Assembly (NCBI GenBank): GCA_964595055.1 | Contig: CAZQOV010000001.1 | Location: 1,360-65,359, forward strand | Length of the DNA stretch: 64,000 nucleotides | DNA from: an uncultured Bacteroidaceae bacterium | GTDB taxonomy: Bacteria; Bacteroidota; Bacteroidia; Bacteroidales; GCA-2748055 | Direction: 5' to 3' | Shown here: positions 1 to 64,000 of the stretch, one piece after another | Layout: each line of letters starts with the position of its first letter | How positions within the stretch are numbered: position 1 is the first letter of the stretch | The notes under the pieces: generated by a model | Told to the model about the DNA's origin: nothing | Seen by the model: the letters and a program-made list of their open reading frames with translations, nothing else | Databases searched by the model: none | Made by a program: the position numbers and the translations under genes

Positions 1-1851
1 TTCTTCCGTTACCTTCATTTTCCAGTGCGTGATCAAAAGTCCAGTCACTTTTAAAATTAATCATGGAGTAAGCCGTCCCATCCACAACAGGCACATCGTA
101 GAGTTTCTGGTAATAGGGTTCCACCTTCAGCCGGAGATTGGAATTGATTTTAAGGTCGTATCCAAAAACAAAATGGTGTGCTCCCATCCGATCCAGGCCT
201 TTATTGGGTCTGTGAATTTCGCCGGTAGCCTGGTTTTCAACCGAAACGAAATAAATAAACAGAGGCTCAATCTGGCTATGATTACCGTAACCAACACTGA
301 ATCTGTGCCGGACACGGATCTGCCAGCCTGCTGAAATACGTGGTTCTATACGTAATTCATCGTTCATCTCAAACCATGAGGCATTGAGTCCTGCACTCAG
401 CGATAATCCCGGAGCCGGTTTATAGTTTCCCTGTACAAAACCATCAATTAACAGGCTATTGCCCTTGCCATCCAATATTTCGTTCAGCTCACCCATCTGA
501 TAATCCCTGGCATCCCCTGTAAGTTCGTAAAAATGATTCTCTGCATCCAGACCTGCTTTTAAACTTAATCGGGAACCGGGTACATGAGTGATAACCGATG
601 ATGCGGTAAACGCTCCCTTAATCCTGTCAATGTTATAAAGAGGTATTAATTCTCCCGGAGAAGTTTCGAATAATCTTGATTTCTGATGGTAGCTGTGCTG
701 ACCAGCATTCAACGCCAGGGTTGATTTAATGTAGGTATTTGAAGTCAGGCTTTTAGAATGTCTGATCCCTCCTACGCCCATATTGTAATGAAAATTCATC
801 TTCACGCGGCTCTCAGGGTAGATCCATTCCTCTATTTTATCTGTTCCTTCCATTTTACTTGTACTTAAACCTCCTATTCCCCAGATCGAGAAATTCCCTA
901 ACTTTTCATCTGAAAAATGGACCTTGAAAGAAAGATCCTGGTAAACCGGCACTTCATCCGAACCTTCCAATTCAGGGAGGAGAGGAAAGATCAAAGCCAT
1001 GGTGGAGTAACGATAATTAAAGAGATAGGATGCATCATTTCCCGTAGCCAGGGGACCTTCAGCGGCCGCTTCGATTCCCTGAACGCCGATCTGGAATCCA
1101 TATTCATGTTTCCGGTTATTTCCATTCCTTAGTTTCATATCAAACACTCCGGCTGTGGCATTTCCGAATTCCGCCGGGAAAGCTCCGGTATAAAAATCAG
1201 AATTGGCAAGAATTCTGCTGCTGAAGATCGTTAATCCTCCCCCACCGGCTACATTGGCACCGGAAAAATGACTGGGAACGGGTATATCCACACCCTCGAA
1301 ACGCCATAGCAATCCTTTAGGTGCATTCCCCCTTACCACAATAGCGTTAACACTGGCTCCCATGCCTGTTACCCCGGCAAAATTACTTGCCATTCTGCCT
1401 GGATCGTCAAGGGCACCTGCGTAACGACCGGCTTCTTCAACGGAGAAAGTACGTGCACTTATATTTGCCATGCTATTTATAGGACGGTCCTTTCGGATTT
1501 CCGGTCGAACAGTTACCTCTTTTATCTCTGAAACAGAAGGTTCCATTTTAATGGTGAGAACCACTTCCCTACCCGACCCAACAAGTAATTCAGGTATAAT
1601 CACACTTTCATAACCAATAAAACTGACCTGTAATTGATATCGGCCAACAGGGATGGATTCCAGGATAAATCTTCCATCACTGTTGGTAATAGTGCCATTA
1701 TTCATTTCTACAAGAACTACATTCGCTCCGAAAAGCTTTTCCCTGGTGCTGGCATCAATCACTTCACCCCTGATGGTCTGAACGGGCTGCTGTGCCGGTA
1801 AAAAATAAGAACTACAAAAAAAGAAAAAAAAGAAAAAAATTGCCTGTCTCA
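1..1851 (-). CDS. TonB-dependent outer-membrane receptor with N-terminal carboxypeptidase-regulatory-like domain (partial; C-terminus lies beyond window start)
   Basis: Edge-truncated ORF absent from the track. My minus-strand translation from the ATG at 1851..1849 gives MRQAIFFFFFFFCSSYFLPAQQPVQTIRGEVIDASTREKLFGANVVLVEMNNGTITNSDGRFILESIPVGRYQLQVSFIGYESV (CarboxypepD_reg-like). A plug-like segment follows (ARTFSVEEAGRYAGALDDPGRMASNFAGV...VVRGNAPKGLLWRFEGVDIP) and the frame stays open to position 1. Confidence 0.85.
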
Positions 1852-2167
1852 TAATAAAATATTTTAGACGATTAATTTTTTCTTTTTTAGGCGGGTTAAA
1901 AAGCTATCAAATTTTGAGCCAGAATATCCAAGAAATATTCTAAATAGATTTCAGGATCAGGTTTCCATTTTCCTGCCTACTTCTCCTCCTCGCCCACACT
2001 TTGCTTCCTGATACTTTCCTCAATCTTTTCCGAATTCCTTAAGTCGGTCACTCGAAGATTTTATCCTTTCTATTTCTTCCTCATCTTTTATCTTTTTGAG
2101 CTCATCTTTCAATTGTGTTTTTTCTTTTTCTATTTTTTGAAGAAAATCTTTTTTCTTTTCCAGTTGC

Positions 2168-2524
2168 TCAGTTTATATGGGGGATAATTCCTGTTGAATT
2201 GGTGAAGTTGATATGAAATATGTGTAAACCGGTAAAAAAATCCATACCAATTCCCAGGTGATTATGAAAATCTCCTTCTTTCATTCTGTGGTTCAGAAAA
2301 TATGAATAATCGAGTCTGATACTGAATAATTCCGAAAAATAATAAACTCCTTCTGTGTTAATTGCGAAGAGATCCTTATCCCCATCAAAAACTGCCCATT
2401 TGCACCTGACATAAGCAGGAGATATCTGCAATGACAGATCCTCGAAGAATCTCCGGCAAGAATGGGGCAGGCTTTGATCCCGAACATTCTGAAACAGACT
2501 CTCGACTATATTGACAAACTTCAA
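2168..2524 (-). CDS. hypothetical protein (118 aa), possibly a decayed remnant
   Basis: ORF from the track only, with no motif I recognise. A start-less K/E-rich coiled-coil reading frame follows in another frame (see findings). Confidence 0.3.
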   Translation of the reverse strand: MKFVNIVESLFQNVRDQSLPHSCRRFFEDLSLQISPAYVRCKWAVFDGDKDLFAINTEGVYYFSELFSIRLDYSYFLNHRMKEGDFHNHLGIGMDFFTGLHIFHINFTNSTGIIPHIN

Positions 2525-2562
2525 TTAGAACGATAAACAGTCGGAAGCCTTACAAAAAAATA

Positions 2563-3471
2563 TCATTTCCATTCATAGGGAGTAACCTGATAAACATAAT
2601 AATTAAGCCAGTTGGAAAAAAGAAGATTGGCATGGGCTCTCCAGCGGATAACCGGGGGGTTTGATGGATTATTACCAGGAAAATAATTCTCAGGTACATC
2701 AATATTCAGACCTTTGGCAACATCCCTCTCATATTCATTTTTAAGTGTTAGAGGATTATACTCAAGATGACCGGAAATGAAAATCTGACGGTTATCCTTA
2801 GAAATCACAATATTGGAACCAACTTTCTCCGACCAGGCAATTAGAGACAGGTCAGGATGTTCCTTGATATCATCCAGTCTATTCTCGGTATACCTTGAAT
2901 GAGGAGCAGGAAATACATCATCAAATCCCCTTACAAGTGGAACTTTTCTGTCCGTTATAAAATGGTCGAAAACACCAAACACCTTTTTCGGAAGGGGGTA
3001 TTTTTGAAGCCCATAATGATGAAAAAGTCCTGCCTGGGCTCCCCAGCAAATGTGGAGAGTATTGGTAACATTGGTTTTGCTCCAGTCCATTACTTCACAA
3101 AGTTTATGCCAGTAATCCACCTCCTCAAAAGGCAGCAATTCAACCGGTGCTCCGGTAATTATTAGTCCATCATATCTTTTATGGGAAATTTCGTGAAAAG
3201 TTTTATAAAAGACCTCCATATGCTCCCTGGGAGTGTTTTTTGACTCATGCTCATCCATGTATATAAGATCGAGTTCAACCTGTAGGGAAGTATTGGATAA
3301 ATTCCGGAGAAGATCCGTCTCAGCGACTTGTTTAATGGGCATAAGATTGAGCATCGCCAATCTTAATGGACGTATATCCTGATGTATCGCTCTGGATTCT
3401 TCCATTATAAAAATATTCTCATCTCTCAGTTCTTTAATGGCAGGAAGATTATTGGGAACATTTATTGGCAT
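2563..3471 (-). CDS. metA: homoserine O-acyltransferase (MetA family)
   Basis: 302-aa [58 protein letters not shown] resembles MetA homoserine O-succinyl/acetyltransferases over the whole length. Confidence 0.92.
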
Positions 3472-4132
3472 AATTCATTAAATTTAAATTAGTCAAAAAA
3501 ACAAAATCTGGAGGAATAATTAAAGTATTTAACATTTCCTTTAGGTTTTAGTTTAAATACTTTTTGCAAGAAAAGACTCAATGCAAGGATCTCATCACTT
3601 CATATACTATTTAAGAACCTTAGAATTTACAGCTTAAAAACCTTCAGGTTCGAGGTCTTCTTAACCAAGACGCCATAAAGTGAATATCTTGCAAATCATA
3701 TGTTGATCTTTGTTCACTGCGAAAAAAACCCTTATACTTATCTTCGAGTTTATGAATGACCACTTTATCTGCTAAAATGATTTATTGGTTTCATATCATT
3801 AAAATCCTTATTTTAGGAAGTGACCAATATCTGATCTTAGGAATAAAACAGCCAGGCACAGAAACTTTTTTTATATAATTACCCTCATTTTAATTAATTG
3901 CTGTATTATTCTGGAAAATATCCCGAAGGTTTAACCAAAAAAAAATTCAGGGAAGTGATTCTTGAATTCTTAAAAACTGGATAAGGACAAATTTGCCGCA
4001 ATATAAACATATGAGCAAATTTTAACACCTGATTTACAAATACCCTGAAATGATACCACAAATAATACTTATTCCTAAATAGGTTTATATGGTATAGCGA
4101 AATATTATGGTTTTTCGACTTCAATGGATAAT

Positions 4133-4162
4133 TTCGATCTAAAAATGTTGAATTAGATCGAA
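4133..4162. promoter_or_regulatory. perfect 9-bp inverted repeat (TTCGATCTA-N12-TAGATCGAA) about 175 nt upstream of the 4338 gene
   Basis: Read directly from the sequence. Function is unknown; it could be an operator or an RNA hairpin. Confidence 0.3.
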
Positions 4163-4337
4163 TACCTGCAGCCTTAGGCTTACATCATCTTAATGGATGA
4201 AGCGGAAGCTTTGATTCCCTACCAAAGAAACCGCCGCCCGATTTGGATGATACTTTAATTATTGGACTAGATTTTTAAGAACATATTTACACGATTCACT
4301 TTCACACGGAATTACACCATATTTGTAATTAAAAAAC

Positions 4338-6116
4338 ATGGCCAGAACCTTTATTGAAAAAATTCTTGGAGCAAAAGAAGGAAACATGGTTTTTCGAGAA
4401 CCCGATCTGGTTTTAACTCATGATAATACGGCCAGTATCCTGAAAACCTTCGATAAGATGAATGGCAAAAACATTTATGATCCCGACAAATTGCTCATTG
4501 TTCTGGATCATAATGCCCCACCTAACAGCGCGAAACTCGCCAATGACTACCAGGCAATCAGAGATTTTGTTAACAGGGAAGGAATAAAAAAATTTTATGA
4601 TGCGGGGAAAGGAATTTGTCATCAAATCATGTCATATCATGCAAAGCCCGGGATGATAATTGTTGGAAGCGATAGCCATACCTGTACGGCTGGTGCTTTC
4701 AATGTCCTGGCAGCTGGAATTGACCGTACCGAAGCAGCAGGATTATGGAAAACTGGCGAAACCTGGTTTCGTGTTCCCCCTTCAATAAAAATAACCCTCA
4801 ACGGGAAACTAAAACCAGGTGTATATGCAAAGGACATTTCACTGTGGATTATCGGCATGATTGGCTCAGCAGGAGCTAATTACACGGCTATTGAATTTCA
4901 TGGAGAAGGATTGAAGAATCTTAGCATTTCCGATAGGATGACACTTGCCAATCTTGCATCAGAAATGGGTGCCAAGAACGCGGTTTTTCCTGCAGATGAG
5001 GTTCTGAAAGAGTTTTTCGGAGAAAACCAGCTTGAGAATGCAATCTGGGCTGATCCCGATGCAAACTATGAAAGAGAAATAACCATAGACCTCGAAGATG
5101 TTTATCCATTGGTAGCCGTTCCACATCATGTGGATAATATCAAATCTGTTCCGGAGGTTGAGGGCATTTCCGTTCAGCAGGGTTTGATCGGCACCTGCAC
5201 TAACGGAAGAATTGAAGATATCAGGGTAGCAGCTGAAATTTTAAAAGAATACAGGGTAAAACCTGGATTTCAATTACTAATTATTCCTGCCTCAAAAGAA
5301 ATTTATTTGCAGGCAATAAAAGAAGGGTTGGTTGAATCTTTAATAGAATCAGGTGCAAATTTTCTAAGTGCCAGTTGTGGACCCTGTCTTGGCACGGGTC
5401 AGGGAATCCCGGCCGACGGTATGAATGTCATTTCAACGGCCAATAGAAATTTCATCGGAAGAATGGGAAATAAGAATGCTTCCATTTACCTTGCTTCACC
5501 GGCAACAGTTGCATGGAGTTCCATAAAAGGAAAGATCACTGATCCACGTCTCGATCCCTGTAAAGAAAAGTATCCATATGGCAGAAAAATTTCAGGAAAA
5601 GTTGAGGTTTCCATGGATGAAAATCGAAGAAAAAATGACGTCTGGGACTATTCTGATGCCGATAACATAAATACAGATCAGATGTTTGCGGGCAACTTGA
5701 CATATAATATTTTAAGTTCGGATGCTATGGCTATAGTACCTCATTTGTTCGAAGGTTTTGATCCAAACTTCAGCAAAAAGGCCAGAAAAGGTGATCTAAT
5801 TGTTGCCGGGCATAACTTCGGATGCGGAAGTTCACGTGAACATCCTGCGGTAGGACTTGCCTGTCTGGGGATTAGGGCTGTTATAGCAAAATCGGTGAAC
5901 AGGATTTTTTTTAGATCTGCTATAAATCAGGGTTTACTTATTATTGTATGTCCGGAAGCAGTAGAAAGTTTTAAAGAAACTGGTATAATTAAGCTGGATC
6001 CAGAGAATAATCTGATAATAACAGGTGAAAGAAAATTTAGAATTCCTGCCCTGCCAGAAAAGCTCAATAAGATTCTAGAGAAAAAAGGGCTGGTGAATTA
6101 TATTCTCAATGCTTAA
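4338..6116 (+). CDS. aconitase-family hydro-lyase, fused large (LeuC/HacA-like) and small (LeuD-like swivel) subunits
   Basis: 592-aa ORF. It carries GSDSHTCTAG and the Fe-S Cys ligands in IGTCTNGRIEDI and SASCGPCLG. The C-terminal swivel-domain motif is GHNFGCGSSREHP. Confidence 0.85.
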   Translation: MARTFIEKILGAKEGNMVFREPDLVLTHDNTASILKTFDKMNGKNIYDPDKLLIVLDHNAPPNSAKLANDYQAIRDFVNREGIKKFYDAGKGICHQIMSYHAKPGMIIVGSDSHTCTAGAFNVLAAGIDRTEAAGLWKTGETWFRVPPSIKITLNGKLKPGVYAKDISLWIIGMIGSAGANYTAIEFHGEGLKNLSISDRMTLANLASEMGAKNAVFPADEVLKEFFGENQLENAIWADPDANYEREITIDLEDVYPLVAVPHHVDNIKSVPEVEGISVQQGLIGTCTNGRIEDIRVAAEILKEYRVKPGFQLLIIPASKEIYLQAIKEGLVESLIESGANFLSASCGPCLGTGQGIPADGMNVISTANRNFIGRMGNKNASIYLASPATVAWSSIKGKITDPRLDPCKEKYPYGRKISGKVEVSMDENRRKNDVWDYSDADNINTDQMFAGNLTYNILSSDAMAIVPHLFEGFDPNFSKKARKGDLIVAGHNFGCGSSREHPAVGLACLGIRAVIAKSVNRIFFRSAINQGLLIIVCPEAVESFKETGIIKLDPENNLIITGERKFRIPALPEKLNKILEKKGLVNYILNA

Positions 6117-6119
6117 CAA

Positions 6120-6767
6120 TTAATAATATGAGCCCAGACCAAGCCATTTTTCTATGTCCTCAAAATTCATTTCTGTATGGTGCATGCTCTTGAAGTTTCC
6201 TAAATTATCAAAATATCCTACAACTGCCTGGCAATCTATTGTAGCTGATTTCAAGGTCACACAGGACATATATGAAGACCATGGATATTTGATAGGATCA
6301 TCAACTATACGATGGTTTACAGGGTTATTATGTATATAAAGAACCAGATATTGGAAATATTCAATATCCTTGACTAATTTTCGTTTAAATCTATTTTCAA
6401 ACAAACTGCCTGTGCGGTCGTATTTTTTATTGAATGCTTTTGAATAGGCATTAAACATATTTGAAAAATATTGAAAAGGAGCTAAAACTGTCTTTTTTGC
6501 TGGCAGGTTTTTCATTTTTTCTTTTACCTCATCATAGTTTTTGATCTTCACTAAAAAATGAAAATGATTTTTCATCAGCACCCAGGCAAACGTATTTGCT
6601 ACAGGGTTAATGTATTTATCATACAGCCTGATAAAATGTTCATAATTCGCTTTCTCTTTAAAGAGACTACATTTGTCAATGCCGCGGTTATAGATATGAT
6701 ATGTGCATCCGAATTCTAGTGGTTCAAGGACTTGCATAGTGCTTTGATTTTGATTTTTTCTCCTCAA
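6120..6767 (-). CDS. IS200/IS605 TnpA-like HUH Y1 transposase of the REP-associated (RAYT) type
   Basis: HUH motif in KNHFHFLVK and catalytic-Tyr motif YLVLYIHNNPV. The track start at 6767 is TTG; the first ATG is at 6737 (MQVLEPLEFGCTYHIYNRG). No second transposon gene (tnpB) is present. Confidence 0.8.
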   Translation of the reverse strand: MRRKNQNQSTMQVLEPLEFGCTYHIYNRGIDKCSLFKEKANYEHFIRLYDKYINPVANTFAWVLMKNHFHFLVKIKNYDEVKEKMKNLPAKKTVLAPFQYFSNMFNAYSKAFNKKYDRTGSLFENRFKRKLVKDIEYFQYLVLYIHNNPVNHRIVDDPIKYPWSSYMSCVTLKSATIDCQAVVGYFDNLGNFKSMHHTEMNFEDIEKWLGLGSYY

Positions 6768-6769
6768 TA

Positions 6770-6797
6770 ACCTTCGAGGTTTTAAGACCTCGAAGGT
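6770..6797. repeat. perfect 11-bp stem / 6-nt loop hairpin (ACCTTCGAGGT-TTTAAG-ACCTCGAAGGT), candidate REP-like element next to the RAYT gene
   Basis: Read directly from the sequence. It lies 3 nt from the TTG start and 33 nt from the ATG start of the transposase gene. Confidence 0.6.
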
Positions 6798-6838
6798 CTT
6801 CTAAGATAAAGTCCAGCACTGCAACGACATTGCAGTCC

Positions 6839-6898
6839 AAAAAAAAAATCCCAGCCTCTTCTGAATCACTCTAAAATCAATGGATTAGGGAAGACTGG
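6839..6898 (-). terminator. possible intrinsic terminator of asnA
   Basis: The minus strand reads CCAGUCUUC..(about 28-nt loop)..GAAGAGGCUGG followed by GA and U10. The stem is imperfect and the loop is long. Confidence 0.4.
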
Positions 6899-6922
6899 AA
6901 TAGCAAAAAAAACATTCCAAAC

Positions 6923-7957
6923 TTAAATAAGAAAAATCCCGGATTTTTTGCAGTGATCGACCATCTCGCCCGGCCAAATACTGCTCTGTATTTCTCCAAT
7001 GTGAGCTTTGCGCAATAAAAACATACATAAACGAGATTGACCGATACCACCCCCAATGGATTCCGGAAGATCACCGTTAAGAAGCCGGCGGTGAAAAAGT
7101 AATTCAGCACGCTCCTCGGCGCCCTTAATTTTTAGCTGACGATCTAAGGCATGCTTATCTACCCTGATGCCCATGGAAGAAAGTTCGAAAGCCATCTCAA
7201 GAACAGGATTCCAAACAATAATGTCTCCATTTAATCCGATATAATTTTCAGCATTAGGGGTTGACCAGTCATCATAATCGGGAGCTCTCCCATCATGGGG
7301 TTGACCATTAGTTAGATCACCACCAATTCCAATAATAAAAACCGCTCCATATTCCCTCGCTATTTCATCTTCTCTTTCCTTGGGCGTTAAATCAGGATAC
7401 CGTTTCAACAGTTCTTCCGCATGAATAAAATGTATCTCTCCCGGAAGAGAAGGCTCTATCTGAGGATAGTATTCATAAATAAGGAACTCTGTTCGTTTTA
7501 TGGTCTCATAAATCCTTGCTACTACATTTTTCAGAAAACTAAGATTTCTGTCGTGCTCACTTATGGCAACCTCCCAATCCCATTGGTCTACATAAATGCT
7601 ATGGGTATTGTCCAATTCTTCATCTGGTCGCAAAGCGTTCATATCAGTATAAATCCCATAACCTGTCCGGATGTCATAATCCCTGAGCATCATTCGTTTC
7701 CATTTGGCAAGTGAATGTACTACTTCTGCTACCTTTTCATTCATGTCCTTTATGGCAAAAGATACAGGACGTTCAATGCCGTTAAGATCATCATTTATAC
7801 CGGTGCCCCTTAAAACAAATAAGGGTGCTGTAACACGCCTTAGCCTGAGCTCAGAGGCTAAGGCCAGTTCAAAATTATCTTTTACAAGTTTAATAGCCTT
7901 CTCCGTTTGTTTTAAATCAAGAAGTGTTTTGTATCCCTCGGGAATGATAAGCTTCAT
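6923..7957 (-). CDS. asnA: aspartate--ammonia ligase (asparagine synthetase A)
   Basis: 344-aa ORF. MKLIIPEGYKTLLDLKQTEKAIKLVKDNFE..RVTAPLFV..DDLNGIERPVSF.. resembles AsnA along the full length. Confidence 0.93.
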   Translation of the reverse strand: MKLIIPEGYKTLLDLKQTEKAIKLVKDNFELALASELRLRRVTAPLFVLRGTGINDDLNGIERPVSFAIKDMNEKVAEVVHSLAKWKRMMLRDYDIRTGYGIYTDMNALRPDEELDNTHSIYVDQWDWEVAISEHDRNLSFLKNVVARIYETIKRTEFLIYEYYPQIEPSLPGEIHFIHAEELLKRYPDLTPKEREDEIAREYGAVFIIGIGGDLTNGQPHDGRAPDYDDWSTPNAENYIGLNGDIIVWNPVLEMAFELSSMGIRVDKHALDRQLKIKGAEERAELLFHRRLLNGDLPESIGGGIGQSRLCMFLLRKAHIGEIQSSIWPGEMVDHCKKSGIFLI

Positions 7958-7987
7958 ACATTATAATTTTTCGGATTCGTGAATTTT

Positions 7988-9799
7988 TCAGAATAATCCG
8001 CCATTCATATAAATTTCCATTTGAACTTCTGAAAATTCTAAAGCGTTTATGCGGATTTTCTTTGCTAAATTAATAATTTCTCCGGTTTTTAAATCAATTT
8101 TTACCTTTTCTCCGGTTTTTAATTTTAATTTATCAATTTCATGGCAAGTTATTACAGGTAGAGCGGCATTAATAGCATTCCGTTCATAGATAGAACCAAA
8201 AGATGGTGCGACAATCGCAGTTATCCCCAATGATTTAAAACAATCTACGGCCTGTTGCCGGGAACTTCCGGCTCCAAAATTTTCACCGACAAATATGATA
8301 TCTCCCTCTTTTGCTTTCAGGGCGAAATCTTCATAGCCATTGAGATTATCAAAAGTATATTTACCCATTTCACCAGTATCTGTAAGGGTTAGATATTGAT
8401 TATGAAAAATCATATCGGTATCAATGTTATTTATTGGGATATACCAGGCCCTTCCTTCAATTTCTGTAAAAGCTTCTTCTTTCTTTTCAATCTCCTTGCT
8501 TCTCCGGCCGTCATTTTTACCGGGAATCTCAAAAGAAAATATCATCGGTTCATCCGGAATATTTTCAGGAGTTGTAATATAACCTGCTACTGCCGACGCA
8601 GCAGCTACTGCCGGGGAACCAAGGTAAACCTCGCCTTTCCCCTGTTTGCCGGGAAAATTCCTGTTCCCGGTACTTATGGTTACTTCCCCCGGGCCATTCT
8701 GACCTACCTGTCCGGCAGCACAACCGGCACAACCGGCATTTGAAATCATAGCTCCCGATTCTTTAAAAATATCAAATAAGCCTTCATCGAGGCATCTTTG
8801 CCAAACCAGGTCGGTTGAGGGGACTACTTTGAGAACAACGCCGGGTGCTACTCTTCTGTCTTTTAAAACATCAGCCGCAACTCTCATATCTTCAATCCTT
8901 CCATTGGTGCATGAACCAATAAAAGCAGAGTCAATTTTAATTTTGCCCAACGATTCTATGGCAACCGTATCGTGGGGTTTACCCGGCCGGGCAACCATAA
9001 GCTTAAATTCTGAAGCATCTATCTTGAAGGTTTGGGCATAGTGAGCATCAGGGTCGGCCTGAATCATCGGCATCTGCCTTCCTGAGCGTGCCTGGCAATA
9101 TCTAAGCACTTCGCGGTTAGGTGGAAATAATAAAATAATTGCCCCCATTTCAGTAGCCATAGAAGATATGGTTATTCGGTCATCAATGCTAAGATTTTCC
9201 GTGGCTTCTCCATAAATCTCTATGGATTTTCCCAGTAAAGTATTAGCGCCGAAACGATTCAGAAGATTCATGGCAAAATCCTTTGCCGAAATTCCTTCAG
9301 GGAAATTTCCCTTTATGATGATTTTAACCGATTCCGGAACTTTAAACCAGATCTTTCCTTTACTCCATGTCGCTGCAATGTCTTTATCCCCCATCCCCTG
9401 ACCGAAAGCGCAAACGGCTCCTAAAATATTCGCATGAGAATCGGTAGAAACAGCAGTAGAGCCGGGATAAGCAAGACCTTCCTCTATAAGTATGTGAGTT
9501 CCGATACCCCGGTCAATATCATAAACCTTTATTCCGGTTTTTCGAGCAAATATCCGGCATATGTGTTGATTCTCTGCATATTTCTGATCAGACCCTGTAG
9601 GATTACAATCAAAAGTAAAAAATGTGTTTACCGGATCATCGATTTTAAGTTCATGATCTTCTATATTTTTTACAACATTCGCACCCCCAAAATCTCTAGC
9701 CACCCTTGCATCGATTTTAACATCCAAAATATCACCAGGTTTTAGATTTATTTTATCCGAATGCTCTGCTAATATTTTTTCAACCAGAGTATGTCCCAT
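7988..9799 (-). CDS. aconitase-family hydro-lyase, fused large and small subunits (paralog of 4338..6116)
   Basis: It carries STDSHANILG, IGSCTNGRIEDM, NAGCAGCAAG and the swivel motif GENFGAGSSRQQA. I set the start to the ATG at 9799 because MGHTLVEKIL aligns with MARTFIEKIL of the paralog. The track ORF extends to 9844 and runs across a -7 promoter box. Confidence 0.85.
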   Translation of the reverse strand: MGHTLVEKILAEHSDKINLKPGDILDVKIDARVARDFGGANVVKNIEDHELKIDDPVNTFFTFDCNPTGSDQKYAENQHICRIFARKTGIKVYDIDRGIGTHILIEEGLAYPGSTAVSTDSHANILGAVCAFGQGMGDKDIAATWSKGKIWFKVPESVKIIIKGNFPEGISAKDFAMNLLNRFGANTLLGKSIEIYGEATENLSIDDRITISSMATEMGAIILLFPPNREVLRYCQARSGRQMPMIQADPDAHYAQTFKIDASEFKLMVARPGKPHDTVAIESLGKIKIDSAFIGSCTNGRIEDMRVAADVLKDRRVAPGVVLKVVPSTDLVWQRCLDEGLFDIFKESGAMISNAGCAGCAAGQVGQNGPGEVTISTGNRNFPGKQGKGEVYLGSPAVAAASAVAGYITTPENIPDEPMIFSFEIPGKNDGRRSKEIEKKEEAFTEIEGRAWYIPINNIDTDMIFHNQYLTLTDTGEMGKYTFDNLNGYEDFALKAKEGDIIFVGENFGAGSSRQQAVDCFKSLGITAIVAPSFGSIYERNAINAALPVITCHEIDKLKLKTGEKVKIDLKTGEIINLAKKIRINALEFSEVQMEIYMNGGLF

Positions 9800-9814
9800 A
9801 GGTATTTTTTCTTT

Positions 9815-9822
9815 CAAAAATA
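9815..9822 (-). promoter_or_regulatory. Bacteroidota -7 promoter box TAnnTTTG (TATTTTTG)
   Basis: Exact match to the TAnnTTTG consensus, 15 nt upstream of the ATG at 9799. Confidence 0.45.
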
Positions 9823-9961
9823 ATGAATTCTTTGGGTGGAACATTACAAAGAAAAAATTATGGAAATAATCTTAATATGTCATTCAACACCAAATATTCA
9901 ATTTCCTGTTTGCTAATTTTCTGTTCCGGTAAGAATTCATGCAAAAAATCACAATTTTTGC

Positions 9962-9969
9962 TAGTTTTG
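9962..9969 (+). promoter_or_regulatory. Bacteroidota -7 promoter box (TAGTTTTG) upstream of the MFS gene
   Basis: Exact TAnnTTTG match, 24 nt upstream of the TTG start at 9994. Confidence 0.4.
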
Positions 9970-9993
9970 CGGGTTAAAACCAATATCTAAATT

Positions 9994-11187
9994 TTGTTGC
10001 TGAATTCTTCCATCCAGGGGAATATTATTAAACTCTATCTGATAAAGATTGCCAAATGGTTTATGCTTTTTATGCCCATTATCGTACCTTTCTATATGGC
10101 AAACGATCTGGGCATGAAAGATGTGCTATTGTTGCAGGGTATATATTCCATCACCATTGTTCTGCTGGAAATTCCATCAGGGTATTTTGCCGATGTATTA
10201 GGGAGAAGAAAAACGCTCATCCTGGGTTCATTCTTTGGCTTTTTCGGATTTCTCACCTATTCTCTCGGAAATGGCTTCTGGATGTTTCTACTGGCTGAAA
10301 TTATCCTGGGATTCGGACAAAGCATGATATCGGGAGCGGATTCTGCTATGCTTTATGACAGCCTGGCAGAAATGAAAAGAGAGAAGGAGTATATGAAATA
10401 CGAAGGCAGGATTACCTCACTGGGAAATATAGCTGAAGCAGTTGCTGGCACCCTTGGCGGACTGCTTGCTGGAATTAGCCTGAGAACTCCCTATATCAGC
10501 CAGACCATGGTTGCTCTGTTAGCCATACCTTCAGCTTTTCTTCTTATCGAACCCCTTAGACATAAAGCATTGACCGTAATGAAGTTTAAGGATGTATGGA
10601 ACATTGTCCATTATTCTCTCTTTAAAAACAAAGAACTTCAAAGGAATATCCTTTTTTCTTCATTAATAGGCACTGCAACCTTAACCATGGCCTGGTTTGT
10701 GCAACCGGTTTTCCTTGAGTTGAACTTAGCCATTGAGTTATTCGGGCTTTTATGGACAGCATTAAACCTTTTGGTGGGAATAACAGCTATTTTTGCACAT
10801 AAAATTGAACATAAATTGGGAAAAACCTTTACCATTATCAGCATTGCTATTCTGGTTCCTGCCGGTTACCTTGCGCTGGGTTTCACACTAAGCTATATGG
10901 CTATTGGAATTCTGGCGATTTTCTATATGGTAAGAGGATTTGCTACTCCGGTTTTGAAAGATTATATAAATATAATCTCAGAAGCCAATATCAGGGCCAC
11001 CATTCTCTCAGTAAGAAACTTTATTATTCGATTAAATTTTGTACTTATCGCTCCTTTTTTGGGATGGTATACAGATAACTATACTTTAAAACAAGCTTTT
11101 TTTCTGGCAGGCATAATCTTCTTCTCCCTGTCAATTTTTACTGTAATTCTATTTCTAAAATCATTGAAAACAGAAGTCAAAATGTAA
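9994..11187 (+). CDS. MFS transporter
   Basis: 397-aa ORF with about 12 hydrophobic segments and the MFS loop signature GYFADVLGRRKTLILG. The start codon is uncertain (TTG at 9994, or in-frame ATG at 10063). Confidence 0.85.
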   Translation: MLLNSSIQGNIIKLYLIKIAKWFMLFMPIIVPFYMANDLGMKDVLLLQGIYSITIVLLEIPSGYFADVLGRRKTLILGSFFGFFGFLTYSLGNGFWMFLLAEIILGFGQSMISGADSAMLYDSLAEMKREKEYMKYEGRITSLGNIAEAVAGTLGGLLAGISLRTPYISQTMVALLAIPSAFLLIEPLRHKALTVMKFKDVWNIVHYSLFKNKELQRNILFSSLIGTATLTMAWFVQPVFLELNLAIELFGLLWTALNLLVGITAIFAHKIEHKLGKTFTIISIAILVPAGYLALGFTLSYMAIGILAIFYMVRGFATPVLKDYINIISEANIRATILSVRNFIIRLNFVLIAPFLGWYTDNYTLKQAFFLAGIIFFSLSIFTVILFLKSLKTEVKM

Positions 11188-11938
11188 AACTCAGTCCATC
11201 GTAAGCCGGCTGAACATGATCCGGCAGTTCGCTCTCAAGTTGTTTATGTGGTCCCATCAGGTGACTGATATGGGTTAGGTAAGCTCTTTTTGGACTAATT
11301 TCTCTTATCAGATCAAGGGCCTCTGAAAGGGTGAAGTGAGACATGTGTTTTTCTCTTCTTAACGAATTAACAATAAAGTATTTAACACCATATAATTTCT
11401 CTTTTTCTTCTTCTGAAATAAAATTAGCATCTGTAATGTAAGCCAACTCACCGATACGAAATCCAAGAACCGGCAAACGATAATGCATAACCCGAATGGG
11501 AAGAATCTTTAATTCCCCAATATGAAATTCCTGGTTATCGATTATATGTATATTTACCTGTGGAGCACCGGGGTATTTCTTTTCAGCAAAAATATAGGGA
11601 TACTGATACTTCAAAGCATTTAAAACTCGATCTTCGGTATAAATCTCCATAGCTTTCTTTTGCCTGAAATTATATGCCCTGATATCATCAAGCCCTGCGA
11701 TATGATCACGATGTTCATGAGTGAATAAAACAGCATCCAGTTTTTTTACATGGAGATTTAGCATTTGTTGTCTGAAATCCGGACCGGTATCAATGACGAT
11801 ATTCGCGGAAGAAGTTTCGATCAGAACTGAAGTCCTCAATCTCTTATCTCTGGGATCATCTGAACGGCATGTCTCGCATTCGCAGGCTATTACCGGCACT
11901 CCCTGAGAGGTCCCTGTACCAAGAAAATTAATCTTCAA
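11177..11938 (-). CDS. MBL-fold metallo-hydrolase (PhnP-like)
   Basis: Contains HEHRDHIAG (HxHxDH) and an N-terminal FLGTGTSQGVP..CECETC segment. It converges on and overlaps the MFS gene by 11 nt. Confidence 0.85.
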   Translation of the reverse strand: MKINFLGTGTSQGVPVIACECETCRSDDPRDKRLRTSVLIETSSANIVIDTGPDFRQQMLNLHVKKLDAVLFTHEHRDHIAGLDDIRAYNFRQKKAMEIYTEDRVLNALKYQYPYIFAEKKYPGAPQVNIHIIDNQEFHIGELKILPIRVMHYRLPVLGFRIGELAYITDANFISEEEKEKLYGVKYFIVNSLRREKHMSHFTLSEALDLIREISPKRAYLTHISHLMGPHKQLESELPDHVQPAYDGLSFTF

Positions 11939-12092
11939 TTTTAATTCTTTTGCAGGCGAAATTAATAAGATTCATGGAAAGAAACAGTTTCCATCCGATT
12001 TTTTATATCATAGAATCAATTATCCATTGCATTTTTATATCCCTGAGCAGATGAATTCGGGTGAAAAATCTGAGATTCTTTATTTTTGCTTT

Positions 12093-12100
12093 TATCTTTG
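12093..12100 (+). promoter_or_regulatory. Bacteroidota -7 promoter box (TATCTTTG)
   Basis: Exact TAnnTTTG match, 29 nt upstream of the ATG at 12130 and inside the N-terminal extension of the track ORF. Confidence 0.45.
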
Positions 12101-12129
12101 TACCATTTTCCCGCAATAGATGGCAAATA

Positions 12130-12831
12130 ATGAAAGGTAAAATATATCTTATTCCGAACACTTTAGGTGGTGAGAATCCCAATGATGTTATCCCAACAGG
12201 TGTATTGGAAATTTTACGGGATCTTGATCATTTTATCGTTGAAAACGAAAAAAGTGCAAGACGTTTTCTCATCAAATGCGGGTATCAGAAGCCGATTGAT
12301 GATCTTAGTTTTTTTGTATTGAATAAACACACTTCCAAAGAAGAAATAAATACTTTTCTTCATCCATGTCTGAATGGCCAGGATATGGGAATTATTTCTG
12401 AAGCGGGTGTCCCCGGAGTGGCAGATCCGGGGTCAGACATTGTAGCCATGGCACATAAAGCAAAAATCACTGTGGTCCCGCTTTCCGGTCCTTCTTCGAT
12501 TATTCTTGCACTGATGGCTTCAGGTATGAATGGTCAACATTTCTGTTTTCATGGCTACCTCCCTGTCAAACCACACGAAAGAAAGAGCAAGATCAGGCAG
12601 TTGGAGGCTGAAGCCAAAAGAACGGGATTTACTCAGATATTTATTGAAACACCGTATCGAAATAATGCAGTATTCGAATCACTAAAAGAAACTTGCCGGC
12701 CAGATACTTCTTTATGCATTGCCTGCGATATAACAATGCCTACTGAATTCATCAAAACCCTAACCATCAGAGAGTGGAAAAAAGAAAGGGTCGATTTGAA
12801 AAAACGACCTTCTATATTTTTACTATCCTGA
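12130..12831 (+). CDS. SAM-dependent methyltransferase, tetrapyrrole-methylase fold (RsmI-related)
   Basis: MKGKIYLIPNTLGG..IISEAGVPGVADPGSDIV..PLSGPSSIILALMASG is typical of the TP_methylase/RsmI-like fold. I moved the start from 12061 to the ATG at 12130 because of the promoter box. Confidence 0.82.
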   Translation: MKGKIYLIPNTLGGENPNDVIPTGVLEILRDLDHFIVENEKSARRFLIKCGYQKPIDDLSFFVLNKHTSKEEINTFLHPCLNGQDMGIISEAGVPGVADPGSDIVAMAHKAKITVVPLSGPSSIILALMASGMNGQHFCFHGYLPVKPHERKSKIRQLEAEAKRTGFTQIFIETPYRNNAVFESLKETCRPDTSLCIACDITMPTEFIKTLTIREWKKERVDLKKRPSIFLLS

Positions 12832-12837
12832 TTTTCT

Positions 12838-13770
12838 CTATTTTGCGGTAAGCAATTCAACATCATAGACCAGTGTGGAATAAGGGGGAATGGGTTTTTT
12901 CCCGACTCCTTCATAATAAATCTTGCCTTCTTTACCATAACCAAGATCAGAAGGTACGATTAACCGGGATTTTCCTTTCTCCTTCATATAACTCACCCCC
13001 TCGGCAAGTCCTATTGGAACTTCATAGTAATACTGGCCAAGCTGGAAAGAATAGACCTCTTCATCAAGGAATTTTCTGCCATCTAAAAGATAACCCTTTA
13101 CATTAATGCTTACATAGAAATTATTCCTGGCAGAGTCTCCTTCGCCTTCTTCAATTTCTACATATAATAATCCGCTTTCCATAGTATCCAGATTGCTGAA
13201 ATTATGAGTGGCCAAATACTCACTAAGCTTTTCTTTTTCATGTTCTACCGGATCTTCAATTACCTCGACTAACTCCACCACAATTTTAAGAGGTTCGTAA
13301 GGATTAATCAAACCTGTTCGCTGTTTTCCAAAACCCAGATCGGACTTAAACAGAAGGGTTGCCTTTCCTCCTTCCTTCATCATGGTTAATCCTTCATCCA
13401 AAGCTTTTATATTCCTGCCCATTGGATTTTTGGAAGGACCGTAAATTAAGTTAGAATCGTAAATGCCATACTCAATGGCTTTTTCTTTTTCTGAGGTATA
13501 TATTAATTGTTCCCCATGGATTAGATAAAGATCATAATTAATTAAAACCCAATCATCCATGGCTGGAGTGGCTCCGGTCCCTTCTGTTTCCTGAATGAAA
13601 TATAACCCGCTTTCCGTAGGCTCAACAGAAATATTATTATTTTCCAGGTAGGCATTAAGTATGCGTTCCTCCAACGCAATTAGTTCTGAATCGTCCTCTT
13701 TCTGACAAGAAATTATACCTGTCATTAAAGCGAATGTTAAAATAATAATTCCTTGGGTTTTCATATTCAT
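12838..13770 (-). CDS. FKBP-type peptidyl-prolyl isomerase lipoprotein (two FKBP domains)
   Basis: Lipoprotein signal MNMKTQGIIILTFALMTGIISC. There are two FKBP-like modules (..GGKATLLFKSDLGFG.., ..KGKSRLIVPSDLGYG..YSTLVYDVELL). Confidence 0.87.
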   Translation of the reverse strand: MNMKTQGIIILTFALMTGIISCQKEDDSELIALEERILNAYLENNNISVEPTESGLYFIQETEGTGATPAMDDWVLINYDLYLIHGEQLIYTSEKEKAIEYGIYDSNLIYGPSKNPMGRNIKALDEGLTMMKEGGKATLLFKSDLGFGKQRTGLINPYEPLKIVVELVEVIEDPVEHEKEKLSEYLATHNFSNLDTMESGLLYVEIEEGEGDSARNNFYVSINVKGYLLDGRKFLDEEVYSFQLGQYYYEVPIGLAEGVSYMKEKGKSRLIVPSDLGYGKEGKIYYEGVGKKPIPPYSTLVYDVELLTAK

Positions 13771-13874
13771 AAATTATTTAGATATAAAACGATAAGCCGG
13801 AAGGTTTATTTTTTCCGTTAACATGCAGATGCAAATTTAAACAAAAACGTTGCCTGGAATTTCATTTTTATTCT

Positions 13875-14798
13875 TTATTTTACCTTGATAACCTCAATGA
13901 GGTATATCATAGCGGTATAGGGAGGCACTATTCCAAAAGCAGAACCAGAAGGTCCAAAACCCAGTTCGGAGGGAATAAGCACCATCGCTTTCCCTCCCTC
14001 ACGCATCCTGCCCACTGCATACTCCAGTCCTTTTATCAAATACATTTCATTCCCATAGATAAAGTCTAGCGGGACATTCCGCCTTTTGGAACTATCAATA
14101 AATTCTCCGTTCAGGAATTTCCCCTCATAATGTATCCAGATGTGCTTCCCTTTTTCAACGGGTGGGCCGGTTCCCTTCTCCCAACTCAAGAAATAAATCC
14201 CATTGGATTCAAGCTCTATATCAATTTGATTTTCATTAAGGTACCGACTTATACGATCAATTTCAGAAAGCTGAAACTCCTCAACCCATTTCAGAAACAT
14301 AGCTTTCTCTTTTTCAAAATCTTCAGGAGTTTGAACGTTTTGAATTCGCACATTAATTTTTATCTTTTCCTCCTCCTTTAGAAAATCGGGGATTTCACGA
14401 CCAAGGGTATAATTGAAGAATTTTTCAGCATTGAGAATCAAAGCTGCACTATCACCTTTGGATAATTGCATTAGTGCAGTATTTACCGAACCTTCATATG
14501 GACTACTTTCAAGCTTTAGCATTCTTCTGGCTTTAAAAAAAACCGAATCGTCCATGGTCGCATAATTTATATCAAGAAGGATGAAATCACCGGTGTTGGC
14601 AGGCTTTTCCTCTTCTCCTATTTCTATTAAATTCATGTACAAACCAGATTCAAGTTTTGAATATCCCGGATGGGGTGAGAAATTGCAGGTCCAGAAGAAT
14701 AATCCAAAAAAAACAAAAACGGAGGGAACTAATTTTCCGGGACTCCGTATTAGAGCCAGCTTTTTCAGGTCCTGATTAAATTGATCCCTTATCTTCAT
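13875..14798 (-). CDS. FKBP-type peptidyl-prolyl isomerase
   Basis: C-terminal FKBP domain GKHIWIHYEGKFLNGEFIDSS..GGKAMVLIPSELGFG..PPYTAMIYLIEVIKV. I set the start to the ATG at 14798; the track start at 14819 is TTG and overlaps the upstream gene. Confidence 0.85.
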   Translation of the reverse strand: MKIRDQFNQDLKKLALIRSPGKLVPSVFVFFGLFFWTCNFSPHPGYSKLESGLYMNLIEIGEEEKPANTGDFILLDINYATMDDSVFFKARRMLKLESSPYEGSVNTALMQLSKGDSAALILNAEKFFNYTLGREIPDFLKEEEKIKINVRIQNVQTPEDFEKEKAMFLKWVEEFQLSEIDRISRYLNENQIDIELESNGIYFLSWEKGTGPPVEKGKHIWIHYEGKFLNGEFIDSSKRRNVPLDFIYGNEMYLIKGLEYAVGRMREGGKAMVLIPSELGFGPSGSAFGIVPPYTAMIYLIEVIKVK

Positions 14799-14799
14799 T

Positions 14800-15333
14800 T
14801 CATCTGGATTGAAGATCAAGCACTTTCAGTTTATAAAAAAGAATAGCATCAGGAGGAATACCTATTTCCGGATTACCGAAATTTCCATAGGCAAGATGAG
14901 GGGGTAAGATCAGCTTTGCCCGGGTACCTTCTTTAAAAAGCATAACAGCTTCTTCGAGACCCGATTCTACTCCTCCCTGTCCAACAGTAAACTCAAGAAC
15001 TCCATCATTTTCCGAAGATGAAATAAATGTTCCGTCTATCAAATACATTTCATAGTCCATCCGGATATAATCGCCCTCTCTGATTTGTGAACCACTACCG
15101 GAATTTTCAAGTTGATACCAGAGTCCAGATCCGGTTTTCTTCATATCCCAAGCTGCCCGCCGAACGAATCCTTCAATATGATCGCGATTTCGTTTCAGGA
15201 TGTATTTATTGACCTCAAAGATGGCTTTTCCGATTTCTCCTTCTGTGGGCAAATCTATTGCTCTTTTTGGAGTTCTTTCCTGGCACGAAATTAAGAAAAT
15301 CAAAATTAAAAGGTGAAAAATATAAATTCTCAT
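14800..15333 (-). CDS. FKBP-type peptidyl-prolyl isomerase lipoprotein
   Basis: Lipobox LISC and FKBP domain GDYIRMDYEMYLIDGTFISSS..GTRAKLILPPHLAYG..AILFYKLKVL. There is a 4-nt ATGA overlap with the upstream nrnA-like gene. Confidence 0.87.
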   Translation of the reverse strand: MRIYIFHLLILIFLISCQERTPKRAIDLPTEGEIGKAIFEVNKYILKRNRDHIEGFVRRAAWDMKKTGSGLWYQLENSGSGSQIREGDYIRMDYEMYLIDGTFISSSENDGVLEFTVGQGGVESGLEEAVMLFKEGTRAKLILPPHLAYGNFGNPEIGIPPDAILFYKLKVLDLQSR

Positions 15334-16349
15334 TTCAATTCTTCTTTGTAATGGTTCAGGATGCTTTTAAATTCTTCAATCGCTTTATCAAGTGACATTC
15401 GCAATTCTCCACCGGCAGCATTTTTATGCCCCCCTCCATTTAGATATTTTCTTGACATTTCATTCACGGAAAAACTACCCCTCGAACGAAGGGATATTCG
15501 AATGTGATCTTTTTTCTCAAGAAAAAGGGCAGTTAATTTGATTCCCCGAATTGAAAAAGGCAAATTTACAAATCCTTCTGTGTCTCCGGGTTCATGGTCA
15601 AATCGGTCCATTTCCTCTTTTGAAAGACTGATAATCGCCGTATTATATTCCTCAAAAATTTGCATATTTTTATACAGGCAATATCCCATTAACCGCATTC
15701 GTTTTTCCGAATAATTATCATAAACCTTTGCGTAAATTTCATCTTTATCTATTCCTTTCTTCAGCAATTCCGCCACCATTTTCCAAACCATGGGATAAGA
15801 AGAGGCAAAACTGAAATTCCCTGTATCCGTCATAACTCCCGTATAAAGATTTTCTGCAATGGATTTGTCTATCAGATGTTCATATCCCATATCCTTAATG
15901 AGGTAATAGACAATTTCAGCTGAAGAACCCAGAGCCGGATCCGAAATCACCAGGTCGGTAAAGTTTGAAGGATCTGGATGATGGTCAATAAGAACTTTAA
16001 AGGACGAACTATTCACAACAATTTTCTCTGCTTGTTCTAACCTTCCACTATCACTGAAATCAATGCATATGATAAGATCAGCATCAGAAATGCGTTTTTC
16101 TACTTCCTTTTTTTTTCGAAAATGAACCAATATATCTTCAGAACCTGACATCCAGTGAAGAAATTTAGGAAAGTCATTTGGGGTAACTATGTTTACCTCC
16201 TTACCTAACTTTTTGATGATACCTGCCATCGCAAGGGTAGAACCTATTGCATCTCCATCGGGATTTACATGTGTTATGATTATTATTCTATCACTCTTGG
16301 CCAGTTTATCACTGAGAAATCGGGATTTTTGATATTTCATTTCCTCCAA
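15330..16349 (-). CDS. nrnA: DHH/DHHA1 phosphoesterase (NrnA-type oligoribonuclease / pAp phosphatase)
   Basis: DHH motifs ITHVNPDGDAIGS and IDHHPD, plus the DHHA1 motif LNGGGHKNAAGG. Confidence 0.85.
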   Translation of the reverse strand: MEEMKYQKSRFLSDKLAKSDRIIIITHVNPDGDAIGSTLAMAGIIKKLGKEVNIVTPNDFPKFLHWMSGSEDILVHFRKKKEVEKRISDADLIICIDFSDSGRLEQAEKIVVNSSSFKVLIDHHPDPSNFTDLVISDPALGSSAEIVYYLIKDMGYEHLIDKSIAENLYTGVMTDTGNFSFASSYPMVWKMVAELLKKGIDKDEIYAKVYDNYSEKRMRLMGYCLYKNMQIFEEYNTAIISLSKEEMDRFDHEPGDTEGFVNLPFSIRGIKLTALFLEKKDHIRISLRSRGSFSVNEMSRKYLNGGGHKNAAGGELRMSLDKAIEEFKSILNHYKEELK

Positions 16350-16664
16350 AAGATATTTTTTCGATTAGCAATTATTAAGCAAAGTAGTGATATTTATTTT
16401 AAACATAAATTAAACAACTTTTTTTAAAAACTTTAATGTAACCCCTTAATTAAATTTACAGTAAAACGATAAATCAGTTAATTTGTTAAACCAATCCCTA
16501 TTCTCATTGTTTAAAATTTCGTTTATAAAGAATAAATCTTTTTGCCAGAAATTAAAATTTCATTCGCGATTTACTTATATTTAAGGGGCAAAGGTACACT
16601 GTCAAAAGGAATAAAAGACTCTTTGCCCTAAATTATGTATGATATTTCCTAAAAAAACAAATCA

Positions 16665-17108
16665 ATGAAAGGAAAAATTACCTTAACCATTATCAAACCC
16701 GGTGCTGTTCAATCTGAATATATTGGACCTATACTAAACATGATTTATGAAAACGAGTTTCATATTGCGGCGATGAAATTGACGCGATTAACAAGAAGAC
16801 AAGCGGAATTATTTTACGCAGTACATGATGGAAAACCTTTTTACCCGGGATTGATTGACTTTATGACCTCCGGTCCCATTGTTGTAGCTATTCTTGAAAA
16901 AGATAATGCGGTTGAAGATTACCGCAAACTTATTGGATCCACTGATCCTGAGAAAGCAGAAGAAGGAACCATCAGAAAATTATTTGCAGAGTCTATGCAA
17001 AAAAATGCAGTGCATGGTTCCGACAGTGATGAAACAGCGGGTAAAGAATGTGATTTTTTCTTTTCCCAGATTGAAAGATTTTATAAGGCAGAAGAATGTT
17101 GTGGTTAA
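16665..17108 (+). CDS. ndk: nucleoside-diphosphate kinase
   Basis: 147-aa ORF with TLTIIKPGAV..GPIVVAILE..NAVHGSDS (active-site His context). Confidence 0.95.
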   Translation: MKGKITLTIIKPGAVQSEYIGPILNMIYENEFHIAAMKLTRLTRRQAELFYAVHDGKPFYPGLIDFMTSGPIVVAILEKDNAVEDYRKLIGSTDPEKAEEGTIRKLFAESMQKNAVHGSDSDETAGKECDFFFSQIERFYKAEECCG

Positions 17109-17117
17109 AAGAAAAGG

Positions 17118-17408
17118 CTATCGGACTACGATTTTGTCAATCACCTTTTTGCCAACTTTTTCATTCAGTCGTTTAACAAGATCCCCTCTTATCATCATTA
17201 TTTCGTGTTTCACAACCGATGAGGTGATCTGCACAAAAAGCACCTGTTCCTTGATATACATATGACGGGTAGCCTTTGCAATGCTTTTTCCCAGAAGTTC
17301 TTCCCAATTATTCATTAACCTGTTTTCATACAGTTTATCCTCCAAACCTTGCTGTTTTAATAAGGAGGCTATAATCTCTGATATGTTTAATGTTTCGCTT
17401 CGTCTCAT
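17118..17408 (-). CDS. DUF721 (DciA-like) domain protein
   Basis: 96-aa ORF. ..NWEELLGKSIAKATRHMYIKEQVLFVQITSSVVKHEIMM.. fits the DUF721 pattern. It has a 4-nt overlap with the recF stop. Confidence 0.72.
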   Translation of the reverse strand: MRRSETLNISEIIASLLKQQGLEDKLYENRLMNNWEELLGKSIAKATRHMYIKEQVLFVQITSSVVKHEIMMIRGDLVKRLNEKVGKKVIDKIVVR

Positions 17409-18514
17409 GTTCGGTAATTTATTTTGTCTCCATCAATAGTAAATACCCGGTTTTCAATTCCCAGTTGTCCAAGAATACTGATCATTCGTTCTTCATCAGT
17501 ATCGGTGATGAAAATCTGACCAAAGTTATTTTCCGATACAAGACGAACAATTTGTTTTACCCTCTCACTGTCAAATTTATCGAAAACATCATCAAGAAGC
17601 AGAATAGGATTTTTTCCTGACACCTGTCGTATAAACTCAAACTTGCCCAGTTTTAGTGCTAGTTGAAAAGTTTTTTGTTGTCCCTGAGACCCAACTTTTT
17701 TTAATGGGTATCCCGCCAGTTTCATACTCAAATCATCCCTATGGATGCCGGAAGTAGTATATTGAAGAATTCTGTCCTTTTGTAAATGTTTTTTTAGCAA
17801 TAGAGAAAAATCATTATTGAGGAGCTGACTGCGGTATTCCAGGGTAACATCTTCTTTTTCAAGTGAAATATACTTGTAGAAGCGTTCAAATACCGGAATT
17901 AATTCGGCAACGAATTCTTTTCTTTTTTCAAATATTTTTTTTCCAAATTCAACAATCTGATCATCATATACGTCCATCATGGTCATGTCCGGATTATTTT
18001 GATCGGCTATGTTTTTCAATAATTTATTCCTCTGGGATAATATCCTGTTGTAATTCAGGATATCATTCAGGTAAACCCTGTCATATTGAGCAATTACACC
18101 ATTTATGAATTTTCTGCGCTCTTCCCCGCCATCGATAATTAAACTGGTATCAGCCGGAGAAATCATCACCAGAGGAATAAGTCCGATATGTTCAGATAGC
18201 TTTTTGTATTCTTTTTTATTCCGACTGAAATTTTTTCTCTTACTTTTTTGAATCCCACAATAGATCGCTTCATTTTCCCCATCGATTTGATAATCTCCCT
18301 GGATGATGCTAAAATCTTCTTTATGCTTTATATTCTGGCTGTCTACTGCATTAAAATAACTCTTACACAAGGAAAGGTAATGTATCGCATCCAATAAATT
18401 GGTTTTTCCAACTCCATTGGGTCCGACGAAGCAATTTATGCGGGATGTAAAATCCAGTTCAACCTCCCCATAATTTTTAAAATTTACCAGGGATAATTTT
18501 TTCAAATACATCAT
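17405..18514 (-). CDS. recF: DNA replication and repair protein RecF
   Basis: Opens LKKLSLVNFKNY, with Walker A GPNGVGKTN, SGGQ-like GSQGQQKT and Walker B ILLLDDVFDKFD. Confidence 0.95.
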   Translation of the reverse strand: MMYLKKLSLVNFKNYGEVELDFTSRINCFVGPNGVGKTNLLDAIHYLSLCKSYFNAVDSQNIKHKEDFSIIQGDYQIDGENEAIYCGIQKSKRKNFSRNKKEYKKLSEHIGLIPLVMISPADTSLIIDGGEERRKFINGVIAQYDRVYLNDILNYNRILSQRNKLLKNIADQNNPDMTMMDVYDDQIVEFGKKIFEKRKEFVAELIPVFERFYKYISLEKEDVTLEYRSQLLNNDFSLLLKKHLQKDRILQYTTSGIHRDDLSMKLAGYPLKKVGSQGQQKTFQLALKLGKFEFIRQVSGKNPILLLDDVFDKFDSERVKQIVRLVSENNFGQIFITDTDEERMISILGQLGIENRVFTIDGDKINYRT

Positions 18515-18658
18515 TCAGATTTTATGTAAAGTTATTAAACCTACCTTAAATAATACCCAAAAGAATGCAAAAAGGATAAGGTTGATGAAAAATTCTATCT
18601 TATAAAGGATTTAACCCCTCTTTTTGTTTTATTATATGGAGCTTTAACAAAAAAAAAT

Positions 18659-18666
18659 TACATTTG
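18659..18666 (+). promoter_or_regulatory. Bacteroidota -7 promoter box (TACATTTG)
   Basis: Exact TAnnTTTG match, 40 nt upstream of the ATG at 18706. Confidence 0.45.
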
Positions 18667-18705
18667 CGGTTGATTTTTGAAAACGTAATTAATCTTACAT
18701 AGAAA

Positions 18706-19398
18706 ATGGCTAAAAAAGCAAATCAAAAAGAACCCGATAGTTTTGAAGGTATTGAAAGCGCATTAACCCGCACGGAACAATTCATTGAGGATAATTCGAA
18801 GGTTATCAGCTATATAATACTTGGAATCATAGCCCTTATACTTATTATTATGGGAACAAAGCGGTTTTATCTGAATCCCCTCGAAGAAGAAGCTTCAGAG
18901 CAGATGTTTATTGCTGAGAAATTTTTTGAGAGAGATTCTTTCAATCTCGCATTATACGGTTATGGCACCTATCCGGGTTTTATTCAGATAACAGAAGACT
19001 ATCGTCTTACAAAAACAGCTAATCTTGCCGAATATTACGCAGGCATTGCTCATCTTAAGGTTGGCAATTACGAAGAAGCCATAGACTTTTTACGGGGATT
19101 CAAGACCCGGGATCTTCTGCTTGGTGCAGCAAAATTTTCCTCCCTGGGAGATGCATATGTGGAATTGGGCGAATATGAATCGGCGGTGAAAGCCTATCAA
19201 AACGCTGTCTCTGATTACAAAAATGATTACAGCACCCCCATTATTCTCAAAAAAACTGCTCTGGTGTACGAGGAAATGGAGGAATATGACAGAGCAAATG
19301 AATATTACCGCAAAATCAAAACTGATTTTCCTGATTCAGAAGAAGCCCGTGATATTGAAAAATACATCGCCAGAACCGAGATGAAGGAGAATGGCTGA
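18706..19398 (+). CDS. membrane-anchored tetratricopeptide-repeat protein
   Basis: One TM segment (VISYIILGIIALILIIMG) followed by TPR-like repeats (AEYYAGIAHLKVGNYEEAIDFL, LGDAYVELGEYESAVKAYQNA, ALVYEEMEEYDRANEYYRKI). Confidence 0.8.
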   Translation: MAKKANQKEPDSFEGIESALTRTEQFIEDNSKVISYIILGIIALILIIMGTKRFYLNPLEEEASEQMFIAEKFFERDSFNLALYGYGTYPGFIQITEDYRLTKTANLAEYYAGIAHLKVGNYEEAIDFLRGFKTRDLLLGAAKFSSLGDAYVELGEYESAVKAYQNAVSDYKNDYSTPIILKKTALVYEEMEEYDRANEYYRKIKTDFPDSEEARDIEKYIARTEMKENG

Positions 19399-19457
19399 GT
19401 AAGTTTTTGAATATGCAAAATAACACAGGATCCCATATTCCCCAAAATAAAAGAAGG

Positions 19458-19952
19458 TTAAAAACTGCTTTCTGCAATTAAATGGGCCATTTTAATGGCT
19501 GTTATCGCAGCTTCATCTCCTTTATTTCCATGCTTCCCCCCTGCCCTGTCTTTTGCCTGCTGGAGGTTATCAGTTGTTAATACACCAAAGACTACGGGAG
19601 TTTGATAGCGTATATTCAGTTGTGTTATTCCACTGGTAACCCCTTGACAAACATAATCGAAGTGCCGGGTTTCACCTTGAATTACACAGCCCAGGCATAT
19701 AATAGCTTCAAACTTATTCTGTTCGGCAAATAATTTTGCCCCATAGATGAGTTCAAAGCTCCCCGGCACCATTGATATGCCAAGGTTTTTTTCGTTTGCT
19801 CTATGCTTTTTTAATGTCTTCAGACAACCGTCGAGCAAAGCTCCGGTGATTTCATGGTTCCATTCGGAGACCACAATTCCAAATCGCATAGATGAAGCAT
19901 TGGGTATACTTTCAGGATCGTATGATGATAGATTCTTAAGGTTTGTTGCCAT
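19458..19952 (-). CDS. ribH: 6,7-dimethyl-8-ribityllumazine synthase
   Basis: 164-aa ORF with RFGIVVSEWNHEIT..VPGSFE..CLGCVIQGETRHFDYV..VVFGVLTTDN. Confidence 0.95.
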   Translation of the reverse strand: MATNLKNLSSYDPESIPNASSMRFGIVVSEWNHEITGALLDGCLKTLKKHRANEKNLGISMVPGSFELIYGAKLFAEQNKFEAIICLGCVIQGETRHFDYVCQGVTSGITQLNIRYQTPVVFGVLTTDNLQQAKDRAGGKHGNKGDEAAITAIKMAHLIAESSF

Positions 19953-19973
19953 TTAATTTACGAATTTTTAAGC

Positions 19974-21821
19974 TCATTTTTTGGGCATCTTATATCCTCT
20001 TTGTTTGGCAGCCTCCTCGAGCCTTTTCTGGAATCCCGATTTTTTAGCCGGTTTTGCCTTTTTTGCGTGCAGTTTTTTCCTGAGTTTTTCTTCATCCACA
20101 AATTGTTTAAAGAGATAATTCTGCCCGATGGTGATGAGGTTAGCGAGGAAATAATAATAGGTTAAACCTGCCGGAAAACTATTCAATATGAGCATAAACA
20201 TAACCGGCATAATATACATCATCCCTTTCATTCCAGGCATCTGGCTATCCGCTCCAGTTGGGTTACTGTTTAATTTCATCGACAAAATTGTTGAGACTGT
20301 CATAAGCAGGGTAAAAAGACTAACATGATCGCCATACATAGGTATTTCGAAAGGCAGCTGAAGGATAGAATCATAGGTACTGAGGTCATTTGCCCAGAGA
20401 AATGATTCCTGTCTTAACTCTATTGATGCCGGAAAAAACCGGAACATGGCATACAAAATGGGCATTTGCAGTAGCAAAGGTAAACACCCACCCATGGGAT
20501 TTGCTCCTGCTTTTCGGTAAAGTGCCATGGTAGCCTGTTGCCTTTCCATAGCTTTTTCCTTGGGGATCTTTTTATTGATCTCATCAATTTCAGGTTTGAG
20601 GGCACGCATCTTTGCCTGTGACATATATGAGCGATAGGTAAGAGGTAGCAAAGCTAATTTGATAATGATTGTCAGAAGCAGGATGATAAGTCCATAACTT
20701 CCAATGAAGTTGTTAAGCCAGTTAAATACCGGAATAATCACAAAAGCATTAATCCATCGAATAATGGAACCACCCACGGTCACAAGGTTTTCCAATTCAT
20801 GACCTATTTTTTTAAGACTTTGAAAGTGATTGGGGCCGTAATAGATCTGTATGGGCATGTTAAAATCTGAAGTTCTGTCGTAAGGAATATCAAGCTCAGA
20901 ACGATAATAACGGATATACCGGCTTTCTTCCGGTGTAGTTTCCATATTCATGGTCCCACCTTCGAAAGGTTTTTGGTCTGTAATCAAAATTGTAGAAAAG
21001 AATTGCTGTTTATAGGCAACCCAATGTAATTTTGTGGTTTCATCAGCTGTTTGTACCTCTTTCTTTGATCGGGTTTTAAACTTTTCTACATCGCCCTGAT
21101 AAAAACGATATTTCAGGTTGGTATAATTCAGTTCATTCTGTCTTCCCAATTCTTGTTGGGGGGCAAATAAATCCCATTTCAGATGAACAAAATCTGTCCG
21201 GTATTTATCCATATTTTTCATATGGATATTAAAATCAACCATATAGCTGTCCGGCTTGATGGTGTATGTAAAGTCAATGCTCGCACCATTCTGATCGACA
21301 GGCAGCTGCATTACGAGAGTTTTGGAAGAGTTTTCCGCCACCATTACCTTCTCTCCTTCTGCAAGCTGAAAAAATAATTCATCAGTCCTTACGGTTTTCC
21401 CGTCAGAAAAAAACTCAAGCCCAAAGCGATTTTCAGGTCCCTCAAAAAGAATTAAAGGAAGGGAATCAGCGGTCTTATAGTTTTTTAGTTCAACAGAATA
21501 GGGCTTACCTCCTTTTTTGGAGATTTTCAGGACAATCTGGTCATTTTCAAGTGTATAAAATGCGTTTTCACCGCTTAACTGACCGGAATAAATACCCAAA
21601 TCGGTCGTATCCCCAAGCTCTTGGAAAGCCTCAGCAGCCGGGCTTTCTTCCTCTTCCGGCTGTATTTCAGGTTCTGCTTCCACCTCCTGCTGTGCCCTGC
21701 GTAGTGAATCTGCCACTCTTCTCTGCTCGGCCATCTCCTCCCGCTGAGGCTTGGAAATTATGCTGTAGCCAATTAATATTACCCCAATTAAAACGATTCC
21801 AATTATTGAATTTCTGTCCAT
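19974..21821 (-). CDS. yidC: membrane protein insertase YidC
   Basis: 615-aa ORF with an N-terminal TM, a large periplasmic domain and the conserved core YGLIILLLTIIIKLALLPLTYRSYMSQAKMRALKPEI. Confidence 0.95.
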   Translation of the reverse strand: MDRNSIIGIVLIGVILIGYSIISKPQREEMAEQRRVADSLRRAQQEVEAEPEIQPEEEESPAAEAFQELGDTTDLGIYSGQLSGENAFYTLENDQIVLKISKKGGKPYSVELKNYKTADSLPLILFEGPENRFGLEFFSDGKTVRTDELFFQLAEGEKVMVAENSSKTLVMQLPVDQNGASIDFTYTIKPDSYMVDFNIHMKNMDKYRTDFVHLKWDLFAPQQELGRQNELNYTNLKYRFYQGDVEKFKTRSKKEVQTADETTKLHWVAYKQQFFSTILITDQKPFEGGTMNMETTPEESRYIRYYRSELDIPYDRTSDFNMPIQIYYGPNHFQSLKKIGHELENLVTVGGSIIRWINAFVIIPVFNWLNNFIGSYGLIILLLTIIIKLALLPLTYRSYMSQAKMRALKPEIDEINKKIPKEKAMERQQATMALYRKAGANPMGGCLPLLLQMPILYAMFRFFPASIELRQESFLWANDLSTYDSILQLPFEIPMYGDHVSLFTLLMTVSTILSMKLNSNPTGADSQMPGMKGMMYIMPVMFMLILNSFPAGLTYYYFLANLITIGQNYLFKQFVDEEKLRKKLHAKKAKPAKKSGFQKRLEEAAKQRGYKMPKK

Positions 21822-21847
21822 TTTGTTGTTTAAAGTTAAATAGAAAA

Positions 21848-23515
<1,668 letters not shown>

Positions 23516-23558
23516 CTAACGGAGTAATATTTGAGCTAAGAAATTTCAACCGGGAAGA

Positions 23559-25790
23559 TTATCCTTCCTCTTCCACTTCATCAATCATGGTGATCTTATC
23601 TTCTAGCAATTTTATTTTGTTTTTGGCATCCTGAATTTTTTTCTCAAAATCCCTGATCATCGAATCTGCTTTTTTAGATTCGGTAAAAAAACCTATATTA
23701 TTTTCCCACAAAACGATATCATTTCGCAGTTGCTGAAGCTTATTCATAAGCTTTTCCCGCTCAAATCGCAATTTATTACCGGGGCGGGGTTTGTTCTTGA
23801 TGGATTCAAGTTTATTTTTAAATTTCAGAACATTCTTTCGATGATCATCCATTTCCATCTTATCATATTGCTGATTAATAGCATCCCTGAATTCCTGCAT
23901 AATCGACTCTTTCTTATCATAGGGCACAAATCCGATGTTTGACCATCTCTTCTGAAATTCATTGAGTTTAGCAAGATTTTCTTTCTGAGATTCTACGGGA
24001 ATGAAATCTTTAATCTCCTGAATCAGTTCTTGCTTCTTCTTAAGATTATCTTCGTATCTCTCTTCTATATTTGCAAAAAATTCAGATTTACGATTAAAAA
24101 ACTGATCACAAGCCGACCGGAACCGTTTCCAGATCTGATCAGATTTTTTTCTGGGAACGGGTCCTATTCGCTTCCATTTTTTTTGAAGTTCTATCAGCTC
24201 ACTTGTTGTTTTTTTCCAATCTGTGCTATCCTGAAGCGCTTCAGCCTGGATACAAAGATCCATTTTTTTCTGAAGGTTTTCCTGCTGCTCTTCAAGTCCC
24301 TTGGCATAATACTCCCGCTTTTTGTCGAAGAAGGTATCGCAAGCCTGCCTGAACCGTGCATATATTTTATTGTTATCTTTTTTCGGTGCGAAACCTATAG
24401 TTTTCCAAACTTTTTGAATTTCGAAAATCTCCCGTGTTTTTTCTACCCATGTTGAATGATCCTCAATTTCCATTTCAGCAAGGGTCTCCGCTTTCTCACA
24501 CAATACTTTTTTGGACTCCAGATTTTTCTTCTGAGTTTCTTTTAGTTCCTGATAATATTGCTGATGCTTTTTATTTATCTTGGAAGTTGCTTCCTTAAAC
24601 CTTTCCCAAATTTCTGTTCTTTTTTCCCGGGGAACCGGACCAATTTCCCTCCACTGATCATGATATTTTTGAAGTGTTTTAAAAGCATTAACAATATTGG
24701 GTTCAAGGATGAGCTCTTCGGCCTTCTCGCAGAGTTTTATTTTGGTTTCCAGATTTTTCCTGAGATCCAGATCCCGCAGTTCTTTGTTGATTTTGATGTA
24801 ATCGTAAAACTTCTCAACATAATAATGATACGTTTCCCATAAATTTTTCAGTTCTTCCTGGGGAACCGCTCCGATTTCATGCCACCGGCGTTGCAGGTCC
24901 CTGAACTCCTGAAAAGTTATATTTATTGCCTCATCTCTGTTTGCAAGCTCTTTAATTTCTTCAATGATCTGATGCTTCTTTTCAAGATTTTCTTTTTTTT
25001 CATCTTCCCTGAGCCGGTTATATTCAGTCCGCAATTCTGCATATTTTTTCAGTAAGGCTTTTAACTCTTCCTCCTCCTCGCTAACCCCTGGAGAAAAATC
25101 CGCTTCATTGCCTCCTTCCCGAAAAAATTTTTCTTTTTTCTCTTCAATTTCAGCATGTATCTTTCTGTAAAAGGCCGACTTTATGGCGGCAACATCCTTT
25201 CCAATCTGATTTATCTTACCTTCATGCAACAATTCTTTGAAAATTTCCAGTAAGTCAGGCTTACTTAGTAAAGAATAATTGATCTCTTCCTTCTTGGGTA
25301 ATGCCTCAGGTTTCTTTTTATCTTCCTCACGCTCTGTTTCTTTTGCTTGAGAAAGATCCCGGGACTCATCTTTAGCAGGCTGTTCCTTTGGCTTTTCGGC
25401 ATCTTTTTTCCCTGATCCGGAATCTGAATATTCTTCAGGTCTTCGTGATTCAGACAGTGTTTTACCTGGTTCTTCAGCATTGCCTGTTTCCTGATCCGAT
25501 TCGTCTTTCTTTGACCCCTCCTTATCTGTTTCCGGAGAAGTTTGTGATTTTTTATTTTCATCCTCCTCAGAACCGGTAGATTGATCCCTGGTTTCCTGCC
25601 GATTTTTACCCGCAGATTCTTCCTCAGAGTCAGCATGACTTTCTTTTTCTTCTTTGTTCTGCTGTTTCTCCTGACTCAGAGAATTTTCCGTTGTTTGTGA
25701 TTTTTTCCTTTCTTCTTTCTCATTTTCAGCTTCTTTGCTGAATTGTTCATTTGGATTATGAACAGAGTTTTTGGGGTCTTTTTGTTCCAT
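23559..25790 (-). CDS. DUF349 repeat protein with long acidic low-complexity N-terminus
   Basis: Repeated units carry W(K/E)xIG(P/F)VP..IW(E/K)RF, for example KKWKRIGPVPRKKSDQIWKRFRSACDQFF. The first ~170 aa are K/E/S/D-rich. Confidence 0.85.
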   Translation of the reverse strand: MEQKDPKNSVHNPNEQFSKEAENEKEERKKSQTTENSLSQEKQQNKEEKESHADSEEESAGKNRQETRDQSTGSEEDENKKSQTSPETDKEGSKKDESDQETGNAEEPGKTLSESRRPEEYSDSGSGKKDAEKPKEQPAKDESRDLSQAKETEREEDKKKPEALPKKEEINYSLLSKPDLLEIFKELLHEGKINQIGKDVAAIKSAFYRKIHAEIEEKKEKFFREGGNEADFSPGVSEEEEELKALLKKYAELRTEYNRLREDEKKENLEKKHQIIEEIKELANRDEAINITFQEFRDLQRRWHEIGAVPQEELKNLWETYHYYVEKFYDYIKINKELRDLDLRKNLETKIKLCEKAEELILEPNIVNAFKTLQKYHDQWREIGPVPREKRTEIWERFKEATSKINKKHQQYYQELKETQKKNLESKKVLCEKAETLAEMEIEDHSTWVEKTREIFEIQKVWKTIGFAPKKDNNKIYARFRQACDTFFDKKREYYAKGLEEQQENLQKKMDLCIQAEALQDSTDWKKTTSELIELQKKWKRIGPVPRKKSDQIWKRFRSACDQFFNRKSEFFANIEERYEDNLKKKQELIQEIKDFIPVESQKENLAKLNEFQKRWSNIGFVPYDKKESIMQEFRDAINQQYDKMEMDDHRKNVLKFKNKLESIKNKPRPGNKLRFEREKLMNKLQQLRNDIVLWENNIGFFTESKKADSMIRDFEKKIQDAKNKIKLLEDKITMIDEVEEEG

Positions 25791-25936
25791 TGGAAAAAGT
25801 TTTTCCAGTTTCGTAACTTCGAATTTCTAAATTACCGATTTTCCTTGAGCTAACAATGTTTTTAAATCATTTGTTTTCCCAATAATAAATTCAAATCTAA
25901 AGTATAATAAATTTCCATAAAAATTATCTTATAAGG

Positions 25937-25975
25937 TCATTTTGTCATGACTAAAAGGTAATTGAGCGACAAAAT
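25937..25975. promoter_or_regulatory. 9-bp perfect inverted repeat CATTTTGTC-N21-GACAAAATG upstream of hsp20
   Basis: Read directly from the sequence. It sits 110-150 nt upstream of the hsp20 ATG, and the spacer overlaps the palindrome GTCATGAC. Confidence 0.3.
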
Positions 25976-26085
25976 GGCGTTATATAGAACATCTTTTCTT
26001 TCTGTAAACGCATATATGTATAATGGCATTTCATTTGTCTTGTCTCAAAACAAATGTAAGAATGTTTAATTAAAATTTTACAATA

Positions 26086-26532
26086 ATGACACTATTAAGA
26101 GTTTATAAGAAAAATGGAAGTCCTGTTCAGCAGGGTGAAGATGCCTGCCTGTTCTCTGATTCATTACATGACTTTTTTGGTGAAGAAAACTTCCACCAGG
26201 TTTACTCCACTCCAAAGGTAAATATAAGGGAGGAAAAGGAATATTTTGAACTTGAGATTGCCCTGCCAGGAGTTTCCAAGAAAGACATTTTAATAAATGT
26301 TGAGAAAGATAGTTTAAATATCTCGCATAAAGAATTGGAGAAGGCTGAAGAGAAAGATATCTACAGTCGGAGAGAATTTGATTTTAGTCAGTTTAAGAAG
26401 TCGTTTTATATTCCCAAAACCATCAATAGCGAAATGATTCAGGCTAAAATGGATAATGGAATATTGACGGTTAAACTTCCAAAAAGAGAAGAGGCGATTG
26501 ACAGAGGACCCAGAGAAATTACGATTTCTTAA
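26086..26532 (+). CDS. Hsp20/alpha-crystallin family small heat-shock protein
   Basis: Alpha-crystallin domain KVNIREEKEYFELEIALPGVSKKDILINVEKDSLNIS...NGILTVKLPK. Confidence 0.92.
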   Translation: MTLLRVYKKNGSPVQQGEDACLFSDSLHDFFGEENFHQVYSTPKVNIREEKEYFELEIALPGVSKKDILINVEKDSLNISHKELEKAEEKDIYSRREFDFSQFKKSFYIPKTINSEMIQAKMDNGILTVKLPKREEAIDRGPREITIS

Positions 26533-26670
26533 ATAACAGATTTGAGGTAGAAGGTGGATCAGCCTCAAGTTAAGGAGGTTTTGATCCGGTTTTTGGATTC
26601 GTTTATGGTTCCCGCCTGCCGACGCGCTAGCCTGTGCTTTGGCAGGCAGGTAGGGTTTGTGTTTAAGTAG

Positions 26671-26707
26671 ACCGTCCCGAATGTAAGTTCGGGGCGGTTT
26701 TTTTTTC
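26671..26707 (+). terminator. rho-independent terminator
   Basis: ACCGUCCCGAA-UGUAAG-UUCGGGGCGGU forms an 11-bp stem with one G-U pair and is followed by U9. Confidence 0.8.
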
Positions 26708-26873
26708 AATAGCCGGAAGGATGCGGTATCTAAGTGACTCGCGGGCAGGCCGGAATAATTACACAAATCGAAGAGCTGTTTTTTTCTGATTAACCTGTGC
26801 TGTGACTAAACACATAGAAGATTAACCCCTTAAACCATTATACCAATAAATCCAAATAAACCTCCCAATTGCT

Positions 26874-26881
26874 TATCTTTG
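26874..26881 (+). promoter_or_regulatory. Bacteroidota -7 promoter box (TATCTTTG) for trmD
   Basis: Exact TAnnTTTG match, 12 nt upstream of the ATG at 26894. Confidence 0.5.
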
Positions 26882-26893
26882 TAAAAAAACAAT

Positions 26894-27580
26894 ATGCGAA
26901 TCGACATCATAACCGTGCTGCCTGAACTTATTGAAAATCCTCTTAATCATTCAATAATAAAAAGAGCCAAGGATGCCGGCATCGTAGAGATCCATCTCCA
27001 TAACCTGAGAGATTATTCAACCGACAGGCATCGAAAAGTTGACGATTATCCTTTCAGCGGCGGCGCCGGAATGGTATTACAGGTTGAACCCATCGATCGT
27101 GCAATAAGCGCACTTAAAGAGAAAAGAAATTATGATGAAATAATATTTACTTCTCCTGACGGGGAGAAATTTGTTCAAAAAACAGCCAATAAACTTTCAA
27201 CCTTAAACAGTATTATCATACTCTGTGGTCATTACAAGGGGGTTGACCAACGGGTACGTGATCATTTGATAACTATGGAAATATCTATCGGTGATTATGT
27301 AATGACCGGGGGGGAATTGGCAGCGGCCGTCATTACCGACAGTGTCGTGAGGTTATTGCCGGGGGCTATTTCTGATGAATCTTCTGCATTGAGCGATTCT
27401 TTTCAGGATGGTTTGCTATCTCCTCCTGTATACACACGACCTTCAGAGTACAAAGGATGGAAAGTACCTGATATTCTGCTTTCAGGCAATTCAAAAAGAA
27501 TCGAAGAATGGAAAATGCAAAAGGCAATGGAACGAACAATTGAGTTAAGACCTGATTTACTGGAAGAAAATGAGGACTAA
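26894..27580 (+). CDS. trmD: tRNA (guanine37-N1)-methyltransferase
   Basis: [54 protein letters not shown]. Confidence 0.95.
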
Positions 27581-27654
27581 GTTAAGAAGTATTCGTTTTT
27601 TCACATAGTACATCAGGGGCATTACAAGGCTGTTATAATCGGTTTTTCTCCTTC

Positions 27655-30546
27655 CTAGTCTCTGTGGCAAATGTCTTTATACGGACAATACTGACAACGT
27701 TTTTCATCTTCTGTTTGTACGAAGTCAATTGTCGGATCAAAGATACTTTCGAGAAGATCTTTCAGTAAACTTTCAAATTCGTCAGCATAATCCAGGAAAT
27801 TATTGATGAACCCCGACGAGGCTTTATCGGTCAAATAAGGAGAGAAATTTTCTGAAAAAAGCTCTTTGGTAAGATATATCGAGGGCGTTATGAATTTCAC
27901 TTCCGGATGTTCTTTTAAATATAACCAGCAATACATAAAAACTTGAAAAACCCCTTTAAAATAATCTGATTCTTTCCAGCTATCCCGGTCAAAGATGGTC
28001 TTTAGTGAAGGAAATTCACGATTTACTTTCCCGGTTTTATAATCTACGAGATGTAAAAATCCATTGCGGGAATCCAGCCGGTCGATGGTTCCTCCCAGAT
28101 GCACCTTTCCGATATTTTCAACATTCAGGTGTTTATGGACTTTCTTTTGTTCCGTATCGACCAAAACAAAAGGGGTTGCCTGTTTATCGATCCGAAGGGT
28201 TTGATCGACCAGTTTTCTGATGATCTCGTAAATGATGATATTTTTCCCCTCCGGTTTTACCCTTGTATTCGCATCATCCGATTTTAGGAATTCTTCACGA
28301 AAGGCTTGATCAATATGAGTTTTAATTGTATCAGGCTCCATTAATTCCTGAATATTTTGTCGAGTGATTTCCTGGTTTTTTTTATTCCTGTAGATGAACT
28401 CCATCGTTTTATGATACAAACCTCCAAAACCAGAGGCATCAATTTCTTCAGTAGCTTCATCCTCTTCTCTGAGTCCGGCAACATAAGTGAAATAGAATCT
28501 CAGCGAACAATCCAGGTAAGAAGTGAGTGCAGAAGGTGAGAGGTAGTCCCTTTTTTCAGGTTCAGCGTATTTTTTCAGAATTACCCTGACATTCTCCGAC
28601 TTTTTGATCTTTATTTCTGCGGATTCCCTTTCAATTACATGGAAAGCACGGGTATAATGCTTAATGTTCCAGTCGGTAAGATATTGCATCTGATAAATAT
28701 ACCTTGTCGGTTCTCCAGATTTTACCCCCTCTGTCTGACTGTTATATAAAATATGGATGTTTTTTGCGCGAGGAAGGAGACGGTAAAAATAATAAGCATA
28801 AATAGCGTCTTTGTCTTCTCTTACCGGCATTCCAAATGCGTATTTTAAATTCGTGGGAATATAAGAGAAATCCATTCCGGAAGCAGGCATTACCCCTTCA
28901 TTCATGGATAGAAAAATCAGATGCTGAAAATCCAGAAGTCGTGATTCAAGGATCCCCATAACTTGAGTACCCTGCAGAGGTTCTCCTTCGAAGGGTATCC
29001 GGAAATCCTTAAGAATCTGACGAAACAAATGAATAAAACTCTGCAGGCTTAGATCTGAAACTTGTTCTTCCAGAAGATTTTTTAATTTATTAAGGCGGGT
29101 CCTGATATGAAAGATATATTCCTTTTCCATTTTAAAAGTGGGATCTTCCACTGGAAAAGCATCAAAAACGGATTGCAATAATTGCAAAAGATAAGGGGTA
29201 ATTCCATCTACAGTATTGATTTTCCTGAAAAGTTTGGCGAAAAGTTCATCTGTTTCCAATTCTTCTGTTTCGACATAAATTTTATTTTCACGGTGTATTT
29301 TCGCGATGAGAACATCTGTCTTTTCCTGGTAAAAGGTCCTTATATACTGATGATTCAGAATTGTCAACAGATCCCGGAAGTACAACTTATGCTTCATTTT
29401 TCTCCGGGTAAAATTCAACTGCATTCTCAACACCGCATCCAAAAAGCTAAAAACAGGAGTTTGGGAAAGCGGAAACCCCATGGTAACATTAAGATTCCTC
29501 ATGGAATCCGGAAGAGAAGTAAGCACGGCCGGTAAAAGCGATTCATCTCCAAGAATTATGGCAGTTTTGTTAAAATCAAAGGGATCTGATTTTTGATCCC
29601 CTGCATCGTCGTGGCTTGCTTCCAACTGGTAAAGAATCTCATGAATTTGCTTCGTCTGGAGAACATCTGACGGAAGGTTATAGATTTTGACCTCCCTGTT
29701 TCTATCTGCGTCGGAATTATAGGGACTGAATTTCTCATCAGGAGGGAATTTTTTCAAATTTATTCTGAGGAATCTTCCCGCTTCATGAACAGCATCTTGC
29801 ATAAAGGAGGAATCAAAATCCCAGTAAAATTCAGCTAAGCCCTTATCACGCAACCAGGAAAATAATTTATCTTCAGCCTTGCTCAAGGCATTAAAACCAC
29901 AAATGAATATTTTTTTCCAGGGCAGGATAAAATCCTTGTGAGATATTTTTTCTTCAACGACCATTCGATATATCATTCCTTCATAACCCAGACCTTTTTT
30001 TCTAAGATTTGCGTTCAAATTTTGATAAACCGAAAAGAGGATTTTCCAGATGAATAAAAAGGATTCCTTTTGTCCGGTTAATTTTTCAGGATTGAAATTT
30101 TTCCAAAAACGGGTAATTAATAGCTTTTGATCCTGATCGAGGTAATCAAAAACCTGATCTATTTCCTTAAGATCATTAATATTTGTAAATATTTGCTCTG
30201 CATCAACAAGGTATTTATCTATATCATTGAAATCATTGATCATCATTTCCCCCCAGGGATAAAACTCATCATAACTTTCAGGTGAGCTGGTCATTTGCCT
30301 GTACGAACGGTAAGTCTCGAAAGAAAGCTCAAGAGGATCTGCAGGTTCGATCCCGGAAATCTGTTTCATAAAATCATCGATAGTAAGGATCTCTGGAAAC
30401 CACCCCGGGGTTTTGATCAGAGAGGCATAATATTTTTTAAAAAACACCCCCGCCCTTCGGTTAGGAAAAAGAAAACAATAATTACTCAGGCCATCGGGAT
30501 ATTTTTTCCCGATGTGAAAAGCCAGTTTATGTAAGAAAGATTCCAT
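27655..30546 (-). CDS. AddB-like PD-(D/E)XK nuclease with C-terminal Fe-S cysteine cluster
   Basis: 963-aa ORF with a C-terminal nuclease motif GGTIDRLD..LHLVDYKTGK. Four Cys are present (YLDCSLRFY ... CQYCPYKDIC), as in AddB/Cas4-type iron-staple nucleases. Confidence 0.85.
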   Translation of the reverse strand: MESFLHKLAFHIGKKYPDGLSNYCFLFPNRRAGVFFKKYYASLIKTPGWFPEILTIDDFMKQISGIEPADPLELSFETYRSYRQMTSSPESYDEFYPWGEMMINDFNDIDKYLVDAEQIFTNINDLKEIDQVFDYLDQDQKLLITRFWKNFNPEKLTGQKESFLFIWKILFSVYQNLNANLRKKGLGYEGMIYRMVVEEKISHKDFILPWKKIFICGFNALSKAEDKLFSWLRDKGLAEFYWDFDSSFMQDAVHEAGRFLRINLKKFPPDEKFSPYNSDADRNREVKIYNLPSDVLQTKQIHEILYQLEASHDDAGDQKSDPFDFNKTAIILGDESLLPAVLTSLPDSMRNLNVTMGFPLSQTPVFSFLDAVLRMQLNFTRRKMKHKLYFRDLLTILNHQYIRTFYQEKTDVLIAKIHRENKIYVETEELETDELFAKLFRKINTVDGITPYLLQLLQSVFDAFPVEDPTFKMEKEYIFHIRTRLNKLKNLLEEQVSDLSLQSFIHLFRQILKDFRIPFEGEPLQGTQVMGILESRLLDFQHLIFLSMNEGVMPASGMDFSYIPTNLKYAFGMPVREDKDAIYAYYFYRLLPRAKNIHILYNSQTEGVKSGEPTRYIYQMQYLTDWNIKHYTRAFHVIERESAEIKIKKSENVRVILKKYAEPEKRDYLSPSALTSYLDCSLRFYFTYVAGLREEDEATEEIDASGFGGLYHKTMEFIYRNKKNQEITRQNIQELMEPDTIKTHIDQAFREEFLKSDDANTRVKPEGKNIIIYEIIRKLVDQTLRIDKQATPFVLVDTEQKKVHKHLNVENIGKVHLGGTIDRLDSRNGFLHLVDYKTGKVNREFPSLKTIFDRDSWKESDYFKGVFQVFMYCWLYLKEHPEVKFITPSIYLTKELFSENFSPYLTDKASSGFINNFLDYADEFESLLKDLLESIFDPTIDFVQTEDEKRCQYCPYKDICHRD

Positions 30547-30564
30547 TTATATGTTTTATGTAAT

Positions 30565-31518
30565 TCAGGGATTAAACTTTCTGCCTTGCCAGGTGTTTTT
30601 TTCTTCCAGTCTTAGTTCGAAAAGTCTTAAAATCTCATCGTATCGTAATCCCCAGTTTTGCCTTAAATTATAACCTTGAATGGTTTCACCTGCAATTCGT
30701 TCAATAACAATCTGAGGATTTAAGCTTTCTATGAACTCGGTCATCAGTTTAAGATATTCATCAAGATTATAAAACGAAAAGGCATCGGGATTATTCCGAT
30801 ACTCAAGGGCCATTGCAGATCCTTTCACGATTTGTAGTTGATGAAATTTCAATTGATTTACCGGTAACCCTGAGAGTATCCCAGCCTCCTGTAAAATTTC
30901 ATCTTTTGTTTCTCCGGGAAGTCCGATAATCATGTGGCCACCGGTCCGGATATTCCGTTTTTCACATTTTTTTAATGCATTTACCGTCGAAGTAAAATCA
31001 TGACCGCGATTTATTCGTTCGAGGGTATTATCGTAACAAGATTCAATTCCAAATTCAAGGGTCACATAGTAGCTTTCACTCAGCCCGGCCAGGTAATCCA
31101 GAATTTCATCATCAATGCAATCCGGGCGGGTGCCAATGATGAGTCCTTTGATACCTTCAATCCCCAGCGCTTCTTCATACCTTTTTTTCAGGATTTCCAG
31201 GGGAGCATACGTATTTGAATAAGCCTGGAAATAGGCCAGATATCCTATTGCTTTACGATATCTTTTGTTATGAAATCCCATACCCTCATGGATTTGCTGC
31301 TTTACCGATTTTTCGGGTTCACAATAAGAAGGGTTAAAAGCCCTATTATTGCAGAAAGTACATCCTCCACTCCCTATATACCCATCCCTGTTGGGACAGG
31401 TAAATCCGGCATCTATACTGACTTTCTGAACCCGTCCACCGAACAAATTTCGAATGTATTCCGAGTAGGCATTGAACCTGCGCTCATGTCCCCAGGGAAA
31501 TGCTGTTTTTTTGCTCAT
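30565..31518 (-). CDS. radical SAM protein, TIGR01212 (YhcC/YtqA-like) family
   Basis: Contains CPNRDGYIGSGGCTFCN near the N-terminus, the variant cluster-binding spacing of this family. There is a 4-nt ATGA overlap with the upstream helicase gene. Confidence 0.88.
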   Translation of the reverse strand: MSKKTAFPWGHERRFNAYSEYIRNLFGGRVQKVSIDAGFTCPNRDGYIGSGGCTFCNNRAFNPSYCEPEKSVKQQIHEGMGFHNKRYRKAIGYLAYFQAYSNTYAPLEILKKRYEEALGIEGIKGLIIGTRPDCIDDEILDYLAGLSESYYVTLEFGIESCYDNTLERINRGHDFTSTVNALKKCEKRNIRTGGHMIIGLPGETKDEILQEAGILSGLPVNQLKFHQLQIVKGSAMALEYRNNPDAFSFYNLDEYLKLMTEFIESLNPQIVIERIAGETIQGYNLRQNWGLRYDEILRLFELRLEEKNTWQGRKFNP

Positions 31519-34500
31519 AATTCAACTTCCTCAATTTCATTGCTTCTATAATACCATAAATAAAGATTAATGACCTTATAACCTGCTGATTTTAAAGTAT
31601 GATAATATTGATGCAGTTGTTTTTTGTGTGCTTCTTTTTTATGATACCCAAATTTATAATCAAGAATAACTACTTTTTGATCTTTAATCATTACTCTGTC
31701 GGGACGAAGGATTTCTCCCTGTGCATTCATTATATCTGTCTCTGTTCTGCAATCCCAACATCCTGAAAACCATTCTCTTAATGGAAGTTTGCTCAACCGT
31801 TCAGACAATTCTATTTCCAGTGCAACACGTTCTTCACTATCCAGCAAGCCCTTTAACCATGCATTTCGAACGGAGTTTCCTATGTCTTCATATTTTTTTA
31901 TTCCGGCAAGTATTTCATGCATTTGAGTGCCATATCCGGTATGTATTTTGTCATCCTCTTTTAAATCTGACAGGTAAATATTTTTATGGTTCAAAACAAG
32001 TTTAGCGGTACTATGGGCAACAGGATAATCTGACAACAACCCGGTAATTGTTGAATCTCCAGGTTTTCCACCTTGTTTATTAAATTCAGGTTTACCATAA
32101 GAAAAAAACAAGCCGTGTTGCTGAACTCCTTTGTTAAGATCTGCAACCGGGTATTTCTCAGCATTTTCCTGAGGAGAACAGGTGTTTAGAATCTTAAAGA
32201 TCATATCTCCAACATTTTTTATCTCCCCTTTATCATTACTTAAAGCGGATAAGGAATGTAATTCCGACTCAGCCCGGGTAAAAGCCACATACAGAAGATT
32301 CAGGTTATCAACGTAAGTTCTGAAAAGCTCTTCATAATAATCGGCCTTAAAGTTAGATTCCCTCATCGCAGGGCCGAATGAGACAGGCATATGGCTGAAT
32401 TCCCGGTATGGGGTTGAAGCCGTATTGGGCCATAACAAGGTTTTGACGTAACCATGGCTATTGGGTTCAAGTCCCCAATCACAATAAGGAATAATCACGA
32501 TTTTAAATTCCAGTCCCTTTGCCTTGTGAATGGTCATTATCCTTATGGCCTCCTGGGTTTCAGAGATATTTAAGGTAGCTGATGGGGAGGTATTTTCCCA
32601 GTACTTTAAAAAGGCGGAAATGTCGCTGCCTTCTTTCCTTGTGAATTCAAGGACATGATCCTGAAAGGCCTGGACATATGCGATTTTATCAGGATTTTTA
32701 TTCAGCCTGAAAATTTTTATTAAGCTTTCGGTCAGATCATATAAATGAAGCTTGCGCAAATTTCCCATGTCTTTTTCAAAACCAAGAAAAGCCTCATCCA
32801 TGGGTTCATCAGAAGCATCTTCACGGGTAAATACGGCATGCCAGTTAACCTCTACCCTGTTTATCTCCCTCACATAAGCAAGATATTCATGCCGTATATA
32901 GCTGCTATTTATTTTATCGTAAGGTTGATTAAAAAATTTTAATAGTGCCGTAAGAAAACGGACCGCGGGGTTTTTTGCAATATAGAGAGAATCACTTGAT
33001 ATCACATTAAAGTTATATTTATCATTCTGACAATGATCATGATCCATTAAAATACGGGCAATTTTTCTTCCCTCGCTTCCTGTCCTGACAAGAATGGTAA
33101 TATCACTTGCAGAATAATGCCTGTCCTGAAGATCTTTAATAAGTTTGGGAAGCCATTCTTTTATGTAATCGAGCTGTTCACTTTTGCTTTGCCTGGGCAA
33201 AAAACGATGGCTGATATATCCATTATTCTCTTCCTCCTTAGGGAAGAATTTCTGCCGGGGTTCGCCATAAATCTTGTTTATCAGATTCAGCCAATGCTCT
33301 TCAAATTCAGGGATTTCACTTTTTCGGATGACCGATTTTATCATTTGCTTAATGATCTCGGGTGCAGCATGAAACAGAGAGTTATTGAAGGCTACAATAT
33401 TCTTATTACTCCTGTAATTGGTGTCAAGAGAAATATGGGTAATTCTCTCCGATGAAATTTTCTCATGAAGCTCGGCAGCCAAAATTTTCCAATCGCTGTT
33501 TCTCCATCGATAAATGGATTGTTTGACATCACCAACGACAATACTGTTTTTCCCGGTTGAAAGTCCATTCTCTATCAGGGGCAAAAAGTTATCCCACTGA
33601 AAACGTGAAGTATCCTGAAATTCATCAAGCATATAATGAAAAAAATGGTTGCCGGCTTTTTCGTATATGAAAGGAGCATCATTTTCACCGGTAATCTTTT
33701 TTAAAAAAAGAGAGGCATCAGATATCAGAAAAAGATTTTTTTCCCTGCTGATTTCCCGAATTCTGTCGGAAATATCATTCAGGATACCAAAAGTATACAG
33801 ATTATTTTTTAAAGCGAGGGAGGTATAATATTCTTCTTTATGCTGATCCCATAGGTCAATGATTTCCATCAATAATTGATTCAACCCTTCCTCAAAAAGC
33901 TTGCGGATTATATCTTCATTGGGATCATTTTTTTTTACCCATAAACTCAAGTCATTTGCACCTTTTCTGTTTGTATCGGAAATTTTCAAATCTCCGGGAA
34001 GATTATTGAAAGCCTTCGAAAAAATTGTAGCCACACCTCTTGATCCCCCTTTAAAATCCGCAATTTTGAGCCCCTGGTTTTCTATCATATCAAGTGCCTT
34101 CCGGGCTCTGTTTTTCAGGGAGTTTTCGAAGCTTTCTTGGGTAGAATTGAGTTTTTTGAGCAGGGAGTTGAATTTATCCATTCTCTCTTCATAATGCTCA
34201 GTCTCATCCTGAATGCTCTGATAAGTTTCCTTAAAAGCTTCATTGCCCAGGGTAAGAATATCGGAATAAAAATCCCAGGATTTTCCCGCCTTGATTTTAT
34301 CCTCAGCAAAGCGAATTAACCAAGATTTTAACTGTTCATCTTCCTCCATGTCAAACATCAGCAAATCAATAGCCTCCATCAAGACCGGAGAATTATCCAG
34401 CTCAAGAACATATCCGTTTTGCAGTCCTATTTCTCTGACAAATCCCCGGATAACCCATTGAAAAAATTTATCAATGGTCTGTACATAAAAGGCGGAATAG

Positions 34501-34802
34501 CTATTTAAAATGCTTCTCAACAAAAAATCTGCTTTTTGTTTTACTTCCTCCCTGGAGGCTGCAGCACCCGATTTAATAAGGGATTCAGTGTAATCTGACG
34601 CTTTTTTATCTTCGAGGCTTAACTGATATAGTTTTTCAAGGATCCGTTTTTTCATTTCTGCTGCAGCTTTATTGGTAAAAGTTACAGCCAATATATGCCG
34701 GTATGAAGCAGGATCCGAAAACAATTCCCGGATATAATTGAGTGCAAGCTGGTATGTTTTTCCCGAGCCGGCCGATGCTGTATATAAAAGGAGATTTTTC
34801 AT
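31515..34802 (-). CDS. AddA-like UvrD-family helicase with C-terminal PD-(D/E)XK nuclease domain
   Basis: Walker A YTASAGSGKTY, Walker B MLDEFQDTS, motif VI TIHKAKGLEF and a C-terminal RPDRVMI..VVILDYKFG. I set the start to the ATG at 34802 (MKNLLLYTASAGSGKTY); the track start is 34847. Confidence 0.87.
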   Translation of the reverse strand: MKNLLLYTASAGSGKTYQLALNYIRELFSDPASYRHILAVTFTNKAAAEMKKRILEKLYQLSLEDKKASDYTESLIKSGAAASREEVKQKADFLLRSILNSYSAFYVQTIDKFFQWVIRGFVREIGLQNGYVLELDNSPVLMEAIDLLMFDMEEDEQLKSWLIRFAEDKIKAGKSWDFYSDILTLGNEAFKETYQSIQDETEHYEERMDKFNSLLKKLNSTQESFENSLKNRARKALDMIENQGLKIADFKGGSRGVATIFSKAFNNLPGDLKISDTNRKGANDLSLWVKKNDPNEDIIRKLFEEGLNQLLMEIIDLWDQHKEEYYTSLALKNNLYTFGILNDISDRIREISREKNLFLISDASLFLKKITGENDAPFIYEKAGNHFFHYMLDEFQDTSRFQWDNFLPLIENGLSTGKNSIVVGDVKQSIYRWRNSDWKILAAELHEKISSERITHISLDTNYRSNKNIVAFNNSLFHAAPEIIKQMIKSVIRKSEIPEFEEHWLNLINKIYGEPRQKFFPKEEENNGYISHRFLPRQSKSEQLDYIKEWLPKLIKDLQDRHYSASDITILVRTGSEGRKIARILMDHDHCQNDKYNFNVISSDSLYIAKNPAVRFLTALLKFFNQPYDKINSSYIRHEYLAYVREINRVEVNWHAVFTREDASDEPMDEAFLGFEKDMGNLRKLHLYDLTESLIKIFRLNKNPDKIAYVQAFQDHVLEFTRKEGSDISAFLKYWENTSPSATLNISETQEAIRIMTIHKAKGLEFKIVIIPYCDWGLEPNSHGYVKTLLWPNTASTPYREFSHMPVSFGPAMRESNFKADYYEELFRTYVDNLNLLYVAFTRAESELHSLSALSNDKGEIKNVGDMIFKILNTCSPQENAEKYPVADLNKGVQQHGLFFSYGKPEFNKQGGKPGDSTITGLLSDYPVAHSTAKLVLNHKNIYLSDLKEDDKIHTGYGTQMHEILAGIKKYEDIGNSVRNAWLKGLLDSEERVALEIELSERLSKLPLREWFSGCWDCRTETDIMNAQGEILRPDRVMIKDQKVVILDYKFGYHKKEAHKKQLHQYYHTLKSAGYKVINLYLWYYRSNEIEEVEL

Positions 34803-35197
34803 TGGTATTCGAAAATAGGGAATAATTCCCAGAATCTGAATGAACAAAATGAGAACCGTGGAAAAAATCTTAATTTTGAAATACCTTAAGCTGCCTTCCC
34901 TGAAAAAAGGTTACCCTAATTCGGGGCTGTTCATATTGTTCAATAACCTTTCCAATAGCTACCATCTCTGATACTCTTAATTATTGATTGTCGCAAATTC
35001 ATCAGAGAATTCTGATTCATGAGAGAACATTATCCCTTGCAAATACGTAGACATTATCAATTCACATTTTTATTTAATTGCTCTGGGTGCCTAGGGAATT
35101 TAATTTGCATTTACTAAATTGCGCCATTTATTGAAAAAAGTGAGTTTTGGTAAGAAATAATCCTGATAACACAGAAATGAGTATTTAAAAACCCGAA

Positions 35198-35740
35198 ATG
35201 AAACTAAGACTGTTAAGCATAATTATAATCGCTAGTCTAGTGTCTTGTAAAATGAAAAGTACCACTCCATTTGAGACAGTCGATCAAATTGATCTTGAGA
35301 AATACGCCGGGAAATGGTATGATATTGCCCATTTTCCTTCCACTTTTTTAAATGGATGTAAAAATATAACGGCTGAATACACCCTAAGGGATAAAAAATA
35401 CATGGAGGTTTTCAATCGTTGTGAAAAGATCAGAAATGGCCATATAAAAAGTATCAAAGGAAAAGCATTTCCTGTAAAGGGCAGCGACAATTCCAAATTA
35501 AAAATTCAGTTTATCTGGCCTTTTCGGGCCGATTACTGGATTTTAGAAATAGAAGGGGATTACCAATATGCCTGTGTAGGAGGCCCAAACCGCAATTATG
35601 CATGGATCCTGTCAAGAACACCAAACCCCGACAAAGACATTGTTCAAAGAATGATGGATAATCTGGAAAGAAAAGGTTTTGATGTTTCCAGGTTCAGGTG
35701 GACTGTGCATGATGAAGCAGAGAGTGGGGAGAAGAAGTAG
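35198..35740 (+). CDS. blc: bacterial lipocalin (Blc-like) lipoprotein
   Basis: Lipobox LVSC and the lipocalin signature GKWYDIAHFPSTF..Y..VGGPNRNYAWILSR. Confidence 0.88.
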   Translation: MKLRLLSIIIIASLVSCKMKSTTPFETVDQIDLEKYAGKWYDIAHFPSTFLNGCKNITAEYTLRDKKYMEVFNRCEKIRNGHIKSIKGKAFPVKGSDNSKLKIQFIWPFRADYWILEIEGDYQYACVGGPNRNYAWILSRTPNPDKDIVQRMMDNLERKGFDVSRFRWTVHDEAESGEKK

Positions 35741-35928
35741 GCAGTCCCTCAACAGCCGAACCGCATCTCCGGGTAACCAGTCATAATTGATAGTGTTCGA
35801 AGTAAACGGTAATGATTGGGTCTCGACAATACCACAGTTTTTTTATCAATTATGGCGGTTGGTAAAAGGAAGGTACGAAATATTTATACTACATTAAATC
35901 AATTATTTATAAGATTTAATTAGCCGGT

Positions 35929-37110
35929 TTACTCCGATATAACTCCTGATCCCAGTAATTCATTATTCATGTACCAGGCAACAAACTGGCCGGGTGTTAT
36001 TCCCCGTTGTGGTTCTTTGAATGTGATGTATATCCCATCTTCTTTTTGCATCAAAGTTCCTTCCTGTAGCGGTTGCCTGTATCGTATTCTAAAATGGTAA
36101 TCGCAGCTATCTCCGTTGGTGAGTTTCAAATCCTCTCTCAGCCAATGAATTTCAGCCGAATTTACCTTTAAAGCGCTTCTGTAAAGTCCGGGATGGTTCT
36201 GACCTTGTCCAACATAAATGATATTCTTTTCCACATCAGTAGCCAGAACAAACAGGGGTTCTTTTTTTCCGCCAATATTCAAGCCTTTCCTCTGACCAAT
36301 GGTAAAAAAATGAGCGCCTTTATGTCTGCCAATTTTCTTTCCGTCTTCAGGGTTATAATTCCATGATTTTGCCATTTCTTCAATGTCCCTGATCTCAGTA
36401 TGCTTTTTATAAACAGAAGAGTTTACTTCAATTTCGATGACATTGCCTACCTTTACCGCAAGTTTTTGTTGTAAAAAAGTAGGTAAATCTACTTTTCCAA
36501 CAAAACATATCCCCTGGGAATCTCTTTTTTCCGCCGAAGCCAGTTTAAGTTGGCGTGCAATTTCTCTTACTTCCGATTTCTGTAAGTTGCCAATTGGAAA
36601 TAAGGTTTTTGCCAACTGCTGTTGGTTGAGCTGACAGAGAAAATAACTTTGATCTTTTTTCTGATCAGCGCCTGCAAGCAACCGGTAGATTATTTTGTTA
36701 TCTCTGCGGAGCTCATCTTTCATACAATAATGTCCTGTAGCGATATAATCTGCATTGAAATGTTCAAGAGACTTAAAAAACTCATCAAACTTAATTTCCC
36801 GATTGCATAAAACATCCGGATTCGGGGTCCTGCCCTGCTCATATTCCCTGAACATATAATCAATCACCCTTCTCTTGTATGTCTTACTTAAATCGACAAC
36901 ATGAAAAGGAATATCCAGTTTTTTTGCCACCAGTTCGGCAAAAGTTACGTCTTCATCCCAGGGACAATCACCTTTTAGTACACCCGTCTTATCGTGCCAA
37001 TTGATCATAAATACAGCTGTAACATCATATCCTTGTTTTTTCAGCAGATATGCTGCTACACTGGAATCTACCCCACCTGAAAGTCCTATTATGGCTTTTT
37101 TTCCCATCAT
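35929..37110 (-). CDS. mnmA: tRNA 2-thiouridine(34) synthase
   Basis: PP-loop GLSGGVDSSVAAYLL and the C-terminal MnmA barrel (ITPGQFVAWY). I set the start to the ATG pair at 37110/37107. The track ORF runs to 37251 and crosses a -7 box and a GC-rich non-coding segment. Confidence 0.92.
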   Translation of the reverse strand: MMGKKAIIGLSGGVDSSVAAYLLKKQGYDVTAVFMINWHDKTGVLKGDCPWDEDVTFAELVAKKLDIPFHVVDLSKTYKRRVIDYMFREYEQGRTPNPDVLCNREIKFDEFFKSLEHFNADYIATGHYCMKDELRRDNKIIYRLLAGADQKKDQSYFLCQLNQQQLAKTLFPIGNLQKSEVREIARQLKLASAEKRDSQGICFVGKVDLPTFLQQKLAVKVGNVIEIEVNSSVYKKHTEIRDIEEMAKSWNYNPEDGKKIGRHKGAHFFTIGQRKGLNIGGKKEPLFVLATDVEKNIIYVGQGQNHPGLYRSALKVNSAEIHWLREDLKLTNGDSCDYHFRIRYRQPLQEGTLMQKEDGIYITFKEPQRGITPGQFVAWYMNNELLGSGVISE

Positions 37111-37126
37111 AAAATGCATTGGTTTG

Positions 37127-37134
37127 CAAAGATA
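37127..37134 (-). promoter_or_regulatory. Bacteroidota -7 promoter box (TATCTTTG) for mnmA
   Basis: Exact TAnnTTTG match on the minus strand, 7 nt before the first ATG (37119) and 16 nt before ATGATG (37110). Confidence 0.5.
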
Positions 37135-37313
37135 ATAAAAGAATGGGAAGGAGAAGACGGTCGACGGGGGGCTAAAAGAGGCTGACGGTTGGAGGTCTTT
37201 TTCTGGGCACCCGGCAAAGGCTGCTTCGCCGGTGGATGAAGAGAGTGCCACTAAGGCAGGTGAAAGCTAAGCAGAGGCGGATGGTAGAGGCTTGCAGCAA
37301 ACAGTTTGTACTT

Positions 37314-37769
37314 TTAAAACCCTCTTACTTTCAAAACAAGATCATCATCAATGCAATTATCAATCATGTCGAGCAAATCTTCGTAAATACTGAGAAGTTC
37401 TTTGCGGATATTTTCCCAGGTAACTTTCCAGCCCGGATAAAAGGTTTTCAGATCATTAAGAAATACAATCCCTTCAACCTGCATTTTCAGGTAAGCATCA
37501 AATTCATCATAGCTTGCCGTGTTTTTCAAACGGGAATAGTGATCCTGCAGGTGATTACGAAGACTTGTAAGCTTATTATTATCATATTGTGTCAGATCAT
37601 AATAAGAGAAATCAGGATGACTTAAACTAAAAGCGGTTTGAATCAGACTGAAAACTGATCCATGAAGATATTTGGAAGTCTCAGAGAACTTTTTATTGCT
37701 TACCGGAGACATCTCTGAGCTAAACTCAACAATATTCAAATCTTTGTAATCAAAAAGCCTCAGTCGCAT
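37314..37769 (-). CDS. hypothetical protein (151 aa)
   Basis: ORF 12 nt downstream of the GntR-family gene. I see no recognisable motif. Confidence 0.55.
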   Translation of the reverse strand: MRLRLFDYKDLNIVEFSSEMSPVSNKKFSETSKYLHGSVFSLIQTAFSLSHPDFSYYDLTQYDNNKLTSLRNHLQDHYSRLKNTASYDEFDAYLKMQVEGIVFLNDLKTFYPGWKVTWENIRKELLSIYEDLLDMIDNCIDDDLVLKVRGF

Positions 37770-37781
37770 GTTGTCAAGCTG

Positions 37782-38504
37782 TTAAAAAGGTTTCAGGTAT
37801 TTATCATATATTTCCTGTGTTCGGTCAAGATGTTCTTTCATGATTCTGTAGGCTTCCTCATGATTTCCCACTCGAATGGCTTCAAGGATTTTTTTATGGT
37901 AATGCAGGGTATTCTCCTTTTCTCCTTCAATATTGGCATAGATATAATTCCTCATACGGGGAAGAAGAGAATAAATAGGTTCCATGGTAATCTGCATAAT
38001 CGGATTCGCTGTAGATTTGGCAATGATCAGATGAAAACGATTATCAATATCAGCTTCTTTCTGAGTGTTATCCGGGTTGCAGACTTCAAAATCCCTTATG
38101 TTCTGTTCTAGCTCCCGAATGTCATCTTCGCTCCTGTTTTTAGCAGCAAGACGGGCGATTTCCGGTTCAAATAATCTCCGAACTTCGATAAATTGACTAA
38201 GCAGATTTCTGTCAAATTTTAAATCATAGTACAAATTGAGGGTATTAATCGCATCTTCAATGTTCAGTTCATTCACATACATGCCACTACCCTTATGAAT
38301 TCGTATTAACCCCCTGGCGCTTAATCTCCTGAGAGCTTCTCTGAGTGCAGTACGACTTACCCCGAAAGATTCGCACATTTCCCTCTCAGTAGGTAATTTT
38401 GAGCCTACAGCCAGTTTCTTCTCCCGAATTGCATTTTCAATAGTCCTTTCAATTTTCAGGCTAAGGGTTTGCTTGTTGCCAATATTTTGAAATATATCAT
38501 CCAT
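37782..38504 (-). CDS. GntR/FadR-family transcriptional regulator (wHTH + FCD domain)
   Basis: N-terminal LPTEREMCESFGVSRTALREALRRLSARGLI and a helical FCD-like C-terminal domain. Confidence 0.9.
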   Translation of the reverse strand: MDDIFQNIGNKQTLSLKIERTIENAIREKKLAVGSKLPTEREMCESFGVSRTALREALRRLSARGLIRIHKGSGMYVNELNIEDAINTLNLYYDLKFDRNLLSQFIEVRRLFEPEIARLAAKNRSEDDIRELEQNIRDFEVCNPDNTQKEADIDNRFHLIIAKSTANPIMQITMEPIYSLLPRMRNYIYANIEGEKENTLHYHKKILEAIRVGNHEEAYRIMKEHLDRTQEIYDKYLKPF

Positions 38505-38563
38505 TATCCTAATATTTTTAGCCTGAAAAATTAAGTTTTTTAAAGCACAAAAATTTCATGGCG

Positions 38564-38571
38564 CAAAGATA
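38564..38571 (-). promoter_or_regulatory. Bacteroidota -7 promoter box (TATCTTTG) for the GntR-family gene
   Basis: Exact TAnnTTTG match on the minus strand, 60 nt upstream of the start at 38504. Confidence 0.4.
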
Positions 38572-38678
38572 CATTTTTTTTATTTTTTATTTTCCCTCTT
38601 AGTTTTAAACAGGAATAATCTATAATGTATTCAATCCTATAACTACACCTAAGGATTTGCTAACATATCTTAAGGTAA

Positions 38679-41594
38679 TCACAGGTTTACCCGGGAAGTT
38701 CCCTGATCATTTTGAATTAGCTCTTCCTTTGTACACTGGTTGATTAAGTAAAATATAGATTGATAACTGATCCCACTGATGTTTGAAAGCCCGATTTCAC
38801 AGGTTCTGCTGTTGGATATTCCGGACCTGCATTCCCCGATTTCTTTTTTCAGATTTCTTAATGCCCATTCATTCAATTCGGGAACTGAAAATCCTTTATC
38901 CCCGGCAAATCCGCAACATCCTACCTGTTCAGGGAAAACGGGTTGTTCGACACAGATTTCGGCAAGTTTTTTAAATTTTTCTTCAAGATTCATTTTAATG
39001 CTGCTACAGGTCACATGAAAAGCCATTTTCCCTTCCTGTTTTTTTATATCAAGTTTATCCAGTAAAAAATCATGAATAAACTCCACCGGTTCATAAAGGT
39101 CCAATTTTTTACTCATCTGCTTTCTCATTCGGTAAATGCAGGGACTTGTATCACAGAGTACGGGATATTTTCCATTGCAACTGCTTATTAACAATTCCCG
39201 CTCCAGTTCCTCGCATTTCTTATTGGCAATTTCGAAGAATCCCTTACTTTCCCAGGGCATGCCACAGCATAAATGGTTCATATTTTCAGGGAAAATTACC
39301 TGAAAACCTGCTCTGTTAAGTACCCTAAGGGTTACATTTACCAGTGAATCCATTGCTTTTTGATTTGATGACGGCCCCATAGCCTGATTGATACAACTGG
39401 GGAAATACACGATCTTACCAGTTCTTTCTGTCTCACAGTTGGTCAAATATTTTTTATCCAGTACAGCAGGACCAGGCATATGGGGATTCCATTGCGGAAT
39501 TCTCTTCAGAGAAAGAGTTCTAACTCCCCGGGTAAAAAAACCAAAGTTTTTGGTTCCTAAGGTCTGATGAAAAAAATGAACCAATCCAAGTCCTTTTCGC
39601 ATTGCACTGAGGGTCAGGCTAAGGTTATCACTCAGACCCTTTGCCACAGCCTGCGGGATTTTTCTGGTCTTATTGGTATTGTTCCTCAGTTTTTTTATCA
39701 GCACGCCGGTATCGATATCCAGGGGACAAGTAACAGAGCATAGTCCATCGCCTGCACAGGTCTTGTCACCCATATATTTAAAAGCACGGCTTATTTCCCG
39801 GATCCGGTTATTGTGTTCATTCCTTCTTATTAGTTTTAATTCTCGCTGAACTACAATTCTTTGCCTGGCAGAAAGCGTTAAGCCTGTACTCAAACAACTG
39901 ATCTCACAGAATCCACATTCTATGCATTTATCTACAGATTCATCCACCTCCGGAAATTGCTTGAAATTCTTGAGGTGGATTTTTTCATCATCATTGATGA
40001 TAACTCCGGGATTAAGGATATTCTCAGGATCAAATATCCTTTTGACTTCCTTCATATATTCATACAACTTTTCTCCCCATTCATATTTAACGAAAGGAGC
40101 CATATTCAGGCCGGTTCCATGCTCTGCCTTTAATGATCCATTGTATTTTTTAACGATAAGTTCAGTGACCTTCTGAATCAATCCTTCATATTGTTTCAGT
40201 TCAACCTGATCCTCAAAGTTTTGAGAAAAAATAAAATGCAGATTACCATCAAGTGCATGACCATAAATGACTGCATCTTCATAACCATTTTCATCAAGCA
40301 GGTTTCTGAGATCTCCGGCAGCCTCTGTTAATCGTTCCGTTCTGACCGCCACATCCTCAATTATAACCACTGTTCCGGGCTTTCTCATCCCTCCTGCCGA
40401 AGGAAAAACTCCTTTTCTTACTTTCCAGACTTCCAAAATTTCTTTGGGATCTCTGGTTAAGGTAAAATTTCTTTCCAGTTTGAAACCTGACAAGACTTTT
40501 TTAGTTTTACCGGTCATAACATCAAGTTCATCTTCACTTTCTGCCTCAAGATCAATCAGCAAGGCTGTAACTTCTGGATGAAAATTCCGAATATATTCGG
40601 GAATTCCTTTTTGTCCTTCTACAGAAGCAAGGGCTTTTCGATCCATAAGTTCTATAGCAGGCACTCCGGCTTCTTTTAAAAGTGGAACAGCTTTACTTGC
40701 TTCAGTCGAATTGCAGAAATAAACAAGCGATGAAGCTCGGAAATTTTTCAGGGGAACCGTTTCAAAAACTGCCTCAGAAACAAACCCGAGGGTACCCTCC
40801 GAACCGACCATTAGGTGAAGAATAATATCGAAGGGATCATCAAAATCCACAAAAGAATTCATTCCATAACCGGTCGTATTTTTAATACTGTATTTTTCTT
40901 TTATTAACTTAACCCCTTCAGGATCAGTTTTGATTTTATTTCTTAATTTTTCAATTCCAGAAATAATACCCGGCTTTTTTTGGGTGAATTGTTTCTTGCT
41001 CTCTTCATTGGAAGTGTCGAGCAAAGTACCGTCGTTAAAAATGATCCTTGCAGAACGAATGGTTGCATAAGAATTTGCATGGATACCACAACTCATGCCA
41101 CTGGCGTTATTAGCTACAATACCTCCTACCATAGCTGAATTGACAGAAGCAGGGTCGGGCCCGAATTTCATTCCGTAAGGTTTCAGTACCTGGTTGAGTC
41201 TCAATCCGGTGATTCCTGGCTGAGTTCTGACAAATTTACCCTTCTCCAGAACCTCTGTCTTGCTCCAATCGTCACCAGAAACCAGCATAAGAACAGAATC
41301 CGTAATGGCCTGACCCGATAATGATGTTCCCGCTGCACGGAATGTCAATGGAATATGCTTTTCCTTTAGTTTTTTAATGATAAAAATGACCTCATCTTCA
41401 TTTCCGGGTTTAACGATCATCTGCGGGATTTTTTTATAACATCCTGCATCAGCACTCCAGGCAATAAGAGAAAGAGAATCGACCCATACCGAAGCCTTAC
41501 CTGTTTTCCCAATGATGCTTTTGTATAAAGTTTTAATTTCCGGTTTCATAACAGGAGATTTTGTAACATTCCTATCGGCTTTTTTTTGACGCAC
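38679..41594 (-). CDS. YdiJ-like FAD-binding and Fe-S-binding D-2-hydroxyacid dehydrogenase (GlcD-like + GlcF-like fusion)
   Basis: FAD/PCMH domain (FRAAGTSLSGQ), two ferredoxin-type motifs (CIECGFCEISC, CAGDGLCSVTCP) and C-terminal CCG motifs (CCGMPW, CCGFAGD). The track start is GTG at 41594; an alternative ATG is at 41549. Confidence 0.86.
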   Translation of the reverse strand: MRQKKADRNVTKSPVMKPEIKTLYKSIIGKTGKASVWVDSLSLIAWSADAGCYKKIPQMIVKPGNEDEVIFIIKKLKEKHIPLTFRAAGTSLSGQAITDSVLMLVSGDDWSKTEVLEKGKFVRTQPGITGLRLNQVLKPYGMKFGPDPASVNSAMVGGIVANNASGMSCGIHANSYATIRSARIIFNDGTLLDTSNEESKKQFTQKKPGIISGIEKLRNKIKTDPEGVKLIKEKYSIKNTTGYGMNSFVDFDDPFDIILHLMVGSEGTLGFVSEAVFETVPLKNFRASSLVYFCNSTEASKAVPLLKEAGVPAIELMDRKALASVEGQKGIPEYIRNFHPEVTALLIDLEAESEDELDVMTGKTKKVLSGFKLERNFTLTRDPKEILEVWKVRKGVFPSAGGMRKPGTVVIIEDVAVRTERLTEAAGDLRNLLDENGYEDAVIYGHALDGNLHFIFSQNFEDQVELKQYEGLIQKVTELIVKKYNGSLKAEHGTGLNMAPFVKYEWGEKLYEYMKEVKRIFDPENILNPGVIINDDEKIHLKNFKQFPEVDESVDKCIECGFCEISCLSTGLTLSARQRIVVQRELKLIRRNEHNNRIREISRAFKYMGDKTCAGDGLCSVTCPLDIDTGVLIKKLRNNTNKTRKIPQAVAKGLSDNLSLTLSAMRKGLGLVHFFHQTLGTKNFGFFTRGVRTLSLKRIPQWNPHMPGPAVLDKKYLTNCETERTGKIVYFPSCINQAMGPSSNQKAMDSLVNVTLRVLNRAGFQVIFPENMNHLCCGMPWESKGFFEIANKKCEELERELLISSCNGKYPVLCDTSPCIYRMRKQMSKKLDLYEPVEFIHDFLLDKLDIKKQEGKMAFHVTCSSIKMNLEEKFKKLAEICVEQPVFPEQVGCCGFAGDKGFSVPELNEWALRNLKKEIGECRSGISNSRTCEIGLSNISGISYQSIFYLINQCTKEELIQNDQGTSRVNL

Positions 41595-41659
41595 AGCTAC
41601 TCATAATGATTGCCAAATAATTCATAACGTGCTTATTTGTTTTAATTAACCTGTGCAAA

Positions 41660-43981
41660 TTAGCGTACTACTCCTTCCATGGTCTTTTCCAGTTCCCGGG
41701 CATGTTCAAGGAACTCTTTTGCATTCATTTCCTTGAAAAAGAGCAAACCATGGGTAGTACGTATTCTCGGACTCTCATTTTGATAAAAATAATCCTTACC
41801 CAGAATTAACTGTATATCCTTTAACTGATCCACCCAGATGTTCTTGGCAAGTTCTGAGAATTTACCATCCAGCATATAACTAGGGAATGAAGCGTCTACC
41901 TGGCTCAGATAGCAGTTGGTAAAGGCATTGTCCATTACTGCGATAGCATTGAGAGACACCGGAACAATTACATTTGCTTCTGCTGCATGAAAGCGGAACC
42001 AAACATTTCTATATCCCCAGATCCGCAGTTGGGAAAGGTCTTCTTCTTTCTGCCAGAGCCTTACCGCTTCAGCTATGGCCTGTAAAACCTTATAATGTGT
42101 ATCGGGGCCACTCCCTTCCGGATCAAATGCAAGACTGATGACGGTAGGCTTTAGTTCTTTTAATTGTTCCAGGATGGGTGCAACATCTCTCTCCCTTTCG
42201 GGTTGCTCGGTGAATATATCCCCGGTATAGAAACCTAATCTCAAATGATGTACGTTCTTCACCTGGAAACCAAAATGAGCCCATACCAGTTCCTCTTCAA
42301 ACTCTCTTATCATACCTTTAAGTTTCTGGATATGTGGAGGATTTTTCTGTCCGTCATAACTGTTTCTCAAAATGGAAAGAATATCATCAATTTTATTTCT
42401 TAATTCCATAACATTTTTCACCCCATGAATTTCAGTAATGGCTCTCACCACCCTGTGGCTTAATCCGCGAATTCTTTCATAAGGTTCACCGGAAGCCACC
42501 CTGGTCAGATAATGGTAAACATCCTTGTCCCATTTGTATCGATAGCCTTTATGGAAGAAATCAGGGTATTTCGTCATCTGTATTAAATTATTATCCAGAA
42601 AATCCTTGGTGTCCATCAGAACATCGATTACAAAATCATTGGTAACGGCAGTGAATCCGCTGGTCAAAACAGAAAAATGTGCCTGATTGGTTTCTTCTCT
42701 TGAAAGCCTGTGAACATGAGGAAGCATTCCCAACATTACATCATCATGATGAGGTCCTGTATGATAATACATCTGATTGCTTTCTCCTTCACATCCTTTA
42801 TTCAATTTGGATTTGATGCTTTCAATAACCTCTTCCACCATTTTCAGACTTAGATTCGGATTTAACCTGCAGAAAGGATCACTTTTCAGGTCTTCAATGG
42901 TCAGCCGATGAGCATATTTATGCAATCTTTTGCACAGCCCAAGCACAGCACGTTCGCTTTTTTCCTGGGTCCACTCCCCTTCCTCATAATAATTCTTTAC
43001 CAGATCGGTAAGTTTTATGGCCGCTCCGCGCGTAAGATAAAAGCAACTGTTCTTAAGTTTCTGAAGAACAGTCGCCGGGTAAACATTCGTTTGCTCATTC
43101 TCAAGTGCATCCTGAATAACATCTGCTTTGGCCTCTCCTGCCGCAAATATGATGGCAACCGCATCGGGGTTATACGTAATGGTCTCCAGGCCTACGGTAA
43201 TCGCAAGCCTGTTTTTTGAAACCTCAATTCCCCCCAGATCTGTTGCTGCCTGAGCCTGGGTCTCAAAATTTGTCGGGGTAAGCCGGGTGGTGGAAAACCG
43301 GTCTGATCCTCTCACATTAAAAGCTATATGACCGTCAGGACCTATACCTCCGAGGAAGAAACCAATTCCTCCCTTTTCCCTGATTTTTTGCTCATATTCC
43401 GTACACCAATCATCGATCATGAAAATTGATTTTTGCTGAATCTTTTCCATCGCCCCCTTTGCTTCCCGATACCGTAGGGAAAGATCAACTATATTATCAG
43501 GAAACACTTCTGTAAAATGTTTCCCTTCATATAAGGGAATTTCATCGCAATTGATCAGCAGGGAATTTTTCGGATCCAACCCAAAATCCCTTACATAGAA
43601 ATTCATAACATAATGGTAAAAACTATTATGCTGTTCAGAGCTTATGGGATAAAACTCATCAATCTGCACGAAAGAGAGATCTTTTAAAACCGGTTTTTGA
43701 TCAATCTCAAGTCCGTAATGCTTTCTTAAGGCATTAATATCTTTTGAATTCCAGTTATCCAAAATATGTTTTGTCCACTTAATAAAGTATTCAGGAGTTT
43801 TTCCTGTAGGCAAGCTGATCACACCCTTAGGATTTTCATTTACCCATTCCAAAAAACGCAGAGCAGTAAAAAACCCCATCTTGGGAAAATTATCGACTAA
43901 AATATAGGGAATATGTGTACTGTAACTATTTTGTTTCGATAGTTCAAAGAAGCGTTGCTCAACTTTCGATTTGAATTTCAT
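41660..43981 (-). CDS. nagB: long-form glucosamine-6-phosphate deaminase (NagB domain) fused to a C-terminal LmbE/PIG-L-like domain
   Basis: NagB hallmark GGIGPDGHIAFN within aa 30-330. The C-terminal ~370 aa carry YHTGPHHDDVMLG and GPDTHYKV, reminiscent of the PHPDD and HxDH motifs of LmbE-type deacetylases. Confidence 0.82.
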   Translation of the reverse strand: MKFKSKVEQRFFELSKQNSYSTHIPYILVDNFPKMGFFTALRFLEWVNENPKGVISLPTGKTPEYFIKWTKHILDNWNSKDINALRKHYGLEIDQKPVLKDLSFVQIDEFYPISSEQHNSFYHYVMNFYVRDFGLDPKNSLLINCDEIPLYEGKHFTEVFPDNIVDLSLRYREAKGAMEKIQQKSIFMIDDWCTEYEQKIREKGGIGFFLGGIGPDGHIAFNVRGSDRFSTTRLTPTNFETQAQAATDLGGIEVSKNRLAITVGLETITYNPDAVAIIFAAGEAKADVIQDALENEQTNVYPATVLQKLKNSCFYLTRGAAIKLTDLVKNYYEEGEWTQEKSERAVLGLCKRLHKYAHRLTIEDLKSDPFCRLNPNLSLKMVEEVIESIKSKLNKGCEGESNQMYYHTGPHHDDVMLGMLPHVHRLSREETNQAHFSVLTSGFTAVTNDFVIDVLMDTKDFLDNNLIQMTKYPDFFHKGYRYKWDKDVYHYLTRVASGEPYERIRGLSHRVVRAITEIHGVKNVMELRNKIDDILSILRNSYDGQKNPPHIQKLKGMIREFEEELVWAHFGFQVKNVHHLRLGFYTGDIFTEQPERERDVAPILEQLKELKPTVISLAFDPEGSGPDTHYKVLQAIAEAVRLWQKEEDLSQLRIWGYRNVWFRFHAAEANVIVPVSLNAIAVMDNAFTNCYLSQVDASFPSYMLDGKFSELAKNIWVDQLKDIQLILGKDYFYQNESPRIRTTHGLLFFKEMNAKEFLEHARELEKTMEGVVR

Positions 43982-43999
43982 AGCTCTGAATTTTAATTG

Positions 44000-45865
44000 T
44001 TATTTATCATTTTCTTTTTTCCCGAAAGCAGGATCAATATTTAAAAACGGAATCACAAGAAAACTGGGTATGGTGCAGATCATCACCCATAAAAAGAAAT
44101 TCTGATACCCTATAATCTCCTGCAACCAACCACTGATCATTCCGGGAATCATCATTCCCAGTGCCATAAATCCGGTAGTTATAGCGAAGTGAGCAGTTTT
44201 GTGCTTACCTTCGGAAACATAAATCATATACAGCATATAGGCGGTAAATCCGAATCCGTATCCGAACTGTTCAATGGCAATTGAACTGCCAATAATCCAA
44301 AGTGAAGATGGCATGTAAAAAGACAAAAACACATACATTAGATTTGGTAGATTCATGGCCATAACCATCCACCAGATCCAATATTTCAGACCTCTGCGCG
44401 AAGCCGCAATTCCTCCGATGATTCCCCCGAGAGAGAGGGAAAGCATTCCCATGGTACCGTAAAGTAAGCCCAGATCCCCGGTGGTCAAACCCAGCCCGTT
44501 CATTTCCCGGGAGTCAAGAAGAAAAGGAGAAGCCAGTTTAACCAATTGAGATTCACCTAATCTGTATACCAGGAGAAATAGTAGGATTACCCCAATGTTT
44601 TTTTTCTTAAAGAATTTTACAAAGGTCTCAAGAAATTCACTTAAAAGGCTTCTTCCTTCTGTTTTATTAGGCTTATCATCCAAAGGCTTGGGTAAAATCA
44701 AACGATGATAGAGAAAAAAGACCAAAAATATTATCGCAATAATTACGAAGACTATAGTCCAGGCCAGGGGAATATTTCCAGAAAGTCCTTTGAACATGGC
44801 TTTTGCATTATCATCCAGTTGAGCATCCAGTTGAAATGCGGCAAATGCCGGAACATTCCAATTTTCGGAAGTAAATTCATAACGGTAACTTTTAATAAGA
44901 CCGATACTTTTGTCCCCCCGTTCATGAGTAAAGTTTAAAACTATTGTCTCCCCTTTCTCCGGAGGTTTGCTGAGATAAAAATAAGTATACCCAACATTTC
45001 CAGCCTTGGATTGCTCAGCTTCCGGAGTATCCCTGTAAAAGGTTTTTTTAAGAAACCGTTCAAGAGGAGCAGTAAGGGTCCTTCTCCACCATGTATCGCC
45101 TTTAGAAACCTGGGCTATTTCTTTCTCTGCTTTATAAAATCCATTATTTATGTTCCACTGTTCTATTTTTTCCAGTAATTCATTCGTCTTCTCTTTATCT
45201 CTTTTTTCGGTGGAGATTTTTATGTCCTTTTCACTTACAATGTAAAGGGTTGAGGAATTCGGTGGTATTTTGATGTTCTGAGGTTGAAATTCAAGCTCCC
45301 CGGGTTTACTATTTGTCAACGCCTCAACACTCACATTGATCGGGGGAAGACCGGTTTGGGCTTCAAAATATCCGGCAAAAATAACAAGAAGACCCTGTCC
45401 GGTAAGCATGGCAAAACGATAAAAAGTACTTCTGATGCCTACAAAGAATGCCTGATCGTGCCTGGATAAACCGAGCATATAGAACCCATCGGCAGCAATG
45501 TCGTGGGTGGCAGAACTAAAAGCAAGCAACCAGAAAAAAGCCAGGGTATATTGAAAAAAGTTCGGAACGGGTATGGTAAATGCAACACCTGCCAGGCCTG
45601 CTCCAATAAACAGTTGCATAATTATGATCCAGAAACGCTTTGTTTTGAAAATATCAACAATCGGACTCCAGAGTGGCTTAATGACCCAAGGAAGGTATAA
45701 CCAACTGGTATACAGTGCTATATCACTATTAGACACTCCCATCCTCTTATAAAAAATAACGGAGAGAGTCATTACAATAACATAAGGAATTCCCTCGGCA
45801 AAATAGAGAGAGGGAACCCAGAACCATGCATTCCTTGAATTGTTTTTATTGGCATTTACACTCAT
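44000..45865 (-). CDS. ampG: AmpG-family MFS permease with a large central insertion
   Basis: N-terminus WFWVPSLYFAEGIPYVIVMT..LYLPWVIKPLWSPIVD is typical of AmpG/muropeptide permeases. At 621 aa it is long because of a ~195-aa soluble insert. Confidence 0.83.
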   Translation of the reverse strand: MSVNANKNNSRNAWFWVPSLYFAEGIPYVIVMTLSVIFYKRMGVSNSDIALYTSWLYLPWVIKPLWSPIVDIFKTKRFWIIIMQLFIGAGLAGVAFTIPVPNFFQYTLAFFWLLAFSSATHDIAADGFYMLGLSRHDQAFFVGIRSTFYRFAMLTGQGLLVIFAGYFEAQTGLPPINVSVEALTNSKPGELEFQPQNIKIPPNSSTLYIVSEKDIKISTEKRDKEKTNELLEKIEQWNINNGFYKAEKEIAQVSKGDTWWRRTLTAPLERFLKKTFYRDTPEAEQSKAGNVGYTYFYLSKPPEKGETIVLNFTHERGDKSIGLIKSYRYEFTSENWNVPAFAAFQLDAQLDDNAKAMFKGLSGNIPLAWTIVFVIIAIIFLVFFLYHRLILPKPLDDKPNKTEGRSLLSEFLETFVKFFKKKNIGVILLFLLVYRLGESQLVKLASPFLLDSREMNGLGLTTGDLGLLYGTMGMLSLSLGGIIGGIAASRRGLKYWIWWMVMAMNLPNLMYVFLSFYMPSSLWIIGSSIAIEQFGYGFGFTAYMLYMIYVSEGKHKTAHFAITTGFMALGMMIPGMISGWLQEIIGYQNFFLWVMICTIPSFLVIPFLNIDPAFGKKENDK

Positions 45866-45896
45866 AATATAATCTGCTTACCAAAAGATTAAGTAT

Positions 45897-47243
45897 TCAG
45901 CTGTAGAGTTTACTGATCTCAGCACCCCGGTAATAATGCCGGAGGATTTCCTGATGAGAATATCCCTTTTCCCCCATTACGGCTGCACCAATCTGGCACA
46001 AGCCAACCCCATGGCCCCAGCCTGCTCCCTTCAGGATAAATTTTTCGGGAACCCCCTCTTGTTCTCCCTCTTTTTCAACGATGAATGCCGAACTTTTGAG
46101 ATGAGAGTCACTTAACCAGCGACGAATAACCAGTTCTTTTCCAATCACCATTTCTTTCTTCTCACCCTGTATTTTTAACTTTATCAACCTACCGGAATGT
46201 CCCCTTTCTAAAGGTACAAGATCCCTTATTCTCCCAAAATCAATTCCCGAACGCCTGTAAATAAGCTCAGCCAACTTCTTCTGATCATATTGGACTTTCC
46301 ATCGATAATAGTTCTTTTCAGAGCGATCATAATCATTTAAAACCTGTTGGAGAATATTTACATCTTTCGTGTCGCAAAAAGCCGGCGGCGGGTCGATAAT
46401 GAACTGTTTTACCTGTTCTTCATTCCTGAGATCTCCGGTATCAACCGAATCATCTTTATAATCTGTCACAGGGACAAGGTAAGGATGCTCAACGGGTTCC
46501 CAGCAGCTTTCAAATCGTTCCGATTTACCTCCGCATGCCTTTGAATAACGGGTATCGCAAATTTCACCATCAAACGTCAGCACCCTGCCGTATGTTTCAT
46601 TTACTGCCTCAATCACGCGGGGATTCGTAATCTTGGTTATTCCCTGGTAACGTTGACAATGATCATCAGCACAAACATGAAACTCCTGATGATCTTCCTT
46701 ATTGTACCAATATATATACTCCTCTTCTGAAGGATTTAAATCCTTTCGAGTATTCGTCTTTTTTTCTCTATCAGTATGGAGCTGGGCCATCAACCAGCTT
46801 CTGGAAATAATCGCATGAGCTTTTAAAAGTTCAGGGGAACTTTCGGCACTCATTTCTGAGGAAATAACACTGATCAAATAGTTTTCGACAGGAATGATAT
46901 TGATAACCTGAATATCCTCTCCCCTTTGAAACAGTTTAAGCGCTCCGCGAAATCTCTGAACTTCACTTTGTTCCCAGTGAAAATCAATACCTATAACCAC
47001 ATTACTCATTTCAAAATAATCGGAAGAAATATTACAGGGTACAAAAATGACCTTCCGGGTATAATTCAATATTCTATCCTCATTTTTGATGAGGATCTCT
47101 CCATTCTTTATTTCAGCTATGCAAGATCCATAACAGTTGGAAGAAGTACCACTTATTTCAAATTTTCCTGCCAGACGAAATTCAATTCTTTTGGCCTTAA
47201 GAATCCCGACCTGAACATTCGGCGAGCTGTTCATATGAAACAA
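45897..47243 (-). CDS. SpoIID/LytB-domain protein lacking any signal peptide or TM segment
   Basis: Motifs VISSEMSAESSPELLKAHAIISRSW, CADDHCQRYQG, YSKACGGKSE and GHGVGLCQIGA. The N-terminus MFHMNSSPNVQVGILKAKRIEF is hydrophilic. Confidence 0.86.
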   Translation of the reverse strand: MFHMNSSPNVQVGILKAKRIEFRLAGKFEISGTSSNCYGSCIAEIKNGEILIKNEDRILNYTRKVIFVPCNISSDYFEMSNVVIGIDFHWEQSEVQRFRGALKLFQRGEDIQVINIIPVENYLISVISSEMSAESSPELLKAHAIISRSWLMAQLHTDREKKTNTRKDLNPSEEEYIYWYNKEDHQEFHVCADDHCQRYQGITKITNPRVIEAVNETYGRVLTFDGEICDTRYSKACGGKSERFESCWEPVEHPYLVPVTDYKDDSVDTGDLRNEEQVKQFIIDPPPAFCDTKDVNILQQVLNDYDRSEKNYYRWKVQYDQKKLAELIYRRSGIDFGRIRDLVPLERGHSGRLIKLKIQGEKKEMVIGKELVIRRWLSDSHLKSSAFIVEKEGEQEGVPEKFILKGAGWGHGVGLCQIGAAVMGEKGYSHQEILRHYYRGAEISKLYS

Positions 47244-47262
47244 TTTATAAGGTTAAAAAATC

Positions 47263-48165
47263 TTATAGTTCTTTTTCATACCTCCAGAAAACTCTGGTTA
47301 TTCTGGCCCCTGCATAATAGGAATAAAAATGAATGGGACCTACCCAGGGGATAATGCATTTTTCATAGCCTCTTTTTTTCATATCAAAAAGACATTTATA
47401 CAGTAACACTCCTCCAACCCCTTTTCCTCTCAGGTCAGGATGTGTTCCCATTGGGCCAAACCATCCCGTTCCCCTGTTATTTCCATCCCATGCTGAAAAA
47501 GCTTTGATGCTTCCCTCTTTCTTCGCAATAAATATTGCAATGGGGTCTGTTTTCATAGCCATTTTCACTTCAAATTCCCATAACTTCCACTCCTCTGATA
47601 ATAACAGCATCAATTCTTCTTCATCTTCATATTCACAGCGTTGAATATGAATTTCATTCTTCCGCAACTCGTCCTGCTTTTCAGAAACATCCCAGGTGGA
47701 ATAAGAAAGATCGACTTCCATATTAATGGCTTCATCTTTCTTTATAAATCCTCTTCTCTCAAAGAAACAAACTGCAGGTGTATATCGTGGATCCACACCA
47801 GGCATAAGATAGTTATATGGAGCATCAAATATTCTGAGCACAGCAATTCCTGCCATACGTAAATCCTCTTCAAATCTCTGAAGAAGTTCTGAACCCAAAC
47901 CCTTCGAACGATATTCTTTTTTTACGGCAAATAATTTAATGTATCCGAAATTCTTGTTTTTAATATTTCTCTGCACCCCCTGCAGGAATCCAACAATTTC
48001 TTTATCATTTTCCACGAGGTAAGTAGTATCAGGATTCCAATCCGGATCCTCGTAAAGTTTCTCCCTCAGCAAAAATCTCTCAAGGCTGTCATATTCCAGT
48101 GCTTCATTTAACAGTACGAATATCTTTTCAAAATCCTGATCCTTGTATTTGCGGCAGGTGATCAT
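47263..48165 (-). CDS. GNAT-family N-acetyltransferase (two GNAT-like halves)
   Basis: 300-aa ORF with acetyl-CoA-binding-type motifs KEYRSKGLGSELLQ and PDLRGKGVGGVLLY. Confidence 0.85.
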   Translation of the reverse strand: MITCRKYKDQDFEKIFVLLNEALEYDSLERFLLREKLYEDPDWNPDTTYLVENDKEIVGFLQGVQRNIKNKNFGYIKLFAVKKEYRSKGLGSELLQRFEEDLRMAGIAVLRIFDAPYNYLMPGVDPRYTPAVCFFERRGFIKKDEAINMEVDLSYSTWDVSEKQDELRKNEIHIQRCEYEDEEELMLLLSEEWKLWEFEVKMAMKTDPIAIFIAKKEGSIKAFSAWDGNNRGTGWFGPMGTHPDLRGKGVGGVLLYKCLFDMKKRGYEKCIIPWVGPIHFYSYYAGARITRVFWRYEKEL

Positions 48166-49115
48166 TTCCTTTCAATTTTTTGGTTTAAAACCTCCATCAG
48201 GGACCTGAATTTGTCTTTTGAAAGACTTACCTGTTGAAAGATGTCCTCAATATCCTGCTTTCTGATCTTCTCGAAATCTTTCTCAAGAGGAGTAATCATT
48301 GTGCCACCATAATCGACAGATGCCGGACTAAGCAGTATATTCTCCCTGCCCTCTTCAAAAAATTGCCAGGGGCGGTGTTTTTCCCTTAAAAAAACATATA
48401 CCTGCCATTGACCGGTATAGGTAGAAAGAATATTCATCATTGGTTCTTTTCCCCCATTAATTTCACTACAGAAATCATATATCATTTGAAAAACTTCACT
48501 CAGGTTTTCCCTTTTATCCGATTCAAGAAAAAGAAACCGGCGAAGACCATCATCTATTCCTGTCACCTTTATTTCTTCAGTTCCCGGGATCACTTTTCCA
48601 TAATGCTCTTCTAAACTTCTTATTTCCTCAGTAATTGGCATCAACCCGAAATTTCCCGCCTGGAAATGAAGGTGATCCGGAGCAGAAGCTCCACAGTTGG
48701 GTGCATTATAAAAAACAATCAGTTCTGACAAATCCTGGCTTATCTGTAAAAAATCGGAAAAATAATTCTCAATTTTCTGGGGCGTATGTTTTAAATATGA
48801 GAGGGTAAAATGTTTTCGAAAAATTGGAAATGGATTACAAAGAAATTCATATTTGTCAAGGTATAAAACACTTTTTTGCTCAACTGGACGGTTTGTTTCG
48901 CAAAGGAAACATGCCCTTTTGTTAATCGAATCTTTATCGACTTTTGCAGAAGAAGATGTGATTCGTTCAGGATTGAACTGAACGTTAATTAAAAAATTTT
49001 CGAAAGCATACTCCCGGATCCTGGCAGATTCCAGGCCCTCGAGATTCTTTCGCAGCAAATCCCATTCTTTACTTTGATTCTCAAAGAGTTTATTTATCTT
49101 TTTCTGGTAGCTCAT
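48162..49115 (-). CDS. HIT-superfamily-like protein with HxHxQ motif (GalT/Apa/GDP-L-galactose-phosphorylase branch; resembles DUF4922 from memory)
   Basis: Contains APDHLHFQAG and an upstream CFLC. I set the start to the ATG at 49115 (MSYQKKINKLF), which removes a 44-nt overlap with the GT2 gene. There is a 4-nt overlap with the GNAT gene. Confidence 0.72.
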   Translation of the reverse strand: MSYQKKINKLFENQSKEWDLLRKNLEGLESARIREYAFENFLINVQFNPERITSSSAKVDKDSINKRACFLCETNRPVEQKSVLYLDKYEFLCNPFPIFRKHFTLSYLKHTPQKIENYFSDFLQISQDLSELIVFYNAPNCGASAPDHLHFQAGNFGLMPITEEIRSLEEHYGKVIPGTEEIKVTGIDDGLRRFLFLESDKRENLSEVFQMIYDFCSEINGGKEPMMNILSTYTGQWQVYVFLREKHRPWQFFEEGRENILLSPASVDYGGTMITPLEKDFEKIRKQDIEDIFQQVSLSKDKFRSLMEVLNQKIERK

Positions 49116-49122
49116 GGTATTC

Positions 49123-50589
49123 TCATTCGTTTTCCCTGTTGAATTTTTGTCGTGCCAGGAGTTCAATCGTCCTGATTCTGTCTTTATAAAAATTATGTGT
49201 ATTCATGGCTTCAATGCTTAATGCAGCATCCGTGTTGTCCTCCCATCTGCGACAAAGGTAAACAGGAGTATAGATTCTGCCAATCCGGTATTTTCGGCTA
49301 ATGGCAAGACCAACGGCATAATCCTCCCCGTAACTCACATTGGGTATTTTAATTTTTCTCAGTACCGGGGTATAAAATGCTCTTGGGGCACCAAGACCAT
49401 TTATCCTGAGTGCATTATTCGGACCGTTATCCGGTGTCCATTCTTTATGATCGATTATTCCGGGGGGAATTTTCTGTAAATCGAAATTGGTCATTTTGTA
49501 GGAGCCAATAACCATGGCACATTTTTCAACAAAGAAAACCTTGATAATGCTCTCCAGGGTATTCTCATCCAGGTAAAGATCATCACTGTCGAGCTGGACA
49601 GCAAACCGGCCGCACTGTTCATTATGAATGGCAAGATTCCAGCATCCACCAATTCCAAGGTCTTTCCTTTCGGGTATCAGATGGATTAGATCCGCATATG
49701 TTTCAGCATAAGCGTTGATAATCTCTGAAGTTTTATCGCTGGAATGATTGTCTACAATGATGAGATTATATTTGAAAGTAGTCTTCTGATTCATTACCGA
49801 TTCAATAGCATCGGCAATGGTTCTCTCCCGGTTTCTTACGGGAACGATCACAGATGCAGTAACCGGAAAATCTCCTTTACTCAAATCCACCTCAGCGAAT
49901 TCGGGTTCCAGATAGCCTCCCGTTTGTTTGAGAAATGAGGTGGCAGCCTTTTCCATTTCAATCTGGACTTCTCTGTTTTTCGGATCTACATAATCAAATA
50001 TTTTTTTCCCTGACGTGCGTAAATCTTCCTGAATAACAGAATAAAGGAATTCCGGTATACGGATAAAGGAATTCTCAATACTAAGGGCAAGTCTGAGCTG
50101 GTACCACCCGGCAAATTGGAACTCTTCAACCAGATAACTCAACGATTTTTTCAGGGCTTGTGTGCGGAAAAACAATACAGGTCCGAAATCAAAATCATCT
50201 CTTAAACTGCCGGCCTGATAATCAATAACCGGATGAGCCATGGACACTCCCTTACTGATATCCTGATAATCGGAATAAAGCAACCCAGCATCAGTATCTT
50301 GCGCAACAGAAAGAAACCGTTCAACAAAAAACTGTCCGGCTTCAATTTTATTCTCGCTATTAATAAATAAGGTATAGGCTGAATTTGAAGTTTCTATAAG
50401 TTTTTTCAGGCTACTGGTACTTTTTATATCAGGAAGATCAAGACGATCAAAGTTTTCAAATTCGGATGGAAGGGGTTCAGCGGACAAAATTATGATCCTG
50501 CTGGTAAGTTTGGAATCTTTCACTTCCTTTAGGAATTGATCCGAGGCTAAAGCTGTAGCGAGTGGAATAAAGCAATCGATGTTTTGCAT
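49123..50589 (-). CDS. family-2 glycosyltransferase with an extra N-terminal GT-A-like half
   Basis: C-terminal GT2 domain [42 protein letters not shown]. The N-terminal ~240 aa are unassigned. No TM segment. Confidence 0.86.
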
Positions 50590-50625
50590 AATAGATTATT
50601 CAATTTGCCGGTTAAAATAAAGTAC

Positions 50626-52158
50626 TTATTCGAGTATCCTGTTTAGCAGGCTTTGCTTCTCAATTTTTAGGGTATCCGATAACTGACTTTCATTGTAGAG
50701 GCGGTCAAGAGCGGAAACCCGGTATATCCCTTCCGGAATCCAGTCATCCGGAAAATCGATATAATTATTTCCGGTAATTTCAATAATATTCTCCGGTCGT
50801 TTCAGCATTCTAAGTGCATTTCTGTCATAACGATAAACCACAAAAAATCTTCCCTGATTCATTTCAATGGTGTCGGCAGGAGGATCCCAATAAATCCTGT
50901 TGCGCTCCCTTCTGAGTCCGGTTGGCATTTGGGGTGTAACATTATCTATCCAGGGCATTCTGGGAACAAGAGCAATATTTTCAAGGTACTTCCGACTCAA
51001 CTTTCTATCGAATGACCTAAGATCCTTTCTGAAAAAATGCTTACTACTGAAAAAACCAAATCCGTCAACCGGTTGAAGCGTTCTTATCAATTCAATCTGG
51101 TCAAAGAAATGTCTTTTTCTTCTCCACAACTTTTGATCCGATTTTCTATCGATACGGTAAGGAGCAAGCCCGAAGTACATGGCCCTTCCATAATCCTGAT
51201 CAGCCCACCAGTATGCCAGGGTAGAAAAATCTGCCACAGGATGATCATCTCTCCAGTACAGCTGAGGCATGAGGTAATCGATCCAGCCCTCCTTCTGCCA
51301 TTTTAAAACATCCGCAAAAAGGGCATCATAATTGGTAGTGCCGGCTCTTGTTTCGGATCCACGGGGATCTTCAATTCGATTTCTCCATACTCCAAAAGGA
51401 CTGATTCCGAATTTCACCCAGGGTTTCTCGGTTTTGATGGCATCGCTTAAAATTTGAATGATGGTATCCACATTCTGACGTCTCCATTCCGCTTTTCTGT
51501 CAGGATAAAAAATACCCCCTCTTTCCTTAAAAACATTCTCATCCGGAATTTCAGCGCCGGCTATTTTATATGGATAGAAATAATCATCAAAATGGACGGC
51601 ATCTATATCATAATTCCTGACCACCTCCACAACCACATTTTTAACAAATTCCCAGACTTCCGGATTATCAGGAGCAAAGTATAAGCGGTCTCCGTATTCG
51701 AAGGCCCATTCCGGGTGTGTGTGAACTACATGGTTTTCAGCAAGAGAATCACTAAGATGCTGCTTTATACGATAAGGATTAAACCATGCGTGTAATTCCA
51801 TGCCCCGTTCATGAGCTTCATCTATCCAGAAGTGTAAAGGATCATAATAGGGTTCCGGCTGCACACCTTGTGTACCGCTGAGATACCTTGACCATGGCTC
51901 CAGCGATGAATTATAAATGGCGTCTGCAGCCGGACGCACCTGGAGAATGATGGCGTTCATCCCGCTTTTTTTATGGTGATTCAGGATCTGAATCACTTCA
52001 TTCTGCTGTTCAGCAGTAGTCAATCCGGGTTTTGACGGCCAGTCTATATTTGCTACTGTAGCAACCCATACGGCTCGAAATTCTCTTTTCGGCGGCTGAC
52101 CGAAACTTAGGGAATATAAAAACAAACAAAGGATGTAAATCAATACCAGTAGTTTCAT
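50626..52158 (-). CDS. glycosyl-hydrolase-like family 10 (GHL10 / former DUF187, YngK-like) secreted protein
   Basis: Signal peptide MKLLVLIYILCLFLYSLSFG followed by REFRAVWVATVANIDWPS..MNAIILQVRP..ELHAWFNP. I set the start to the ATG at 52158; the track start is 52191. Confidence 0.86.
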   Translation of the reverse strand: MKLLVLIYILCLFLYSLSFGQPPKREFRAVWVATVANIDWPSKPGLTTAEQQNEVIQILNHHKKSGMNAIILQVRPAADAIYNSSLEPWSRYLSGTQGVQPEPYYDPLHFWIDEAHERGMELHAWFNPYRIKQHLSDSLAENHVVHTHPEWAFEYGDRLYFAPDNPEVWEFVKNVVVEVVRNYDIDAVHFDDYFYPYKIAGAEIPDENVFKERGGIFYPDRKAEWRRQNVDTIIQILSDAIKTEKPWVKFGISPFGVWRNRIEDPRGSETRAGTTNYDALFADVLKWQKEGWIDYLMPQLYWRDDHPVADFSTLAYWWADQDYGRAMYFGLAPYRIDRKSDQKLWRRKRHFFDQIELIRTLQPVDGFGFFSSKHFFRKDLRSFDRKLSRKYLENIALVPRMPWIDNVTPQMPTGLRRERNRIYWDPPADTIEMNQGRFFVVYRYDRNALRMLKRPENIIEITGNNYIDFPDDWIPEGIYRVSALDRLYNESQLSDTLKIEKQSLLNRILE

Positions 52159-52563
52159 ACAATAATGTTTATTAAAAGCGTACCCAGACATAATACAAAA
52201 AGAAATGCAAATCGAACCATAAAACTACAAAAATTTGCCTAATTACAAATTGGTATTATATCATTCATATTACTATTTAATGTTAAATAACATAATTGAT
52301 AGCTATTCTATTTCTGTATCACCTTTTATATTTGTATATAATTAATTCCTGTTAAATAACTGATTTTAAGGTTTTGAAACAGGCATATTCTTCCCTGCCA
52401 ATTATTTGTACTAAAAAAATAACCGCAAAAACACAAAGACAGGAATTGGCTATTTTTATAACATATTTTAATTTTTGTATTACAAGTTACAAATTTTGAA
52501 TTTTACCATTCATTCTTCGATTATTGAAACAACATTTTAATAAAAACCAAAAACTCAATTGCT

Positions 52564-53988
52564 ATGAAGAAATCTTTACTTTTCAGTATTATCTTTTCTG
52601 TTTCACTTTTTCATCAGGGATTCTCCCAGGGAGAGATCTCTTTTGTAGAAGTGTGGGCGCATTTTGGTGAGGATGCTCCTGAGTGGTTTACCGATGGTTC
52701 TGAAGTGGAAGAAGGTGACAATTCCTTTGCGGGAGTAGAAAGAGGAATTGTCTACAGTGATTATTCGGGACATGTATATGTATCCAGTCGTCATGCAGAG
52801 GATACCGATGATGACGGAGTACTCGATCAGGGGGAACCTCATGTATATATACTTGACCCAATGACGGGAGAAGCACCTCCTGTCGGTGTTTCCCAGCTTC
52901 TTACCACAGGAATTACTTCCGGCGAACCTGCATTTGGAGGGGGTTATCCTATAAATAATGTTGTAACAACTGAAGACGGTAGCATATTTGCCTGCAATAT
53001 GACCCTTGCATCAGGTCCGGATATCATTGGCGAAGATGGTGCAGTTACCATTAAGGCATTTCGCGTATACCGATGGAGTTGGGAACAGGACATTCCAACC
53101 ATGATCATCGACTATAAAGAAGGGGGCTACCGGTTAGGGGACAAATTCAGTGTTCATGGCAACTGGGATACCGAAGCCCAGATCTATGCAGCACCCGGGG
53201 AAAGCAATAAACTTCTTCGCTGGAATGTAAATGCTGGGGTTGTATCTGAAGAACCCGAGGTAATTACGCTTCAGGACATTACAAATGCCGGTACTTCCAT
53301 AACGATAGCCGATGTTCCTTCCAAGGAGGACTGGATTTATGTAAGTGGCAGAGGGTTCATGCCCACTCTTTTTACCACCGAAGGGGTGAACCTCACACAG
53401 GTAGCGATAGATACTGACGGCTTTCCGGGTACACCCGTAGCGGGCCGCACCCATGAATTTGGCGGAAAATTATACATGGCCATGTTCTCGGATAATCAAA
53501 GTGCTTTCATTTTTGACATTTCAAAACACGGAGAAAATGTGACCAATGCTGATGTAATTGGCTTCACACCCAGCTTTGGTACTGAATTCGAAAATGCTTA
53601 TGGAGAAGGTGCAGTAGATCTTGCCACCATTGACGGACAGCTTTATGTTTACATCTGCGGCCCGAGTAATGGAATTGCATGCTACAGGATCGACGGATTG
53701 GAAACCTCGGTTGAACGTTATGAAACCAATGAATATTCGGTTTCAGCATACCCCAATCCTGCCAGCGATCAGGCAATAGTAAGCTTCACTCTTCCTTCAG
53801 ATGCCAGCGGAGTAGTTTCTGTGAAAGTATTTGACCTATCAGGTAAATTCATGGGAATTGTGGCTGATAAAGCCCGTCCGGGAAAACAGGAGATGCATTT
53901 GGACGTATCAGACTACCCTTCAGGGACTTACATGATTAAGGCCGTTTATGGAAACAAATACTCATCAAATAAGCTTATCATCAAATAA
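52564..53988 (+). CDS. secreted protein of unknown function with T9SS (Por) C-terminal sorting domain
   Basis: Signal peptide MKKSLLFSIIFSVSLFHQGFS. The last ~83 aa (53737..53985) are YPNPASDQAIVSF..VKVFDLSGK..GTYMIKAV, a type-A T9SS CTD pattern. Confidence 0.8.
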   Translation: MKKSLLFSIIFSVSLFHQGFSQGEISFVEVWAHFGEDAPEWFTDGSEVEEGDNSFAGVERGIVYSDYSGHVYVSSRHAEDTDDDGVLDQGEPHVYILDPMTGEAPPVGVSQLLTTGITSGEPAFGGGYPINNVVTTEDGSIFACNMTLASGPDIIGEDGAVTIKAFRVYRWSWEQDIPTMIIDYKEGGYRLGDKFSVHGNWDTEAQIYAAPGESNKLLRWNVNAGVVSEEPEVITLQDITNAGTSITIADVPSKEDWIYVSGRGFMPTLFTTEGVNLTQVAIDTDGFPGTPVAGRTHEFGGKLYMAMFSDNQSAFIFDISKHGENVTNADVIGFTPSFGTEFENAYGEGAVDLATIDGQLYVYICGPSNGIACYRIDGLETSVERYETNEYSVSAYPNPASDQAIVSFTLPSDASGVVSVKVFDLSGKFMGIVADKARPGKQEMHLDVSDYPSGTYMIKAVYGNKYSSNKLIIK

Positions 53989-54023
53989 ATGATTCTCTAA
54001 TTATTAATTAAAACCAACTAAAA

Positions 54024-57000
54024 ATGAAAAGAACGTGTACAATTATGTCTCTTTTTATTATGGTCTTTCTTTTGGGAAATATCATGGTAAAGGCACAACC
54101 TGCTGAAGTGTGGAACATCGAACCTGACTGGAATACCGGCAAGGACAAAAGAGGTATTGCCTACAATGTTTTAACCAACCATATTTATGTAGCCGGAACG
54201 GCTGGTAGCGCAACAGAAGCAGCCGATCCGGCATTGAATCAAATTCATGTACTGAATGCAGCCGATGGTTCTCTGGTTAAAACACTTACGCTTGACCCTC
54301 TTACAATCGCCTCAAACGGTTATGGCATTAGAGATGTAGCCGTAAGCGACGATGGCGGACTATTGGCAACAATCACCACCACCAATAATTTCAATCCCCA
54401 AAAGCTTTATTACTGGGAAAACGAAGATGCAGATCCGGTGCTTCTCTGGGAAGACCAATCCGGAAATGATATTGACTTTGGTCCCGGTTTTGATGTACAT
54501 GGAGATATGAATGAGGAAGCCTGTATTATTATTCCGTTTTTCGAAGAAGCAAGTGTATATTATTTCGAGGTTACCAACGGAAATATAGCAGATCCTGTTA
54601 CGCTGGCCCTTACAAATGTCGATGCTGGAGGAAATGCAACAGTTCAGGTACTGGGAACAAAAATATCGGATGGCTTCTGGTACAATAACACAACATTAAA
54701 CCAACCTTCCTTAATTGATGGAACAGGAAATACAATTGGTTCAATCCCTGCAGGGATTTTTTCCGGACAAACTCATGATGTAGAGCAGTTTGGTGTCGGA
54801 GACATGACATATCTTGCTGTTGGAGAAGACAGCCTCGTCCAAATCATTGATATTACGGATAAGGCTGCTGATTTCTCCGATGTAGGCTCAGAAGACAGTG
54901 TTACAGAAATAACCGGAAAATCCGCCATTGCCGCAGGTTGGCCCCCTGAGTTTGGTACTGGTCATGAACTCGAAACGATGGGGCTGCCTGATGGTTCATT
55001 TGTGGTTTACTCACTTTCGGGTGGCAATTACATTAAAGCTAATGCCACTGAAGGAGCTCCTTTTGCTACAAATGTAATGTTTAGCGGATTCGCGATGGTT
55101 GATTCCACTGTGGAAATTTCTTATCAATATGTAGATATCAACGGTGATCCAGAAGGTTCATCTGAAATAAAATGGTTCTTATCTGATGATGAAGCAGGTA
55201 CAAATAAAACAGAAATCGTAGCCAATCAGAATAATCTGACTTACACAGTGACCAGTGAGGATGTAGGCAAATATCTGTCTTATTCCATATTAGCCATTGC
55301 CTCCAGTGGAACCGCCTCCGACGAATCTCATGTATTTGAATCCGGATTTATCGGTCCCCTCGCTCCTGGCGATGCAAGATATCCTGTCGCTTCCGATCTG
55401 GCAATCACAGGCCCTATAGCTGTTGATGAAGTATTGCAGGGTTCCTATACCTATTTTGATGAGAATGGAGATCTTGAGGGAAAATCCATAATCAAATGGT
55501 ATACCGCTGATGATACCATAGGTACAAACATGGAGGAAGTTGCTGATGGCACACTTGAATACAGAATTAAACCAGCTGATGATAATAAATACATCATGTT
55601 CAGTGTAACTCCCGTGGCTTCAACTGGCGTACTTCTTGAAGGAGATGAAGTGTCCGTTGTTTCCGATTCTGCTGTATTTTTCCCTGAACTTCCTCCCACA
55701 GCATCCGATGTAGCAATTACCGGCCGCGAAGAAGTGGCAGGAATTCTTACAGGAACATATACTTATACGGATCTCAATGATGATCCTGAAGGAAATACCA
55801 TTTTGAAATGGTACAGTGCCGATGCACTCGATGGAGCCAAAACAGAATTGGCTGCTGATACCAATCGTTATGAACTTGTTGCTGCCGATGAAGGAAAATA
55901 TATATTCTTCGGAGTTACTCCTGTAACTGAAGATGGTGAGGTTGGTGAAGAAGCGTTTGACACTACCGGTGTTATTGCTGCTGAGCCCGACCCGGAAGCT
56001 CCTGTAGCTACAGATGTTATGGTACACGGTACCCCCGAAGCAGGAGCTGTGGTTTATGGTACCTATACTTATACAGACCGCACTGATGATCCGGAAGGAA
56101 ATTCAATTATCAAGTGGTACACAGCAGATGATAAGGACGGAACCAATATGGTTCAGATTGATGGCGCTAATCGTTATACCCTCATTGTAGATGAGAATAT
56201 GATTGGTAAGCATCTGGTATTTGAAATTACTCCGGTTGCAACTGAAGGAGAACTTCTCGAAGGAGATCCTGTAACCGCAACCACTGAGGTCGCTGCTACA
56301 GCATCAACAAATGAGGGAGATTTTGACAGAGAATGGATACGTGCGAAAAAACTGGATGGCACTCCCGAATTTATAGGTACAGGTAGCACCGAACGTGGAT
56401 TTGCTGTTATAAGCGATCGTATTTATATTGCCAGCAGACTGGGAGGAACAAAGCTTCTTGTGGTTGATAAGGCAAATGGCGGACTTGTTAGCGAAATGAA
56501 CACGGAAGGAATGGATGTAGGTCTGTTCAAGATAAGCGATGTGGAAGTGTCAAATGATGGCCAGATTCTTGCCTGTCCACTGCAAATTAATACCAGTACA
56601 GCGCCATTTGTAATTTATAAATGGGAAAATGAACTTTCCGCACCAACCAAATTTATAGAATTCACCTCAACAGAAGCCTTGCGGCTGGGTGACAAATTTA
56701 CCGTGGTTGGAGATGTATCATCCGATGCTGTCATATACGCTGCAGCAGCAGCCGGAAATAAAGTGGTCCGGTGGGTTGTTACCGGCGGTATTGTGGATGA
56801 CGGTACTATCATTACTCTGGAGAATACTACCTCTATTGGATCCACTCCGTCAGTCGCCCCCTTTGATGCGAGCCCAACATCTGACTTTATTGTAGATGGG
56901 CGTGGATTCCAGGCGCAGATTTTTAACCATGAAGGATTGTATGTGGGAGCTATTGAGGGGGTAGGACAGAGCAATAACCAGTCCAATTCACCAAACATCT

Positions 57001-58121
57001 TCTACTTTAAAGACCGTACACTGGTGGCTTTCCATCAGAAGAATGAAGCAGGACAATGGAATGTCATTGTGAAGGATATCACTTCCGTTCCTCATATCGA
57101 AGTAGGCACTTCCGAAGTACTATCCACATCAAACCAGGAACTTGGCGGCGTTTATGTTCAGACAACTGAGGACAACTTCCATCTGTTCATGCTTTCAGCC
57201 AATGAAGGTCTTGCACACTGGACAGGTACACTAGAACTTCCCATGTTTGAATACGCGGAAACCAACCTTGAAGGTACTGAGATCAATGTAAGATTCAGTA
57301 AGAATATGCCTGATTCCATTGGCAATGCAACCGGATGGACCATCATGGCCGATACAGAAAATATAGGGATCGATACCATTTATGGAACGGGCACAGATCC
57401 AGAAGTACTGACTTTTGCTCTTGAAGCACCTGTTACTGAAGGACAGTCTGTAACTATCGCTTATGACGGAACCGGAAGCGTAACTGCATTTGATGGAATG
57501 CCCCTGAACCCCTTCCTTGCTGAGGCTGTAGTTAATCTTGTTGGTGCTGAAGCCCCCGTTGCTTCCGATGTTAGCCTTACAGGTGAAACCCGTGTTGGAG
57601 AAATACTTACAGGATCATATACATACTCAGATGCAAACGGCGACCTTGAAGAAGGAAGTCAGTATCAGTGGTACTATGCTTCGGATGCTCAAGGAAGCGA
57701 TATGCTCAAACTTCTTGGCGAAAATGACATCACTTACACAATCACAGAAGATGTTGCAGGTAAGTATGTTGCTTTTGAAGTTGTACCTGTCACTACTACA
57801 GGAGGAGAAGACTTCCTCGAGGGAGAACCTGCTATGTCTGACTGGGCATTTATTATCGGAGTAGGAATGGATAATGAATTGGCAAACACAGTAATGATTT
57901 ATCCGAATCCTGTAACCGATGTGCTTACAATCGACAATTGTTCGGACGTACAGTCTGTCACCCTCTTTGACCTGAGTGGTAAAGTGATAATGTCTGTTGA
58001 CAATCGTGGCGGGAATTCCATGAATATCAATATGGCTTCATACCAGAAAGGTATGTACATCCTTAAACTCACCGGAGAGAATGGCAATACCAGGATCGAA
58101 CGTGTAGTGAAATCTAAATAA
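54024..58121 (+). CDS. 1365-aa secreted multidomain protein with T9SS C-terminal sorting domain
   Basis: Signal peptide, two copies of the domain found in the preceding protein, five ~100-aa Ig-like repeats, and a CTD IYPNPVTDVLTI..VTLFDLSGK..GMYILKL (57891..58118). Confidence 0.85.
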   Translation: MKRTCTIMSLFIMVFLLGNIMVKAQPAEVWNIEPDWNTGKDKRGIAYNVLTNHIYVAGTAGSATEAADPALNQIHVLNAADGSLVKTLTLDPLTIASNGYGIRDVAVSDDGGLLATITTTNNFNPQKLYYWENEDADPVLLWEDQSGNDIDFGPGFDVHGDMNEEACIIIPFFEEASVYYFEVTNGNIADPVTLALTNVDAGGNATVQVLGTKISDGFWYNNTTLNQPSLIDGTGNTIGSIPAGIFSGQTHDVEQFGVGDMTYLAVGEDSLVQIIDITDKAADFSDVGSEDSVTEITGKSAIAAGWPPEFGTGHELETMGLPDGSFVVYSLSGGNYIKANATEGAPFATNVMFSGFAMVDSTVEISYQYVDINGDPEGSSEIKWFLSDDEAGTNKTEIVANQNNLTYTVTSEDVGKYLSYSILAIASSGTASDESHVFESGFIGPLAPGDARYPVASDLAITGPIAVDEVLQGSYTYFDENGDLEGKSIIKWYTADDTIGTNMEEVADGTLEYRIKPADDNKYIMFSVTPVASTGVLLEGDEVSVVSDSAVFFPELPPTASDVAITGREEVAGILTGTYTYTDLNDDPEGNTILKWYSADALDGAKTELAADTNRYELVAADEGKYIFFGVTPVTEDGEVGEEAFDTTGVIAAEPDPEAPVATDVMVHGTPEAGAVVYGTYTYTDRTDDPEGNSIIKWYTADDKDGTNMVQIDGANRYTLIVDENMIGKHLVFEITPVATEGELLEGDPVTATTEVAATASTNEGDFDREWIRAKKLDGTPEFIGTGSTERGFAVISDRIYIASRLGGTKLLVVDKANGGLVSEMNTEGMDVGLFKISDVEVSNDGQILACPLQINTSTAPFVIYKWENELSAPTKFIEFTSTEALRLGDKFTVVGDVSSDAVIYAAAAAGNKVVRWVVTGGIVDDGTIITLENTTSIGSTPSVAPFDASPTSDFIVDGRGFQAQIFNHEGLYVGAIEGVGQSNNQSNSPNIFYFKDRTLVAFHQKNEAGQWNVIVKDITSVPHIEVGTSEVLSTSNQELGGVYVQTTEDNFHLFMLSANEGLAHWTGTLELPMFEYAETNLEGTEINVRFSKNMPDSIGNATGWTIMADTENIGIDTIYGTGTDPEVLTFALEAPVTEGQSVTIAYDGTGSVTAFDGMPLNPFLAEAVVNLVGAEAPVASDVSLTGETRVGEILTGSYTYSDANGDLEEGSQYQWYYASDAQGSDMLKLLGENDITYTITEDVAGKYVAFEVVPVTTTGGEDFLEGEPAMSDWAFIIGVGMDNELANTVMIYPNPVTDVLTIDNCSDVQSVTLFDLSGKVIMSVDNRGGNSMNINMASYQKGMYILKLTGENGNTRIERVVKSK
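55056..56288 (+). repeat. four tandem ~100-aa coding repeats (fifth copy at 57552..57848)
   Basis: Recurrent pattern (A/P)PVA(S/T)DV.I.G....G..L.G.YTY.D..GD.EG.S..KWY.ADD..G.N......Y....D.GKY..F.VTPV. The copies are diverged at the DNA level. Confidence 0.8.
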
Positions 58122-58130
58122 TAGGGTTAT

Positions 58131-58165
58131 AAGAGGGCAGGGATGCCTGCCCTCTTGCCTTATTT
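58131..58165 (+). terminator. probable intrinsic terminator after the 1365-aa gene
   Basis: AAGAGGGCAGG-GAUG-CCUGCCCUCUU forms a perfect 11-bp stem, followed by a weak U-rich tail (UGCCUUAUUUAAUU). Confidence 0.55.
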
Positions 58166-58218
58166 AATTGTACTCACCATTCCACTCACTGAAGAAGGAT
58201 GCTGAGAAGACAAGAATA

Positions 58219-59073
58219 ATGACAAATCATCGAAATGTACCTAAAAACAAAAGGGAAGTGAAAAAACTAATTCCAATAATTATATTCATACTTTTTGCCG
58301 CTTCATCATTTTCACAGGAGATAAAAGTCAGAAAAATCAAAAAACTGCCTGTCGAAGAAAAAGCCTACTTTCCCAATTTCGGAAGAAATCATAAAGAAAT
58401 TTTGTTATCCGGGAAACACCATCAGGGTCTCACTCTGTATAACCGATGCAAAAGAAAAGAAAGGGAAATATCAGATGCAAGAGGTGCAGGAAGGGATTAT
58501 GTGGTAAAACAGGATGGAAATATCATTTTTTCCGAAAACAGCATTAAAGAAGGTAGAAAACTCACCGAATATAAAAGATATAATCCTGAAACCGGACAGA
58601 TCACTGCTGTTGAGTCTCCTCCTGCAGAAGACAAGCATATTAAAATAAAAGGTAAAAATCTGTCTCTTGTGCAGGGTCTGCATGAAGCAAAAGAGCTTAA
58701 CCCGATTGAAAATAAATACTATATATGGGCCTCACTCTCCCCTTCTGAAGACAAAATTCTGTTCACAGCAGCAGGAGACGGAACCTATGTATCAGATCTT
58801 GAGGGAAAAATTCTTCATGATATTGGATACCTTAATGCTCCCCAATGGCTAAATGAAGATTGGGTAATTGGAATGGATGACAAAGATGACGGAGAACAGG
58901 TGATTTCTTCTGATATCGTAGCGGTTCACCTGGAAACAGGAAAAAGAATTAATCTTACGCAAAAATCGGAGGTTATTGCCCAGTACCCTAAAGTATCACC
59001 AGAACAGAACAGGATTGTATATCATAGTCTTGAGGGTGGTGTCTATCTTATGAGGATTAGGATAAAAGAATAG
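58219..59073 (+). CDS. TolB-like / PD40 beta-propeller repeat protein with N-terminal signal-anchor
   Basis: LIPIIIFILFAASSFS, then PD40-like strands (SLSPSEDKILFTAAGDGTYVSDLEG; PKVSPEQNRIVYHSLEGGVYLM). I set the start to the ATG at 58219. Confidence 0.6.
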   Translation: MTNHRNVPKNKREVKKLIPIIIFILFAASSFSQEIKVRKIKKLPVEEKAYFPNFGRNHKEILLSGKHHQGLTLYNRCKRKEREISDARGAGRDYVVKQDGNIIFSENSIKEGRKLTEYKRYNPETGQITAVESPPAEDKHIKIKGKNLSLVQGLHEAKELNPIENKYYIWASLSPSEDKILFTAAGDGTYVSDLEGKILHDIGYLNAPQWLNEDWVIGMDDKDDGEQVISSDIVAVHLETGKRINLTQKSEVIAQYPKVSPEQNRIVYHSLEGGVYLMRIRIKE

Positions 59074-59110
59074 AAAGCGCTTAAAGTCTTACCGAATTAA
59101 AGCTAATACC

Positions 59111-61447
59111 TTGAAAAAGATATTTATAATACTACTGACCTTATTTTTTGGAACCCTTTACAGTTCCAGAGCTCAGACTCCTGACTTCACAGGATTAAAA
59201 GTGATGATAAACCCCGGCCACGGAGGACATGACTCAGATGACAGGGGCATGCCAAACGGTTTCTGGGAATCTGAAGGCAACCTGACCAAAGGATTGTGGT
59301 TAAGAGATCTTCTGGAAGCGAGAGGTTGTGAAGTGATCATGTCGAGAGTACTTAACCGGACCGAAGATGACCTGCCCCTATCGCAAATAGCCGAAATAGC
59401 CAACCAAAATGAGGTGGACTTATTTATTTCCATTCATTCCAATGCCGGAAATCAAAGCACCAATTACTGTATGACCATATTTAATGGAAAAAGCGAAACG
59501 CCAACTATTCCTGAGTCAAAAATCTGGGCTAAGATTTTATGGCAACATCTGGTCACAAACAAAGCAACTTTCTGGACAAATACAGATCCTAATTATATCG
59601 GAGATCTAACGCTTAATCCCAGCTGGACCTATGGATACGGAGTTCTTTATCCCCTGGCTGTACCGGGTATCATTTCCGAAGGAAGTATGCACGATTACCG
59701 ACCGGAAATGGATAGGTTATTAAACCTGGAATACCGTAAACAAGAAGCCTGGAACATGTTGTATGCCATGGAAGAGTACTTTCAGCTTCAGGGAAATGAA
59801 CCCTTCGGGAACATCGCAGGGATCATAAGAGATTCTCTGCTCATCAAGGATCATTACAGAATTGAAGGTTCTCCGGACAAATATCATGTGGTAAATAATG
59901 CCGTTGTTGAATTGCTGGAAACCGGAGAAACATATTTTGTAGATACCCTGAATACGGGCTATTATTATTTCGATAGCATTCCACCAGGAGATTATCATCT
60001 GAAATTTTCGGCCTATGAGTACTTCAATGATACGGTCGCAATTACCGTCCTGCCTCATGGCTTTACCTATCATAACCACTGGCTGGAGGCTGATAAAACA
60101 ATGCCTCCGGAGCTTATTCATACTACACCCTCAGAGGGTGGAACGATCGGATGTTACGATCCCATTACCTTTACCTTTGATATGAATATGGATTCTGCCA
60201 GTTTTGCAGAAGCTTTTTCAATTGAACCCCCAATAGATGGGAATTTTACCTGGGGTGAAAACTACCTTAAGGTATCTTTCCTGCCGGTTATCCCATATGA
60301 AACCCTCACCAATTATACCATATTCATTGACTCAACCGCAATGCATCAGTGGGAAGTATCTTTAGATACTACCTATAGCCTAAATTTCGTTACCGGTGAT
60401 CGAAACCGTTATTCACTGGAAAACAGTTTCCCCTCTGATGAACAAGCCAATATCAGTCCCTACCTTCAATTCCGACTGATTTTTGATGCACCTCTTAATA
60501 ATTCTTCCCTGATCAATGCAGTCAAAATAGTAACTTCTGAAGGTGAAACTATCGGAACCCGGGCTGCCATGATAAATACCTTTGAAGGAAAAGGCCATTA
60601 TTATTTCGAGCCTTCGAAAGACCTTGACTATGATAAAGAATATAATCTCCTCCTGGCTGGCTCAATCAAAGATGAAGATAACATCCCTCTTGTCGACACA
60701 CTGGAGATAACCTTTACCACAGGCTCACAACCCGGACCCATGGTCGTACTGGATGAAATGGAAAATCCTTCCGGTTGGAGCATTGATTTTCTCCAGAGTC
60801 CGGGACTCGATCCGGGTTCATTCCTTTACAAATGGTCTAAAACTTACAGGTCCGGTGCTGCCTCCTTGTTGATGAGATATGCATTCACAGAATCAGGGGC
60901 ATCGGCAATGCTTAAACCTGTAACACCAATCGCATTGAATCCCGCAGCAGGCAAAACAGGTATGTGGATTTGGGGAGAAATGAGCTATAATGATATTTTC
61001 CTGGGATTCGACAATGAAACCCATGTACTGCTTACAAATATCGATTTTGCAGGATGGAAATATTGTACTGTCGATATTCCTGAAGGAGCAACAAAACTGA
61101 CTTTTATAAGAATCACGAATACAGAAAACGGAGCTTTCGGAGGTGATCTGTATTTTGACAGGATAAGCCAACCCGACATCACTGGAAGAATAGTCTTCCC
61201 AGAAAAAAACATTAAGGTTTATCCCAATCCGGTAAGTGGAAATGTATTATGGGTTGAGGGATTGAAGAATGCTGAAAGTCAATACTCTATATTCTCACTA
61301 GACGGAAAATTGATTCAACGCAATATCCTTCCCCGTGGAGAGAACAAGATTCTTCTTGAGGACAAGGCTGTAAATCTCTCAATATTTATTTTAAAAGTGA
61401 GCCAGGATAACGTGGATCACAATATAATCATTAACAATCAAAATTAA
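59111..61447 (+). CDS. N-acetylmuramoyl-L-alanine amidase (Amidase_3) fused to CarboxypepD_reg-like, Ig-like and beta-sandwich domains and a T9SS C-terminal sorting domain
   Basis: Amidase_3 motifs INPGHGGHDSD, WESEGNL and FISIHSNAG (about 59189..59815). The CTD is VYPNPVSGNVLWV..YSIFSLDGK..IFILKV (61211..61444). The start codon is TTG. Confidence 0.87.
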   Translation: MKKIFIILLTLFFGTLYSSRAQTPDFTGLKVMINPGHGGHDSDDRGMPNGFWESEGNLTKGLWLRDLLEARGCEVIMSRVLNRTEDDLPLSQIAEIANQNEVDLFISIHSNAGNQSTNYCMTIFNGKSETPTIPESKIWAKILWQHLVTNKATFWTNTDPNYIGDLTLNPSWTYGYGVLYPLAVPGIISEGSMHDYRPEMDRLLNLEYRKQEAWNMLYAMEEYFQLQGNEPFGNIAGIIRDSLLIKDHYRIEGSPDKYHVVNNAVVELLETGETYFVDTLNTGYYYFDSIPPGDYHLKFSAYEYFNDTVAITVLPHGFTYHNHWLEADKTMPPELIHTTPSEGGTIGCYDPITFTFDMNMDSASFAEAFSIEPPIDGNFTWGENYLKVSFLPVIPYETLTNYTIFIDSTAMHQWEVSLDTTYSLNFVTGDRNRYSLENSFPSDEQANISPYLQFRLIFDAPLNNSSLINAVKIVTSEGETIGTRAAMINTFEGKGHYYFEPSKDLDYDKEYNLLLAGSIKDEDNIPLVDTLEITFTTGSQPGPMVVLDEMENPSGWSIDFLQSPGLDPGSFLYKWSKTYRSGAASLLMRYAFTESGASAMLKPVTPIALNPAAGKTGMWIWGEMSYNDIFLGFDNETHVLLTNIDFAGWKYCTVDIPEGATKLTFIRITNTENGAFGGDLYFDRISQPDITGRIVFPEKNIKVYPNPVSGNVLWVEGLKNAESQYSIFSLDGKLIQRNILPRGENKILLEDKAVNLSIFILKVSQDNVDHNIIINNQN

Positions 61448-61478
61448 AGCAAACGCTCAATTTATTAAAAACTGATAT

Positions 61479-64000
61479 ATGAATAAGGTACTATTGATGT
61501 TCGTTTTTCTCTCCACCGCAGCAATGCTTTTTGGTCAGGAGAGAACAGTTACAGGGAAGGTAACCGATGCAGAGGGAGAGCCCCTGATCGGGGCCAGTGT
61601 GGTGGCACAAACGCCCGCAGATGCAAGTCCTATCGGGAGCATAACTGATATCCGGGGAAATTTTAGCATTTCTGTTCCTGAATCAGTTAACACTCTTGTT
61701 ATATCCTATGTTGGTTATGAAACAAAGGAAATTGATATAAGCGGAAAAACCCAGGTGAATATTAGCCTGGAGCAATCAGCCATGCAACTGGATGATGTTG
61801 TGGTGACAGCCCTCGGTATCAAAAAAGAAGAAAAAGCCCTGGGATATGCTTTTTCGGATGTGAAAGGAGATGATTTGGTGACAAACAGGGATGTAAATTT
61901 TATTAACTCAGTGAGTAATAAAATTGCGGGAGTGAACATTTCTCAGACTGCCGGCGGTGCAGGAACTTCATCAAGGATTATCATCAGGGGCGTTAAATCT
62001 TTATCAACAGAAAGTCAGCCTCTTATTGTAATCGACGGCGTACCAATAGACAATTCTTCCGATGGTGCCACATGGCTTGGAGGAGTTGATTATGGGAACA
62101 GCCTGATGGGTGTTTCACCCGATGACATTGAAACCATGTCTGTCCTGAAGGGCCCTAATGCTGCAGCTCTGTATGGTTCAAGGGCAGCAGCGGGAGTTAT
62201 TCTTATCACCACAAAAAAAGGTACCGGAAGAGAAGAGCTGAAAGTAACATTAAATTCCAATTTCATGTTCGACAGAGCTTATATAGTAGCAAAATATCAA
62301 AATGAATATGGAGCAGGTTTTGGAGGTGGTATTCAAAAACAGCTCTTAACGGAAGAGCAACAGGAAAAGTTTGGCAGGGACTCTGCTTACTATTATTTTT
62401 CCACCGGAAGCTGGGGACCTAAGCTGGATGGAACGGTAGAAGTACTTAACTGGAATGATGAATTTGTAAAATTAACTCCCCAGCCAAACAATGTAAGAGA
62501 CTACTTTGAAAAGGGCTATACGCTTACAAATACAGTGGCTATTGAGAGCGGAAATGAGAAAACAAACTGGCGTTTTTCTGCTTCATCATTGAATAACAAA
62601 GGCTTGAAACCAAATAGCAATTACGACAGGAAAACAATCAATTTTAATATAAACACAAACCTGAATAAGTTTGCCTCTTTTAGTTTTAAAGGAAATTATA
62701 TAAGAGAAGATGCCTTTAACAGGGTTGGGCAGGGTGATGCAAGAACCGGTGCAAGGACATTTATATGGATGCCAAGAAGCATTAATATCAATACCCTGAG
62801 AGAAGACTACATGAGTGAAAACGGTTTTGAACAAAACTGGTATTTTGCCAGCGACTGGCATACCAATCCATTCTGGGAGGCTTTTGAAAATTACAATAAT
62901 GATAATAAGGATCAGTTTATCGGCTTTGCGAAATTAGACTTCAAATTCACCCCCTGGCTATCAGGGTATATCCGAAGCAGTATGGACACTTATGGTACCA
63001 AACGATATCTGAGAATAGCCAATAATGCTTTAAGGGCAAATGGTGAGGGTTTGTTTACCGAACGATGGGTGAATTATCGCTCATTGAATCATGACTTCCT
63101 GTTAACGGCTCAAAAAAGTTTCGGAGATGATCTGGATATCAATGTTAATTTTGGAGGAAATTACTTTGATTCCTTTGTTGACTATCAATCATCAACAATA
63201 AACGGCTTAGCGGTTCCGAATTTTTTCTCTCTCAATAATGCCAAATACCCGGCAGAAAATAATATTGGATCAACCCGGAGGCAGAAAAGAATCAATTCAT
63301 TATATGGTTCTGCACAATTTAATTACAAAACCTGGTATTATCTTGAATTAACAGGTAGAAACGATTGGTCATCTACCCTTCCACTTGATAACAATTCCTA
63401 CTTTTATCCATCACTGAACACCAGTTTTGTTTTCAGTAATGCGTTTAATATGGATAAGCGAATACTATCATTTGGGAAAATACGATTCTCCTACGCTTTT
63501 GTAGGGAATGATACAAATCCTTACCAGTTGGAAAATGTATTTATTAATCAGCAGTATGGAGAGGTGCCGGCTGTATATCTGGACAGAAACGGAAAAAATC
63601 CAAATTTGAAGCCTGAGAAAACCGGATCATGGGAAATTGGTACAGATCTTCGCTTTTTTCAAAACCGAATCGGTTTGGACCTGACCTATTATGATGAAGT
63701 TACCTATGACCAGATTGTAGAAGCAGAGATATCAAAAGCCTCAGGGTTCAAAAGCATAATTACCAATGGTGGTGAAATTGCAAACCGCGGCGTGGAAGCT
63801 CAGTTAAATCTTAGCCCGGTAAGGACCTCAAATGTAGATTGGGATATTAACCTTAACTATGCCAAAAACGAAAACGCAGTTTTATCCCTGGCCGGTGGCC
63901 TTTCACAATTTACCATTACCAATGAAAGCCAGATAGATATTGTAGCTATTCCGGGTCGTCCATATGGTGAAATCATAGGAACTACTATTACAAGGTATTA
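61479..64000 (+). CDS. SusC/RagA-family TonB-linked outer-membrane receptor (partial; continues beyond window end)
   Basis: Edge-truncated ORF not in the track. My translation gives MNKVLLMFVFLSTAAMLFGQERTVTGKVTDAEGEPLIGASVV..VISYVGYETKEIDISGKTQVNISLEQSAMQLDDVVVTALGIKKEEKALGYA..IIIRGVKSL..PLIVIDGVPIDN..MSVLKGPNAAALYGSRAAAGVILITTKKG. Confidence 0.9.
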   Translation, partial: MNKVLLMFVFLSTAAMLFGQERTVTGKVTDAEGEPLIGASVVAQTPADASPIGSITDIRGNFSISVPESVNTLVISYVGYETKEIDISGKTQVNISLEQSAMQLDDVVVTALGIKKEEKALGYAFSDVKGDDLVTNRDVNFINSVSNKIAGVNISQTAGGAGTSSRIIIRGVKSLSTESQPLIVIDGVPIDNSSDGATWLGGVDYGNSLMGVSPDDIETMSVLKGPNAAALYGSRAAAGVILITTKKGTGREELKVTLNSNFMFDRAYIVAKYQNEYGAGFGGGIQKQLLTEEQQEKFGRDSAYYYFSTGSWGPKLDGTVEVLNWNDEFVKLTPQPNNVRDYFEKGYTLTNTVAIESGNEKTNWRFSASSLNNKGLKPNSNYDRKTINFNINTNLNKFASFSFKGNYIREDAFNRVGQGDARTGARTFIWMPRSININTLREDYMSENGFEQNWYFASDWHTNPFWEAFENYNNDNKDQFIGFAKLDFKFTPWLSGYIRSSMDTYGTKRYLRIANNALRANGEGLFTERWVNYRSLNHDFLLTAQKSFGDDLDINVNFGGNYFDSFVDYQSSTINGLAVPNFFSLNNAKYPAENNIGSTRRQKRINSLYGSAQFNYKTWYYLELTGRNDWSSTLPLDNNSYFYPSLNTSFVFSNAFNMDKRILSFGKIRFSYAFVGNDTNPYQLENVFINQQYGEVPAVYLDRNGKNPNLKPEKTGSWEIGTDLRFFQNRIGLDLTYYDEVTYDQIVEAEISKASGFKSIITNGGEIANRGVEAQLNLSPVRTSNVDWDINLNYAKNENAVLSLAGGLSQFTITNESQIDIVAIPGRPYGEIIGTTITRY

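Follow-up and report, generated by a model that had tools for sequence, protein, structure and literature searches.

The closest described system is the ampG operon of the oral pathogen Tannerella forsythia, in which Tanf_08350–08365 form one transcript with namZ1-murTKQ (PMC5388701; bioRxiv 10.1101/2021.12.02.470905). Its co-transcription and its induction by peptidoglycan (PG) are established experimentally (PMC5388701, PMC7670621). The T. forsythia AmpG imports GlcNAc-anhMurNAc and GlcNAc-MurNAc, and growth on PG requires it (PMC7670621). The operon was first described as glycosylation-related, and its two 'Gtf' genes are stated to lack a known function (PMC5388701; 10.1101/2021.12.02.470905). 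Here, we analyzed a window of 64,000 nucleotides from a marine-type Bacteroidales genome, the last part of which carries what we consider likely to be a PG-fragment foraging and salvage system of two modules, most likely serving the uptake and use of the cell-wall fragments of other bacteria. Its inner core, GT2–DUF4922–SpoIID–AmpG, corresponds to Tanf_08350–08365 and is already known from T. forsythia; what goes beyond published work is an arm for import across the outer membrane, together with three conserved enzymes of the cytoplasm (GT2, DUF4922 and SpoIID-like).

In the locus, a 372-bp spacer (52192–52563) separates two divergent arms. In this our gene map agrees with the initial annotation, and profile searches recovered the domains it had named at the same positions on both arms. 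The minus-arm genes it listed are all present, but it had overlooked a GT2 glycosyltransferase, a DUF4922 protein and a tandem GNAT acetyltransferase, the first two of which are the best-conserved genes of that arm. The PG foraging and salvage pathway it had proposed from the window was largely borne out, namely in the core, the synteny, the amidase and the D-lactate step, but it left out these three proteins and gave the SpoIID-like protein a role that did not hold.

Building on the domain identities, catalytic motifs, predicted locations and recurrent gene linkage observed at the locus, we infer an order of steps, along with the substrates of SusC/SusD and GHL10 and the parts played by the GT2, DUF4922, SpoIID-like and GNAT proteins. 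The outer module has GHL10 to one side and the two T9SS cargo proteins, the TolB-like protein, Amidase_3 and SusC to the other. First, secreted or surface β-propeller and Ig proteins, together with the amidase, would meet the foreign wall and strip its stem peptides. Second, the glycan fragments would cross the outer membrane via SusC/SusD, and a periplasmic Cwp19-like GHL10 enzyme would trim them to GlcNAc-anhMurNAc. Third, AmpG, as part of an inner module equivalent to the Bacteroidota ampG operon, would bring the disaccharides into the cytoplasm for processing by GT2, the HIT-type phosphorylase DUF4922 and the cytoplasmic SpoIID-like enzyme, joined in this lineage by the GNAT protein. Finally, a NagB/LmbE fusion would convert GlcNAc-6-P to fructose-6-P, and an FAD/Fe-S dehydrogenase would oxidize the D-lactate freed from MurNAc. 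A GntR-type regulator, probably acting at the AT-rich spacer, would be common to both modules.

The intergenic gaps from the GHL10 gene through the NagB/LmbE gene measure −4 to 36 nt, an operon-like spacing. Within this minus-strand run, the GT2 glycosyltransferase (49123–50589; PF00535 73 bits, residues 246–379) is the counterpart of Tanf_08350, the DUF4922 protein (48162–49115; PF16269 199 bits) that of Tanf_08355, and the SpoIID/LytB-domain protein (45897–47243; TIGR02669 178.6 bits against a cut-off of 83.3) that of TfLytB (Tanf_08360). The AmpG-family MFS permease (44000–45865) matches TIGR00901 in two stretches with 172 bits, below the cut-off of 350; it contains an insertion of ~190 aa (aa 173–361), the flanks of which are 71% and 55% identical to a 432-aa Bacteroides AmpG. 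We compared 80 related loci anchored on DUF4922, 56 of them at least 15 kb long. The neighbors of DUF4922 are GT2 in 68 loci, where it lies immediately upstream, SpoIID in 53 and AmpG, syntenic with SpoIID/DUF4922/GT2, in 34; further neighbors are NamZ (22), MurK-like (18) and MurQ-like (14) proteins, the dehydrogenase (12) and NagZ (9). Of the 56 longer loci, 30 contain one or more PG-salvage markers (NamZ, MurK, MurQ, NagZ or the same FAD/Fe-S dehydrogenase).

The GT2 protein has a 240-aa N-terminal extension and is soluble, with no transmembrane segment predicted. DUF4922 shows no variation in the motif H148-x-H150-x-Q152 across 24 sequences, and homologs additionally bear GDPGP1_C. Its AlphaFold model (pLDDT 84.8) has the yeast Ap4A phosphorylase Apa2 as its best PDB match (4i5t, E 1.9e-9), suggestive of a nucleotidyl phosphorylase/transferase-like protein of the GalT/Apa2 branch of the HIT superfamily. 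The SpoIID-like protein, when aligned to the structures 4rwr and 5i1t, retains the SSEMS motif of the catalytic Glu as well as GHGVG. It had been cast as the enzyme that cuts denuded strands ahead of AmpG, a claim that fails because an N-terminal hydrophobic segment, signal peptide or membrane anchor is found in none of its 53 homologs. This missing export signal rules out an extracytoplasmic strand cutter, and the protein, predicted to be cytoplasmic, therefore probably works after import rather than on sacculi. The tandem GNAT acetyltransferase (47263–48165, minus strand; Acetyltransf_1 in two stretches) recurs at the same position in only two of the 80 loci (L005 and L010), as a lineage-specific addition to the core operon.

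It is conceivable, if doubtful, that the GT2, DUF4922, SpoIID-like and GNAT proteins instead constitute a biosynthetic module for a cytoplasmic glycoconjugate or sugar nucleotide, co-regulated with muropeptide import or fed by it. A pairing of glycosyltransferases with a GalT/Apa2-type nucleotidyl enzyme is typical of synthetic pathways, and the original description of the T. forsythia operon points the same way; further, an Ignavibacteria unit of SpoIID–GT4–GT2–DUF4922 occurs by itself, PG-salvage genes being absent within 10 kb of it, so the role of GT2, DUF4922 and the SpoIID-like protein need not be muropeptide catabolism. However, in Bacteroidia the trio lies nearly always on one strand between exported PG hydrolases and AmpG/NamZ/MurK/MurQ, it is co-transcribed with PG-salvage genes in T. 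forsythia (PMC5388701), and the SpoIID-like domain retains the catalytic Glu of a PG-cleaving enzyme.

Two further minus-strand genes bear on the sugar and lactate steps of the salvage pathway that we favor. The 773-aa protein previously described as a NagB/LmbE-like fusion (41660–43981) has the key motifs, DGHIAFN in the NagB part and PHHDD (410–414) and PDTH (626–629) in the LmbE part, and its NagB part matches PDB NagB structures (E 9e-17), but both parts fall under the Pfam and NCBIfam cut-offs (PRK02122 210 bits against 384) and the equivalent of E148 is Val. Seven related loci contain homologs of it, always on the same strand. It probably closes the pathway as a GlcNAc-6-P deacetylase/GlcN-6-P deaminase. 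The 971-aa dehydrogenase (38679–41594) combines FAD_binding_4, FAD-oxidase_C, 4Fe-4S dicluster and CCG domains; its best NCBIfam match is YdiJ, far under the cut-off, and its Dld-II/YdiJ architecture suggests a probable D-lactate dehydrogenase. In Bacteroides, Muribaculaceae and Barnesiella, its homolog lies between NamZ and HGSNAT/MurK/MurQ, and the D-lactate step proposed earlier fits because in Bacteroides the dehydrogenase has NamZ on one side and MurK/MurQ on the other. Elsewhere in the window, the ORFs of 215 aa or more yielded no GH3, BadF-type kinase, AnmK or SIS/MurQ family member, in agreement with the absence of NagZ, AnmK/MurK and MurQ equivalents noted before. The catabolic chain is thus incomplete here, and murQ, murK and nagZ must reside elsewhere in the same genome.

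The GHL10 enzyme (50626–52191, minus strand; PF02638 244.9 bits) carries a signal peptide and lacks a T9SS tail, consistent with its earlier description as a secreted hydrolase. It matches the GHL10 domain of Clostridioides difficile Cwp19 (5oq2, E 9.1e-89), a PG lytic transglycosylase (PMC6016235). Given this close kinship, the strand-cutting role suits GHL10 better than the SpoIID-like protein; it is a probable periplasmic PG lytic transglycosylase and the likelier periplasmic cutter of the two. One member of the GHL10 family is reportedly active on starch.

The plus arm opens with the two T9SS cargo proteins that had been recognized from the window, T9a (52564–53988, 474 aa; Por_Secre_tail 46.3 bits, TIGR04183 44.3 bits) and T9b (54024–58121, 1365 aa; Por_Secre_tail 51.3 bits). 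T9a belongs to a narrow family of 73 proteins, mostly from Salinivirgaceae/Bacteroidales MAGs; its AlphaFold model (pLDDT 86.2), with a Bacteroides DUF4623 propeller as the best PDB match (4ftd, E 2.7e-13), points to a T9SS-secreted β-propeller that possibly binds substrate. T9b combines five AIR9-type Ig repeats (IG_AIR9, 141 bits) with two T9a-like domains (residues 8–344 and 790–972); L082 and L083 each have an ortholog at the equivalent position. The next protein, p301 (58168–59073, plus strand), has a signal peptide and no Pfam match of its own; the earlier assignment as a TolB-like propeller is upheld by its homologs, which bear the PD40/TolB families PF07676, PF26549 and PF26550 and are labeled 'Tol biopolymer transport system component' in source records. 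Across 39 metagenome loci of 10 kb or longer, Amidase_3 follows the TolB-like gene in 38 and GHL10 lies nearby in 16, and the linkage indicates that the TolB-like protein is an obligate partner of the amidase.

The amidase itself (59111–61447, plus strand; PF01520 67.9 bits) joins Amidase_3 to CarboxypepD_reg and Big_5 domains. The prospect of a catalytically dead domain was checked: the Zn ligands (the GHGG His, a Glu and the SIHSNA His) and the catalytic Glu (IISEG) align to those of PDB amidases, and it is predicted to be an exported N-acetylmuramoyl-L-alanine amidase with intact catalytic residues. Its supposed secretion by the T9SS is less secure, as the tail scores 22.1–22.2 bits, just under both cut-offs (27 and 23), and the enzyme may instead reside in the periplasm. 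The importer (61479–64000, plus strand, running past the window end) is confirmed as a SusC/RagA TonB-dependent outer-membrane protein (TIGR04056 539 bits against a cut-off of 368; SusC signature 57.4 against 46.2). In L082 and L083, its ortholog (1092–1094 aa) is followed by the SusD partner that had been anticipated and by a second GHL10 gene; by analogy, both are expected just past the window end.

Conservation of both arms, on which the earlier proposal depended, is seen in full in L082, which has the identical two-arm layout, including SusD after SusC, at 54–62% protein identity. In L083/L084 and L086, GHL10 is divergent from a T9a–T9b–TolB–Amidase–SusC–SusD–GHL10 array, and L005 retains the GHL10–T9a divergent junction. 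In the Muribaculaceae locus L069, the TolB-like and Amidase_3 genes share a strand with MurK-...-GT2-DUF4922-SpoIID-AmpG-NamZ-dehydrogenase. An alternative that we regard as unlikely is that the genes recycle the cell's own wall turnover in the manner of E. coli AmpG, with the amidase, GHL10 and TolB-like proteins being periplasmic housekeeping autolysins. AmpG, Amidase_3 and lytic transglycosylases are indeed classic recycling parts, TolB-type propellers belong to the periplasmic proteins of the envelope, both GHL10 and the TolB-like protein bear a signal peptide alone, and the T9SS tail of the amidase is under threshold. Nevertheless, a SusC/RagA importer, paired with SusD in orthologous loci, takes up material from outside, the plus arm is headed by two clear T9SS cargo proteins, and L083 and L086 have another, long GHL10 gene after SusD. 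Moreover, distant amidase homologs have an unambiguous T9SS tail (43.9 bits in L118), NAGPA–T9SS partners are common, and the T. forsythia counterpart serves scavenging (PMC7670621).

The spacer, described as AT-rich from the outset, has a GC content of 23.1% against 39.3% for the whole window. At 52475–52485 it contains TTGTATTACAA, the sole exact TGTANTACA in the 64 kb; this box is kept at the orthologous spot in L005, L082, L083 and L086, and the TTGTAnTACAA palindrome is common to the divergent spacers of five related loci. Another conserved box lies at about 52250–52295. The palindrome resembles the operator of D-LldR, a D-lactate-responsive GntR regulator that controls dld-II (PMC6731338), and the spacer palindromes are candidate GntR operators. 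The GntR+FCD protein of the locus (37782–38504, minus strand; PF00392 72.8 bits, PF07729 89.7 bits) has NanR and LldR as its nearest NCBIfam models, and its homologs (62–80% identity) adjoin GHL10 or murQ/murK in L005, L049, L074 and L077. This GntR/FadR-subfamily protein is a candidate repressor of both arms, for which we infer target and ligand. It is very improbable that the arms lack a common substrate, the minus arm salvaging muropeptides and the plus arm being a PUL for another polymer with Amidase_3 acting on some other amide-linked substrate: T9a and T9b are without a PG-related domain, their nearest fold being an uncharacterized propeller, the substrate of SusC/SusD is unreadable from sequence, and the 1.5-Mb contig of L083 has the GT2–DUF4922 core at a distance from the plus arm and GHL10, yet Amidase_3 and the Cwp19-like GHL10 both come from PG-active families, TolB-like/Amidase_3 genes sit within the AmpG operon array in L069 and abut NagB/LmbE in L053, the whole layout recurs in L082, and the divergent promoters share a conserved palindrome.

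The last gene of the minus arm (37314–37769) codes for a small, cytoplasmic protein of 151 aa with no Pfam or NCBIfam match; its homolog in L083, also of 151 aa (29% identity over the full length, E 2e-21), directly adjoins GHL10.

Open-reading-frame listing and profile searches recovered, in place, every feature that the initial annotation had named. The minus arm runs from GHL10 (50626-52191), its first gene, to a 151-aa ORF, hyp151 (37314-37769), its last, and our analysis showed that between GHL10 and the SpoIID/LytB-domain protein lie three genes absent from that annotation, coding for a GT2, a DUF4922 protein and a tandem GNAT. The other members of this arm are an AmpG-family MFS protein, a 773-aa NagB/LmbE-like protein, a 971-aa FAD-oxidase/4Fe-4S/CCG dehydrogenase and a GntR/FCD regulator. 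The arm is bounded by mnmA, and the remaining genes of the window are housekeeping. The intergenic gaps from GHL10 to NagB/LmbE are -4 to 36 nt. Scans of the minus arm for sigma-70 promoters and intrinsic terminators did no better than shuffled sequences, as is expected for Bacteroidota, and yielded no operon boundaries. The plus arm (52564-64000) codes for two clear T9SS-sorted proteins (T9a and T9b), a 301-aa TolB-like protein, an Amidase_3/Big_5 protein and a SusC/RagA protein; the spacer between the arms (52192-52563, 372 bp) has a GC content of 23%, against 39% window-wide. hyp151 matched no family. A full-length homologue (29% identity) adjoins GHL10 in a related locus (L083, 1892-2347), which makes hyp151 a probable true, if uncharacterised, component of the system. 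The salvage genes first reported as missing are indeed missing: ORFs of at least 215 aa included no GH3, BadF-type kinase, AnmK or SIS/MurQ family member, and neither namZ nor murT-murK-murQ is linked to the GT2-DUF4922-SpoIID-AmpG core within the 64-kb window. This genome must carry murQ, murK or anmK, and nagZ outside the window.

We then searched 80 genome loci anchored on DUF4922 with the window proteins and clustered all their ORFs. GT2 lies ahead of DUF4922 in 68 of the 80 loci, SpoIID adjoins it, before or after, in 53, and AmpG is present in 34. These are followed, out of the same 80, by NamZ (22), a MurK-like BadF-type kinase (18), a MurQ-like SIS protein (14), the FAD/Fe-S dehydrogenase (12), a NagZ-like GH3 protein (9), an HGSNAT-type acetyltransferase (9) and NagB/LmbE (7). 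The order GT2, DUF4922, SpoIID/LytB, AmpG on one strand is found in the window, with GNAT inserted, and in at least 20 Bacteroidia loci. An exported Golvesin_C protein of about 1000 aa occurs in 22/80 loci (L079, L069, L001, L005 and others), and in most Bacteroidia loci its gene directly precedes GT2. Its placement matches that of the T. forsythia 'xanthan lyase' Tanf_08345; the window has no such gene, and GHL10 takes its slot. The Bacteroides hominis locus (L079) presents a single-strand array of NamZ, an SSF transporter, Golvesin_C, a metallophosphatase/propeller protein, GT2, DUF4922, SpoIID, AmpG, NamZ, the dehydrogenase, HGSNAT, MurK and MurQ. Both murK and murQ are also present in the closest overall relative (L005). 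Some related clusters carry, as an extra, a fusion of GH9 with a polysaccharide deacetylase (CE4) or an HGSNAT-type transmembrane acetyltransferase (L049 12272-14743; L110 7501-9978; L079 17826-18989), which, with the tandem GNAT of the window, suggests the handling of N-deacetylated or O-acetylated glycan.

The type of peptidoglycan salvage cluster seen here is already known: it has been published for T. forsythia, and its presence in B. fragilis has been noted. The T. forsythia operon (Tanf_08345-08385: 'xanthan lyase', gtf, gtf, lytB, ampG, namZ1, murT, murK, murQ) is co-transcribed and activated by GppX (PMC5388701). Its AmpG imports GlcNAc-anhMurNAc and GlcNAc-MurNAc, is needed for growth on peptidoglycan and on culture supernatants, and is upregulated in cells grown with peptidoglycan (PMC7670621). 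Both gtf genes and the 'xanthan lyase' are described as being of unknown function (bioRxiv 10.1101/2021.12.02.470905). Like the window, this operon and a similar Bacteroides fragilis cluster code for GT2, DUF4922 (the product called 'gtf'), SpoIID/LytB and AmpG on one strand, and L079 bridges the window and the operon by placing NamZ, MurK, MurQ and the FAD/Fe-S dehydrogenase alongside these genes in one array (PMC5388701; 10.1101/2021.12.02.470905). Unlike T. forsythia, the window lacks the ~1000-aa Golvesin_C protein, NamZ, MurT, MurK and MurQ; beyond it, the window has GHL10, the tandem GNAT, NagB/LmbE, the divergent SusC arm and a 190-aa insertion in AmpG, and its regulator is of the GntR type instead of the hybrid two-component GppX.

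The SpoIID-like protein scores 178.6 bits against a cut-off of 83.3 for TIGR02669. The Glu of its SSEMS motif lines up with that of the (S/G)EM motif in 4rwr and 5i1t, a residue that we take to be the catalytic one of SpoIID (C. difficile E101, after Nocadello et al. 2016), and its C-terminal GHGVG motif is conserved. In domain and motifs it thus resembles the Bacillus/Clostridioides SpoIID, which is paired with SpoIIP, and the LytB 'amidase enhancer'. Unlike these, it has an extra N-terminal domain of ~100 aa and no anchor or signal peptide, and it is genetically coupled to GT2 and DUF4922, whereas the Bacillus/Clostridioides SpoIID is coupled to SpoIIP/SpoIIM. A Kyte-Doolittle scan, used in place of a dedicated predictor, found an N-terminal hydrophobic segment in neither the window protein nor any of 53 syntenic homologues; the same test detected one in 20 of 27 NamZ ORFs and in the GHL10 of the window. 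The protein had earlier been cast as the enzyme that cuts denuded strands, a role that does not fit its predicted cytoplasmic location. With its catalytic motif kept and no export signal, it would act after AmpG and not on sacculi, and GHL10 is the better candidate for generating the anhydro-disaccharide. A cytoplasmic location is also predicted for GT2 (a soluble protein that is extended by 240 aa at its N-terminus), DUF4922, GNAT, NagB/LmbE and the dehydrogenase.

DUF4922 (PF16269, 199 bits) displays an H-x-H-x-Q motif (H148, H150, Q152) that is invariant in 24 sequences. A sequence search of the PDB gave no match; a Foldseek search with its predicted structure (pLDDT 85) recovered the yeast Ap4A phosphorylase Apa2 (4i5t, E 1.9e-9, TM about 0.55). 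The motif and the Apa2-like fold of the model together point to a nucleotidyl phosphorylase or transferase of the GalT branch of the HIT superfamily. The family has 5974 database homologues, and the literature searched held nothing relevant on it in bacteria.

In Ignavibacteria (L014-L047 and others, e.g., L020 5982-10954), SpoIID-like, GT4, GT2 and DUF4922 genes form a unit of four. The genes on either side of it are unrelated and lie on the opposite strand (arginase family, TonB, AI-2E transporter), with no AmpG or other peptidoglycan-salvage gene within 10 kb. Among the loci of at least 15 kb without GT4, 30 of 43 carry one or more peptidoglycan-salvage markers. As it stands alone in Ignavibacteria, the trio of SpoIID-like, GT2 and DUF4922 appears to be an autonomous module, and its link to muropeptide import is, judging from these neighbourhoods, a feature of the Bacteroidia. 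The Ignavibacteria context favors a biosynthetic function for the GT2/DUF4922/SpoIID-like/GNAT module, a reading with something to be said for it that we nevertheless regard as doubtful. In another reading, the trio might provide a kinase-independent (AnmK-independent) route for imported GlcNAc-anhMurNAc, although this specific proposal is unlikely in our estimation. Lytic-transglycosylase and glycosyltransferase chemistry could conceivably run in reverse, converting the 1,6-anhydro sugar or disaccharide to a nucleotide sugar or sugar-1-phosphate with neither AnmK nor NagZ. T. forsythia grows on GlcNAc-anhMurNAc, yet no AnmK is predicted in its genome (PMC7670621). If true, the trio route would account for this growth and constitute a new entry into cell-wall sugar salvage, coupled here to a SusC/D- and T9SS-based 'peptidoglycan utilization locus'. 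The trio, being widely conserved and co-transcribed with ampG in T. forsythia, offers candidates for the missing anhMurNAc step in organisms without AnmK.

AmpG (44000-45865) falls below the curated cut-off of TIGR00901 (172 bits vs 350, in two stretches around an insertion) and of the equivalog models (94-95 vs 656-756), but is assigned by orthology, as the two stretches flanking the insertion show 71% and 55% identity to Bacteroides AmpG and the gene occupies the same operon position. The Bacteroides thetaiotaomicron AmpG is in turn 79% identical to the tested T. forsythia protein (PMC5388701). The insertion, a hydrophilic stretch of ~190 aa (residues 173-361) between predicted TM5 and TM6 with no Pfam match, is probably a periplasmic loop; about 22 of the 34 syntenic homologues share it (555-643 aa), and the AmpGs of Bacteroides and Paludibacter (424-453 aa) lack it.

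The NagB part of the NagB/LmbE protein is also below curated cut-offs (TIGR00502, 87.8 bits vs 236.9; PRK02122, 210 vs 384). Taking D72, D141, H143 and E148 (E. coli numbering) to be the NagB catalytic residues, the Asp of its IDEF motif and DGH are conserved and the E148 position is Val (NVRGS). The LmbE part scores 20.6 bits against 28.2 for PF02585, with PHHDD (410-414) and PDTH (626-629) present on either side of a large insertion. We rejected this protein as a substitute for the missing MurQ, since four loci (L005, L049, L074, L077) carry both. The dehydrogenase has the FAD_binding_4, FAD-oxidase_C, Fe-S and CCG architecture and scores 209.8 bits against 1350 for the YdiJ equivalog. MurQ releases D-lactate from MurNAc-6-P, and the best available support for a D-lactate role is the position of the dehydrogenase between NamZ and MurK/MurQ in L079; its putative substrate is thus assigned from this synteny.

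Turning to the exported proteins, GHL10 scores 244.9 bits against a cut-off of 27.9 for PF02638, and its catalytic domain (residues 35-388) aligns with C. difficile Cwp19 (5oq2, E 9.1e-89), a demonstrated peptidoglycan lytic transglycosylase (PMC6016235). By family score and similarity it is a predicted lytic transglycosylase of the Cwp19 type. Given a signal peptide and no T9SS tail, it is probably periplasmic, and unlike Cwp19 it belongs to a Gram-negative host and lacks cell-wall-binding repeats. The initial annotation had named the Amidase_3 protein as T9SS-secreted: the amidase assignment stands (PF01520, 67.9 bits vs 27), whereas the T9SS tail lies just under both cut-offs (22.1 vs 27 in Pfam; 22.2 vs 23 in NCBIfam). 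Such a tail is not among the precomputed matches of close homologues, and a distant one (L118) has a tail scoring 43.9 bits; the amidase may be secreted or periplasmic. A catalytically dead amidase had been named as grounds for abandoning the peptidoglycan reading. This does not apply, as the Zn ligands (His, Glu, His) and catalytic Glu are kept, with PGHGG, wESEg, SIHSNA and IISEG aligning with PDB 5j72 and 3ne8. A shared similarity cluster had suggested Amidase_3-GHL10 fusions; none exist, and the link is through common accessory domains.

T9a (474 aa) and T9b (1365 aa) have hydrophobic N-termini and sorting domains that pass the PF18962 and TIGR04183 cut-offs (46.3 and 44.3 bits; 51.3 and 50.0 bits), which makes both type A cargo of the T9SS. 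T9a combines a β-propeller with the sorting domain (model pLDDT 86), its best PDB match being an uncharacterised Bacteroides DUF4623 protein. T9b (54024-58121) displays two T9a-type propeller regions (aa 8-344 and 790-972, the latter overlapping a weak DUF5018 match) with five AIR9-type Ig repeats between them. Substrate binding by the two is a guess. The 301-aa protein found no match in a PDB sequence search, and is termed TolB-like from the Pfam annotation of its homologues, which carry PD40/TolB families. SusC passes both curated cut-offs (TIGR04056, 539 bits vs 368; TIGR04057, 57.4 vs 46.2) and contains the Pfam domains tested (CarboxypepD_reg, Plug, barrel), the protein being cut at residue 840 by the window end. 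SusD-like genes (511-512 aa) directly follow SusC in L082 and L083/L084, and by analogy we would expect the SusD of this locus beyond base 64000.

The system would share with E. coli recycling (AmpG, NagZ, AmpD, AnmK, MurQ, NagA, NagB) an AmpG-family MFS protein importing GlcNAc-anhMurNAc, an amidase stripping stem peptides, and a common endpoint in GlcNAc-6-P catabolism plus D-lactate. Unlike E. coli, the window lacks NagZ, AnmK, MurQ and NagA, its amidase is exported and not cytoplasmic, and its putative deacetylase, of the LmbE type, forms a fusion with a divergent NagB. These likenesses could be taken to mean that the locus recycles the cell's own wall, an explanation we find improbable in view of the outer-membrane SusC importer, the SusD of related loci and the T9SS cargo, which argue for an external substrate. 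As in the PULs of Bacteroidota, there is a SusC/RagA, a SusD in orthologous loci, exported degradative enzymes, putative surface binding proteins and a local regulator. Unlike typical PULs, the enzymes are Amidase_3 and GHL10, the surface proteins have T9SS tails in place of lipoprotein anchors, and the regulator is GntR-type and not a SusR, hybrid two-component system or ECF sigma factor.

Synteny of the two arms had been proposed as a check on their belonging together, and we found them joined elsewhere too, in L082 and partly in L083/L084 and L086. In L082, a metagenome contig with proteins 54-62% identical to those of the window, one strand codes for DUF4922, GT2 and GHL10, and the other for T9a, T9b, TolB-like, Amidase_3, SusC, SusD and the start of a second GHL10. 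In L083/L084 and L086, GHL10 is divergent from T9a-T9b-TolB-like-Amidase_3-SusC-SusD-GHL10(long). In the Salinivirgaceae MAG L005, T9a is divergent from GHL10-GntR, followed by murQ/murK, Golvesin_C, GT2, DUF4922, GNAT, SpoIID, AmpG and NagB/LmbE. In the Muribaculaceae locus L069, TolB-like and Amidase_3 lead a same-strand MurK-Golvesin_C-GT2-DUF4922-SpoIID-AmpG-NamZ-dehydrogenase array, and in L053, TolB-like/Amidase_3 adjoins NagB/LmbE. Among 80 metagenome loci anchored on the TolB-like protein, 39 span at least 10 kb; Amidase_3 is next to it in 38 of these and GHL10 lies within 10 kb in 16. This linkage marks GHL10/TolB-like/Amidase_3, with or without SusC/D, as a recurring module, one that several independent arrangements connect to the AmpG core. 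That the arms are unrelated neighbors is most improbable, as their side-by-side placement in the window has to be set against a linkage repeated in different arrangements. We similarly rejected the plus arm as a generic T9SS/PUL neighbor, given that TolB-like/Amidase_3 sits inside AmpG operon arrays in other loci. The gene just upstream of TolB-like/Amidase_3 usually codes for a protein with a NAGPA (phosphodiester glycosidase) domain and a T9SS tail (31 loci in L086-L164, e.g., L138 7525-9978), which hints that wall polymers joined by phosphodiesters, for example through teichoic acid linkages, may be attacked.

From what was observed here on domains, motifs, predicted protein locations and the linkage of genes, we infer an order of steps, substrates for SusC/D and GHL10, and a cytoplasmic chemistry. 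Outside the cell, the T9SS proteins and amidase would act on foreign cell-wall material, with import of the products by SusC/D. In the periplasm, GHL10 would generate GlcNAc-anhMurNAc, to be taken across the inner membrane by AmpG. In the cytoplasm, SpoIID-like, GT2, DUF4922 and GNAT would process it, NagB/LmbE would convert GlcNAc-6-P to fructose-6-P, and the dehydrogenase D-lactate to pyruvate. Few bacterial polymers are more abundant than peptidoglycan in sediments, oceans and guts, and its harvest by Bacteroidota has been studied mainly in one oral pathogen. The locus and its relatives suggest a complete route, from secreted/surface proteins and amidase through SusC/D import and a periplasmic Cwp19-like cutter to AmpG and a catabolic tail. 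In standard PUL annotation it would probably go unnoticed, with no substrate assigned, since Amidase_3 and GHL10 are, to our knowledge, outside the CAZy glycoside-hydrolase families. The searched literature held nothing relevant on a peptidoglycan PUL with SusC/D, and no description of the core coupled to an outer module that is based on SusC/D and T9SS and includes Amidase_3 and a Cwp19-like GHL10; this coupling appears to be new, as do the NagB/LmbE and GntR additions and the recognition of the SpoIID-like enzyme as a likely cytoplasmic protein.

The regulator belongs to the FadR subfamily of the GntR family (PF00392, 72.8 bits vs 27; PF07729 (FCD), 89.7 vs 24.3), for which operators are typically of the form T.GT...AC.A. 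The spacer contains a palindrome of this form, TTGTATTACAA, at 52475-52485, the sole exact TGTANTACA in the 64 kb. Its count is not significant by itself (1 exact match observed vs 0.49 expected in the window), and its weight comes only from conservation at orthologous positions: TTGTAnTACAA is found in the GHL10|T9a spacers of L005 (758-768), L083 (4175-4185), L086 (4212-4222) and, with an extra copy upstream of GT2 included, L082 (2268-2278 and 4285-4295). A second box at about 52250-52295, comprising TGTAATACATCATTCATATTAC and ATGTT-N5-AACAT, is kept at the orthologous position in L082, L083 and L086. Both boxes have the form of LldR/PdhR-type GntR operators and are candidate operators through which the GntR/FCD protein of the locus might control both arms; D-lactate and MurNAc are candidate ligands. 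We presume that Dld-II shares the FAD and Fe-S architecture of the window dehydrogenase. In Pseudomonas, the D-LldR operator AATTGGTAtTACCAATT controls dld-II, and, as in the Dld-II/D-LldR loci of Pseudomonas and Shewanella, the GntR/FCD gene here lies beside the dehydrogenase, with TTGTAtTACAA having the same form as that operator (PMC6731338). Unlike those loci, the window has no lactate permease, and the candidate operator fronts the peptidoglycan-degrading arms and not the dehydrogenase.

Two observations concern other parts of the window. In the mnmA ORF as listed (35929-37251), the first codon is a GTG and the likely Met start comes about 45 codons later; the N-terminal extension between them is probably not translated. 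Unrelated to the peptidoglycan locus, opposite-strand aconitase-family paralogues (4338-6116 and 7988-9844) lie around asnA, with an MFS transporter gene just downstream.
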